Notes: generated from the letters alone by a model not told the origin. DNA of 64,000 nucleotides from Leucoraja ocellata (GCA_036785375.1 JAWMAR010000478.1:62001-126000); one strand, 5' to 3'. Numbered from the stretch's first letter, positions 1 through 64,000 are shown. Numbers and translations are program-made.

Positions 1-730
1 AGGTGAGAAAAAAACTTTTTCACCCAGAGAGTTGTGAATTTGTGGAATTCCCTGCCACAGAGGGCAGTGGAGGCCAAGTCACTGGATGGATTTAAGAGAG
101 AGTTAGATAGAGCTCCAGGGACTAGTAGAGTCAAGGGATATGGGGAGAAGGCAGGCACGGGTTATTGATAGTGGACGATCAGCCATCATCACAATGAATG
201 GCGGTGCTGGTTCGAAGGGCCGAATGGCCTCCTCCTGCACCTATTTTTTATGTTTCTCTGATCCCGACTACGGGTGCTGACAATACGGAGTTTGTACGTT
301 CTCCCCGTGACCTGCATGGGTTTTCTCCAAGATCCTCGGTTTCCTCCCACACTCCAAAGATGTACAGGTATGTAGGTAAATTGACTTGGTGTAAATGTTT
401 TTTAAAATGTTCCCTAATGTGTGTAGGATAGTGTTAGTGTGTGGGGATCGCTGGTTGGTGCTGATCCGGTTGGCTGAAGGGCCTGTTTCCGCTCTGTATC
501 TCTAAACTAAACTAAATTAAATCCAAAAGCTTGAAAGAGCGTACCACCAGATTCAGGAAAGGATTCATGGATTTAAGCGAGAGCTCTAGTGGCTCGTGGA
601 GTCAAGGGATATGGGGAGAAGGCAGGCACGTGTTATTGATAGGGGGCGATCAGCCATGATCACAATGAATGGCGGTGCTGGCTCGAAGGGCCGAATGGCC
701 TCCTCCTGCACCTATTTTCTATGTTTCTAA
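1..730 (+). mobile_element. CR1 LINE 3' ends with an intervening V-SINE fragment
   Basis: CR1 RT C-terminal and 3' UTR text (cacccagagagttgtgaatttgtggaattccctgcc ... gaagggccgaatggcctcctcctgcacc, tctatgtttc tail) occurs twice. SINE core ggagtttgtacgttctccccgtg with ctaaa tail at ~260-520. Confidence 0.8.
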
Positions 731-834
731 GATGCCGGATAAATGACCTCTCGTGGGCCTGGGAACGGGGAAAATGCTGCTGCGCCTTCTCATACCATCA
801 CAACCCCAGGAACTGGTGTCAGTGAGGAGTGTAT

Positions 835-1678
835 AGGACAATGAAATTCTTGCTTTGCTTAAGCACACAGAAAATAGTAGGCATTGACTACAAAACAGAT
901 AAATGTGTCCATATACCCTGATCTAAATATATACACACATGAATAAATAACTGATAAAGTGCAAATAACAGAAAGTGGTTGTTAATAATCAGAGTTTTGT
1001 CCGAGCCAGGTTTAATAGCCTGATGGCTGAGGGGAAGTAGCTATTCCTGAACCTGGTTGTTGCAGTCTTCAGGCTCCTGCCCCTGTTGCGAGTGGGGGGA
1101 TGGGGAGAGAGAGCAGAGACCCTGGTGCGAGCCTCATCTATAGTGGGGGAGGGGAACCCCCGTTCCCTGAAGAATGAGGACATTTGTGAGGCCCTGGTGT
1201 GGAAAACCTCATCCTGGGAGCAGATGCGGCGTAGACGGTGGAATTGGGAATAGGGGATGGAGTCCTTACAGGAAGCAGGGTGGGAGGAAGAGTTGTCAAG
1301 ATAGCCATATGAGTCAGTGGGTTTATAGTGGATGTCGGTCAGAAGTCTGAAATGGAGATAGTAAGGTCAAGGAATGGTAGGGAAGTGTCGAAAATGGTCC
1401 AGGTTTATTTGAGTGCCGGTTGAAAGTTAGTGGTGAAGCGGATGAAGTCAGTCAGTTGTGTGCAGGTGCAGGAGGTGGCACCAAAGCAGTCGTCGATGTA
1501 GCGGAAATAGAGGTCGGGGATGGGGCCATGATACGCCTCGAACAAAGCGGCAGGTGTAGCTGGGCCCCATGCGTGTGCCCATAGCTACGCCTTGTATTTG
1601 GAGGAAATGGGAGGAGTCAAACGAGAAGTTATTGAGGGTAAGGACCAATTCCACTAGGCTGAGGAGAGTATCAGTGGC
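835..1678 (-). mobile_element. Rex1/Babar 3' end joined to a Penelope-like RT fragment
   Basis: ORF 989-1183 ends TTRFRNSYFPSAIRLLN (Rex1-type C-terminus). ORF 1448-1654 has LNNFSFDSSHFLQIQGVAMGTRMGPSY (Penelope RT motif). Confidence 0.75.
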
Positions 1679-1929
1679 CCAGCACTTTGTGTCTAACCCC
1701 CACAGATCCGTGAGTTCCTCCAGAACTTTGTTTCCTCAATGAATAAAGGGAGTGTTTTGCACCCTCACCTCTGGGGAACTCAGACGTGAGGATGCAAATG
1801 AATACATTTCCCTTCATTCTGTGAAGGAACATTTTCATTTTTAGCACTAAATTTCCTGTCTACTTCCTCATATATCAAGAAGTCGTGGGGCCTCTCGAGT
1901 CTCTCCCACTTCATAAATTATAGTGATGA

Positions 1930-3890
1930 CAGTAGTAAAGAGAGCAAAGTCAACGCTAGCATTTATTTCAAGAGGGCTTTTATACAAAAATGTGGGGTAT
2001 AATGTTGAGGCTCCATAAGGTGCTGGTGAGGCCGCATTTGGAATATTGTGAGCGATTTTGGGCACCGTATCTGAGGAAGGATGTGCTGGCTCTGGAGAGG
2101 GTCCAGAGGAGGTTTACAAGAATGATCTCAGGAATGTTAAAATTGTACAAGGCATTGGTGAGGCCAATTCTGGAGTATGGTGTACAGTTATGGTCGCCAA
2201 ATTATAGGAAGGATGTCAACAAAATGGAGAGAGTACAGAGGAGATTTACTAGAATGTTGCCTGGGTTTCAGCAACTAAGTTACAGAGAAAGGTTGAACAG
2301 GTTAGGTCTTTATTCTTTGGAGCGCAGAAGGTTAAGGGGGAACTTGATAGAGGTCTTTAAAATGATGAGAGGGATAGACAGAGTTGACGTGGATAAGCTT
2401 TTTCCATTGAGAGTAGGGAAGATTCAAACAAGAGGACATGATTTGAGAATTAAGGGACAGAAGTTTAGAGGTAACATGAGGGGGAACTTCTTTACTCAGA
2501 GAGTGGTAACGGTGTGGAATGAGCTTCCAGTGTAAGTGGTGGAGGCAGGTTCAATTTTATCATTTAAAAATAAATTGGATAGGTATATGGACGGGAAAGG
2601 AATGGAGGGTTATGGTCCGAGCGCAGATAGATGGGACTAGGGGAGAATAAGTGTTCGGCATGGACTGGAAGGGCCGAGATGGCCTGTTTCCGTGCTATAA
2701 TTGTTATATGGTTATATGGTAATCAGGAGGTTAACCTATGATCCGCGCTTGTTGGCACTGGGCCTGTTCTCGCTGGAGTTGAGAAGAATGACGGGGGACC
2801 TCATTGAAAAATAAAGAATAGTGAAAGGCTTGGATAGAGTGGATGTTAAGAGGATATTTCCACCATTGGGTGAGTCTAGGAGTAGAGGTCACAGCCTCAG
2901 AATTAAAAGACATTCTTCTACTCCTATTCCTGATGACCTTATGATGGGAGCTGAATTAAGCCATTCGGCCCATCAAGTCTACATCGAACATTCAATCATG
3001 GCTGGTCTATCTTTCCCTCTCAACCCATTCTCCTGCCTTCTCCCCATAACCCCTGACACCCGTACTAATCAAGAATCTATCTGGTGTATTTTGTACCTTA
3101 AAAAATATTAATTGACGGCCTCCACAGCCTTGTGTGGCAAATAATTCCACACTCGCCATCCTCTGACAGAAGAAATTTCTTCTTATCGCTTTCCCAAAAG
3201 AACGTCCTTCAATTCTGTGGCTGTGACCTGTGTACTTAGATTCTCCCACCTAGTCTAATCATCTGCCCCCCTCACCTGTATCCACTATCACTTGCCAGGC
3301 TTTGGACCCATTCACACCTGCTCACACAGTTTGCACAGTTTAGAAATCGGGAGGTTATGTTGCAGTTGTGTAAGCCGTTGGTGAAGCCACATTCAGAATA
3401 TGTGCATTCAGTTCTGGGCACCATGTGATCGGAAAGATGTTTTCACCTGGAATGGGTACGGAGAAGATTTATGAGGGTGTTGCCAGGAATGGGTCGGCTG
3501 GGATGCTATTCCTTTCACGCAGGAGGATGAGGGGTGATCTTATGCAGATGCAGAGGAATAGATCGGGTAGACACACAGTGTCTCTTGCCCAGAGTAGGTG
3601 AATCGAGGACCAAAGGACATTGATTTAAGGTGAGAGGGGGAAAAAGGTTAACTGGACTCTGAAGGGTGACTTTTTCACAAAGGGTGTTTGGTGCATGGAA
3701 CAAGCTGCCAGAGGAGATAGTTGAGGTATTGGTTATCCGAACGTTTAAGAAACAGGTAGGTACACGGGTAGGACAGGTTTGGAGGGATATGAACCAAATG
3801 TGGGCAGGTGGGACTAGTGTAGCTGGGACATGTTGGCCGGTGTGGTCAAGTTGGGCCCAATGGCCCGTTTCCACATGGTATCACTCTGAC
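1930..3890 (+). mobile_element. Cluster of truncated CR1 LINE fragments (several subfamilies, mostly +)
   Basis: ORF 1990-2535 contains LVRPHLEYC..W.P...KD...LERVQRRFTRM twice, indicating two stacked CR1s. Tail is gttatatggttatatgg. Confidence 0.85.
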
Positions 3891-4281
3891 TATGACCTTG
3901 CTTTTCCAGTTTTCTACCCTACTCCTTCAGTCTGGACTCAATCTGAAATGTCATTTGTGGAAAGAAGGAACTGGCCATACTAGTCCACTCCCGCCACAGA
4001 TCCGCTGAGTTCCTCCAGCACTTTGCTTTCTTGATTAATAAAGGGACTGTTCTGCATCTCAGCTTTAGGGAGAAGTTTGATACATTTTCCCTTCTGCAAA
4101 AAGGACATTTTCATTTTTCACAGAAAGTTTCCTGTTACTACTTCTGTCCACTTCCTCGTGAAGCAAGAGGTTGTTGGGCCTCTCAAGTCTCTGCCACTTC
4201 ACTGATTCCATGACTCTTACTCATACACTAGGAATAACTTACGGGGCTAATTAAAGTCAGAGGGGGGGAAGCTGAAAGAGG

Positions 4282-4670
4282 CGGCATGGTGGCACAGCGG
4301 TATAGTTGCTGCCTCACAGCTCCAGAGACCTGGGTTCAATCCCGACTACGTGTGCTGTCTGTACGGAGTTTGCACGTTCTTCCCATGACCTGCGAGGATT
4401 TTCTCCGAGACCTTCGGTTTCCTCCCACACTCCAAAGACGTACGGGTTTGTAGGTTAATTGGCTTGGTTTCAATGTAAAATTGTCCCTCGTGTGTATTGA
4501 ATGGTGTTACTGTGCAGGGATCGCTGGCTGGCACGGACTTGATGGGCCGAAGGACCTGTTTCCGCGCTGTATCTCAAAACTAAACATAGAACTAGTGTGT
4601 GAACGGGTGATCGATGGTCGGCGCGGACTCAATGGGCCGAGGGGCCTGTTTCCACGCTGTATCTCTAAAC
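4282..4670 (+). mobile_element. tRNA-derived V-SINE (HE1-like)
   Basis: Box A/B-like tggcacagcgg ... gggttcaatccc, V-core ggagtttgcacgttct...ggtttcctcccacactccaaagac, ctaaa tail. Further copies near 12620-12760(-), 20675-20980(+), 33025-33710(+), 43865-44105(-), 48165-48840(-). Confidence 0.8.
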
Positions 4671-5619
4671 TTAACGAGTTCTAAAATGTGTGGGGATTAT
4701 TTTTTTACCCAGAGTGGTGGTGCCTAGGGGTGATGGTCGATGCAGCGGTGATGGTGGTGTTTTGGTGGCCTTGAGATAGGCACATGGACATGCAGGGAAT
4801 GCAGAATTCCAGATTATGTATAGGCAAGGAGATTAATTTAGCATTATGTTCGGCACAGACATTTTGGGTCGAAGGGGCTGTTCCTGTGCTGTTCTCTGTT
4901 CTTGGTTCTGACCCTCTGCTAATTTATTATAAAACTTTGCATAATTAGTTGAGCAAACTTGCCTTGCACAATTCCACACATTCTTGAATCATTAACTCAG
5001 CGGGTCAGGCAGCATCTCTGGAGAGAAGGTATGGGTGATGTTTCGGGTGGAGACCCTTCTTCTATCCAGAGATGCTGCCTGTCCAAACCAGTATCTGCAG
5101 TTCTTTCCTAAACAATTCTTGAATCAGTGCAGTCTTATCCAAATCAGCAACCTAACCATGGCACTGTGGAACAGGAAGCTGGGACACCCGTTAGATTACA
5201 TACCTCCAATTTGACAGGGAGGGGTGCAGAGACTAGAGACCATCATCCAACTCAGTATTCCGTACCTGCCTTCATACCCCCTGATCCCTTTAGCCACAAG
5301 GGCCACATCGAACCCCCTCTTAAATATAGCCAATGAACTGGCCTCAACTATCTTCTGTGGCAGAGAATTCCACAGATTCACCACTCTGTGTGAAAAATGT
5401 TTGTCTCATCTCGGTCCTAAAAGATTTCCCCCTTATCCTTAAACTGTGTGACCCCTCGTTCTGGACTTCCCCAACATCGAGAACATTCTTCCTGCATCTA
5501 GCCTGTCCAACCCCTTAAGTTTCAATGTGATCCCCCCTCAATATAGGAAAATCTAGCGAGTACAAGCCGAGTCTATCCAGTCTTTCTTCACATGAAAGTC
5601 CTGACATCCCAGGAATCAG

Positions 5620-6308
5620 TCTGGTGAATCCTGCTTTGACTGCACGGATTGGAATGTGTTCAGGGAAGCCACCACAAGCCTCGATGAGTATACGGACACT
5701 GTATCATCATATGTCAGCTAAGACCTGGACATGGTTCAACAACAACAAGCCCTGGTTCACTGCAGAACTCAGACAGCTTCGACAGTCTAAAGAGGAGGCC
5801 TACAGGAGCGGGGATGCAGGCCTCTACTGGCAGGCCAAGTACAAGCTGAGAAGAGGAATCGGAGCTGCCAAGGAAAGGTACTCTGAGAAATTGCAGAGCA
5901 AGTTCTCAGCTAGTGACTCGTCTTCAGTTTGGAAGGGCTTGCAAGAAATGAGGCTGGGAAAGCACATCTTGGACCCGCAAACGCTCAGCATAGGAGCACC
6001 GCAAGGCGCTCTCCTCTCCTCTACTCTCTCTAAACCAACGACTGCACCTCCACAGACACCTCTGTCAAGCTTCTAAAGTTTGTGTATGGCACAAGCCTGA
6101 TTGGACTGATCCAGGATGGGGAGGAATCTGCCTACAGACAGGAGTTGGCCTGGAGTTGTCACAGCTGGTGTCCTGGTGCCATCGCAACAACCTAGAGCTC
6201 AATGCTCTTTAGACAGTGGAATTGATTGTAGTCTTTAGGAGATCTTCTCCCTCCCGTTCCCCACTCACCATCAACAACACCACAGTCACATCAGTGGAGT
6301 CTTTTAAG
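5620..6308 (+). mobile_element. Rex1/Babar non-LTR retrotransposon fragment (runs into gap)
   Basis: NNNKPWFTAELRQLRQSKEEAYRSGD and decayed RT motifs (GAPQG, LIVVFRR..PLTINNTTV..VESFK). Confidence 0.75.
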
Positions 6309-6508
6309 NNNNNNNNNNNNNNNNNNNNNNNNNNNNNNNNNNNNNNNNNNNNNNNNNNNNNNNNNNNNNNNNNNNNNNNNNNNNNNNNNNNNNNNNNNNN
6401 NNNNNNNNNNNNNNNNNNNNNNNNNNNNNNNNNNNNNNNNNNNNNNNNNNNNNNNNNNNNNNNNNNNNNNNNNNNNNNNNNNNNNNNNNNNNNNNNNNNN
6501 NNNNNNNN

Positions 6509-7430
6509 CACTTCCCCTCTGTGTTGTTTTTAAATTTGCTCAAAAACGGTTCAGATGTCGCCCGTCCAGAAGCTGCCGAGAATAAAGCTGAAGCAGCAGA
6601 GTGTGGGCTGTTGACCCCCCTCAAACACTCCCCCTCCCCCACCCCCCCTCCCACACTCCCCCTCCCCCACACCCCCCTCCCCTACAGCCCCTCCCCCACA
6701 CCCCCCCTCCCCTACACCCCCCTCCCCTACACCCCCCTCCCCTACACCCCCCCTCCCCTACACCCCCCGTCCCCTACACCCCCCCTCCCCTACACCCCCC
6801 CTCCCCTACACCCCCCTCCCCTACAGCCCCCCTCCCCTACAGCCCCCCTCCCCCCACACCCCCCCTCCCTACACCCGCCCTCCCCACCCCACCTTCCAAA
6901 ACTCCCTCCCCCACACACCACACACACCCTTCCCCGCCCCAACACTCCCACACACCCCCCCTTCCCTACACCCCTTCCCCACACCCCCACTCCCCTACAC
7001 CCCCCCTCCCCTACACCCCCCCTCCCCTACACCCCCCCTCCCCTACACCCCCCTCCCCTACACCCCCCCCTCCCCTACACCCCCCCTCCCCTACACCCCC
7101 CCTCCCCTACACCCCCCCTCCCCTACAGCCCCCCTCCCCTACAGCCCCCCTCCCCCCACACCCCCCCTCCCTACACCCGCCCTCCCCACCCCACCTTCCA
7201 AAACTCCCTCCCCCACACACCACACACACCCTTCCCCGCCCCAACACTCCCACACACCCCCCCTTCCCTACACCCCTTCCCCACCGCACTCACCCCCCAC
7301 ACTCACCCCCCACCCTCACCCCCCACACTCACCCCCCACACCCCCCTCCCACACACACTCCCTCCCCTACCCACACGACACCCCCTAGTCACGCAACCCC
7401 ACAAACCCCTCCCCACACATCCCTTCCCCC
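6509..7430 (+). mobile_element. Probable non-autonomous Helitron-family copy with C-rich low-complexity interior (5' end in gap)
   Basis: gttgtttttaaatttgctcaaaaacgg at ~6524 matches the reverse complement of the 5' region of the Helitron at 21718-22885. Both carry a long C-rich ccccctcccctacacc-type tract on the element strand. Confidence 0.55.
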
Positions 7431-8614
7431 TTCATTCCAATGACATGCAGGTTTGTAGGCTAATTGGCTTGGCAACATTGTAAATTGTCCCTAGCGTGTG
7501 TAGGATAGTGTTAGTGTGCGGGGGATCGTTGGTCGGCACAGACTCGATGGGTCGAAGGGCCTGTTTCCACGTTGTATCTCTAGACTAAACACAGAACTAG
7601 TGTGTGAACGGGTGATCGATGGTCGATGCGGGCACGGTGGGGTAAAGGTCCAGTTTCCGTATTGTATCTCAAAAAGTAAACATAGAACTAGTGTGTGAAG
7701 TGGTCGGCATGGTCTGTGGGCCGTGGGAGCCTGTTTCTGTGCTGTATCCCTAAACTAAACTAAGCTCTGAGCAATTTCTTGTGGTCTTGGGCAGAGCTGG
7801 TCCCAAACCAAAGTGTAATGCAACCTAACCGTGTTCTTTCACAATTCATGTGGAGAAGTTGGTGTGAGTCACTGGAGAAATGCTGAACTTCCTTCATCTT
7901 TTGAGCAAGATGAGACATCAGTTGCTTTATTGACCACAGCTTCAATGTAGTTGGTGCAGCGTATGCTGTTGGTGATATTTACAGACATGTGATAGGAGCA
8001 GAATTAGGCCATTCAGCCCATCAAATCTACTCCGCCTTTTAATCATGGCTGATCCATCTCCCTACTAATCCCATTCTCCTGCCTTCTCCCTATAACCCGT
8101 GACACCCGGACAAATTCACAATCTACCTTTCTCTGCCTCAACAATATCCACTGACTGGGCCGCCACAGCCTTCTGTGGCAAAGAATTCCACAGATTAACC
8201 ACCCTCTCACTAAAGAAATTCCTCCTCATCTCCTTCCTAGAACAACGTTGAATTCTGAGGCTATGACCCTCCCAGTAGTGGAAAAGTCCTTTCCACATCC
8301 ACTCTATCCAAGCCTTTCACTGTTCGGTAGGTTTCAATGCGGTCCTCCCTCATTCTTCTAAACTCCAACTAGTACAGACCCAGTGCTGACAAACACTCTC
8401 ATATGTAAACACACTCATTCCTGGGACCATTCCTGTAAACCTCCACTGGACCCTCTCCAGAGCCAGCACATTCTTCATCAGATACAGGGCTCAAAAGTTC
8501 TCACAATATTCCAAATGTGGCCTCACCAGCTCCTCATAGAGCCTCCGCATTGCATCCATGTTGCTTAATGTATATTGGTCGCTGGAGTTTTACTGCAATA
8601 ACTTTCTCTTCCAG

Positions 8615-8696
8615 ACCGGGAGATCGGGTAACTGACGGGATATCTGGGATCAGACAATGATCGGGAGATCATTCTTCCTCCTCTCCCTTCTCCAAG
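8615..8696 (+). CDS. Siglec-like gene, leader exon (5' UTR plus ATG at 8657; MIGRSFFLLSLLQ, phase 1)
   Basis: Acceptor actttctcttccag|, ATG at 8657, hydrophobic leader, donor G|gtacca at 8697. Phase matches the V exon acceptor at 9000. Confidence 0.8.
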
Positions 8697-8728
8697 GTAC
8701 CATCAGCAGCAACTCAGAAGTGTTTACG

Positions 8729-8862
8729 GGGAGTGATGCACTGGGGGAGGGGCGGTGAGGAGGGAGTGATGCACTGGAGGAGGGGCGGTGAGGAGGGAGT
8801 GATGCACTGGGGGAGGGGCGGTGAGGAGGGAGTGATGCACTCGGGGAGGGGCGGTGAGGAGG
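8729..8862. repeat. 33-bp G-rich minisatellite, ~4 copies, intronic
   Basis: Unit gggagtgatgcactgggggaggggcggtgagga repeated in tandem. Confidence 0.9.
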
Positions 8863-8999
8863 GAGACTCTACCACTACGCCACCATGCTGCTCTTCTACG
8901 CTCTGTTCACACCGGGTCCACAGCGCAGGATAAACGGTGTGGAAAGTCCAGTGAACTGACAGGGTGTTCACTGCTAAAGATTGTTCCTTCTCTCATCAG

Positions 9000-9976
9000 C
9001 CGTGATGTCGGGAGAGTGGAGTGCGTGGTATCACCGGCCTGTTCATAAACACCTCCATAAACACCCCCTGGTCCGTTTCTATCAATCAATCATTGAAAGC
9101 ATCATCACCTCCTCAATCACAGTCTGGTACGGTAACACCGATAGTCACTCACTACATAGAATACAGCGCATTGTTTCCAAGGCCTCCAGGATCATCAACT
9201 CCCCCCTCCCCTCAATCCATTCCATTTATCTTCAACGTACCTCAAAACGGGCAAAAAAGATCATCTCGGACCACTCCCATCCAGCAAATCACCTTTTTCA
9301 GTCTCTCCCTTCAGGGAGGCGCCTCAGGTCACTTGCTACTAAAACCACCCGCTTTAAAAATAGTTTCTTCCCCTCAGCAATAAGAACTCTTAATTCCGTC
9401 CAATAATCAGACAATAATATGATTTCTGATGTATACAGTGTCTTGTCTATGGTCTTTGTTTGTTCTTTTGCATTATGTAATGTTGGTGAGATGTGTGATT
9501 TGTGATGTGGTATGGATGCACTTTATTACGGTGATCTGTGTTATTAGTGGTATGTAACTAAAGCAGTGTACCATCATGTACCGAACCCAAATACCACCAA
9601 CCCTGGTTGCGTGGCAAATAAAGATTCTATTCTATTCTATTCTATTCTGTGACAGCGCAGAATGGTTTGTGTGCACGGATTCCGTGTAACTACACGTACC
9701 CGTCGTATCCGAACAGTAATCCACGGACTGGAATCTGGTTTAACAGTGGGACGCACAAAGATTCTGTAGCCTTCCACTCCGGGAATCCCAGTGTAGCATC
9801 AACAAAGTTTCAGCATCGGACCCGGCTGTCAGGAATCCTGAAAGACAACGACTGTTCCCTGGTTATAGACAACGTCACGCCGCAAGATACAGGTCCTTAT
9901 TTTTTCAGAGTTGATTTCGGAGGGGGAAATAAATATAAATACAACTACCTCCCTGCAACAAAGCTCACTGTTACTG
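9000..9976 (+). pseudogene. Siglec V-set (sialic-acid-binding) exon, split by a retroelement (segments 9000-9042 and 9651-9976)
   Basis: Rejoined: AVMSGEWSAWYHRPVTAQNGLCARIPCNYTYP...NDCSLVIDNVTPQDTGPYFFRVDFGGGNKYKYNYLPATKLTVT. It has the Siglec Cys pattern (C-x4-C plus E-strand Cys) and the essential F-strand Arg in YFFRV. Acceptor ctctcatcag| and donor G|gtaagt. Confidence 0.9.
9043..9646 (+). mobile_element. 5'-truncated Rex1/Babar element inserted in the V exon
   Basis: FYQSIIESIITSSITVWYG...LPSGRRLRSL.TKTTRFKNSFFPSAIRTLN; aataaa plus (ttcta)n tail; 4-bp ctgt duplication at 9039-9042 and 9647-9650. Confidence 0.9.
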
Positions 9977-10432
9977 GTAAGTGCTCTGTATAATTCACTC
10001 ATTCACTCAACAGTTTCTCCCAGCTGTTATCAGGCAACTGAACCAACCTACCACAACCAGAGAGCAGTGTTGAACTACTGTTGACCTCACTGGTGACCCA
10101 TCGGACTATCCTTGATTGGACTTTGCTGGCTTTACCTTGCACTAAACGTTATTCCCTTATCACGTATCCATACAATGCAAATGACTCGATTGCAATCATG
10201 TATAATCTTTCTGCTGAGGCAGATAGTAGTTCAGGACCGCTCCCTGGTTGTGGTAGAATGATTCAGTTGCCTGATAACAGCTGGGAAGAAACTGTCCCTG
10301 AATCTGAAGGTGTGCGTTTTCACACTTCTATACCTTGTAAAAACATCCTTGCTCGTGTGGGACTGGGATTTCGATGTGAACCGATGTATCCAGTGATATT
10401 TAACTAACAGTATTTGTTTCTCTGTGTGTTAG

Positions 10433-10726
10433 ATTTCACGGATAAACCCACGATATTTCCTGCTGAATTGGTGGGAGGAAAGCCTGTGAACATGACCTGC
10501 TTCTTCAGCACCACGTGTAATGGAACGGCACCCACCTTAACCTGGGTCACCCCCGCTGATGAACCACCGTCAGCCTCACACAGCGTAACTCAGCAGGGTG
10601 ACACTCTGACATATACTTCTGTTCTGTCCCTGACCCCAGCGCTCAAACATCACGGACAAAACCTCACCTGCAGAGTCACATACCCAACTGTGTCATCGGA
10701 GCAGACCCTCACATTGACTGTGGAAT
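10433..10726 (+). CDS. Siglec-like Ig domain 2 exon (C2-set), intact, phase 1-1
   Basis: 294 nt with no stop: DFTDKPTIFPAELVGGKPVNMTCFFSTTCNGTAPTLTW...HHGQNLTCRVTYP...TLTVE. The extra Cys fits the Siglec interdomain disulfide. Splice sites ttag| and T|gttagt. Confidence 0.9.
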
Positions 10727-11069
10727 GTTAGTACGGAGATCGTTTATTGTGCAGGAACATCAATAATCTATTAGCAGTGCTGGTATATAAGGTCATAGAC
10801 GATAGGTACAGAATTAGGCTATTCAGCCCATCAACTCTACTCTGCCATTCAATCATGGCTGATCAATCTCTCTCTCCTAACCCCTTTCTTCTGCCTTCTC
10901 CTCATATCCTCTGACACCCGTACTAATCAAATCAACACCAAAAGCTGGAGAAACTCAGCAGGACAGGCAGCATCTCTGGAGAGAAGGAATGGGTGACGTT
11001 TCGGGTCGAGAGCCTTCTTCAGACTGAAAGTTACAGGAAAGGGAAACGAGAGATATAGACGATGATGTA

Positions 11070-11440
11070 GAGAGATGTATGACCTACCTGATCTCCTGGT
11101 TGCTAAACACATTTATTCTCCTTCCCATTCCCACACTGAACTTTCTGTCCTCGGACACCACCATTGTCAGAGTGAGGTTCCATGCAAATTGGAGGATCAG
11201 CATCTCATATTTTGCTTCGGCAGTTTACAGCCCAGTGGTATGTATATTGATTTCTCTAACTTCAGGTAGCCCCAGCATTCCCTCTCTCTCCATCCCTCCC
11301 CCACCCAAGTCTCATCAGCTTCTCGTTCTCACCCAACAAACAGCTAACAACGGCCTGTTTCCTTTATCATCGTTAACTTTTTGCATATCTTTCATTCTTT
11401 GTTCTATATGTCTCTACACCATCGTCTATATCTCTCATTT
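11070..11440 (+). mobile_element. Penelope-like GIY-YIG C-terminal fragment
   Basis: LVAKHIYSPSHSHTELSVLG...KLEDQHLIFCFGSLQPSGMYIDFSNFR. A similar - strand piece lies at ~31600-31905. Confidence 0.7.
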
Positions 11441-11608
11441 CACTAAACATAGAACTAGTGTGTGAATGTGTGATCGATGGTTGGCGCGGACTCCGTGGGC
11501 TGAAGGGCCTATTTCCGCAGTGGATCTCTAAAGTCTGCAGACTAAAGTCTTTGACAAGGATCAACGAAAGTGCCGTAAATCTAGTTGCTGAATGTTATCT
11601 GTTTGCAG

Positions 11609-12324
11609 ACGCCCCCCAGAATCTCTCAATCACTTCCCCCGACAATGTGAACAATTCCTGGGTCAGTATAAAGGAAGGAAACTCTGCAGCGATCCTCTGC
11701 TCCCTCCAGAGTTTCCAAGCGTCTAACCTGATGTGGAGACATCGGTGTCACGCTGAACACAACACGTTCCAGCAACGAGCTGTGGATGGACATAGACATA
11801 GACATAGAAAATAGGTGCAGGAGGTGGCCATTCGGCCCTTCGAGCCAGCAGCGCCATTCATTGTGATCATGGCTGATCGTCCCCAATCAATAACCTGTGC
11901 CTGCCTTCTCCCCATATCCCTTGATTCCACTGGCCCCTAGAGCTCTATCTAACTCTCTCTTAAATCCATCGAGTAACTTGGCCTCCACTGCTCTCTCTGG
12001 CAGGGAATTCCACAAATTCACAACTCTCTGGGTGAAAAGGTTTTTTCTCACCTCAGCCTTAAATGGCTTCCCCTTTATTTTAAAACTATAGACCCTGGTT
12101 CTGGACTCGCCCAACGTTGGGAACATTCGTGCATCTACCTTGTCCAGTCCTTTTATATTTTATATGTTTCAATAAGACATCCCCTCATCCTTCTAAACTT
12201 CAGTCAATACAAGCCTATTCTTTACAATTCCCTCAGCTGACAGGGAAGGATGCTGGGGTCTATCAGTGTGTAGTGGAGAATGACCATGGGACAGCAGAGA
12301 GGGATGTGACCCTCATTGTAGAAT
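11609..12324 (+). pseudogene. Siglec-like Ig domain 3 exon, frameshifted and split by CR1 (segments 11609-11788 and 12225-12324)
   Basis: YAPQNLSI...KEGNSAAILCSLQSFQASNLMWRH / GVTLNTTRSSNELWM / QFPQLTGKDAGVYQCVVENDHGTAERDVTLIVE. Rejoined length 280 nt (2 short of frame). Splice sites tgcag| and T|gtgagt. Confidence 0.85.
11789..12224 (-). mobile_element. CR1 3' fragment inserted in Ig domain 3 exon
   Basis: ORF 11887-12126 is the CR1 C-terminus. The (catagacat)n tail abuts exon sequence at 11789. Confidence 0.9.
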
Positions 12325-13779
12325 GTGAGTAGACACACACTGTCACGTCTATGTAAAGGCAGATGGTTTATTGGCCCATGAGAGATGCTGGAATTCACTA
12401 ACACACACACTCTCACTCTCACTNNNNNNNNNNNNNNNNNNNNNNNNNNNNNNNNNNNNNNNNNNNNNNNNNNNNNNNNNNNNNNNNNNNNNNNNNNNNN
12501 NNNNNNNNNNNNNNNNNNNNNNNNNNNNNNNNNNNNNNNNNNNNNNNNNNNNNACACGCTCCCTCTCTCTCACACACACACACGCACTCATTCACTCAAA
12601 CACATACAGACACACATCCTCAAGTTCTCGGAGAAAACCCAGGCAGGTCACGGGGAGAACGTGCAAACTCCGTACAGAAAGGCACGGGTGGTCAGGATTG
12701 AACCCGGGTCTCTGGCGCTGTGAGGCAGGAGCTCTACCCACTGCGCCACCGTGCCGCCCACATCTACAGCCTTGTTTGTTCCCCACCTGTATGTAGCCTG
12801 TCTCACCTCTGCCTGACGTTGTTGGATTATATTGGTCTTTCCACCCAGAAACCTTCAATGCCTCCCTCTATGTATCGTCACTCCTCACGTTGCTTAAACA
12901 CAAAGTAGTGGAGCAACTCAGTGGGTCAGGCAGTGTCTTTAGAGTCATAGAGTCTTACAGCATGGTTACAGGTCCTTTGGCCCAACTTGCCCACACCGGC
13001 CAACGAGCCCCATCTATACTCATCCCACCTGCCCTACTTCGGCCCATATCCCTCCAAACAAGTCCTATCCATGTTTGACGTCCATCAGTCTGAAGAAGGG
13101 TTTTGGCCCGAAACATTGCCTATTTCCTTCGCTCCATCGATGCTGCTGCACCCGCTCAGTTTCTCCAGCAATTTTGTCTACCTCCTATCCATGTTACCTG
13201 TCCAACTGTTTTTTAAACGTTGCAATGATCCCAGCCTCAACTACCTCCTCCGGCAGCTCGTTCCTTATAAAAAGGACTGGACACCTAGATGCAGGAAAAA
13301 TGTTCCCAATATTGGGCGAGTCCAGAACCAGGGGCCACAGTCTTAGAATAAAGGGGAAGCCATTTAAGACTGAGGTGAGAAATAACTTTTTCACCCAGAG
13401 AGTTGTGAATTTGTGGAATTCCCTGCCACAGAGCGCAGTGGAGGCCAAATCATTAGATGGATTTAAGAGAGAGTTAGATAGAGCTGTAGGGGCTAGTGGA
13501 GTCAAGGGATATGGGGAGAAGGCAGGCACGGGTTATTGATTGGGGACGATCAGCCATGATCACAATGAATGGCGGTACTGGCTAGAAGGGCTGAAAGGAC
13601 TCCTCCTGCACCTAATTTCTATGTTTCTATGTAGAGAGATAAAGAACAATGAATGTAAGATCGAAGAGCAGGAGGCATCACAGAGGGGGAGCAGTGAGAG
13701 GGGGTGTGGCAGAACTGCAATGTTGTGAAAGATTGCAGCAGGAACTTGATCATTGGCCAGATGAGCTGATGAATGGTTA

Positions 13780-16700
13780 ATAGTTAGATTAAACGAGTAC
13801 TTACCAGTATGAAGTTTGATCTGTATTTTATGAGGAGTTACGGTGAGGGATTAAGTGAAGAACCCAGCAGGTACTGCGCATGCGGCATACTTCGAAGCAG
13901 CGGTGTGGAATCACAGAATAGACACAATATTTGAAGTAAGATAGTAAAGATCACGAGACATCAGTTTATTAGCTTGATCTATATAATGAGGGTGGGAGCG
14001 GCGGGCACTTAATCCCTCACCGTAACTCCTCATAAAATACAGATCAAACTTCATACTGGTAAGTACTCGTTTAATCTAACTATTTTACTTCGGAGTCACG
14101 TGAGTGATTCCGTGAAGACTTCAAAGGTCTGTGATTTCAAACCGTGTAACAGTTTTTATTTCACTCACTGCCGAAGTTTATGAGGGAGGAAGTGTTATCG
14201 TAATCAACCAGTTGATCTGCTTTCAAAAGAAACAGAAAGGTATTTGTTAACAATAACAACATAAAAGAGCTCCTCTGAGCTTAAATTAATATTGCAGTTT
14301 GTAATATTCTCCTGCAATTAAATCAGGTTTATCAACGGTTTATAATAAAAACAAAATGTTCTGAACGCCGTTCCCTTGACCATTCTGCTGTATTGAAAAT
14401 GTGGTCAACCGGGATGTCCATTCGTTCAGCCGCTGATACCAATGCTGCCCTAGTGGAATGGGATTAAATGTATTATTATCTATTCCGGCAGCTTTCGGTA
14501 CCTGTTTGAGCCACCTTGGAGTGGTTTGGCTCGTACCCCGTCTTGGGTTACTGTGGTTGACCCATAGGCTTTCCTCTCCCTCTAAGATTGTGGGTTGTGT
14601 CTATATATAGTAGTAGATGGGTCACCACACTCAACCTGGACTCTGGTGGGTAGGCCCGGAATCCCACCAGTGAATTGGGCGTTCCTGGTCCATATAGCCA
14701 TATAACGACTACAGCACGGAAAACACAGGCGATCTCGACCCTACTAGTTCGTGCCGAACTCATAATCTCGCCTAGTCCCATATACCTGCGAGTTAGATTT
14801 TACCAGACCTAAATATGAACGTGATGCGTCTGGGGTAATCACCATGTTATCCAGTCTGGTTTATGGAGTGACTGGACTCTGTGAGCGTGTACGAGAGCCA
14901 TAAGCATGAGCGTTTTTTAAAAACATAGATTAAGCAAGCTGAGGGATCTGGCTGGTGCCATCTCTGAGACATGTCAATGTCACACCAATATCCCATACAT
15001 GGGTATATACCTGGGTGTTTGGGGCTTATATTATAGTTGCCCTTCATACCTTCAGTGGATGGGATCCCATGCTCTGCTGACATGCTGTTTTAGATAAGCA
15101 GATAAGGCGCTCCATGCTGTATTTACGGCACTGTAACTCACCTTTTAGTCATGGTGTAGATGTTCCAGGAACTCCAATACGTCAGTGGTTGAATAGTTCG
15201 TTGTCCCTGCGTCGTGGCAGTATTTTACCCATGTTAGCTTTTAGTGACTGTTCGCAGGGATGCCGACATGGTGGTAATGGTTCCTTTGGATAATCCCAGT
15301 CCCTGGTAAGGTCTATTCAAACCCTGCACCCAGGAGTTTGATGTTTCCCTGGCATGGGTGGCTTGTGCCTGATACTGGGTTGAGTCAGCAACCATGGTCC
15401 ACTAGGGAAATCCATAGGTGACTCGCCCACCGTGTCGTGATGAACTGGGAACCATGGCTGTGTAGGCCGGTCGGGCACGTTCAATATCTCGGAGACAGAT
15501 CCCTCTGTATTGCGAAGTGCCCGTCTGATGAGGCAGAAGGGAGGAAGGCAAAGCAGAAATTCCCCCTTCCAGCGTATAGGCATCTATCGCTGCTGCCTCT
15601 ATCTGGTTCCTAAGTCACATACATGGGTTACTGTGATTCCGTCTTGTGCAACCAAATTGATATCTGGCTTTCAAACTGCTTAATAAATTTAGCAGATATT
15701 TTGGGTTTGACATTATTGAATGTAATCATGGATTTTACCCCGTGACATGGTGTCTCCCACTGTGTTCTAGCTTCCTAGGACATAGGCAGCTGATAGTTAA
15801 AATGTCTTTTGACACACCATTGCCAGATTTGTTTGACCAATTTGTTGCACAATAATGATTATTATGCTCCCCATATGGTTGATATAAGCCACCACCATAG
15901 TATTATCAATCCGTAACCACATATGTACGTGCTGCATTTGAAATGCATATGCTTTTTAGCCCAATAGGCGATCACCAATCCCAAGTAGTTGATGCCCGGT
16001 ATGTGTAGTAACGATGTTTGTGAATTGGTCCATCTGTTACCTGTGCTGGATATGGAGTTTAGTTGCTCCCCAGCCTAAAGTACTGGCATCGGTTTTTAAT
16101 AACCAGGTTGGGATTGGTGATGATAATAGGGCTGAAAACTATGCCAAATATATGTCTGCCCACCACCTTAATTGTGATATAGCTTCAGTGGGTACATTCA
16201 TGATTTGATATAGTGACCCAAGTACCTTGGCAAAGTAACAGTCATATGGACGGAATTATTATTGAAGCCCAGATAATCCTTGGTAGTTAACGCTTCAACT
16301 CTGGTTTATCTGGGCGTGGGATAAACCTCAGCTTTAGGGAGCTGTTCGTAGCTAGAACTGCTGCCACAGCTAATTCCTTTGTTTCCCCTAATATGAGGAT
16401 ATCATCCAATATATGCCATGATTATGCTTGTTTTCTTAATATTTTCATGGCCATATATAATAGTTTAGGGCTGAGGTTAGACCATAGGGAATGCTATATG
16501 CTCCCATGGTTGCCCTAACCGGGATATCCATTATCCAGGTAAAATTTTTTAGGTATCTATAATGATCCTAGTGTATGGGTATAAGATAGTTAGCATCTTC
16601 CATATCAATGCTCCCCATAGGTATCCTAGGGAGATCAGATGTCTGGCAGTGACAAGAACCCATCTCCATCTTAAGTGTATATACTCAACAGATTTATTTA

Positions 16701-18484
16701 GTGATATTAGATCAATGATGATGCTACATTCACCATCTTTTGTAGTTTTGGTGAATATATTCGATACAAATTCCAATGGCTCATGTTTACTCCCCTGATC
16801 CGTTTAGTAATAAGCCTTTCTAGTTCAGCTTGACCTTCTCACTTCTCTTTTCTTAGAGGGAGAAAATGCCCTTTGGGCGCATTGCTGAACTGGCGGTAAT
16901 ATGCCCAATTTGAATTCGTTTTTATCCTCTAAGACTGTTGAGTATATTTTAGTTATTTGTGACAGCATCCCATGCTTTATCCACAAGTGTAAATGCCCCC
17001 CCACGCAGTTAGTAGAACACCCTGTTTAGTGTAAACGGGAGGAACCAGACTACCTACCTCCATGTTTGTTGTTTTTTCATGAAGGCGTAGTTTGCTGGTA
17101 TGCTGGTGCTGTCGGTGGGGCGGCGCATCTTCCCACGGCTCCGCTCTGGGCCCCGTCTAAAAAGAACTTTGGGGGTAAAGTGAAGCGGTCGCCAGGCTTT
17201 CACCAGTCCTTGTTTGATTCACTGGTGGATGCCGAGGGGTGCTGCCAGCTGGGTGTTGGATGCGATGTCCTGCTCGTTCCATGGCCTGCCTTCATGAGGC
17301 GCACAGGTTTATCTGCCTCTCGTCCCGCAGCAGCGGTTTGCATAGCCCCATATATTTGGGGTTGCGGGCAGGTCTATATGCACCATTGTTCAGTCGAGTA
17401 TCCCAAATTTGGGAACATCTTAGGCGTCAGCACCCTGGTAGTGCAATGGGATAGTCTCATCCTGGGAGAGTATAATCCGTGGAAAAGGCGAGCAAAGGCG
17501 GTAACATCTTGACCCTTCTGTAGAATTCGCTGCTTGTCTGCGAGTCTGCTGACCCAGCTGCCTGCGGATTTGCCTCTGGAAAGGCCTGCTCCTGCAGGGC
17601 TTTGTTGGGAAGATGGTCGCGTGGAGGAGCCATGTAGTGGCCCACGACACCCAGTAGCTCTTCCTGATCCTGCTCCCCTGGCATACTGCTGTTCTCGTCC
17701 GCCTGCCCAGCGTTTAAGCCAGCCCAGCCCTGGCCTCCTTAGCTAGCCTCAAAAGAGGGAGCAAAAGGGTGTGCTAAATTGGAGGAGGCATAGCTCAAAC
17801 TCCGCTGTTGCATCAATCCCTTGACAAGGGAGATGGCTAGTGCAATAGCACTGGGGTAGGAGTCAGCTCCCTTGGCATTCAGCCAGTGCCCCTTTTCTCC
17901 TGGAGGTGAACTCCATGACCTCCTCTGGCTTGGGGAGACAGACATACTCATTTTTGCTGTCTCCAACCTGTTCCAGTTTTGGAGGAAGATGGCTCCTGTA
18001 GAACCTGTAAATTGGGAAGATTTTTCTCTTACCTGCATGTAGAGGCTGCCTGCCGTTTTCCAGGCGGCATTGTGGCGGTTCCCGGGCGGCGATTCTCCTG
18101 GTCAGGAGTCTGCAGGGCTGCTGGTCGGGTTTTTTAAACTTCCCGCCGGTCCGCTGCTGTTACCAAACAGCTGTTCAGCGGACCGGCATAGCGCAGCTCC
18201 TTGCAGCGGTCCGCAGCGTTTGCGGTCCGGGTAGCGCTTTTTCCCCGTCCACTGTCGGCTCCACGCTGGAGTCGAAACGGGGCCCGCTCACCATGCCTCT
18301 CTACTTTGCTCCCCCTGGAGCAAAAACCACAAGGCCCGATTAAGGTAAGTACTTACCTCTCGTCCTTGGATGCGGGAGCTAGCCCGACTCCCGTTGGCCG
18401 CGTTGCACAGCTGTGCGATAATGCCGCATGCGCAGTACCTGCTGGGTTCTTCACGGAATCACTCACGTGACTCCGAAGTAAAAT
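13780..18484 (-). mobile_element. Full-length DIRS1-type tyrosine-recombinase retrotransposon, coding-degenerate
   Basis: The internal complementary region (~14006-14118) is complementary to both termini (13780-13857 and 18446-18484). The terminal inverted repeat pair is 13855-13888 / 18421-18454. Minus-strand motifs: RT LDDILILG (~16390-16410), RNase H KTDASTLGWGA (~16065-16095), methyltransferase-like PPFCLIRRAL..PTQPWFP (15317-15583), YR HSTRAA (~14440-14460). Inserted into a CR1. Confidence 0.9.
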
Positions 18485-19260
18485 TGAATTTAAATCAGAG
18501 AAATGTGAGATGTTGCATTTTGGGACGTCTAACAAAAGCAGCACCTACACAGTTAATGGTAGGCCTGTGGGGAGTGTTGTAGAGCAGAGGGATCAAGGAG
18601 TGCAGGTGCAAGGTTCCTTGAAGATCAAGTCACAGGTGGTCAACAAGGCTTTTGGCACACTGGCCTTCATCAGTCAGAGTATTGAGTATAGAAGTTGGGA
18701 GGTCATGTTGCAGTTGTATAAGACGTTGGTGAGACCGCATTTAGAATATTGTGTTCAGTTCTGGGCACCATGTTACAGGAAAGATATTAACAAGCTTGAA
18801 AGGGTTCAGTGAAGATTTATGAGAATGTTGCCAAGGACTAGAGGGCTCGAGCTACAGGGAGAGGTTGTGCAGGCTGGGTCTCTATTCCTTGGAGTGCAGA
18901 TGGATGTGGGGTGATCTTATAGTGAAAAGATCATGAGGGGAAGAGATTGAGTGGATGCACAGAGTATCTTGCATAGAATAGGGGAATCGAGGACCAGAGG
19001 ACATAGGTTCAAGGTGAAGGAGAAAAGATTTAATAGGAACCTGAGTAACTTTTTACACAAAGGGTAGTTGGTGTATGGAACAAGGTGCCAGAGGAGGTAG
19101 TTGAGGCAGTGTCTATCCCAACGTTTAAGAAACAGTTAGACAGGTACATGGATATGACAAATTTGGAGGGTTATGGGCAGGTGGGACTAGTGTATCTGAG
19201 ACATGTTGGCCGGTGTGGGCAAGTTGGGCTGAAGGGCCTGTTTCCACACGATCACCCTAT
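18485..19260 (+). mobile_element. CR1 fragment (host of the DIRS insertion, continues from ~13730)
   Basis: ORFs 18510-18812 and 19085-19372 carry CR1 RT C-terminal motifs. Confidence 0.85.
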
Positions 19261-19572
19261 GACTCTAACTCTCGTCCGAGATGGAGAACTTCTTCATTGT
19301 AGACATATCTTGAGGAGATTTCACAGTGGAGCAGACAAAATGTGTAGGAAGGAACTGCAGATGCTGGTTTAAACCAAAGATAGATACAAAAAGATGGAGT
19401 AACTCAGCGGGTCAGGCAGCATCTCTGGAGAGTAGGAATGGGTGACGTTTCGGGTCGAGACCCTTCTTCAGATTAGTTGCATTCGTACTTCATCTTTTCT
19501 CTCCGTACTGTCCTGGTTGGCGCGTGGAAATCTGCCATGTTAACTCGCGTTTAAACCTTCGTTTGTCTTTAG

Positions 19573-19853
19573 ATGCTCCACAAAATCTCTCAATCAATTC
19601 CCACGACGATGCGAACAGTTCCCGAGTGATTGTAAAGGAAGGAAACTTTGCAGCGATCCTCTGCTCCGTCCAGAGTTTCCCAGCATCTAACCTGACGTGG
19701 GTACATTCGGTGTCACGCTGAACACAACATATTCCAGCAACGAGCTGTGGATGCAGTTCCCTCAGCTGACACGGCAGGACGCTGGGGTCTATCAGTGTGT
19801 GGCGGTGAATGAACACGGGACAGCAGAGAGGGATGTGACCCTCACTGTAGAAT
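19573..19853 (+). pseudogene. Siglec-like Ig domain 4 exon (paralog of domain 3), 1-nt frameshift
   Basis: YAPQNLSINS...KEGNFAAILCSVQSFPASNLTWVH / GVTLNTTYSSNELWMQFPQLTRQDAGVYQCVAVNEHGTAERDVTLTVE. Length 281 nt. Splice sites tttag| and T|gtgagt. Confidence 0.85.
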
Positions 19854-21414
19854 GTGAGTAGACACACACTAACACATCCCTCACAACGTCATCAATGATA
19901 GGGGCAGAATTAGAATGTCCAATGGCCAAGTCTACTCCACCATTCAATCATGGCTGATCTATCTCTCCCTCCTAACCCCATTCTCCTGCCTTCTCATAGA
20001 GCCATAGAGTTATGGAGCCATTGATTCATAGAGTGATACAGCGTGGGAACTGCTCAACTTGCTTTCAACAGCCTACATGTCCCAGCTACATTAGTCCAAC
20101 CTGCCCATGTTTGGCCCATATCCCTCCAAACTTGTCCTAACCATGTACTTGTCTGTTTCTTAAACGCTGGGATAGTCCCAGCCTCAACGACCTCCTCTGG
20201 CAGCTCATTCCATACAACAACCAGCCTTTGTATGAAAAAGTCACCCCCCAGGTTCCGTTTAAATAATTTCCCCTTCACCTTGAACCTATGTCCTCTGGTC
20301 GTCGATTCACCTACTCTGGGCAAGAGACTCGGTGCATCTACCCGATCTATTCCTCTCATGATTTTAAACACCTCTATAAGATCACCCCTCATCCCCCTGC
20401 GCTCCAAGGAAGAGAGTCCTAGCCTGCTCAACCTTTCCCTATAGCTCAGGCCCTCTAGTCCTGGCCACATCCTCATGAATCTTCTCTGCACCCTTTCCTG
20501 CTTGACAACATACTTCCTACATTTCCTCTCTCCTCTTCTAAGATAAGGAAGTTTAGGTAAAATTATTTGAAGCATTGTGTGCAGTTCTGGTCACCCCATT
20601 ACAGGAAGGATGTGGTCAAGGTGCACAACGCTGCCTAGTTTAGAGAGTATTACCAATAAGGAGTTTTAAGAGGGGCACACAGTGGTTCAACGGTAGAGTT
20701 GCTGCCTCACAGCACCAGAGAGCCAGGTTGAATCCTCACTACGGGTGCTTGTCGGTACGGAGTTGGCAAGTTCATCCCATAACCTACGTGGGTTTTCTTC
20801 GGGTGCTCCGGTTTCCTCCCACACTCCAAAGATATACAGGTGTGCAGGTTAATTGGCTTGGTATATTTGTAAATTGTCCCCAGTGTGTGCAGGATAGTAT
20901 ATGTGTCGGGAATGCTGGCAGGCGTGGACACGGTGGGCCGAAGGGCCTGTTTCCGCGCTGTATCTCTAAACTAAACTAAAGAAGAGGTTGGATAGACTTT
21001 CTCTGGAGTTCATGTTCACAAGTGACGGGAGCACAATAAGGCCATTCGGCCCATCAAGTCTACTCTGCCATTCGACCATGGCTGATCTATTTCTCCCTCC
21101 CCTGCCCCATTCCCCTGCCTTCACCCCATAGCCTCTGACACCCGTACTAATGAAGAATCTATCTCTGCCTTAAATATAACCACTGACTTGGCCTCCACTG
21201 CCGTCTGTGGCAAAGAATTCCACAGATTCACCACCCATTGAAAGGCTGACGGGAGACCTGATAGAAATATATAAAACTATGAGTTGCATTGAGAAGGTAG
21301 ATAGTCAGAATCGTTTTCACATAGAAACATAGAAACATAGAAATTAGGTGCAGGAGTAGGCCATTCGGCCCTTCGAACCTGTTCTATAGATGTTCAATGT
21401 TCTATAGATTTAGG

Positions 21415-23985
21415 ATCAGTTCCTGTGGATTGGAAGGTAGATAATGTTTTCCCACTTTTTAAGCAAGGTTTGAGAGAGAAAACAAGGAATTATAGACCAG
21501 TTAGCATGACATAGGTGGTGGGGAAGGTGCTGGAGTCAATTGTAAAAGATGAAATAGCGGCACATTTGGATAGCAGTAACAGGATCAGTCGGAGTTACGT
21601 TGATTTATGAAGGGGAAATCATGCTTGATTAATCTTCTGGAATTTTTTGAGGATGCAACTGGGAAAATGGACAAGGGAGAGCCAGTGGATGTAGTGTACC
21701 TAGACTTTCAATAAGTACTAGACTAAGTGGGACCCATTGGGTCCCAAACACCACGGGGAGTTTGTGTTGGGGAGGGGTGGGTAAGAAAGTGTGTATGTGT
21801 GCTGGAGGGGTTTCCAAGGGGGGAGGTGTAGGGATGTGGGTGTTTTTGGGTGGAATGTGGGAGGCAGGGAGGATGTGGGAGGGGGAGGGAATGGTTTTGG
21901 GGAGGGTTATGTGCGGGAAGGGGGTGTTGTGGATGAGGGTTTTTCAGGTGGGGGAAGGTGTGTGTGGGGTGGGGGTTGTGTGGGGGGGGGAGGGAGTTTG
22001 TGTGTGTGTGGGGAGAGGCGGGGGTTGTGGGAGGAGGGGCGATTTTGTGGTGGAGGGAGGGGGGATTTTGTGGTGGAGGGAGGGGCGATTGTGTGGGGGA
22101 GGGGGGATAATGTGGGGGAGGGGGGATTGTGGGAGAGAGGGGTGTGTGGGCTGGGGGTGTGGTGTGGGGGTGCATTGTGGGGGTGTGTCGTCAGGGAGGT
22201 TGTGAATGGTGTGTGGGAGGTAAGGGTGTGTGGGGAGAAGGGTTGTGGGGTGGTGAGGGGTGGTGAGGGGTATGTAGGGGGGTTTTGGGGAGAGAGGTCT
22301 GTGGGCAGGAGGTGTGGGAGGGAGGGTTGTGGGGGGTGTTAGGGTGTGGGGGAAGGCTGTGTGGCAGGGGAGGGGTGTGGGCAGGGGGGAGAGAGAGCTC
22401 AGAGAAAAGACGGGGGAAGAGCCATGGGGAAGTGTGCGGTATTACGGGGAGGAGGTGCGGGAGCCAGCGAGGAGGACCAGAGGGGAAGGGGTGGGGGGTG
22501 CGATGGGGACTCGCAGCGGGCTCTGGTCACTTCGCTGGTCTCCCTCCTCCGCAAGGCTCGAGGACTCAATCAGCACGAGTTGAGGACTCAGTCCCGCCTC
22601 CGGGGCTTTATTCTCCTCGCCCCGCCCAATGATTAACAGCGGGTGCCAGAAGGGGCGTAACCTTCATGGTGACTGACAGGCGAGAAGACCGATCTACTGA
22701 TCTCACGATTTTTTAAACCTTCATAACTTTTGTAATCAGAACACAATTTGGTGCACTTGGAGCAGAGGACGGTCAGTAAGGTGGCGATATATCCTAGCGA
22801 TATTGGGTACCGTTTTTGTGCAAATTTAAAAACAACGCAAACAGGAAGAGGACAAGATGTGAGTTTTAGTAATAGTGTTGATAGATTTGACAAGTTCCCA
22901 CATAGGAGATTAGTGGCAAAATTAGAGTACATGGTATTGGGGGTAGGCTACTGACATGGATGTAAAATTGGTTGGCAGACAGGAAACAAAGAGTAGGGAT
23001 TAAGGGGTCCCTTTCAGAATGGCAGGCAGTGACTAGTGGGGTACCGCAAGGCTCGGTGCTGGGAATGCAGCAATTTACAATATACATCAATGATTTAGAT
23101 GAAGGGATTCAAAGCACCATCAGCAAATATGCAGATGACACAAAGCTGGGTGGCAGTGTGAACTGTGAGGAGGATGCTATGAGGATGCTGAGTGACCTCA
23201 GCAGGTTGGGTGAGTGGGCGGGTGCATGGCAGATTAACGTGGATAAATATGAGGTTATCCTCTTTGGTGGCAAAAACAGGAAAGCAGATTATTATCAAGT
23301 TGGGAAAAGGGGAAGTACAAAGAGATCTTGTTCATCAGTCACTGAAAGTAAGCATGCAGGTACAACAAGCAGCGAAGAACGGCAATGGTATTGCTGGTCT
23401 TCATTACAGCAGGAGTTGAATATAGGAGAAAAGAGGTCCTTCTGCAGATGGACAGGGCCCTGGTGAGACCACACCTGGAGTATTGTGTGCAGTTTTGGTC
23501 TCCAAATTTGCGGAAAGATATTCTTGCTATTGAGGGAGTGCAGCGTAGGTTCATGAGGTTAATTCCCGGGATGGCGGGACTGTCATATGTTGATAGAATG
23601 AAGCGGCTGGGCTTGTATACACTGGAATTTAGAAGGATGAGAGGGTTCTTATTGAAACATATAAGATTATGAAGGGATTGAACACGCTAGTAGCAGGAAA
23701 CATGTTCCTGTTGCGGGAGTCCAGAACAAGGGGCCTCAGTTTAAGAATAAGGGGTAGGCCATTTAAAATGGAGATGAGGAAAAACGTTTTTACCCAGAGA
23801 ATTGTGAATCTCTGGAGGCTTTCAAGAGAGAGATAGATAGAGCTCTTAGAGATAGCGGAGTCAAGCGATATGGTGAGAAGGCAGGAACGGGGTACTGCAT
23901 GTGGATGACCAGCCATGATCACATTGAATGGCGGTGCTGGCTCGAAGGGCCGAATGGCCTACACCTGTACCTATTGTTTATTGTC
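21415..23985 (+). mobile_element. Decayed CR1 RT (interrupted by Helitron)
   Basis: The LDF.K.FDK motif is split at 21717/22886. GVPQGSVLG, YADD and LVRPHLEYC occur in ORFs 22972-23466 and 23385-23672. Confidence 0.85.
21718..22885 (-). mobile_element. Non-autonomous Helitron
   Basis: On the - strand it starts TC (22885) and ends CTAG (21718). GC-rich hairpin tgggaccca-t-tgggtccca at 21728-21746, just inside the 3' end. Inserted between A and T with no TSD. G-rich interior ~21770-22500. Confidence 0.85.
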
Positions 23986-26900
23986 ATGAATCTTCTCTGC
24001 ACTCTTTCCAGCTTCCGTCCTAGAGCAATGTGACTAAAACTGGATGCAATACCTGAAATACCGTCTCACCAATGGCTTGCACAACAACTAGAAACTAACA
24101 TCTGCGGCAGGCAAGATATCATTGTCATAAAGTCACAACGCATGAAAACAGGCCCATATCCGTCTAAACATCCGCTCACAGAGTTATAGTGATACATTGT
24201 AGAAACACGACCTTCGGCCCAACTTGTCCACACCAGCCAACATGCCCCAGCTACACTAGTCCCACCTGCCTGCGCTTGGTCCATATCCCTGCAAACCAGT
24301 CCTATCCATGCACCTGTATAACTGTTTCATAAATGTTGGGATAGTCTCTGCCTCAACGACCTCTAATCCTCTCATGATTTATGCACTACTATAAGACTAC
24401 GTTACAGTTTATTTTATTGTCATGTGTGCGCCGAGCTACGGTGAAAAGCTTTTGTTTTTGAATCCATGACCGTCCATGATTACAATCAAGCTGTTTACAG
24501 TGTTTAGATATATGATGAGGGAATAATGTTTAGTGCAAGGTAAAGGCAGTAAAGTCCGATCAAGGATAGACCGAGGGTCACCAATGAGGTAGATAGTAGT
24601 TCAGCACTGCTCTCTGGTTGTGGTGGGATGGTTCAAGGTGCATCTGTGGTTCGTTTAGTTCAGTTTAGCTTATTGTCCTGTGTACCGAGGTATAGTGAAA
24701 AGCTTTAGTTGCGTGCTAACCGCAAGAAATTGCATAAAGTTGTGGACACAGCCCAGACCATCGCACAATCCAACCTCCCTACCATCGACTCCATCTACAC
24801 CTCACGCTGCCGCGACAAGGCCAGCAGCATTATCAAGGACCAGTCTCACCCCGGCCACTCCTTCTTCTCAAGGGCGGAAATCACTTTTAATACATTTGGG
24901 GGGGGACGACACAATTTCCTGGCGGCCCAAAGAGAACACAATGTCTACAACATGCTGCACCTAGTCGACGATTAATATGGTTTAATCTACAATTTGAGAG
25001 GGAGAAGGGAAAATCAGAAATGTCAGTATTACAGTTGAACAAAGGAGACTATGGAGACATGAGGGAGGAGCTGGCCAAAGTTGACTGGAAAAATTCCCTG
25101 GCAGGGATGACATTGGAACAACAATGGCAGGTATTTCTAGGAATAATACAGAAGGTGCAGGATCAGTTCATTCCAAAGAGGGAGAAAGATTCCAAGGGGA
25201 GTAAGGGGCGACCGTGGCTGACAAGGGAAGTCAAGGACAGTATAAAATTAAAGAGAAGAAGTATAACATTGCAAGATGAGTGGGAATCCAGAGGATTGGG
25301 TAATTTTAAAGAGCAACAGAAGATAACTAAGAAGGTAATGCGGGGTATAAAAGATGAGGTACGAAGGTAAGCCAGCCAAGAATATAAAGAGTAAAAGCTT
25401 CTTTAGGTATGTGAAGAGGAAAAAATTAGTTCAGACCGAAGTCAGACTTGAAGACGACAACAGGTGAATTTATTATGGGGAACAAGCAAATGGCAGACGA
25501 GTTGAACGGGTACTTTGACAATAGACAATTGGAGCAGAGTAGGCCATTTGGCCCTTGGAGCCAGCACCGTCATTCAATTTGATCATGGCTGATCATCCAC
25601 ATTCAGACACCCGTTCCTGCCTTCTCACCGTATGCCTTGACTCCACTATCTTTAAGGGCTCTATCTAGCTCTCTTGAAAGTATCCGATCAGTCTTCAGTA
25701 TTGTGTGCAGTTTTGATCTCCATGTTTGAGGAAGAATATTCTTGCTATTGAGGGAGTGCAGCGTAGGTTCACCAGGTTAATTCCCGGGATGGCGGGACTG
25801 TCATATCTTGATAGAATCGAGCGGCTGGGCTTGTATACTCTGGCATTTAGAAGGATGAGAGGGTATCTTATTGAAACATGTAAGATTGTGAAGGGATTGG
25901 ACACTAGGGGCAGGAAACATGTTCCCGATGTTGGGGGAGTCCAGAACCAGGGGCCGCAGTTTAAGAATAAGGGGAAGACCATTTAAAACGGAGATGAGGA
26001 GAAACGTTTTTACCCAGAGAATTGTGAATCTGTGGAATTCTCTGCCTCAGAAAGCAGTGGAGGCCAATTCAATGGATGCTTTCAAGAGACAGTTAGATAG
26101 CGCTCTTAAAGATAGCGGAGTCAAGGGATATGATGAGAAGACAGCAACGGGGTACTGAATGTGGATGATCAGCCATGATCACATTGAATGGCGGTGCTGG
26201 CTCGAAGGGCCGAATGGCCTACTCCTGTACCTATTGTTTATTGTCATGAATCTTCTCTGCACTCTTTCCAGCTTCCGTCCTAGAGCAGTGTGACTAAAAC
26301 TGGATGCAATACCTGAAATACCGTCTCACCAACGTCTTGCACAACAACTAGACTCTAGTCTGAAGAAGGGTTTCGGCCCGAAACGTTGCCTATTTCCTTC
26401 GCTCCATAGATGCTGCTGCACCCGCTGAGTTTCTCCAGCTTTTCTGTGTAACTAGACTCTAACATCTGCGGCAGGCAAGATATCATTGAGTCATAGTGAC
26501 ATTGCATGAAAACAGGCCCATATCCGTCCAAACATCCTCTCATAGAATTATAGTGATACATTGTGGAAACAGCCCCTTTGGCCCAACTTGCCCACACCAG
26601 CCAACATGCCCCAGCTACACTAGTCCCACCTGCCTGTGCTTGGTTCATATCCCTGCAAACCAGTCCTATCCATGCACCTGTATAACTGTTTTGTAAATGT
26701 TGGGATAGTCTCTGCCTCAACGGCTTCTGGCAGCACATGACATACACCCACCACCCTCTGTGTGAAAATGTTACCCCTTAGATTCCTATTAAATCTTTTC
26801 CCCTCACCTTAAACCTATGCTTTCTGATGTTCGATTCCCCTACTCTGGGCAAGAGACTCTGTGCATCTACCCGATCTAATCCTCTCATGATTTATTCTCT

Positions 26901-27045
26901 ACTATAAGACTACATTACAGTTTAGTTTATTGTCATGTTAACCGAGCTACAGTGAAAATCTTTTGTTGTGTGCTAACCAGTCAGTGTACAGACCACACAT
27001 GATTACAATCAAGCTGTTTACAGTATTTAGATACATGATAAGGGA
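23500..27045 (+). repeat. Local direct duplication (~23500-24530 vs ~25697-27045)
   Basis: The same chimeric junctions (e.g. ttattgtcatgaatcttctctgcactctttccagcttccgtcctagagca) occur at 23978 and 26238. A third, inverted copy lies at ~54720-55950. Confidence 0.8.
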
Positions 27046-27376
27046 ACTGGTGTGAAAACGCACATCTCCAGATTCAGGGACAGTTTCTTCGCAGCTGTTA
27101 TCAGGCCATTCTACCACAATTAGGGAGCAGTCCTGAACTACTATCTACCTCATTGGTGACCCTCGGACTATCTTTGATCGGACTTTGCTGGCTTTACCTT
27201 GCACTAAACGTTATTCCCTTTGTCCTGTATCTGTACACTGTGGACAGCTCAATTGTAATCATGTATTGCCTTTCTGCTGACTGGATAGCACGACACAAAA
27301 GCTTTTCACTGTACCTCGTTACACGTGACAATAAATTAAACTGTAAAAACTGAAAACACACCTCTTGTTTTTACAG

Positions 27377-27473
27377 ATAAAAGCTTCAGTATTTGGAAGC
27401 CAGTTTTGCTTACAGCAGGGATAATACTGATGGCTGTGCTAGCTGGATTCATCATCTACAAGTATATACTGCG
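27377..27473 (+). CDS. Siglec-like transmembrane exon (copy A)
   Basis: tttttacag| YKSFSIWKPVLLTAGIILMAVLAGFIIYKYILR |gtaagt; phase 1-2. Confidence 0.88.
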
Positions 27474-27564
27474 GTAAGTTTAAATAAATCCACATTTTTA
27501 CTTCCAAATCCATCTCTTTGTCATCTGCTTATGACTGCTTCTGCCAGGCTTACTCCTGTTCACA

Positions 27565-27920
27565 GACACAAAGTGCTGGAGTAACTCAGCGGGTCAGGCA
27601 GCATCTCTGGAGAACATGGGCAGGTACAAAGTGCTGGAGTAACTCAGCAAGTCAGGCAGCATCTCTGGAGAAGGTTACACAGAAAAGCTGGAGAAACTCA
27701 GCGGGTGCAGCAGCATCTATGGAGCGAAGGAAATAGGCAACGTTTCGGGCCGAAACCCTTCTTCAGACTGATCGGGGGCGGGGGTGGGCGGGGGAATCAT
27801 CTCTGGAGAACATGGACAGGTACAAAGTGCTGGAGTAACTCAGCGGGTCAGGCAGCATCTCTGGAGAACATGGACAGGTACAAAGAGCTGGAGTAACTCA
27901 GCGGGTCAGGCAGCATCTCT
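27565..27920. repeat. ~57-bp tandem repeat of a Penelope/hairpin-family motif, expanded in the left arm
   Basis: Unit caaagtgctggagtaactcagcgggtcaggcagcatctctggagaacatggacaggta occurs ~4-5 times here and ~2 times at 54080-54180. Confidence 0.75.
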
Positions 27921-28640
27921 GCAGATTCAGGAATAGGTGACATTTCGGGTCGGGACCTTCTTCAGACTGAAAGGTTGAGAAAGTCAGAACAAATCAGAGC
28001 CAGCGACAGATGGCCTTTAGACTGTTGTGAGCCATTTTGGGCCCCATATCTGAGGGAGAATGTGCTGGCTCGGGAGAGGGTCCAAAGGATGTTTACGATG
28101 TCACTTACTGGGCCTGTACTAGCTGGAGTTTAGAAGAATAGAATAGTTTCTTTATTGTCATTGTAACATGAACCATGTACAACAAAATTTAAAAATGTGA
28201 GCCAGTCAGTGCACCATTCAAACATTTCTAAAAGCTAACGAGACATACAAGATAAAATATTAAAAGATAAACAACTAAAATAAATATCACAAAAATAGCA
28301 CGCATAATGCGGATGAGGGGGGGACCTCACTGATATTTAATGAATAGTGAATGGCCTGGATAGAGTGGACGTGGAGAGGATGTTTCCACTAGTGGGAGAG
28401 TGAGTTTAGGAGCAGAGGCCACAGCTTTAGAATTAAAGGACTACCTTTAGGAAGCAGAGTAGGTGTTTCTTCAGTCATAGGGTGGTGAATCTGTGTAATT
28501 CTTTGCCACAGAAGGCTGTGGAGGCCAAGCCAATCAATATGTTTAAGGCAGAGATAGATAGGTTATTGATCAGTACGGGTGTCAGGGGTTATGGGGAAAA
28601 AGGCAGGAGAATGGGATTAAGAGGAAGAGTTAGATCAGTC

Positions 28641-30805
28641 CTTAAATGTGGATATGCAATGGAAGACATTGGATATGCAATGGAAGACATTTAAAGACTG
28701 CATGGATGAACTACAAAAAATGTTCATACCAGTTTGGCAAAATAATAAATCAGGGAAGGTAGTACATCCATGGATAACAAGGGAAATCAGAGATAGAATC
28801 AAAGCGAAGGATGATGCGTACACATTAGCCAGAAAAAGCAGCATACCGGAGGGCTGGGAGAAATTCAAAGACCAGCAAAGGAGGACAAAGGGCTTAATTA
28901 GGAAAGGGAAAACAGATTATGAAAGAAAACTGGCAGGGAACATAAAAACTGACAGCAAAAGTTTTTATAGATATGTGAAAAGAAAGAGATTAGTTAAAAC
29001 AAATGTAGGTCTCTTGCAGTCAGAAACAGGTGAGTTGATCATGGGGAACAAGGGTATGGCGGACCAATTGAATAACTACTTTGGTTCCGTCTTCACTAAG
29101 GAAGACATAAATAATTTGCCGGAAATAGCAGGGGACCGCGGGGCAAAGGAGTTGGAGGAATTGAGTGAAATCCAGGTTAGCCGGGAAGTGGTGTTGGGTA
29201 AATTGAATGGATTAAAGGCCGATAAATCCCCAGGGCCAGATAGGCTGCATCCCAGAGTACTTAAGGAAGTAGCTCCAGAAATAGTGGATGCATTAGTAAT
29301 AATCTTTCAAAACTCTTTTGATTCTGGAGTAGTTCCTGAGGATTGGCGGGTAGCAAACGTAACCCCACTTTTTAAGAAGGAACGGAGAGAGAAAATGGGG
29401 AATTACAGACCAGTTTGCCTAACATCGGTAGTGGGGAAACTGCTAGAGTCAGTTATTAAAGATGGGATTACAGCACATTTGGAAAGTGGTGAAATCATTG
29501 GACAAAGTCAGCATGGATTTACGAAAGGTAAATCATGTCTGACGAATCTTATAGAATTTTTCGAGGATGTAACTAGTAGCGTGGATAGGGGAGAACTAGT
29601 GGATGTGGTGTATCTGGACTTCCAAAAGGCTTTCGACAAGGTCCCACATAAGAGATTAGTATACAAACCTAAAACACAAGGCATTGGGGGTTCAGTGTTG
29701 ACGTGGATAGAGAACTGGCTGGCAAACAGGAAGCAAAGAGTAGGAGTAAACGGGTCCTTTTCACAATGGCACGCAGTGACTAGTGGGGTACCGCAAGTCT
29801 CAGTGCTGGGACCCCAGCTATTTACAATATATATTAATGATCTGGATGAGGGAATTGAGGGCAATATCTCCAAGTTTGCGGATGACACTAAGCTGGGGGG
29901 CAGTGTTAGCTGTGAGGAGGATGCTAGGAGACTGCAAGGTGACTTGGATAGGCTGGGTGAGTGGGCAAATGTTTGGCAGATGCAGTATAATGTGGATAAA
30001 TGTGAGGTTATCCATTTTGGTGGCAAAAACGGGAGAGCAGACTATTATCTAAATGGTCGCCGATTGGGAAAGGGGGAGATGCAGCGAGACCTGGGTGTCA
30101 TGGTACACCAGTCATTGAAGGTAGGCATGCAGGTGCAGCAGGCAGTAAAGAAAGCGAATGGTATGCTAGCTTTCATTGCAAAAGGATTTGAGTATAGGAG
30201 CAGGGAGGTTCTACTGCAGTTGTAGAGGGTCTTGGTGAGACCACACCTGGAGTATTGCGTACAGTTTTGGTCTCCAAATCTGAGGAAGGACATTATTGCC
30301 ATAGAGGGAGTGCAGAGACGGTTCACCAGACTGATTCCTGGGATGTCAGGACTGTCTTATGAAGAAAGACTGGATAGACTTGGTTTATACTCTCTAGAAT
30401 TTAGGAGATTGAGAGGGGATCTTATAGAAACTTACAAAATTCTTAAGGGGTTGGACAGGCTAGATGCAGGAAGATTGTTCCCGATGTTAGGGAAGTCCTG
30501 GTCAAGGGGTCACAGCTTAAGGATAAAGGGGAAATCCTTTAAAACCGAGATGAGAAGAACTTTTTTCACACAGAGAGTGGTGAATCTCTGGAACTCTCTG
30601 CCACAGAGGGTAGTTGAGGCCAGTTCATTGGCTATATTTAAAGGGAGTTAGATGTGGCCCTTGTGGCTAAGGGGATCAGGGGGTATGGAGAGAAGGCAGG
30701 TACGGGATACTGAGTTGGATGATCAGCCATGATCATATTGAATGGCGGTGCAGGCTCGAAGGGCCGAATGGCCTACTCCTGCACCTAATTTCTATGTTTC
30801 TATGT
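28641..30805 (+). mobile_element. Young 5'-truncated CR1 LINE, left-arm specific
   Basis: 525-aa ORF with RT motifs (KSPGPD, YLDFQKAFDKVPH, FADD) and an internal stop at 30223. TSD atcagtc/atcagcc. The empty site is visible in the right arm at ~53520. Confidence 0.92.
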
Positions 30806-30973
30806 ATCAGCCATGATTGAATGGCAGAGTAGACTTGATGGGCCGAATGACTTAATTCTGCTCCTATCATTAATAACCTCACGACTTTATGACCAACGTC
30901 TAATACAACTGCAACTTTATACTTGTACTTTGCTGATGTGCTGTAAACTTGGTGTGATCTTCCTTTCCTGCAG

Positions 30974-31040
30974 GAGGGAAGATGCTTCAGGAAACCAAGA
31001 CATCAATGTGATCTACTGCCCACAATCTGCCACCAATCAG
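30974..31040 (+). CDS. Siglec-like cytoplasmic exon 1 (copy A)
   Basis: tcctttcctgcag| (R)REDASGNQDINVIYCPQSATNQ |gtagtg; phase 2-0, 67 nt. Confidence 0.8.
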
Positions 31041-32332
31041 GTAGTGGAACTTTGTATTTAATCTCAACTACAGATGATACACACGTGGGTACAAAATGCT
31101 GGAGTAACTCAGTGGAACAGGCAGAATCTCTGGAGAGAAGGATCAGGTGATGTTTCGGTCGAGACTCGAGGGGCCTGAGCTACAGAGAGATGTTGAGGAG
31201 GCTGGGACTCTATTCTTTGGAGCGCAGGGGGATGAGGGGTGATCTTATAGATGGGTATAAAACCATGAGAGGAATAGATCAGGTAGATGCACAGAGACTC
31301 TTGCCCAGTGTAGGGGAATCGAGGACCAGAGGACATAGGTTCAAGGTGAAGGGGAAAAAAATCTGAGGGGTTACTTTTTCACACAAAGGGTGGTGCGTGT
31401 ATGGAACGAGCTGCTGGAGGAGGTAGTTGAGGCTGGGACTATCCCAACGTTTAAGAAACAGTTAGAAAGGTACATGGACCAAGCGCAGGCAGGTGGGACT
31501 AGTGTAGCTGGGCCATGTTGGTCGGTGTGGGCAAGTTGGGCAGAAGGACCCGTTTCCACAATGTATGACTCTATATAGATGATGATGTAGAGAGAGATAA
31601 AGAACAATGAATGAAAGTTAGATGTAAACAAAGTAACGATGATAAAGGAAACAGGCCACTGTTAGTGGTTTGTTGGATGAAAACGAGAAGCTGGTGCGAC
31701 TTGGGTGGGGGAGGGATGGAGATAGAGGGAACACAGGGCTACCTCAAGTGAGGGAAATCAATGTTCATATCACTGGGCTGTAAGCTGCCCAAACGGAATA
31801 TGTGATGCTGGTCCTCCAATTTGTGTTTAGCCTCACTCTGTCAATGGAGGCGACCGAGGACAGAAAGGTCAGTGTGGGAAGGGGAATTAAAGTATTTAGC
31901 AACCGGGGGTATGAATATTGATTAATCTAACTATGCGTGAGTGTGAGAGAGTGTGTGAGAGAGTGGGTGTGAGTGTGAGACAAAGTTTGAGAGAGAAGGA
32001 GACGCGGCGAGAGAGGGAGAGAGAGAGTGGGTGAAACTACGAGTGTGAGAGACACAGTACCTGAGTGTGAGCGAGTGAGAGAAAGAGTAGAGGGAGAAAG
32101 GGGGGAGAGAGAAAGTGTGAAACTGCCAGTGAGAGGGAGAGAGAGAGAGAATGAGAGAGGGGGAGAGAGAAGGAGAGCGAGAGTGTGTGAGAGGAGAACA
32201 TAAACAACATGGCTGAACCTGGGTCTGTGGGAGTACAGGAGTTGTGAACCTTCTCGCTGATGGTATTAAATGCCGGGCCACACTGCTCTGTACTGAACCG
32301 ACAACTGCCCGTCTGCTTCCCTTTCCTTCCAG

Positions 32333-32539
32333 AGCGCGGGGAGTGGAGAGAACGGGTCGGCCCCAGTAGGAGGGGAATCAGGAGAGGGGGAAGAGCAAGC
32401 GGTCGTGTACGCCAACATGCGGGAGGTGCTGAGCAGCGGAGACACCGGGCACAGTGGCGAGGGGGTGGAATACGCGGAGCTCTGGTTCCAGTCCAAGCAG
32501 GGGAAGGGGGAGGTGGGAGGATGGAGGGAGGGGTGGTGA
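32333..32539 (+). CDS. Siglec-like terminal cytoplasmic exon with ITIM-type motifs (copy A)
   Basis: ctttccttccag| SAGSGENGSAPVGGESGEGEEQAVVYANMREVLSSGDTGHSGEGVEYAELWFQSKQGKGEVGGWREGW*; motifs VVYANM and VEYAEL. Confidence 0.85.
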   Translation, partial: SAGSGENGSAPVGGESGEGEEQAVVYANMREVLSSGDTGHSGEGVEYAELWFQSKQGKGEVGGWREGW

Positions 32540-33234
32540 GGAGGGAGAGGCGATGGGGAGAGAGCGCTGCACCAGCCTTAACTACCTTGGGTTTCATAGA
32601 TTAATTAACCCTCTGTAGATGAAATAGTGGGATAACATAGAACTAGTGTGTAAACACATGATCGATGGTCAGTACAGACTCGGTGGGCTGAAGGGCCTGT
32701 TTCCCCGCTGTATCTCTTTAGAAAAGCCTTTGTTTCTTTAGAACAGACTGTTCCGCGGGTAACTATGAACATTGAGAATAATTGCTTCTATCAAATGATA
32801 ATCTGTTAAACACAGTCTTTACCTGCAGTTACAAAATCCACTCGTAGCTATTAAATGAAGACCTTTATTTTTTGAGAATCCTGTGGGAATTTTGCTAATG
32901 CTATTCTGAAGCTCTTGCTCTTGTAGCACCATGTTCTATAACACGTTTCATAGCAAGCAGCTCTCTGTGTGGCATTGGTGAGTAATAATAATAATGAAAT
33001 GCAGACGCTGGAAATCTGACAAAGGGCGGCACGGTGGCGCAGCGGTAGAGTTGCTGCCTCACAGCGCCAGAGACCCGGGTTCGATCCTGACTACAGGTGC
33101 TGTCTGTGCGGAGTTTGTACGTTCTCCCCGTGACCTGTGTGGGTTTTCTCCGGGATCTTCGGTTTCCTCCCACACCCCACAGATGGGCTGGTTTGTAGGT
33201 TAATTGGCTTGCTGTAAATGTACATTGTCCCTGC

Positions 33235-33610
33235 TTACCCACCACACCACCTCCAGGTCCCACAGATCGGCAGACTTGGGGTTACTGAACATCCCGCGGT
33301 CTAGGCATAAGCTCAGGGGCCACCGTGTCTTTGCGGTTGCAGCTCCGTGACTGTGGAACAGCATCCCTCTTCCCATCAGAATTGCCCCCTCCATCGACTC
33401 TTTTGAGTCGAGACTTAAAACTCATCTTTACTCTCAAGCCTTTCTTGACATCCTCTGAGGGAGGGCTATATGTATGTATTTATGTATGTACTTAATCTAT
33501 GAACCACCGTTGTATAACGTTAGTACCTCCACCAATGTAAAGCACTTTGGTCAACGAGAGATGTTTTTTAAATGTGCTATAGAAATAAAAGTGACTTGAC
33601 TTGACTTGAC
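33235..33610 (+). mobile_element. L2 3' end nested in a V-SINE (mirrored at ~48250-48630)
   Basis: ttgcagctccgtgactgtggaacagc...cttaaaactcatct followed by an aataaaa(gtgactt/gactt)n tail. Confidence 0.75.
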
Positions 33611-34996
33611 TGGGTGTGTGTAGTGTGCGGGGATCGCTGGTCGGCGCTGACTCGATGGGCCGAAGGTCCTGTTTCCGCGCTGTGTCTCTAAACTACACTA
33701 AACTAAATCTAATCAGTCATGGTCATCTAATAGTGGAGCAGGTGCAAGATTAATCCTGATACTATTTTTATATCATTACATGTTTTCTGCAGAGGATTTG
33801 GATTTGTTGCATTTGTAAACAAAGAGATTAAAATGCTGAACCATTACAGTCACATGTCTCAGAATTATGTTTGAAACATCTCTTTTATTTGATTTGTGTT
33901 CTCCTAATTTGAGGAAGGACATTCTTGGTATTGAGTAGGTAGCATAGGTTCACCAGGTTAATTCCCGTGATGGCGGGACTGACATATGTTGAAAGAATGG
34001 ATCGACTGGGCTTGTATTCACTGGAATTTAGAAGGATGAGAGGTCACCTTATAGAAACATATACATCCTTAAGGGATTGGACAGGGATGCAGGGAAAATG
34101 TTCCCGATATTGGGGGGAGTCCAGAACCAGGGGTCACAGTTTAAGAATATGGGGTCGGCCATTTAGGACTGAGATGAGGAAAATCGTTTTCACCTAGAGA
34201 GTTGTGAATCTGGGAATTCTCTGCCACAGAAGGCAGTGGAGGCCAATTCACCTGATGTTTTCAAGAGTTAGATTTAGCTCTTTGGGCTAATGGAATGAAG
34301 GGATATGGGGAGAAAGCAGGAACGGGGTACTGATTTTGGATGGTCAGCCATGATCATATTGAGTGGCGGTGCTGGCACGAATGGCCGAATGACCTACTCC
34401 TGCACGTATGTTCTGTGTCCTCGCTGTGTCTCTAAACTAAACTAAAGCCTTCCGATCCCATTCCCGACTGAATATCTTGTAAAAGTCGCGATTGTGTCCT
34501 TTCGAAAGATTCAATTTTTAAAATTTCAAAATATACTTTATTTGAGAAATAAATATATCCGATAGATGATCCTTACAAGACTCCATCCAACATTCTTGGA
34601 GGCTATACATACATTCAATAATGTTTACACAAATTACACAAATTTATCCCCCACCCTTGCCACTCATGTGGCCCACTGGCATGGAATCCCTTCCCATATT
34701 TTTGAGGGGCGTCTCCACCACACCCTGCCCCCCATGTCCAGCAGCGGGAGGAACCTAGACTGTGGTCCTCCATCACTGAGAATTTTTTTAATATCAAAAA
34801 ATGTAATTAATTATTAAAAATAATATTTACAATACAATGAAACAAACCAGATCCCACCCCCATAATGCAAGACCAACAAATATACTAAATAAACGACTAT
34901 ACAATTATGTTACAATCCTTGTCAAGGATGCATTCCACCCCCCGCCGTGCCCAACGGCGCGGCAAATCCCCCAGGTTGCCCATGGACAATGTGTAG

Positions 34997-35390
34997 CAAA
35001 GATCCTATAGCAAGCAAGATCGTCCACTCGACCAAAAAGACATAGTACGGTCATGGGCATATTCATGGGTAATTTAAGGACCCATTCCCGTAACCGGCTT
35101 CCGTCTCCGCACCACAGATCCCATAGGATAATAGTGCGGAGACGGAAGCCGGTTATGGAAACATCCTCGTAAAAAAAAAGTTAGTTGGTAAAAATCTTCT
35201 TCTCATTTTCAGAATTTTAATGTATTAACACAAACTGATCCCCCGCAGCGTTGATTACACTGCGAGTCGGGTCGGGTCCGGTTACGGAAGTGGATGAAAA
35301 AAAGGCCCAAGTTCCGTTCCGTTGCGTACTACACGTCAGCCCATTGTATTTAGCAGGAGTGGTCTATCTTGTTCCGCTATAGGATCTTTG
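34997..35390. mobile_element. hAT-type MITE (mirrored at 46475-46865)
   Basis: ~35-bp TIR caaagatcctatagc..agcaagat.g.ccactc. 8-bp TSD atgtgtag/gtgtgtag (right arm ctacgcac/ctacacac). Confidence 0.8.
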
Positions 35391-36438
35391 GTGTGTAGTC
35401 CCTCTCTAACACCACCCGGGCACGGACGTAACCCTGGAAAAGGGGCAGGCATCTGGCTCGGGCAGAGCCCTCTTCTGCCTGACCCAGTGACTCGAGGATG
35501 GCCAGCTTGGCCAGGCCCAGGAGCAACCCAACCAGGACATCTTCAGCTCTACCCTCTCCCCCTGCACAGGTTGTCCAAAGATGAGGATGGTGGGTGAGAA
35601 ATGCAGCCAGAAGGCAAGTAGCAGCCGCTTTAGATATTGGAACAGGGGATGCAGCCTCACACACACACACGTGGCTCACAGATTCTTCCAGCCCACAAAG
35701 GTGGCAGACGGCTGGTGAGTCTGTGAACCGCGAGAGAAACAGGTTGCAGGGGACTCCGGTGCAATACCCTGCACCCCAGGTCCCCGATGTAGAGGGGGAG
35801 AATCCCTGCGTAGAGGGACCCCTCCCCCCCCCCCACCGAGCCTTGGCGTTGGCTACACCAAGCTTCAGTGTGTCCCTTCAGCACGTACTCCTGCAGTCTG
35901 CAGCGGGCCAGTCGGCAACATTCTCCGACAGACATCCCGCTCCGCTGGGTGGTCAACAAAGCTCAGGCAGACCAAAGGGCGTCTTTCACCGAGTTGATGA
36001 CCTTCCAGCAGCACTCGATGTCAGTCTCTGAATGTGTCCCTGGGAACAGTCCGTAAATCACAGAGTCCTCTGTGACAGAGCTGTTCAGAATAAATCGTGA
36101 CAGGGACCCTTGCAAACCTCTCCAGACTCTCTTTGCAAATCCACACTCTGCAACGAGGTGGGCAACCGTCTCCTCTCCATAGCAGCCGTCCCAAGGGCAG
36201 CGTGCGCTGGTAGTGAGGTTCCGACGGTGCAGGAAGGATCTGACTGGGAGGGGTCCCCTCACCGCCAGCCAAGCCAGGTCTTGGTGCTTGTTGTTGAGTT
36301 CTGGCGATGAAGCATTTCGCCAGACAAGCTGGGCAGTCTGCTCTGGGAACCACGCCACAGGATCCATGGAGTCATTTCGCTGCAGTGCCTGCAGGTCGTT
36401 CCGTGCTGACCACTGCCCGATGGACTTGTGGTCAATGG

Positions 36439-37007
36439 CAATAGTGAATAATCCTTCATTTAAACCATCTCTTACCAATAAAACATAACCAATGGGAAAG
36501 AATGGGAATTAAAAGGATCGGCGATATGTATGAAATGGGAACTCTGTTATCATTCCAACAATTGCAATTAAAATTTGTTGAAAAATAGCCAATATTTTAA
36601 ATATCTTCAGATCTGCGATTTCATGAAGAAATATATACAAAGACATCAAACTATAATTTTAGACCCACTGGAAGAAGCAATGAATATTAAGGCTGACTCA
36701 CAGAAATTAATATCATATTTATATAATTGTATTTTAAGTATAGAACTACCATCGACAGAGAGAAGATTGAGAACGAGAATTATTGATAAAAATCACGAAA
36801 AAAACAGTATTTGATATATATACACATGAATTTTCGATGAATGTAAGACATAACTTAATTCAATTCAACATTTTACATAGATTATTTTATTCAAAAACTA
36901 GACTGAATACATTTCATCCAAATACTTCTCCCATTTGTGACAAATGTTTATCTCAAAATGCCACTATAACACATTATTTTGTTTCCTGCATAAATCTCCA
37001 TAAATTC
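36439..37007 (+). mobile_element. Internal L1 ORF2 fragment without poly(A)
   Basis: QYFKYLQICDF...EEAMNIKADSQKLISYLYN; homologous to ~50790-51390. Confidence 0.8.
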
Positions 37008-38482
37008 TGATGACCAAGTTCTTTCCCGTTATAGAGAGTGAGCGTTGCTTCCACAGCTCCAGTTTCTTCCCAACCTTGGCTATCACTCCAGCATAATCTT
37101 GTCACATGCTCAGCCCCCTCGAACCAGATCCCCAGCACCTTCAGGCTTGATGGTGAAGGGGACGGAGGAACGGTCGGGCCAGTTGCCAAAGAGCAAGGCC
37201 TCGCTCTTCCTGCGGTTCACCCTGGCTCCCGTGGCCGACTCAAACTGGTCGCAGATGCTGATCAATCTGCGGACCGACCCTGGATCCGAGCAGAAGACGG
37301 CGACATCGCCCATGTACAGGGAGGTTTTGACCCGAGTGCCCCCACTGCCTGGCAATGTCACTCCTCTTATGCTCGCATCCTTCCTGATGGACTCGGCATA
37401 AGGTTCAATACAACAGACAAACAAGACAGGGGAGAGAGGGCAACCCTGCCTGACTCCAGACCTGACGGGGAAACTGTCTGATTCCCACCCATTGATTTGG
37501 ACTACACTACAGATATCGGCGTAGAGCAGTTAGATTCAATTCCTGATTCTCTTCCCAAAGCCCATTTTGGAGAGCACGTCCCTCATGTGCACGTGCGATG
37601 TCCTGTCGAAGGCCTTCTCCTGGTCCAAGCTGACTAGGCAGTCATCCACATGTCTGCACTGCATGTAGGCGATGGTATCTCTCAGCAGCGCCAGGCTGTC
37701 TGAGATTTTCCTGCCAGGTACAGCACAGGTTTGGTCCGGGTGGATCACCCATCCCAGGGCAGTCTTGACCCGGTTGGCGATGGCCTTAGACAGGATCTTG
37801 TAATCAACATTCAATAATGTGATGGGTCTCCAATTCCTTATATCATTCATCTCCTCCTTCTGCTGTAGATTAGGGTGATGCTGCCCTTCCTCATTGAGTC
37901 TGACATGCTGCCGGCTAGAAGCATGTGGTTGTACACTTCCAGCAGGTCCGGGCCCACCCAGTGCCACAGAGCCCAATAAAACTCGGCTGGTAAGCCATCG
38001 CTTCCGGGCGTTTTATTCGAGTCAATGGAATGGATGGATCCAGTCAGCTCCTCTAGGGTCAGTGGTTGTTCCAGACTCTCCCGCTTGCTGTCCTCCAAGA
38101 CCTCCGTGATGGAGGACAGGAAGTTCTGGGAGGCGGTGCTGTCTGTGGCCTTTCTGTCGCACAAATCCGTATAAAATGATGTGCAGATCCTCAGCATGTC
38201 CGTCTGTGAGGATGTTACCGAGCCGTCCTTCTCCCTAAGGCTGTTGATCACAGAGCTCCCCCTGTGAACCTTACGGAAGAAGAAACGTGAGCACGTCTCA
38301 TCCTGCTCCACTTGGCGGATCCTTGAGAAGAAGATGATCTTGGAGGATTCGCAGGTAAAGAGCCGAGTTTGCCGGCCCTTCAACTCTCTAAGTTCCTCCC
38401 TCACATCCCCCCCTCTCGACTGCAGAAGGAGCAGTTGCTACAAATCTGTCTGGAGTTGACACAATTCCCTCTGACTCTGTCT

Positions 38483-39425
38483 AGAATATAGAATACATTT
38501 ATTGTCATTACACAATACTGTGCAACAAAATCCATTGCATCTCCTTCAGTTTAAAAAGAACAAAACACAACAGCCATTGACTCACATATACACAAATCAG
38601 TAAATAAATAGGTATTAAAAATATTTTAAAGGTTATTTCGCATTATCTTGCACCACGAATTATATTGTGCTTCCCCCAGTGTTCTCTGTTAGAGTTAAGT
38701 TCTTTTATCACACATGGGTAGAAACTATTTTTTAGTCTACAGAGACCTGTATCGCCTCCCAGAGGGTAGCAGAGTGAAAAGGTGATTGGCAGAGTGCGAT
38801 GTGCCCTGTTTGATGTTTGTGGCCTGGCGCAAGCATCGGGCCGTGTATATGTCATCCAGGGAGGGTAGTTGAGCGTTTGTGATGCTCTGTGCAGTTTTTA
38901 TAACTCTCTGCAGCGCCCTCCTCTCAGCCACAGTGCAGCTAGCAAACCACACCAGGATGCCCTAGGAGAGGATACTTTCCACTGCCCACCGGTAGAAGGA
39001 CAGCAGCAGCGGCTGTGAAACGTTTGCTCTCCGCAGAGACCTCAGGAAATACAGCCGCTGCTGTGACTTCTTCACCAGAGTGACGGTGTTCATTTGCCAT
39101 TTGAGGTCCTGGGAGATGTATATTCCCAGAAACTTAAAGTCAGTGACTCTCTCCACCATGTATCCTTTGATGCAGAGAGGAGCAGGTTCCACTATCCTCC
39201 TCCTGAAGTCAACAACCAGTTCTTTTGTTTTGGTTGGGTTGAGTACCAGGTTATTTTTAGTGCACCAGACAGTCAGTTTTTGGACTTCATCTCTGTAGGC
39301 AGACTCGTCGTTGTTATTTATCAGCCCCACCACAGTCGTGTCATCCGCAAACTTGATGATACGGTTTGTGCTGTGTGTTGGTGTGCAGTCAGAGGTGTAT
39401 ATTGTGTATAAGATGGGACTCAGCA
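38483..39425 (-). mobile_element. Rex1/Babar element nested in Tx1
   Basis: LSPILYTIYTSDC...KFADDTTVVGLI...FKFLG...QRLYFLR; TSD ctgtct at 38477-38482 and 39426-39431. Confidence 0.88.
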
Positions 39426-42400
39426 CTGTCTTGCTCTCTGAACCCCTTTAAATATGAAGAACCTCTTGATGTTTTCCTGGGTTGCTTCCCACCAGTGTGT
39501 CGGGGAGTCAAAGAGGGGCCTCACCGTTCTCCAACATGCATAGTCCCTCTTTAGCTCCTCAATGTACTCTGGGGTTAACAGCTTCACATTTAACTTCCAC
39601 GTCCCTCTGCCTGCCTTCCGATACACATTAGTCAGCTGGAGCGGAGAGCCACGGTACATTACATCCACCACTAGGAGAAGCCCCCTCCCCCCCCCCCCCA
39701 CCCCCTCCAACGACCTCCATGACCTCAGTGATGGTGAATCTCCCTCCCCGCAGCAAGATCCCCGGACCGGAAGCGCGGAAATCATTGCCCCCCCGACCGT
39801 ACCGACAGTCCGTGTGGCCCAGATACTGTGAGGCGTTTACACATCGCACAGTGTTCTTCACACTGCGCACGTTTAGCGAGGCCAGTTTTAGCTCCATTGC
39901 CCTTAAATTGTCACTGACCATGATGTTGTCCTCTCATGCCCACCGCTTTGGTGAATTGTAGCACCGTTTCTGGGCTCAGGTACTGGGTGCTGGCATCCTC
40001 AAGTAGGGGGGTCTCCTCTGGCGTAGCTGAAGTTGTTGGAGGGACCCTCCTTGTTCCACCCACTTCTGGGCGCAGCTCCCCATCCATCTCCTGTAGCTGG
40101 CGTATGGTGGCTGATTCAGTGTTCCCAGTCTCCCGGAGATGGGGCCCATTGGCCGCTGCACTGCTCCCGGTCCTGCAGGACAACAAGCGAGCCCTTTCCC
40201 TTTCCGTTCTCCTCTCCCGTTTTCTTCCTCTGCCTCCGTCGCCGGGTCCACGATGTCGCCTCCTCCTCCGACGAGGGGAGGTTTCTGCCTACACTGCACT
40301 CCCTCAATAGCAAGAATGTCCCTCAAATTAGGAGATCAAACTGCAAGTTAGGAGACCAAAACTATGTCCCCTGGCCCTCGATTCCCCTACTCTGGGCAAG
40401 AGATTCTGTGCGTTTACCAGATTATTCCTCTCAATTTTGTACACCTCTATAAGATCAGCCCTCATCCTCCTGCGCTCCAAGGAATAGAGTCCCAGACTAC
40501 TTAACCTTTCCCCGTAGCTCAGACCCTCGAGTCCAGGCAACATCCTCGTAAACATTTGGTATTTTCCCAATGACTCTACTGAACTACTGTATACTTCCTA
40601 TCGGGATGCATCACAGCTTGGTTTGGGAACAGCTCAGCCCAAGACCGTAAAAAAATACACAGAGAGTTGTGGACGTAGCCCGGTCCCTGTCACACAAACC
40701 AACCTCGCCCCTCGCCTATCGCCCCATATCTGAGGAAGGAGGTGCTGGTTCTTGAGAAGGTCCAGAGTAGATTTACAAGAATTATTCCAGGACTTAGTGG
40801 GTTAGCGTCTGATGAGCGATTGACGGCACTGGCCCGTACTCGCCGGTGTTTAGAAGGTTGAGGGGGGGAACCTCATTTAAATGTACAGAATAGTGAAAGG
40901 CCTGCATAGAGTGGATGTGGGAAGGATTTTTCCATTGGTGGGAGAGTCTAGGACCAGAGATAGCCTCAGAATTAAAGGGCGCTCTTTTAGAAAGGAGGTA
41001 AGGAGCAATTTCTTTAGTCAGTTGTGGTGAAAATTGAATTATTTGCCGCTGAGGGCAAGTCAATGGATATTTTTAATGCAGAGATAGACAAATTCCTGAT
41101 TAGAACGGATGTCAAGGGTTATGGGGAGAAGGCAGGAAAATGGGATTGGGAGGCTGAGATCAGGCATGATTGAATGGGGGAATAGGCTCGATGGGCCGAA
41201 TGGCCTAATTCTACTCCGATAACTTGTGAACTTGCAACTCCATCTACACTTCACGCTGCCTCGGGAAAACTACCAACATAATCAAGGGCTGTTCACACCG
41301 CAGCCATTCCCTCTTCTCCCCTCTCCCATCGGGAGGCATGGTGGCACAGCGATAGAACTGCTGCCTTACAGCGAATGCTGCACTGATGACCCAGGTTCGA
41401 TCCCTTCTCATCCCTCAACATATAAAATTATAAAAGGACTGGACAAGCTAGATGCAACAATAATGTTCCCAATGTTGGGCGAGTCCAGAAGCAGAAGGCA
41501 GTGGAGGCCAAGTCACTGGATGGATTTAAGAGCGAGTTAGATAGAGCTCTAGGGGCTAGTGGAATCAAGGGATGTAGGGAGAAGGCAGGCACGGGTTATT
41601 GATTGGGGACGATCAGCCATGATCACAATGAATGGCGATGCTGGCTCAAAGGGCCGAATGGCCTCCTCCTGCGTCTATTTTCTATGTTTCTCCCTCTTTC
41701 CCTCCTTGTTTCTCTCCCTGCTTCCCTCCCCCTCCATCCTCTCCCTCCCATCCTCTCACCTCCCCTCCTTTCCCCGGTCCCTCTCCCCTTCCTCCCACCC
41801 TCATCCCTCTCCCTATCCGTGTTCTCCAGAAGGGTTTCGGCCCGAAACGTCGCCTATTTCCTTCGCTCCATAGATGCTGCTGCACCCGCTGAGTTTCTCC
41901 AGCAATTTTGTGTACCTTCGATCTTCCAGCATCTGCAGTTCCTTCTTGAAAACCATAGTCTCTGTTTAGGCTAATGGAAGGGAGGAAGAGAGAGAGAGAG
42001 AGAGAGAGAGAGTAAATGCTGATAAAGACGGGAGCCGTGAGTTTATCTGAACCAAATTAGCTGCTTCCTCACTAAAGCCAAACACGTCCACTCTCTCCAA
42101 CACATCCTGACTATTCCCAGGTACAATTGTCTGTTTAATAACCCGATGCTCCCCCTCCTCCATCGCCCCTCCCTCCGCCCCCCACTCCCATCCTCCTTCC
42201 CTCTCCCCCTCCATATCTCTCTCCCTCCCCCCCCTCTCCCATCCTCCCTTCCTCTTCCCCCTCCCTCCCTCTCACCACCCCCCCCCCCCTCCCCCCGACT
42301 CACCCCTCCCCTCCTTTCCTCGGTCCCTCGCTCCTTCATTCCTTCCTTCCTCCCCCCCCCCTTCCATCCCCCCTCTCTCACTCCCTTCCTTCCCCCTCTC

Positions 42401-42626
42401 CCATCCTCCTCTCTCCCTCCCTCATCCCTCTCCCTATCCGTGTGCTCCAGAGATGCTGCCTGTCCCGCTGAGTTACTCCAGCACTCTGTGTGTCCAATGC
42501 CTGTGTCGGGGTCTGGGTTGGTCTCTGTGTCGGGACATCCTGGAGACATTTGTTGAGCGTCGGGGAGGTTCCCGGACGATGCCGCCCACAAGGCGAGAAG
42601 GTTTTTCATCCATCGCCGAGGTCAAG

Positions 42627-42755
42627 ATGTCCCAGAATAATCTGGCTGCTGTGTTTCTCCTCCTCGCCACGTTGGCTCACAGGGGCTGCGCTTGTATGAA
42701 CTGTGACCGCCGGCTCTGCTCCACGTTCCTGGACCTGATCAACCGCTGTCTGATG
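42627..42755 (+). pseudogene. Truncated exon encoding signal peptide plus CxxCD, Izumo-family-like (tentative)
   Basis: aagATG MSQNNLAAVFLLLATLAHRGCA-CMNCDRRLCSTFLDLINRC. Signal peptide is followed directly by CxxCD and an amphipathic helix, as at Izumo-domain N-termini. It is cut off by a hairpin repeat at 42765. Confidence 0.45.
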
Positions 42756-42764
42756 TTTCAGAAA

Positions 42765-42950
42765 CAACTGCAGATGCTGGAAAAATCGAAGGTAAACAAA
42801 AATGCTGGAGAAACTCAGCGGGTGAGGCAGCATCTGTGGAACAGAGGAGTAGGCGACGTCACATATTCTTTCGTTCCATAGATGCTGCCTCACCCGCTGA
42901 GTTTCTCCAGCATTTTTGTTTATCTTCGATTTTTCCAGCATCTGCAGTTG
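42765..42950. repeat. Near-perfect hairpin element (~78-bp arms, ~30-bp loop) at the palindrome centre
   Basis: caactgcagatgctggaaaaatcgaag...gcagcatctgtggaac pairs with gttccatagatgctgc...cttcgatttttccagcatctgcagttg. Confidence 0.9.
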
Positions 42951-45900
42951 CCCCGTCACAGAGACCAACCCAGGCCCCGACACAGACATTGGAGACACAG
43001 AGTGTTGGAGTAACTCAGCGGGACAGGCAGCATCTCTGGAAGAATAGGTGCTGTTACAGAAGGGTCTCAACTCGAAATTTGGGGAATGAAGAACCTGAGG
43101 ACATAGGTATAATGTGAGGGGGGAAAGATTGAATAGGAACTTTTGGGAAAGGTTTTCATTCAGAGGGTGGTGGGTGTATGGAACAAGCTGCAGGTGGAGG
43201 TGATTGAGGCAGCAACTATAACATTTAAAAGACATTGGGCAGGTACATGGATAGGACAGGTTTGGGGGGCTTTTGGGCCAAACACAGGCAGGTGGGACTG
43301 GTGTAACTGGGACATGTTGGTCGGTGTGGGCTAGTTGGGCCGAAGGGCCTGTTTCCACGCTGTGTGACTCTAAAACAAAAGGGACTACAATGAGGTAGAT
43401 TGGAAGGTTGGGAAATTCATTTCTAACTTATGAAAGGAACATAGACTGACACAGCGTGGAAACAGGCCCTTTGGCCCAACTTGGCCACACCGGCCAACAT
43501 GTACCATCTGCACTAGTCCCACCTGCCTGCATTTGGTCCATATCCCTCCAAATGTGTCCTATCCATGTTCCTGTCTAACTGTTTCTTAAACGTAGGGACA
43601 GTCCCTGCCTCAAGTACCTCCTCCGGCAGCTCGTTGCGTACACCCACCACCCTTTGTGTGAAAGAGTTACCCCTCAGACAACTATTAAATATTTTCACCT
43701 ATGTCCTCTGGTGCCCCTACGCTGGCCAAGAGATTCAGCGTGTCTACCCAATCTATTCTTCTCATTATTCCCCCACCCCCTCATCCTCCTGCACTCCAGT
43801 AATCTGATAACTAAGGGGATGAATCCTTTCCTGAATCTGGGGGTACGCTCTTTCAAGCTTTTCTATTTAGTTTAGTTTAGAGATACAGTGCGGAAGCAGG
43901 CCCTTCGGCCCACCGGATCAGCGCCGACCAGCGATCCCCGCACACTAACACTATCCTACACACACTAGGGACAATTTTTAAAAACATTTACACCGTCAAT
44001 TTACCTACATACCTGTACATCTTTGGAGTGTGGGAGGAAACCGAAGATCTCAGAGAAAACCCATGCAGGTCACGGGGAGAACGTCCAAGCTCCGTAGTCG
44101 GGATCATAGAAACATAGAAATTAGGTGCAGGAGGAGGCCATTCGGCCCTTCGAGCCAGCACCGCCATTCATTGTGATTATGGCTGATCGTCCCCAATCAA
44201 TAACCCGTGCCTGCCTTCTCCCCATATCCCTTGATACCATTTGCCCCGAGAGCTCTATCTAACTCTCTCTTAAATCCATCCAGTGACTAGGCCTCCACAT
44301 CCGTCTGTGGCAGGGAATTACACAAATTCACAACTCTCTGGGTGAAAACTTCCCCTTTATTCTAAGACTGTGGCCCCTGGTTCTGGACTCGCCCAACATT
44401 GGGAACATTTTTCCTGCATCTAGCTTGTCCAGTCCTTTTATAATTTTATATGTTGAGGGATGAGAAGGGATCGAACCTGGGTCTTCAGTGCAGCATTCGC
44501 TGTAAGGCAGCAGCTCTACCGCTCTACCGCTAAAATATTCAGTGACTTGCCCTCAGCGGCAAATAATTCAATTTTCACATCTGACTAAAGAAATTGCTCC
44601 TCACCTCCTTTCTAAAAGAGCGCCCTTTAATTCTGAGGCTATCTCTAAGTCCTAGACTCTCCCACCAATGGAAACATCCTTCCCACATCCACTCTATGCA
44701 GGCCTTTCACTAATCTGTACATTTAAATGAGGTCCCCCCTCAACCTTCTAAACGCCAGCTAGTACAGGCCCAGTGCCGTCAATCGCTCATCAGACGCTAA
44801 CCCACTAATTCCTGGAATCATTCTTGTAAACCTACTCTGGACCCTCTCAAGAACCAGCACCTCCTTCCTCAGATATGGGGCGATAGGCGAGGGGCGAGGT
44901 TGGTTTGTGTGACAGGGACCGGGCTACGTCCACAACTCTCTGTGTATTTTATTTACGCTGGAGTGATAGCCAAGGTTGGGAAGAAACTGGAGCTGTGGAA
45001 GCAAAGCTCACTCTCTATAACGGGAAAGAACTTGGTCATCAGGTGCGAGGTGCTCTCGGGGCTGCTGTACTTGGCGCACGTGTGGCCTGTCCCTTCCCCC
45101 TATGCCACAGGGAGCACCCGGGCCGTCTTCCAGTTCATCCGGGGGTCGAGGATTGACCGGGTGCGACGGGCCACAATACACAAGTTGGCAGACAAAGGGG
45201 GTAAATGCGTGCCCAACGTCGCCCTCACCCTGATGGCCACCTTCGTGTGTGGCTGCATCAGGCGGAGTGTAGAGCCAAGGCACGTGGGCACCAAGCGTCA
45301 CTACCTGCGGAGGTTCTACCTGTCCCCGGTGTTGCGAAGGATGGGCCTGGCGCAGATGCCATGAAATATGCCAGTCAGCTGGACATTGTGCACCATCTGT
45401 CATTTGTGGAAAGTTTCTTCCAGACCAACACCATTGACCACAATTCATCGGGCAGTGGTCAGCACGGAACGTCCTGCAGGCTCTACAGTGAAATGACTCC
45501 ATGGATCCTGTGGCGTGGTTCCCAGAGCAGACTGCCCAGCTTGTCTGGCAAAATGCCTCATCGCCAGTACTCACCAACAAGCACCAAGAACTTGTCTTGG
45601 CTGGCGGTGAGGGGAGCCCTCCCAGTCAGATCCTTCCTGCACCGTCAGAACCTCACTACCAGCGCACGCTGCCCTTGGGACGGCTGCTATGGAGAGGAGA
45701 CGGTTGCCCACCTCGTTGCAGAGTGTGGATTTGCAAAGACAGTCTGGAGAGGTTTGCAAGGGTCCCTGTCACGATTTATTCTGAACAGCTCTGTCACAGA
45801 GGGCTCTGTGATTCACGGACTGCTCCCAGGGACACATTCAGAGACTGACATCGAGTGCTGCTGGAAGGTCATCAACTCGGTGAAAGACGCCCTTTGGTCT

Positions 45901-48900
45901 GCCTGAGCTTTGTTGGCCACCCAGCGGAGCGGGATGTCTGTCGGAGAATGTTGCCTACTGGCCCGCTGCAGACTGCAGGAGTACGTGCTGAAGGGACGCA
46001 CTGAAGCTTGGTGTAGCCAACGCCAAGGCTCGGTTGGGGGGGGGGTCCCTCTACGCAGGAATTCTCCCCCTCTACATCAGGGACCTGGGGTGCAGGGTAT
46101 TGCACCGGAGTCCCCTGCAACCTGTTTCTCTCGCGGTTCACAGACTCACCAGCCGTCTGCCACCTTTGTGGGCTGGAAGAATCTGTGAGCCACGTGTGTG
46201 TGTGTGAGGCTGCATCCCCTGTTCCAATATCTAATGCGGCTGCTACTTGCCTTCTGGCTGCATTTCTCACCTACCATCCTCATCTTTGGACACCCTGTGC
46301 ATGGGGGAGAGGGTAGGGCTGAAGATGTCCTGGTTGGGTTGCTCCTGGGCCTGGCCAAGCTGGCTATCCTCAAGTCACTGGGTCAGGCAGAAGAGGGCTC
46401 TGCCCGAGCCAGCTGCCTGCCCCTTTTCCGGGGTTACATCCGTGCCCGGGTGGTGTTAGAGAGGGACTACGCACCAAAGATCCTATAGCGGAGCAAGATA
46501 GACCACTCCTGCTAAATACAATGGGCTGACGTGTAGTATGCAACGGAACGGAACGTGGGCCTTTTTTTCATCCATTTCCGTAACCGGACCCTACCCGACT
46601 CGCAGTGTAATCAACGCTGCGGGGGATCAGTTTGTGTTAATACATTAAAATTCTGAAAATGAGAAGATTTTTACCAACTAACTTTTATTTTTACGAGGAT
46701 GTTTCCGTAACCGGCTTACGTCTCCGCACTATTATCCTATGGGATCTGTGGTGCGGAGACGGAAGCCGGTTACGGGAATGGGGCCTTAAATTACCCATGA
46801 ATATGCCCATGACCGTACTATGTCTTTTGGTCGAGTGGACGATCTTGCTCGCTGTAGGATCTTTGCTACACACTGTCCACGGGCAACTTGGGGGATTTGC
46901 CGCACCGTTGGGCACGGCGGGGGGTGGAATGCATCCTTGACAAGGATTGTAACATAGTTGTATAGTCGATTATTAAGTATATTTGTTGGTCTTGTATTAT
47001 GGGGGTGGGATCTGGTTTGTTTCATTGTATTGTAAATATTATTTTTAATAATTAATTACATTTTTTGATATAAAAAAAATTCTTAGTGAGGGAGGATCAC
47101 AGTCTAGGTTCCTTCCGCTGCTGGACATGGGGGGCAGGGTGTGGTGGAGACGCCCTCGAAAATATGGGAATGGATTCCATGCCAGTGGGCCACATGAGTG
47201 GCAAGGGGGGGGGGATAAATTTGTGTAATTTGTGTAAACATTATTGAAAGTATATATGGCCTCCAAGAATGTTGGATGGAGTCTTGTAAGGATCAACTAT
47301 CGGATATATTTATTTCTCAAATAAAGTATATTTTGAAATTTTAAAAATTGAATCTTTCGAAAGGACACAATCGCGACTTTAACAAGATATTCAGACGGGA
47401 ATGTAATCGGAAGGCTTTAGTTTAGTTTAGAGACACAGCGAGGACACAGAACATACGTGCAGGAGTAGGCCATTTGGCCATTCGTGCCAGCACCGCCACT
47501 CAATATGATCATGGCTGACCATCCAAAATTAGTACCCCGTTCCTGCTTTCTCCCCATATCCCTTCATTCCGTTAGCCCAAAGAGCTAAATCTAACTCTTG
47601 AAAACATCAGGTGAATTCGCCTCCACTGCCTTCTGTGGCAGAGAATTCCCAGATTCACAACTCTCTGGGTGAAAATGATTTTCCTCATCTCAGTTCTACA
47701 TGGCTGACCCCATATTCTTAAACTGTGACCCCTGGTTCTGGACTCCTCCCCGATATCGGGATCATTTTCCCTGCATCCCTGTCCAAACCCTTAAGGATGT
47801 ATATGTTTCTATAAGGACCCTCTCATCCTTCTAAATTCCAGTGAATACAAGCCCAGTCGATCCATTCTTTCATCATATGTCAGTCCCGCCATCACGGGAA
47901 TTAACCTGGTGAACCTACGCTGCACTCCCTCAATAGCAAGAATGTCCTTCCTCAAATTAGGAGACAAAAATCAAATAAAAGAGATGTGTAAAACATAATT
48001 CTGAGACATGTGACTGTAATGATTCAGCATTTTAATCTCTTTGTTTACAAATGCAACAAATCCAAATCCTCTGCAGAAAACATGTAATGATATAAAAATA
48101 GTATCAGGATTAATCTTGCACCTGCTCCACTATTAGATGACCATGACTGATTAGTTTTAGTTTAGTGTAGTTTAGAGACACAGCGCGGAAACAGGACCTT
48201 CGGCCCATCGAGTCAGCGCCGACCAGCGATCCCCGCACACTACACACACCCAGTCAAGTCAAGTCAAGTCACTTTTATTTCTATAGCACATTTAAAAAAC
48301 ATCTCTCGTTGACCAAAGTGCTTTACATTGGTGGAGGTACTAACGTTATACAACGGTGGTTCATAGATTAAGTACATACATAAATTCATACATATAGCCC
48401 TCCCTCAGAGGATGACAAGAAAGGCTTGAGAGTAAAGATGCGTTTTAACTCTCGACTTAAAAGAGTCGATGGAGGGGGCAGTTCTGATGGGAAGAGGGAT
48501 GCTGTTCCACAGTCACGGAGTTGCAACCGCAAAGGCACGGTTGCCCCTGAGCTTATGCCTAGACCGCAGGATGTTCAGTAACCCCAAGCCTGCCGATCTG
48601 TGGGACCTGGAGGTGGTGTGGTGGGTAAGCAGGGACAATGTACATTTACAGCAAGCCAATTAACCTACAAACCAGCCCATCTGTGGGGTGTGGGAGCAAA
48701 CCGAAGATCCCGGAGAAAACGCACACAGGTCACGGGGAGAACGTACAAACTCCGCACAGACAGCACCTGTAGTCAGGATCAAACCCGGGTCTCTGGCGCT
48801 GTGAGGCAGCAACTCTACCGCTGCGCCACCGTGCCGCCCTTTGTCAGATTTCCAGCGTCTGCATTTCATTATTATTATTACTCAACAATGCCACATAGAG

Positions 48901-49096
48901 AGCTGCTTGCTATGAAACTTGTTATAGAACATGGTGCTACAAGAGCAAGAGCTTCAGAATAGTATTAGCAACAATCCCACAGGATTCTCAAAATATATAT
49001 TTAATAGCTACGAGTGGATTTTGTAACTGCAGGTAAAGACTGTTTAACAGACTGTCATTTGATAGAAGCAATTATTGTCAATGTTAATAGTTACCC

Positions 49097-51938
49097 CAAT
49101 AAAATCGCTGAAAAATGGTAAGACACCGGGACCAGATGGTTTTAATAATGAATTTTATAAAGGATTTCGGGAGATAACGACCCCTTATTTATTTAATTTA
49201 TACTCCCATGCTTTTAAAGAAAACAAACTACTAACAGAATCAACTATTACGCTTATTCCAAAAAAAAGATAAAGATTTAGAAGATCCGGGCTCGTACAGA
49301 GCTATATCACTTTTAAATACAGATCAGAAAATTTTAGCAAAGATTTTAGCAAGAAGATTAAGCAAATATATTAGTAAATTGATAAACCCTGATCAAACGG
49401 TTTTTATACCAAAAATATACTCATTTAATAATCTGAGACGCCTGTTTAATATAATGTACTCGCATAAAGTAGAGGAAGAAGATATATCAATTATTTCTTT
49501 GGATGCAGAGAAAGCATTTGATCAGGTAGAGTGGCAATACTTATATAAAGTACTACAAAAATTTAATATGGGAATTTTATAACATGGGTAAAATTATTAT
49601 ATGATAAACCGATGGCAAGAATTTTAACTAATAACATGTTATCTCAAAAATTTCAACTATCAAGGGGTAATACGCAGGGATGTGCACTATCACCCCTGCT
49701 ATTTGCCCTTATGATAGAACCCCTGGCTGAAAGTATAAAAATTCATCCGAATATTCAGGGCTATAATACCAGGGACGCAAAGAATAAAATCTCATTATAT
49801 GCAGACGATATACTTTTATACATTACAAAGTCACAAACAAGCATACTGTAGTGCGTGGGTCTCAGAATGAGGCAAGTAGTCCGCAGTTTGAGAAGCACTA
49901 TACTTTATTTCCTCCCGGTTCAGGGGAAGACGAAACCAGGGGAAGATGGCACCCAAACCCTGCCTTTTATACCCTCCGGCTAAGGACCGCCTCCGGACTG
50001 CACCACTCCTGTGCCGAGGGGTTCGGCAGTATAATGGGACGACCCTTAGGAGCCGCCACAATACCAAATTTATTAAACTTAATAGAGGAATTTGGATCTT
50101 TTTCTGGATATAGAATAAACTGGAACAAAAGTGAAATCATGACATTAAAACCTCAAGAACCTACACACTTATTGAAGTTCCCCTTTAAAATCGCAACAGA
50201 AAAATTTAAATATTTGGGTATTCAGATTACTAGAAAATATAAAGCATTATTCAACGCTAATTTCATACCTGTATTAACTTTATACGCTGATTACATTTTG
50301 TAAAACTCTTCCCTTATCATTATTAGGTAGAATAAATGCAACAAAAATGATCTTCCTACCACAATTACTATACGTATTTCAGTCTATACCGGTATATATA
50401 CCAAAATATTTTAAAAAAAAATTAGTCTCTAACATTACAAATTATATTTGGGACTATAGATCACATAGAATCACAAAAAAACACTTATGTAAACCAAAAG
50501 AGGTCGGGGGACTTTCACTTCCGAAATTCACTTCCGAATTTTATGTATTATTACTGTGCAATGCATATTAAGAATATGATTTATTGGTTGGATAGTTCTA
50601 CCCAACAGACAGAATGGATAAAAATGGAGAAGGAGGATTGCCATCCTTGTAATATAGGAACGATCCTCTTTTCCCCAAAAAACCGGAATAACACAATATA
50701 TAAGAAGAACCCAATTATATATGGTACAATAAGAATTTGGAAACAAATAAAATTATCTTTAAAATTAAGAAATCTATCACTGTTAATGCCAATTGCGAAT
50801 AACCCTTTATTTAAACCATCTCTTATTGATAAGACATATAACCAATGGGAACGTCTCGGAATTAGAAGGATCAGGGATATGTACGAAATGGGAAACCTAC
50901 TATCATTCTAACAACTACAATTAAAATTTAAATTGAAAAACAACCAATATTTTAAATATCTTCAGATTTGCGACTTTGTGAAAAAATATATACCTGTACC
51001 TGTACAAGGATATCAAAAAGTAACTCCTGACTTATTGGAAGAAGCAATGAATATTGAAGCTGACTCACAAAAATTAATATCATATTTATATAATAGTATT
51101 CTAAATATAGATCTACCATCGACAGAGGTACTTAGAGAAGAGTGGGAACGGGAACTAATGATAAAAATTACTAAGGTTAATTGGGAAAAATACCTGATAT
51201 ATATTCACAAATGTTCAATTAATGTAAGACATAATCTAATTCAATTTAAAATTGTACATAGATTATATTATTCAAAAACAAGATTGAACAAATTTTATCC
51301 AAATATATCCGCCACTTGTGATAAATGTCTAGCCCAAAAGGCAACTATAACACACTCCTTAGTTTCCTGCATAAAACTTTATAGATTTTGGAATGATATT
51401 TTTGAAATATTTACAAAATTATTCAAGACAAGAATGGAACCTAATACTGAAATTATTATATTTGGTGTAATGGAAGATGGGAATAAATTGAACACATCTC
51501 AAAATCTATTCCTTAACTATGGTTTACTAATAGCAAAAAAAATAATACTTAAATTTTGGAAGGGTACATCAATACCAACGCTTAAAATGTGGATTGCAAG
51601 TATGTTGGACACCGCTCATCTTGAGGAAATGCGATTCCTCCTAATGGATAAATCAGACCAATTCATAACGAGTTGGTCTCCATTCGTCGTTTTTTTGGAA
51701 TCATATGGTGCAACACAATTGTAAAAAATAACTGTTTCAGGACTGGACGAGGGTTGGTCAAGATTATAAATAATGATCTCCTTTTCTTTTTTTATTTTAT
51801 TTTCTTTTCTCTATTTTCTCTCTCAACTTTCTTCATTTACTCGTTTTCTTTCTTCACACGCTATATATTTCACATCTTTCTATCCTTTACTATCTAACTT
51901 CTTTTTCTTATTCTATTCTTAAAAAAAAAAAAAAAAAA
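49097..51938 (+). mobile_element. 5'-truncated L1-clade LINE, right-arm specific
   Basis: GKTPGPDGF, SLDAEKAFDQV, QGCALSPLLF, LYADD, and C-terminal CDKC...HSLVSC. Poly(A) at 51921-51938. Degenerate TSD aatagttaccc/aatatttaccc. Empty site at ~32760. Confidence 0.92.
49847..50060 (-). mobile_element. Solo LTR (214 bp) nested in L1
   Basis: TG...CA termini and 4-bp TSD atac (49843-49846, 50061-50064). The - strand has tataaaa and then aataaa. Confidence 0.8.
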
Positions 51939-52198
51939 TCAATATTTACCCGCGGAACAGTCTGGGTTCTAAAGAACAAAGGCTTTTTTTTAAAGAGATA
52001 CAGCGGGGAAACAGGCCCTTCAGCCCACCGAGTCCGCACCGACCATCGGTCATCTGTTTACACACTAGTTCTATGTTATCCCACTATTTCATCTACAGAG
52101 GGTTAATTAATCTATGAAACCCAAGGTAGTTAAGGCTGGTGCAGCGCTCTCTCCCCATCGCCTCTCCCTCCTCACCACCCCTCCCTCCATACTCCCAC

Positions 52199-52390
52199 CT
52201 ACCCCTTCCCCTTCTTGGACTGGAACCAGAGCTCCGCGTATTCCACCCCCTCGCCACTGTGCCCGGTGGCTCCGCTGCTCAGCACCTCCTGCAGGTTGGC
52301 GTACACGACCGCTTGCTCTTCCCCCTCTCCTGATTCCCCTCCTTCTTTCCGCTCCACTGGGCCCGGCCCGTTCTCTCCACTCCCCGCGCT
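52199..52390 (-). CDS. Siglec-like terminal ITIM exon (copy B)
   Basis: SAGSGENGPGPVERKEGGESGEGEEQAVVYANLQEVLSSGATGHSGEGVEYAELWFQSKKGKG*; motifs VVYANL and VEYAEL; acceptor intact. Confidence 0.82.
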   Translation of the reverse strand, partial: SAGSGENGPGPVERKEGGESGEGEEQAVVYANLQEVLSSGATGHSGEGVEYAELWFQSKKGKG

Positions 52391-53294
52391 CTGGAAGGAA
52401 AGGGAAGCAGACGGGCAGTTATGGGTTTAGTACAGAGCAGTGTGGCCCGGCATTTAATACCATCAGTGAGAAGGTTCACAACTCCTGAACTCCCACAGAC
52501 CCAGGTTCAGCCATGTTGTTGATGTTCTCCTCTCACACATTCTCGCTCTCCTTCTCTCTCCCCTCTCTCACTTTCTCTCCCTCTCCCTCTCCCTTTCCCT
52601 TGCAGTTTCACACTTTCTCTCTCCCCCTTTCTCCCTCTCCTCTTTCTCTCACTCGCTCACACTCAGGCACTGTGTCTCTCACACTCGCACTTTCAACCAC
52701 TCTCTCTCTCTCCCTCTCTCGCCCCGTCTCCCCCTCATTGTTCTTTATCTCTCTCTACATCATCATCTATATAGAGTCATCCATTGTGGAAACAGGCCCT
52801 TCGGCCCAACTTGCCCACACCGGCCAACATGTCCAGCTACACTAGTCCCACCTGCCTGCGCTTGGTCCATGTACCTTTCTAACTGTTTCTTAAACGTTGG
52901 GATAGTCCCAGCCTGAACTACCTCCTCCAGCAGCTCGTTCCATACACTTTGTGTGAAAAAGTAACCTCTTAAATTTTTTCCCCCTTCACCTTGAACCGAT
53001 GTCCTCTGGTCCTCGATTCCCCTACTTTGGGCAAGAGACTCTGTGCATCTACCCGATCTATTCCTCTCATGATTGTATACACCTCTATAAGATCACCCCT
53101 CATCCCCCTGCACTCCAAGGAATAGAGTCCCAGCCTCCTCAACCTCTCCCTGTAGCTCAGGCCCCTCGAGTCTCGACCGAAACATCACCTGTTCCTTCTC
53201 TCCAGAGATTCTGCCTGTTCCACTGAGTTACTCCAGCTTTTTGTACCCACGTTTGTATCATCTGTAGTTGAGATTAAATACAAAGTTTCACTAC

Positions 53295-53361
53295 CTGATT
53301 GGTGGCAGATTGTGGGCAGTAGATCACATTGGTGTCTTGGTTTCCTGAAGCATCTTCCCTC
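53295..53361 (-). CDS. Siglec-like cytoplasmic exon 1 (copy B)
   Basis: (R)REDASGNQDTNVIYCPQSATNQ, 67 nt, AG/GT intact. Confidence 0.78.
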
Positions 53362-54277
53362 CTGCAGCTACAGAAGATCACACAAAGTTTACAGCACATC
53401 AGCAAAGTCCAAGTATAAAGTTGCAGTTGTATTAGACGTTGGTCATAAAGTCGTGAGGTTATTAATGATAGGAGCAGAATGAAGTCATTCGGCCCATCAA
53501 GTCTACTCTGCCATTCAATCATGACTGATCTAACTCTTCCTCCTAATCCCATTCTCCTGCCTTTTTCCCCATAACCCCTGACACCCGTACTGATCAATAA
53601 CCTATCTATCTCTGCCTTAAACATATTGATTGGCTTGGCCTCCACAGCCTTCTGTGGCAAAGAATTACACAGATTCACCACCCTATGACTGAAGAAACTC
53701 CTACTCTGCTTCCTAAAGGTAGTCCTTTAATTCTAAGGCTGTGGCCTCTGGTCCTAAACACACTCTCCCACTAGTGGAAACATCCTCCCCACATCCACTC
53801 TATCCAGGCCATTCACTATTCATTAAATATCAATGAGGTCTTCCCCTCATCCTTCTAAACTCCAGCTAGTACAGGCCCAGTGAGTGTCAAATGTTAATCA
53901 TTCTCGTAAACCTCCTTTGGACCCTCTCCCGAGCCAGCACATTCTCCCTCAGATATGGGGCCCAAAACGGCTCACAACAGTCTAAAGGCCATCTGTCGCC
54001 GGCTCTGATTTGTTCTAACTTTCTCAACCTTTCAGTCTGAAGAAGGTCCCGACCCGAAATTTCACCTATTCCTGAATCCCCAGAGATGCTGCCTGACCCG
54101 CTGAGTTACTCCAGCACTTTGTACCTGTCCATGTTCTCCAGAGATGCTGCCTGACCCGCTGAGTTACTCCTCCAGCACTTTGTGTCTGTGAACAGGAGTT
54201 AGCCTGGCAGAAGCAGTCATAAGCAGATGACAAAGAGATGGATTTGGAAGTAAAAATGTGGATGTATTTAAACTTAC

Positions 54278-54374
54278 CGCAGTATATACTTGTAGATGAT
54301 GAATCCAGCTAGCACAGCCATCAGTATTATCCCTGCTGTAAGCAAAACTGCCTTCCAAATACTGAAGCCTTTAT
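54278..54374 (-). CDS. Siglec-like transmembrane exon (copy B); upstream Ig exons not present in window
   Basis: YKGFSIWKAVLLTAGIILMAVLAGFIIYKYILR, 97 nt, AG/GT intact. Confidence 0.85.
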
Positions 54375-57029
54375 CTGTAAAAACAAGAGGTGTGTTTTCA
54401 GTTTTTACAGTTTAATTTATTGTCACGTGTAACGAGGTACAGTGAAAAGCTTTTGTGTCGTGCTATCCAGTCAGCGGAAAGGCAATACATGATTACAATC
54501 GAGCTGTCCACAGTGTACAGATACAGAACAAAGGGAATAAGGTTTAGTGCAAGGTAAAGCCAGCAAAGTCCGATCAAAGATAGTCCGAGGGTCACCAATG
54601 AGGTAGATAGTAGTTCAGGACTGCTCCCTAATTGTGGTAGAATGGCCTGATAACAGCTGGGAAGAAACTGTCTCTGAATCTGGAGATGTGCGTTTTCACA
54701 CCAGTTCCCTTATCATGTATCTAAATACTGTAAACAGCTTGATTGTAATCATGTATGGTCTGTACACTGACTGGTTAGCACACAACAAAAGCTTTTCACT
54801 GTAGCTGGGTAAACATGACAATAAACTAAACTGTAACGTAGTCTTATAGTAGTGTATAAATCATGAGTGGATTAGATCGGGTAGATGCACAGAGTCTCTT
54901 GCCCAGAGTAGGGGAATCGAACATCAGAGGACATAGGTTTAAGGTGAGGAGAAAAAGATTTAATAGGAATCTAAGGGGAAACTTTTCCACACAGTGGGTG
55001 GTGGGTGTATGGATTGTGCTGCCAGAGGCCGTTGAGGCAGAGACTATCCCAACATTTACAAAACAGTTATACAGGTACATGGATAGGACTGGTTTGCAGG
55101 GATATGAACCAAGCACAGGCATGTGGGACTAGTGTAGCTGGGGCATGTTGGCTGGTGTGGACAAGTTGGGCCGAAGGGCCTGTTTCCACAATGTATCACT
55201 ATAACTGTGAGAGGATGTTCAGATGGATATGGGCCTGTTTTCATGCAATGTCACTATGACTCAATGATATCTTGCCTGCCGCAGATGTTAGTTTCTAGTT
55301 ATTGTGCAAGACGTTAGTGAGACCGCATTTGAGGTATTGCGTCCAGTTTTAGTCACACTGCTCTAGGAAGGAAGCTGGAAAGAGTGCAGAGAAGATTCAA
55401 GACAATAGACAATAGGTACTGGAGTAGGCCATTCGGCCCTTCGAGCCAGCACCGCCATTCAATGTGATCATGACTGATCATCCACATTCAGTACCCCGTT
55501 CCTGTCTTCTCACCATAGCCCTTGACTCCGCTATCTTTAAGAGCGCTATCTAACTGTTTCTTGAAAGCATCCATTGAATTGGCCTCCACTGCTTTCTGAG
55601 GCAGAGAATTCCACAGGTTCACAATTCTCTGGGTAAAAACGTTTCTCCTCATCTCCGTTTTAAATGGCCTACCCCTTATTCTTAAACTGTGGCCCCTGGT
55701 TCTGGACTCCCCCAACATCGGGAACATGTTTCCTTCCCCTAGTGTCCAATCCCTTCACAATCTTCCATGTTTCAATAAGATCCCTCTCATCCTTCTAAAA
55801 TGCCAGAGTATACAAGCCCAGCCGCTCCATTCTATCAAGATATGACAGTCCCGCCATCCCGGGAATTAACCTGGTGAACCTACGCTGCACTCCCTCAATA
55901 GCAAGAATGTTCTTCCTCAAATATGGAGATCAAAACTGCACACAATACTGAAGACGGATCGGATACTTTCAAGAGAGCTAGATAGAGCCCTTAAAGATAG
56001 TGAGTTGTAACCATATAACCATATAACAATTACTGCACGGAAACAGGCCATCTCGGCCCTACAAGTCCGTGCCGAACAAATGTTTTTTGCCCTTAGTCCC
56101 ACCTGCCTGCACTCATACCATAACCCTCCATTCCCTTCTCATCCATATGCCTATCCAATTTATTGTTAAATGATACCAATGAACCTGCCTCCACCACTTC
56201 CACTGGAAGCTCATTCCACACCGCTACCACTCTCCGAGTAAAGAAGTTCCTCCTCATATTACCCCTAAACTTCTGNNNNNNNNNNNNNNNNNNNNNNNNN
56301 NNNNNNNNNNNNNNNNNNNNNNNNNNNNNNNNNNNNNNNNNNNNNNNNNNNNNNNNNNNNNNNNNNNNNNNNNNNNNNNNNNNNNNNNNNNNNNNNNNNN
56401 NNNNNNNNNNNNNNNNNNNNNNNNNNNNNNNNNNNNNNNNNNNNNNNNNNNNNNNNNNNNNNNNNNNNNNNNNNNTCCACCCCGAAACGTGGGGCTTGAA
56501 TCGGCCAGTTCACGGGGCCTTTCATCGCCAGTCGCCTCGACGGGGTGATGGAAGATCCCGCGGCCGATTTTAAGCCGCGATGGGCAGTGCGATGAAAGGC
56601 CGCGCGAACGTGCCGACTCAAGCTCCACTCCATGAACTTTACAAGGACGTCTCCCTCGTCCAATCACTGCGGTCTATCCTCAGTCCCACCGGGTACATCC
56701 GCCTCTGATCGACATCCCCCTCCACCAATAATCCGCTGAATCATCATGCCCCCCCCCCCCCTTCCACCGCGTGCTGACCAATGTCTCTCTCGTACAGTCG
56801 GCGCCCACGATCACCCCCCCCCCCCACCTTCCCCCGTCCCAACTGGAATTTCCGCCCATTTGTGGTGTGGGCGATACGAGGAGAGAGAAAGAGAGAGCGT
56901 GAGGTGCTGAAGAGATGGAGCGTGAGGGAGGGGGAGGGGGGGGGGGAGGGGTGGGGAGGGGGGAGAGGGAAGGGAAGAGAGTCGTTGAGAACGAGGGAGA
57001 ATGGGAAGGGGAGGGGAGAAAAATTGGGG

Positions 57030-57360
57030 AGAGGGTGACAGAGACGGGGAGAGGGGGGTAGGGGGCGGTGGGGGAGGGGTGACAGAGACGGGGAGAGGGG
57101 GGTAGGGGCGGTGGGAGAGGGGGATAGGGGGCGGTGGGGAGGGGTGACAGAGACGGGGAGAGGGGGATAGGCGGCGGTGGGGAGAGGGGGTAGGGGGCGG
57201 TGGGGAGGGGTGACAGAGACGGGGAGAGGGGGATAGGGGGCGGTGGGGAGGGGTGACAGAGACGGGGAGAGGGGGATAGGGGGCGGTGGGGAGGGGTGAC
57301 AGAGACGGGGAGAGGGGGATAGGGGGCGGTGGGGAGAGGGTGACAGAGACGGGGACAGGG
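57030..57360. repeat. ~43-bp G-rich minisatellite just upstream of the trypsin exon acceptor
   Basis: Unit gggtgacagagacggggagagggggatagggggcggtggggag, ~7 copies. Confidence 0.9.
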
Positions 57361-57387
57361 TTTAATTTCTCACCTTTCCCCCACCAG

Positions 57388-57524
57388 TGGTTAGCGGCGA
57401 CCAGCTTCAGTGTTTGGACGCCCCGGTTCTGAGTGACGCGGACTGTTCCGGTTCCTACCCGGGAATGATCACTGACAACATGATGTGTCTCGGCTACTTG
57501 GAGGGAGGCCGCGACGCCTGCCAG
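57388..57524 (+). CDS. Trypsinogen penultimate exon (exon 4)
   Basis: [45 protein letters not shown] with Asp189. The 137-nt phase 1-0 exon matches vertebrate trypsinogens. Splice sites ccag| and |gtacag. Confidence 0.93.
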
Positions 57525-57624
57525 GTACAGACCACTCCCCCCTCTGCCCGTATCTCCCCCTCTTCTCTATAGCTTTGTCCCCGCTCGCTGCCCCCGACAG
57601 CGCGGGAACAGGTCCCACGGTCCA

Positions 57625-58255
57625 CCGAAGATGTTGCCAGGACCAGAGGGTGTGAGCTACAGAGAGCGGTTGGGGGCAGGGCTGGGACTCTATTCCATGG
57701 AGCGCAGGAGAATGAGGGGCGATCTTATAGAGGTGTTCAAAATCACCAGGCGAATAGATCGGGTAGACGCACAAAGTCTTTTGCCCAGAGTAGGGGATTC
57801 GAGGGCCAGAGGACATAGGTTTAAGGTGAGGGGGGGAAAGATTTAACATGAATCCGAGCGGCACCTTTTGCACACAGGGTGGGTGTATGGAACGAGCTGC
57901 CGCAGGAGGTAGTTGAGGCTTGGACTATCGCAACGTTTAAGAAACACTTGGACAGGTACAAGGATAGGATAGGTTTGGAGGGATATGGGCCAAACGCGGG
58001 AAAGTGGGACAAAGATACCAGAGCAAGAACAAGATGGTCCAGTCGGCAAAAAAAGCCGTAGTAGGCATAGGGAATTTTTTCAGCGCCATCTTGGGAATCG
58101 GCTTCCTTCATGGCGTCCACATCTACAAGTCTAGCGTGCTATTCTGCTATAAATTGCTCGAATGATCTTTGTGTGGACCTAGTGTAGATGGGGCATGTTG
58201 GCCGGTGTGGGCATGTAGGGCCGAAGGGCCTGTTTCCCCGCTGTATCGCTCTGTG
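57625..58255 (+). mobile_element. Intronic CR1 3' fragment containing a short CAAAGAT-terminated MITE-like insert (58010-58171)
   Basis: ORFs 57631-57846 and 57879-58061 are CR1. The insert begins caaagata and ends gatctttg. Confidence 0.65.
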
Positions 58256-58291
58256 ATTCCAACTAACGTCCTCTCACGTGTGCTCTTGTGA

Positions 58292-58444
<153 letters not shown>

Positions 58445-58532
58445 GCCGGTGACCACCGGCCCCCGCGCCAGGTCTCCGCCTCTCACTCTCTGTGCAACTG
58501 GGAAACTATCAATACAATGTTTGCAATGAAGA

Positions 58533-59240
58533 ACAATAGACAATACGCAATAGGTGCAGGAGTAGGCCATTCGGCCCTTCGAGCCAGCACCGTCTTTCAA
58601 TGCGATAATGGCTGATCATCCACAATGAGTACGCTGTTCCTGCTATCTTTAAGAGCCCTATCTAGCTGTCTCTTGAAAGCCTCCAGAGAACCGGCCTCCG
58701 CCGCTCTCTGAGGCAGAGAATTCCACAGACTCACAACCCTCTGGGTGGAAAGGTGTTTCCTCGTCTCCGTTCTAAATTGCTTACTCCTAATTCTTAAACA
58801 GTGGCCCCTGGTTCTGTACTGCCACAACATCGGGAACATGCTTCCTGTCTTTAATGTGTCGAAACCCTTAACAATCTTTTATGTTTCAATGAGATCCCCT
58901 CTCATCTTTCTAAACTCCAGAGTGTGCAAGCCCAGCCGCTCTTTCTTTCAGCATATGACAGTCCCGTCATCACAGGAATTAACCTTGTAAACCAACGCCG
59001 CACACCCTCAATAGCACGAATGGCCTTCCGCAAATTACGGGACCAAAACTGCACACAATAGTCCAGGTGTGGTCTCACTAGGGTTCTGTGCAACTGCAGA
59101 AAGACATCTTTGCTCCTATACTCGATTCATCTTGTTATAAAGGCCAACATGCCACTCGCTTTCTTCACCGCCTGCTGTACCTGCATGCTTACTTTCATAG
59201 ACAGATGAACAAGGACCCCCAGATCCGTTGTACTTCCCAA
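58533..59240 (-). mobile_element. CR1 3' fragment directly downstream of trypsin
   Basis: ORFs 58597-58839 and 58902-59093 carry CR1 motifs; (caataga) tail. Confidence 0.85.
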
Positions 59241-59998
59241 TGTTGGCTGTGGGCGAGGTGACAAGTGTTGACAACCGGTACATCAGATGGGTCCAGCTGG
59301 ACTGAGCGAAGATGTTCTGAGAATTTTAGCTCAAGTGTTGAGTTTAGAGTTTGAGTTTAGTTTAAATTAGTGTTTTTCTGTAAACCTCTCCCCTCTCCAC
59401 TCCCTCCTCCGTTTCCTCTCCACCTTCCCTCCCCTCTCCTCATCCCCTCTCGCTCCTCCCTCCCTCCTTACCTCCTCCCATTCCACGTCCCTCTCTCTCC
59501 CTCCCCGACCTCACCCAGCGCCAGCCACGGGCTTGGAAGAACACAGGTGCGGTCGCTCGCCAAAGGCATCCGGATGCGCCCCGAACCCCAAACAACATGA
59601 AGACTGTTAGGTCTGTGATATAATTGGCATATGTAATTAGTACATGTGATGTCTTGTGCAGATACGCATGTGCGAAAGAGACTCAAGTTGGCGTCCTGGA
59701 ATAAAGAAGCTTGTTAGATTACTCCCGTGTCCGAGCCTTATTAAAGTCTGTTCCAAGCATCCAAATACGCACCAATTGGCGACGAGGATAAAAGAACGAA
59801 AAAGATAAGAACAAGAACAGCCAAGAAAAATTGAAAACAAGTTAAAAATAGAAGTAGTATTTAGAAACAAAGTGGAACAGCACCAAGCCAAAAGATTTGG
59901 CGCCAAATGGTTTTGAATTGGCGCCAAAAAGAAAAAAAAAGTCGGAACGGGAAGCAATAGCTCAGAGAAGAGCGCAGGGAAGACGAGCAGGGCAGTAA

Positions 59999-60245
59999 TG
60001 CCCCTGTCCCCACCTAGCAAACCTGAACAGAAACCTCTGGAGACTTTGCACCCCACCTAAGGTTTCCATGCGGTTCCCCGAGGTTCCCGGAAGTTCTCGG
60101 AGGTTTTTGTCAGTCTTCCTACCTGCTTCCACATCCTGCAACCTCCGGCAACCACCTGCAACCTCCAGGAACCGCACAAAAACCTTGGGTGGGGCGTAAA
60201 GTCTCCAGAGGTTTCCGTTCAGGTTTCCTAAGTGGGACAGGGGCA
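59999..60245. mobile_element. PIF/Harbinger-type MITE (partial second copy ~61000-61180)
   Basis: Long TIR tgcccctgtccc..aaacctgaac.gaaacctctggagacttt; TAA TSD at 59996-59998 and 60246-60248. Confidence 0.82.
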
Positions 60246-61180
60246 TAAGGGTCACCAAGCACAGCTGTAAGCTAGGAGCGACGGTGTGAGCTTACCTGGA
60301 GCGTTTTCCAGGGCTGTGCAGCCCACAGCCAGGCCCAAGCAGCAGCCACAGACGTCGGGTGGGGGCCTAGTACCATGATGGCCACGGACAGCTCCGGAAA
60401 AGCCACCGACGGAAGAGGACCGTGTAGCCCACGGCCAGCCCTAGTAGCAGGCACAGACGTGTCGGGACCGTGAGCCGAAAAGCGGACAGGCCCGCGAGAA
60501 AAGCGGAGAGAAGCCGAGAAGTCCGGTCGCGGGAGACGGCCGAGAGTCGAGAAAGCTGACCACGGGAGCGAAGCGGGGCAGCGCGGAGCCAGCCCCAGAC
60601 GGCGGGGCACAGTCCCGACACTTGGAGCAGCGGGGACCAGCAGCAGAAACTAGCAGCGACTCACCTTCCGCAGGATGTCCACGGAATCCAGCGACGAGCC
60701 GAGCAGCAGCCCCCCCCCCCCCCCCCCCCAGTAGCAGCCGGGAGGGCTGTGGAGACAGCGGGCAAGGCAAGCCAGCGGAGCAGCGGGAGTGGACTTGGCA
60801 GCGAGCCAGCGGAGGCAACAGCAACGGCTGGGCCAGCAGCGGCATCGGAGGTCCGGTGTGGCCGGCCGTGTTGGAAGGTAACGGTGAGGCCCGCCGGGGG
60901 GGGGGGGGGGGGGGAGGGGACAGCTAAAGCAGCAGTGGAGGTCCGGTGAGGCCATCACCAGATGTACCGGTGGGGGACAGTATTTGTATAGCACACATAT
61001 GCCCCTGTCCCAGTTAGGAACCTGAACGGAAACCTCTGGAGACTTTGCGCCCCACCCAAGGTTTCCGTGCGGTTCCCGGAGGGTTTTTTTCAGTCTCCCT
61101 TCCTGCAACCTCCGGCAACCACCTGCAACCTCCGGGAACCGCACGGAAACCTTGGGTGGGGCGCAAAGTCTCCAGAGGTT

Positions 61181-63010
61181 AAGCCTGTTAAGGGCTTTGT
61201 ATACATTTAGGAGGAGCTTGAAGTTGATTCTGTACCATATTGCGAGCCAGTGGAGAGAGGCCAGAGTCGGGGTGATGTGGTCCCTTTTACGTGTACCCGT
61301 AAGAAGTCGCGCTGCGGCTTTTGGACCACTTACGATCGAGACAGAGATGACTGGCTGATGCCAGTGTGTCGGGAGTTGCAGTAATCAAGGCGAGAGGAGA
61401 TGAATGCATGGATGATTTTTTCAAGTTCATCAAAGTGGAGAAATGGTTTGATTTAATTGTCGTGTGAAGCTGGAAGATGAGCTTTTATCACAGCATTGAC
61501 CTGTTTGTCAAACTTTAATGCGGAGGCAAATATCACGTCAATGTTTTGACGTGCGGTTGAGTAGCTTCCAAGGCTGTTTGTTACCGTTTTGATGGTGTCC
61601 GAAGGGGCGAGTAGGATGGCCTCAGACTTGCTCTCGTTTAGTTGGAGGAAGTTCTGCGCCATCCAACACTTTATATCCTCGAGGCATTGCATGAGGCTGA
61701 GTAGAAGTGGTCGGTTGTTGGGTTTCAAGGGGAGCATATACAGAGAGAAGAGAATGGGGCCTAGGATGGAGCCTTGTGGAACGCTGTAGAAAAGGCTGGC
61801 TGGGGAAGAGAAAGAGTTGCCTATTTTGATAGAGAAACTCCTATCTTTGAGGTAGGAAACGAACCAGCTCAGGGCAGCGGTACGGGGCAGCTCGGCCCCG
61901 TACCGGAGACAGTCAATTGGTGTGGTCCACTGTATTAAACGCTGCGCTGAGATCGAGAAAGAGCAGGATTGCACAGTCACCGGAGTCAATGGCGAGAAGC
62001 AGGTCATTGTGAACCTTCACCAAGGCAGACTCTGTGCTGTGGTGGGCCCTGAAACCAGATTGGAAACTTTCCAGGATGGTATTTTGGTGTAGGTAATGCA
62101 TGAGTTGTTTTTTTCTTATAGAAACTTACAGAATTCTTAAGGGGTTGGACAGGCTAGATGCAGGAAGATTGTTCCCGATGTTGGGGGAAGTTTAGACTTG
62201 TGGCTAAAGGGATCTGGGGGTATGGAGAGAAGGCAGGTACGGGATACTGAGTTGGATGATCAGCCATGATCATGTTGAATGGCCTCTACTCCTGCACCTA
62301 TTTTCTATGTTTCTATTTAGAATTACCTTTTCAAGGACTTTTGAAAGGAAAGGCAGTTTGGAAATAGGTATGTAGCTACTAGGCAAGGTGGGGTCTAGGT
62401 TAATATTTTTTCAGGAGGGGCTGGACCACCGCATGCTTGAAACAGGTTGGAACAGTTCTAGTGGCCAGAGAACCGTTGATGATAGAGCGGATGCTGGGAC
62501 CGGCTATTGCAATAACATCCTTGAGAAGGGCAGTGGGGACAACGTCGAGGGGGCAGGTAGCAGGTTTCATAATGGAGACAAGCTTTACAAGGGAGGGTAG
62601 AGTAACGGATTGGAAACAGTCTAATTTAGAAGACCAGACCAATGAGAATACTAGGTCACGGATGGGAGGGGAAATATTAATTCTAATGTTCTCAACTTTT
62701 CTCGTGAAGAATGTAATAAATTCTTCCCATTTAGCAGGTGACCCAGCTAAGCTGGTACTGGGGGCAGGACATATGACAGAGGTAATGGTACTAAATAAGA
62801 CCTTGGAATTGTGGGTGTTTTTGTAAATAAGGTCGGAAAAGTATTGTGTTGTGCTGACTTTACTGCTTCCTGGTATTTGAAAAGCGTGTTTCTCAGAAGG
62901 TCGAAGGAAATTTGAAGCTTATCAGATTTACACTTCCGTTCTGATTTTCTGCACTCTCTTCTTGGGGCTCTGGCGATGTCATTGAGCCAGGGCCAGCCTT
63001 TAGGCTTAGG
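61181..63010 (-). mobile_element. L2-clade LINE fragment (CR1 piece nested at ~62115-62315)
   Basis: [58 protein letters not shown]. Confidence 0.85.
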
Positions 63011-63254
63011 CTTTTTAGACTCGCCCAACACTTGGAACACTTTTCCTGCTTCTAGCTTGTCCAGTCCTTTTATAATTTTATATGTTTCTATACGACCCCC
63101 CTCGTCCTTCTAAACTTCAGTGAATACAAGCCTAGTCTTTTCAATCTTTCCTCATATGACAGTCACGCCATCCCAGGGATTAATCTCGTGAACCTACGCT
63201 GCACTGCCTCAATCACAAGGATGTCCTTCCTCAAATTAGGAGACCAAAACTGTA

Positions 63255-63620
63255 CACGCTTCAGGTGCAACGGTTTTGAGTAAATCGATGTCGAACCAAA
63301 CCGAATAAGGGTCAACAAGAACCAGATAGTGTTTCCCACGCCATTCGAATATATTACTGGCTTACGTGGACCACGGAGAGGAGGAACTGGGTGCGGCAGT
63401 ATAGGCTGTTTCTGCTGATGTGGTGTCAGGGTTTTTACATACAGCGCAAACTTCGGTTTTGTCACGTATGTACTTGGTCATACCAGGCCAATAAACCATG
63501 CTTTGTACCTGTTGCCCCACTTCTGACACCATGTAATGAGTCAAGTCAAACACATATCAAAATACAACACATGTTTATTAAATCTACTTATAGCATCGAT
63601 CACAGGACATTACAGTTCCG
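63255..63620 (-). mobile_element. Gypsy-like LTR retrotransposon integrase fragment, decayed
   Basis: VYWPGMTK.I.....CAVC (zf-H2C2), PHQQKQPILPHPVP, and FEWRGKHYLVLVD-like core in shifting frames. Confidence 0.7.
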
Positions 63621-64000
63621 AGCAGCGACTCATACTGAATGACGTAAGCAAGCTCTTGTTAATATAAAACGCATATTAGGCGGAGCCACTACTAACAAGC
63701 ACTACAATTAGCTGGCAGGAAATAACCAATCTACATATCCTTTTTCCGTCATGCCCGTTTCGTATCCTTTCGGCATCGTGTCCGTTCGGTGCCCTGGGTT
63801 CCATTTATTGGCTTCGACTTCTCGTCCTTCGATGTCCCATCCGCACACGAGTACTCACGGAGAGACTAATTGTTGTGTAGTACTTATGGAGTTACACACT
63901 GTGAAGTAGTGCTGATGGGGTGACATAATATGAGGTCATACTGATGGAGTGGGGGTAGTACTAAGAAAGCGAAACACTGTGATATGGTACCAATCAAGTG

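Follow-up and report, generated by a model that had tools for sequence, protein, structure and literature searches.

An inverted duplication of Siglec tail exons in Leucoraja ocellata with an element-derived hairpin on its axis

How did a skate Siglec gene come to face a mirror image of its own signaling end? An earlier note on this Leucoraja ocellata locus had described a large imperfect palindrome, and self-alignment of the window (the whole 64-kb stretch of DNA analyzed here) bore out its colinearity, with 13 reverse-complement blocks running inward from 25644/56002. These blocks total 8,808 aligned bases, with 8,475 matches, 333 mismatches (3.78%), and 37 small gaps, i.e., 96.2% identity. 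The largest block scored 5,941 bits by BLAST, compared to a best score of 30 bits among 20 shuffles of the right arm. For an inverted segmental duplication we required colinear reverse-complement identity to exceed 90% over more than 1 kb (the 90% figure being our assumption), and the 8,808 bases at 96.2% fall within this definition. The duplicated content comprises the transmembrane exon of a skate CD33-like Siglec together with two of its cytoplasmic exons; the paired sequence, which covers these three exons, flanking introns, and shared repeat junctions, is more than transposon copies alone. The inverted repeat is real.

At its outer end, the right arm is broken by the 3′ end of a younger CR1 that enters an assembly gap, and position 56002 is therefore not a demonstrated breakpoint. 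Of the 33 matches found between 1-25700 and 56476-64000, only six reached ≥85% over 50 bases, all 56 to 85 bases long, and no Ig exon was found in 56476-64000. The proposal that only the signaling half was duplicated thus stands to the extent that only transmembrane and tail exons are doubled within the window, but the true end of the right arm is hidden by the CR1 and the gap. Since the arm enters this gap, a duplication restricted to the signaling half is not demonstrable, and the completeness of the second Siglec is likewise hidden. Ig exons of the right copy probably lie, or once lay, past the gap.

The identification of a Siglec in a cartilaginous fish, duplicated in inverted orientation, was supported by the two arms and by the best single-domain matches, which are skate relatives at 72-79% identity. 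V-set (37.4 bits) and Ig_CD22 (28.3 bits), both above the cut-off, were detected by Pfam in the left gene, as was C2-set_2 (39.7 bits). An N-terminal V-set is followed by C2 domains, as a CD33-related Siglec requires, along with a single transmembrane span and an ITIM-type tail. The arginine codon at 9907-9909 (YFFR) is found in skate homologues as well and presumably corresponds to the essential V-set arginine of CD33-related Siglecs. The tail motifs, which we take to be ITIMs from their consensus, are VVYANM (the first ITIM, with M for L at its end) and VEYAEL on the left and VVYANL and VEYAEL on the right. No pairing of an activating with an inhibitory Siglec was found, both transmembrane spans being uncharged and both tails carrying tyrosine motifs. 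Three of the four Ig exons of the left gene are broken, the read-through of its second C2 exon being the same as in Amblyraja P0004. Because the V exon is interrupted, two C2 exons are frameshifted, and the stop codon is lost, the left gene was filed as a probable pseudogene, judging from its sequence.

Table 1. Coordinates of the Siglec exons, duplication arms, one-sided segments, and apex features in the window
Feature	Position	Strand	Remarks
Left Siglec leader exon	8657-8696	+	
Left Siglec V-set exon	9000-9976	+	LINE-like fragment interrupts near 9028-9646
Left Siglec C2 exon 1	10433-10726	+	Open
Left Siglec C2 exon 2	11609-12324	+	Frameshifted; CR1 piece splits it near 11791-12224
Left Siglec C2 exon 3	19573-19853	+	Frameshift near 19709
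Left arm	25644-42857	+	17.2 kb, about 8.8 kb paired
Left-only 96-bp insert	26353-26448		With target duplication
Left transmembrane exon	27377-27473	+	Intact splice sites; span without charged residue
Left-only CR1	28641-30805	+	5′-truncated; RVT_1 match; 7-bp flanking repeat
Left cytoplasmic exon 1	30974-31040	+	
Left-only segment	31611-31997		Absent from right arm
Left last exon	32333-32539	+	12-bp deletion; stop codon lost (9 extra residues)
Left-only L1 patch	36439-37006	+	Replaces 388 bp retained in right arm (45043-45430)
Left-only 3.5 kb	37097-40645	.	LINE remains; absent from right arm
Further left-only segments	27672-27797, 28140-28310, 41074-41347, 41692-42445, 42538-42764		Not listed in earlier note
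Innermost paired block	42446-42537	+	Just upstream of apex exon; mirror 43040-42949 abuts hairpin
First coding stretch of unannotated chondrichthyan membrane-protein gene	42579-42752	+	Signal peptide, CxxC, 58 codons
Apex hairpin	42753-42951	.	Two inverted halves of high-copy short repeat
Right arm	42858-56002	-	13.1 kb, of which about 8.8 kb pairs; CR1 insertion and gap mark the outer end
Further right-only segments	43041-44107, 44308-44376		Not listed in earlier note
Right-only L1	49097-51941	+	10-bp target duplication; poly(A)
Right last exon	52199-52390	-	Both ITIM-type motifs and stop retained
Right cytoplasmic exon 1	53295-53361	-	
Right transmembrane exon	54278-54374	-	Intact splice sites
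Younger CR1 3′ end	56003-56275	-	Interrupts right arm, enters gap
200-N gap	56276-56475	.	Mirror without continuation beyond

The insertions and deletions private to one arm that the note had listed were recovered at, or a few bases from, where it had placed them, and further one-sided segments were found in both arms (Table 1). We read the absence of the 3.5-kb LINE-bearing segment from the right arm as a putative right-arm deletion with 5-bp microhomology. Owing to the private events of both arms, pairing is limited to about 8.8 kb of a left arm of 17.2 kb and a right arm of 13.1 kb, and each arm is a pre-insertion record of the other for several retrotransposon events.

A palindrome with no gap at its center, as the note had it, was only partly recovered: a 79-bp stem does sit on the axis, yet of the 2,416 inner bases (41692-44107) just 370 pair. 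The stem, at 42765-42950, has 3 mismatches and a 28-nt loop, with a 6-bp palindrome on the axis itself at 42857/8. Folding of the hairpin gave -100.3 kcal/mol (z -20.7), and the symmetry of the loop is poor (5 mismatches in 14 pairs). Stem divergence, 3/79 (3.8%), is close to that of the arms (3.6%), a weak comparison given a stem of only 79 bp. An older age of the hairpin halves relative to the arms was considered from 8/93 mismatches (p 0.02) and rejected, because the loop had been counted in and the stem by itself gives 3/79. In two innermost blocks, divergence exceeds that of the arms, with 17/200 (p 0.001) and 6/92 (p 0.11) differences; one of them may consist of unrelated CR1 copies. Between each hairpin half and the closest family member in the window, only 88-90 of 109 columns match. 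The repeat is a putative Penelope-type terminus. A motif resembling what we presume to be the hammerhead core occurs in five sister copies in the window and is deleted at the apex, and an Rfam search over 26000-44000 returned no hammerhead match, along with 12 hairpin look-alikes that all fell below the gathering score. Seven self-palindromes occur in the 64 kb, and by our own rough estimate the chance of one falling in the 411-bp innermost interval is about 4-5%. According to the excerpts available of PMC3846280, such elements form inverted pairs by themselves; the hairpin could thus be an ordinary self-inverted element present by chance.

The hairpin also cuts an exon that the earlier note had missed. 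This exon shares 83% identity with P0054 (E 1.6e-23), the match ending where the hairpin element starts, and its upstream flank is mirrored across the axis. No further exon of the gene was found in the window by tblastn. The full-length relatives P0054, P0058, and P0059 have two conserved CxxC motifs, the first of which is carried by the window fragment, as well as a signal peptide, one transmembrane span, and four predicted helices with a two-strand hairpin, the helices and strands being modeled for a relative at a mean pLDDT of 47 (low confidence). Fold searches with these models returned only long-helix matches and nothing usable, as did a PDB sequence search; no Pfam (IZUMO) match was found, and a 50%-cluster search gave only four relatives. 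Among language-model neighbors, Kit, Flt3, and CSF-1 ligands (0.91-0.88) ranked above IZUMO3 (0.87). The gene is possibly IZUMO-like and may be a member of the fertilization family (IST) or a Kit/Flt3-type ligand. The distribution of IST genes, including those of sharks, is given in Fig. 7 of PMC12615630, which, to judge from the excerpt available, may already cover the family of this gene.

How the palindrome formed can be approached from its axis. We lean toward an inverted duplication of considerable age, created by fold-back copying at the axis hairpin and since eroded, likely neutrally. In the ancestral order, both genes would have lain on the + strand, the Siglec first and the unannotated membrane-protein gene after it, and a short element would have inserted in, or at the end of, the first exon of the latter. 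A broken or stalled strand would have folded back at this element to copy the Siglec end once more, in reverse, thereby replacing the remainder of the membrane-protein gene. Later one-sided deletions and insertions near the apex would have widened the unpaired center, as described for unstable palindromes, and this tail would have at least three paralogues in all, including the right copy. In the available portion of PMC10766186, short inverted repeats are described as sites of fold-back, with later growth of the spacer. The features that point to fold-back copying here are the colinear arms, the hairpin on the axis, the foreign first exon ending at the hairpin, and the later insertions with their target duplications. 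A more specific version, in which a Penelope-type hairpin entered exon 1 of an IZUMO-like (IST-family) gene, and the fold-back it seeded destroyed this copy of the gene and doubled the neighboring Siglec, is tentative and rather doubtful. If true, the apex would preserve evidence that a retroelement drove an immune gene cluster to grow in inverted orientation, and cartilaginous fish would have Siglec and IST genes as neighbors, like their counterparts on human 19q13. A literature search on IZUMO2, SIGLEC11, and 19q13 linkage found no paper.

Alternatively, two whole units, each with a Siglec and its neighbor gene, may have lain inverted around a long spacer until a later deletion, with the element at its junction, joined them; the hairpin would then mark this collapse and not the origin. 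We see this course of events as possible but not probable. The two sides do end differently in the neighbor gene, at codon 58 on the left and, on the right, some 40 bp upstream of the start codon, although a single 227-bp deletion on the right side explains this asymmetry equally well. A collapsed spacer would also suit the small paired fraction of the center (370/2,416 bases) and the suggestion of at least three tail types, yet the stem is as diverged (3/79) as the arms (3.6%), which would need an element as old as the duplication.

Fold-back copying and spacer collapse both place the two arms on one molecule. Contigs of other samples, one of whose runs may be the source sample, were compared over 42433-52400 only, and their depth, joint, and loose-end tables were swamped by high-copy repeats. 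Among the 32 pieces listed of about 626,000, neither a contig nor a read crosses the apex, and the cis arrangement of the arms therefore rests on this assembly. Two divergent haplotypes or distant paralogues might therefore have been joined tail to tail through the high-copy hairpin, and the position of the join in such a repeat, the unbridged apex, and a span of only 49.8 kb between the two 200-N gaps all agree with such an artifact. Nonetheless, we consider it unlikely. The left inner flank occurs without differences in runs X1 (42467-42710), X2 (42467-42789), and X4 (42467-42782), a contig of X2 crossing the exon-element junction, and pieces of the right inner flank occur in the same runs at similar depth. 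Both inner flanks are thus present in 3/3 close runs, and pieces of both in a fourth. Mean depth of the listed contigs was 2.9, 1.8, and 2.7 times as high over the arm as over the center, values that are a weak hint and not copy numbers. The contigs carry the left letter at 14 of 18 listed arm differences, and over 48914-49096 those of X2 and X4 differ from the right arm at 2 sites, while the arms differ from each other at 10. Matching neither arm's type, the contig letters appear to fit the majority type of three or more paralogues and not two alleles, and at least three tail types are suggested. The contig evidence leans against a haplotype misjoin. A fold-back read artifact was rejected separately, as it would give identical arms and these differ by 3.8% and by several dated insertions.

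The earlier note had seen in this locus a recent duplication of the signaling half whose arms may undergo gene conversion. Taken in full, such an account would have the signaling half doubled alone, its copies held similar by conversion, and a new tail potentially made available for exon shuffling. The doubling of only transmembrane and tail exons in the window, with no Ig exon on the far side of the gap, is in line with this, as is a right tail that retains its splice sites, ITIMs, and stop; nevertheless, the arm is cut by the CR1 and the gap without a visible breakpoint, and we find this account improbable as a whole. Its recent date is weakened by 3.6-3.8% divergence, by several later insertions, and by the distances between tails, which differ from each other at 9 residues and from Amblyraja P0006 at 8 (left tail) and 11 (right tail). 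The arms being as different mutually as from the Amblyraja relative, the event is not very recent. Coding changes between the tails comprise 0 synonymous and 10 other changes, where 2.9 and 9.7 are expected at 3.6%; this comparison gave no sign of purifying selection in either tail. The tails likely drift neutrally, and zero synonymous changes (p 0.05-0.07 under neutrality) also fit positive selection.

As for conversion, raw substitutions are indeed uneven along the arms: dispersion gave p 0.0004 with gaps and three central blocks included and p 0.007-0.03 otherwise, the longest identical run was 230 bp (p 0.05), and raw clustering ranged from p 0.007 to 0.29 once 385 of 8,808 columns, those of the three central blocks, were left out. 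When substitutions within 3 bases were merged, leaving 261 collapsed events, this clustering vanished, with 5/5 tests nonsignificant (p 0.16-0.78), and no conversion tract was found by these tests, which may have missed short or old tracts. Gene conversion between the arms was accordingly rejected.

Inverted duplication is a known mode of growth of immune gene clusters. Since inverted growth of Siglec genes is known in mammals and skates already have many automatic Siglec models, the duplication itself is unsurprising. What the locus adds is a readable junction, an old germline palindrome with an element-derived hairpin on its axis, and a pointer to a conserved membrane-protein gene of sharks and skates that is still unnamed. 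No description of a Siglec duplication in cartilaginous fish was found in the literature searched, which consisted of titles and the starts of abstracts, with subscription journals mostly outside.

Among skate proteins, Amblyraja radiata P0006 (350 aa; V, C2, transmembrane span, and tail) and its relatives P0018 and P0024 have the same three-exon tail with two tyrosine motifs, whereas in the left gene the V exon is interrupted and additional, broken C2 exons are present, and the Ig half of the right gene is out of sight. The apex-gene relatives resemble the members of the IST superfamily that lack an Ig domain, i.e., IZUMO2/3, TMEM95, and TEX51, in signal peptide, two CxxC, one transmembrane span, and predicted helices and hairpin, as far as the available excerpts describe these (PMC12615630 and PMC8999778), but differ in having no Pfam IZUMO match, no fold match, and a model confidence of 47. 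Inverted duplications of the ODIRA type also have an interrupted inverted repeat at the junction and secondary rearrangements that lengthen the spacer; as portrayed in the accessible part of PMC10766186, they involve seed repeats of about 5 nt and inverted triplications in yeast and human disease, while in the skate an old germline copy carries a stem of 79 bp derived from an element, and the second junction is out of view. SIGLEC11 and SIGLEC16 are, like the skate copies, close Siglec paralogues in opposite orientation. According to extracts of PMC5701461 and PMC6288428, they stand head to head about 9 kb apart, conversion homogenizes their Ig half, and their tails are opposed (ITIM versus a charged transmembrane residue); the skate copies, with no conversion detected, stand tail to tail with uncharged spans and two inhibitory-type tails. 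Finally, an inverse duplication, ancient and large in scale, has indeed been proposed, as the note had it, for the mammalian CD33-related Siglec cluster (Cao et al. 2009, PMID 19337729, cited in PMC5702289), in which Siglec genes also multiplied in inverted orientation. We compare the two by likeness only and claim no common origin: going by its title, the mammalian event was ancient and cluster-wide, whereas that of the skate is a single 30-kb unit at 96% identity with a readable apex.

Self-comparison of the window bore out the large imperfect palindrome described in the earlier note, with a chain of reverse-complement matches that begins at 25644/56002 and converges on an axis at 42857/8. 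Block-by-block realignment of the arms yielded 13 blocks. Taken together these contain 8,475 matches, 37 small gaps, and 333 substitutions (3.78%), compared with 302/8,423 substitutions (3.59%, K2P 0.037) when only the ten outer ones are counted. When the right arm was shuffled (n = 20), the maximum was 30 bits. About half of the left arm (17,214 bases) and two-thirds of the right (13,145 bases) are paired, and we regard the inverted duplication as very probably real. The events private to one arm were likewise all present within a few bases of the positions first listed. Target-site duplications flank the left 96-bp insert, the right L1, and probably the left CR1, so these insertions post-date the split. 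Microhomology was found at other private events (3,549 bp absent from the right arm and 69 bp from the left), which we read as deletions. Two left-only 96-bp element halves (26357-26452 and 27674-27769), 100% identical, inverted, and 1.2 kb apart, lie on either side of the left transmembrane exon; the intervening DNA runs in the orientation expected from the right arm, where both sites are empty. The pair represents a single two-ended insertion or else two copies of very recent origin. An L1 fragment in the left arm (36439-37006) stands in place of 388 bp of an older LINE without a target duplication and resembles a patch at a break.

The further suggestion that the arms may undergo gene conversion found no support in a sliding identity check. 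Mismatches ranged from 1 to 15 per 200 columns of the arm alignment, and raw clustering of substitutions was significant because of the central blocks and adjacent multi-base changes. For the ten outer blocks, counting changes no more than 3 bases apart as one event (261 in all), p was 0.16-0.78 across tests of the longest identical run (230 bp), of dispersion, and of the minimum window. With 3.6% divergence and insertions confined to single arms, nothing indicates that the arms are still being homogenized; short or old tracts may have escaped these tests, which compare the two arms alone.

Toward the axis (41692-44107), pairing is limited to two short blocks (370/2,416 bases). The apex is occupied by an element-derived hairpin (42765-42950) with a 79-bp stem, 3 mismatches, and a 28-nt loop (-100.3 kcal/mol, z -20.7). 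The two halves are members of a short repeat family, presumably Penelope-type termini, that is present many times in the window; the nearest other copy matches them at 88-90/109 columns. A hammerhead-core-like motif occurs in 5 sister copies, with no Rfam confirmation. Penelope elements make inverted pairs with palindromic junctions (PMC3846280). Six more self-palindromes built of inverted repeat fragments occur in the window. The 92 bases upstream of the apex exon have a mirror copy at 43040-42949, abutting the hairpin. The order Siglec, neighbor exon, hairpin, mirrored flank, mirrored Siglec would be read most simply as a fold-back at the element: the stem is as diverged as the arms, the neighbor gene breaks off where the element begins, and, with 7 self-palindromes in 64 kb, we estimate a probability of ~4-5% that one would lie within the innermost 411 bp by chance. 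One-sided changes would later have widened the centre; comparable widening has been reported at palindromic junctions (PMC10766186). On balance, we lean toward an inverted duplication via fold-back at the element, later eroded, over its main rival, an older spaced inversion that later collapsed at the element.

A misjoin of the assembly at the apex would also place two copies tail to tail. For 42433-52400, we compared contigs of four sequencing runs (at most four samples from three studies, one run possibly the source sample), using the 32 pieces listed of about 626,000. Among these, contigs of runs X1, X2, and X4 carry the left inner flank with 0 differences, X2 extending 37 bases past the exon-element junction. 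They also include right inner-flank pieces (43015-43139, 43343-43483, and 43651-43888) at comparable depth, differing at 0-4 positions; in run X13, pieces of the left and right flanks are both present and show 4-5 differences. None of the 32 listed contigs lies over the apex; short-word contigs could hardly span it. Mean depth of listed arm pieces was 2.9, 1.8, and 2.7 times that of centre pieces, contig depth not being copy number. This calculation omits one X1 piece of low depth that shows 7 differences and an L1 piece of X1. The contigs have the left letter at 14/18 listed arm differences, but at 48914-49096 only 2 sites separate them (X2 and X4 alike) from the right arm, whereas the left arm differs from it at 10. 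Such a pattern would result if the contigs represent the majority type among at least three paralogues, and would not be expected of two alleles. The stretch 42467-42789 shows 0 differences in three of the runs, against 1-4 sites per 120-260 bases in arm pieces, and is best read as one locus, the arm pieces being several collapsed paralogues. It might instead belong to an amplified whole unit, because contig depths 5-10 times lower are also present in X1, X2, and X4. We consider a misjoin improbable.

At 56002, the mirror does not meet unrelated DNA; a younger CR1 interrupts it there, and the 3′ end of this element enters a 200-N gap 273 bases further on. Past the gap (56476 to the window end), neither mirror continuation nor an Ig exon was found. 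Because CR1 and gap interrupt the right arm, a duplication of the Siglec signaling half only, as initially proposed, cannot be claimed from the assembly. The Siglec locus occupies a 49.8-kb stretch bounded by the first and last N runs of the table, each of 200 N.

Features of the Siglec locus and its inverted duplication
Feature	Position	Strand	Basis
Left Siglec leader exon	8657-8696	+	tblastn and raw sequence
Left Siglec V exon	9000-9976	+	tblastn and raw sequence
Left Siglec C2 exons (three)		+	tblastn and raw sequence
Left transmembrane exon	27377-27473	+	tblastn and raw sequence
Left cytoplasmic exons	30974-31040, 32333-32539	+	tblastn and raw sequence
Apex exon (decayed first exon, unannotated single-pass membrane-protein gene)	42579-42752	+	P0054 match
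Right cytoplasmic exons	53361-53295, 52390-52199	-	mirror of left
Right transmembrane exon	54374-54278	-	mirror of left
Further self-palindromes	10010-10295, 35085-35161, 43154-43663, 46702-46778, 59998-60246, 61031-61180		
N runs	6309-6508, 12424-12553, 56276-56475		

A search with the V-set exon matched 53 proteins. The best single-domain matches were skate Siglec models, including Amblyraja, Leucoraja, and Rhinoraja (top identity 72-79%), and the top-scoring were two ray proteins of 620-701 residues (45-48% identity). All 53 proteins and the raw sequence define the left Siglec as one gene, probably a pseudogene judging from its exons. The V exon is split after its ninth codon by a LINE-like fragment of ~620 bp. 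This 3′ fragment (9028-9646) has a (TTCTA)n tail that, with the next bases, forms a possible in-frame cryptic splice acceptor (9654-9655), which could in principle bypass the insert with ~15 residues lost. The second C2 exon (11609-12324) carries a frameshift and a CR1 piece; the frameshift and its read-through also occur in an Amblyraja radiata model (P0004), which places the lesion before these lineages or genes separated. A frameshift is present in the third C2 exon too. The last three exons are found in both arms, each copy with intact splice sites. In the left tail the stop codon is lost and the first ITIM reads M rather than L; the right tail retains its stop codon and the two motifs.

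Divergence of 3.6% would predict 9.7 non-synonymous and 2.9 synonymous changes between the two tails; those observed are 9 replacements, a lost stop codon, and a 12-bp gap. With 0 synonymous changes, this comparison gives no sign of purifying selection on either tail and is compatible with positive selection (p 0.05-0.07). The left tail differs from the Amblyraja model P0006 at 8 positions and the right at 11, so the copies may have split at about the same time as they split from the P0006 gene, if that is the nearest relative.

Left of the hairpin, 215 unique bases include a 58-codon stretch whose product shares 83% identity with the beginning of P0054 (265 residues), a match that stops at the element start; no further exons of this gene were found in the window. 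Relatives in Heptranchias and Scyliorhinus are 65-68% identical over residues 36-165, and the gene is conserved in sharks and skates (P0054, P0058, and P0059). All three proteins have a signal peptide, two CxxC motifs, more conserved cysteines, and one transmembrane span. The same signal peptide/CxxC/transmembrane layout is described for IST-superfamily proteins such as IZUMO2/3, TMEM95, and TEX51 (PMC12615630, PMC8999778), making the skate and shark proteins IZUMO/IST-like by layout. Their structure models are of low confidence (pLDDT 45-47), and fold and family searches returned no usable match. Among language-model neighbors, Kit, CSF-1, and Flt3 ligands are slightly ahead, and by these features the protein may be Kit/Flt3-ligand-like. 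In run X13, one contig over the apex-exon start has a depth of 1,995 versus 148 alongside, which hints at many copies there.

The apex anatomy and the unnamed neighbor gene are most worth pursuing. Our literature search returned, among the matches listed, no description of Siglec duplication in skates. The skate locus follows the pattern of inverted duplications seen elsewhere in immune gene clusters: growth by inverse duplication was proposed for the mammalian CD33-related cluster (Cao et al. 2009). SIGLEC11/16 is a head-to-head pair whose Ig half is kept alike by conversion (PMC5701461, PMC6288428). The skate copies, in contrast, lie tail to tail, both tails are of inhibitory type, and no conversion was seen, so the locus is not a paired receptor.
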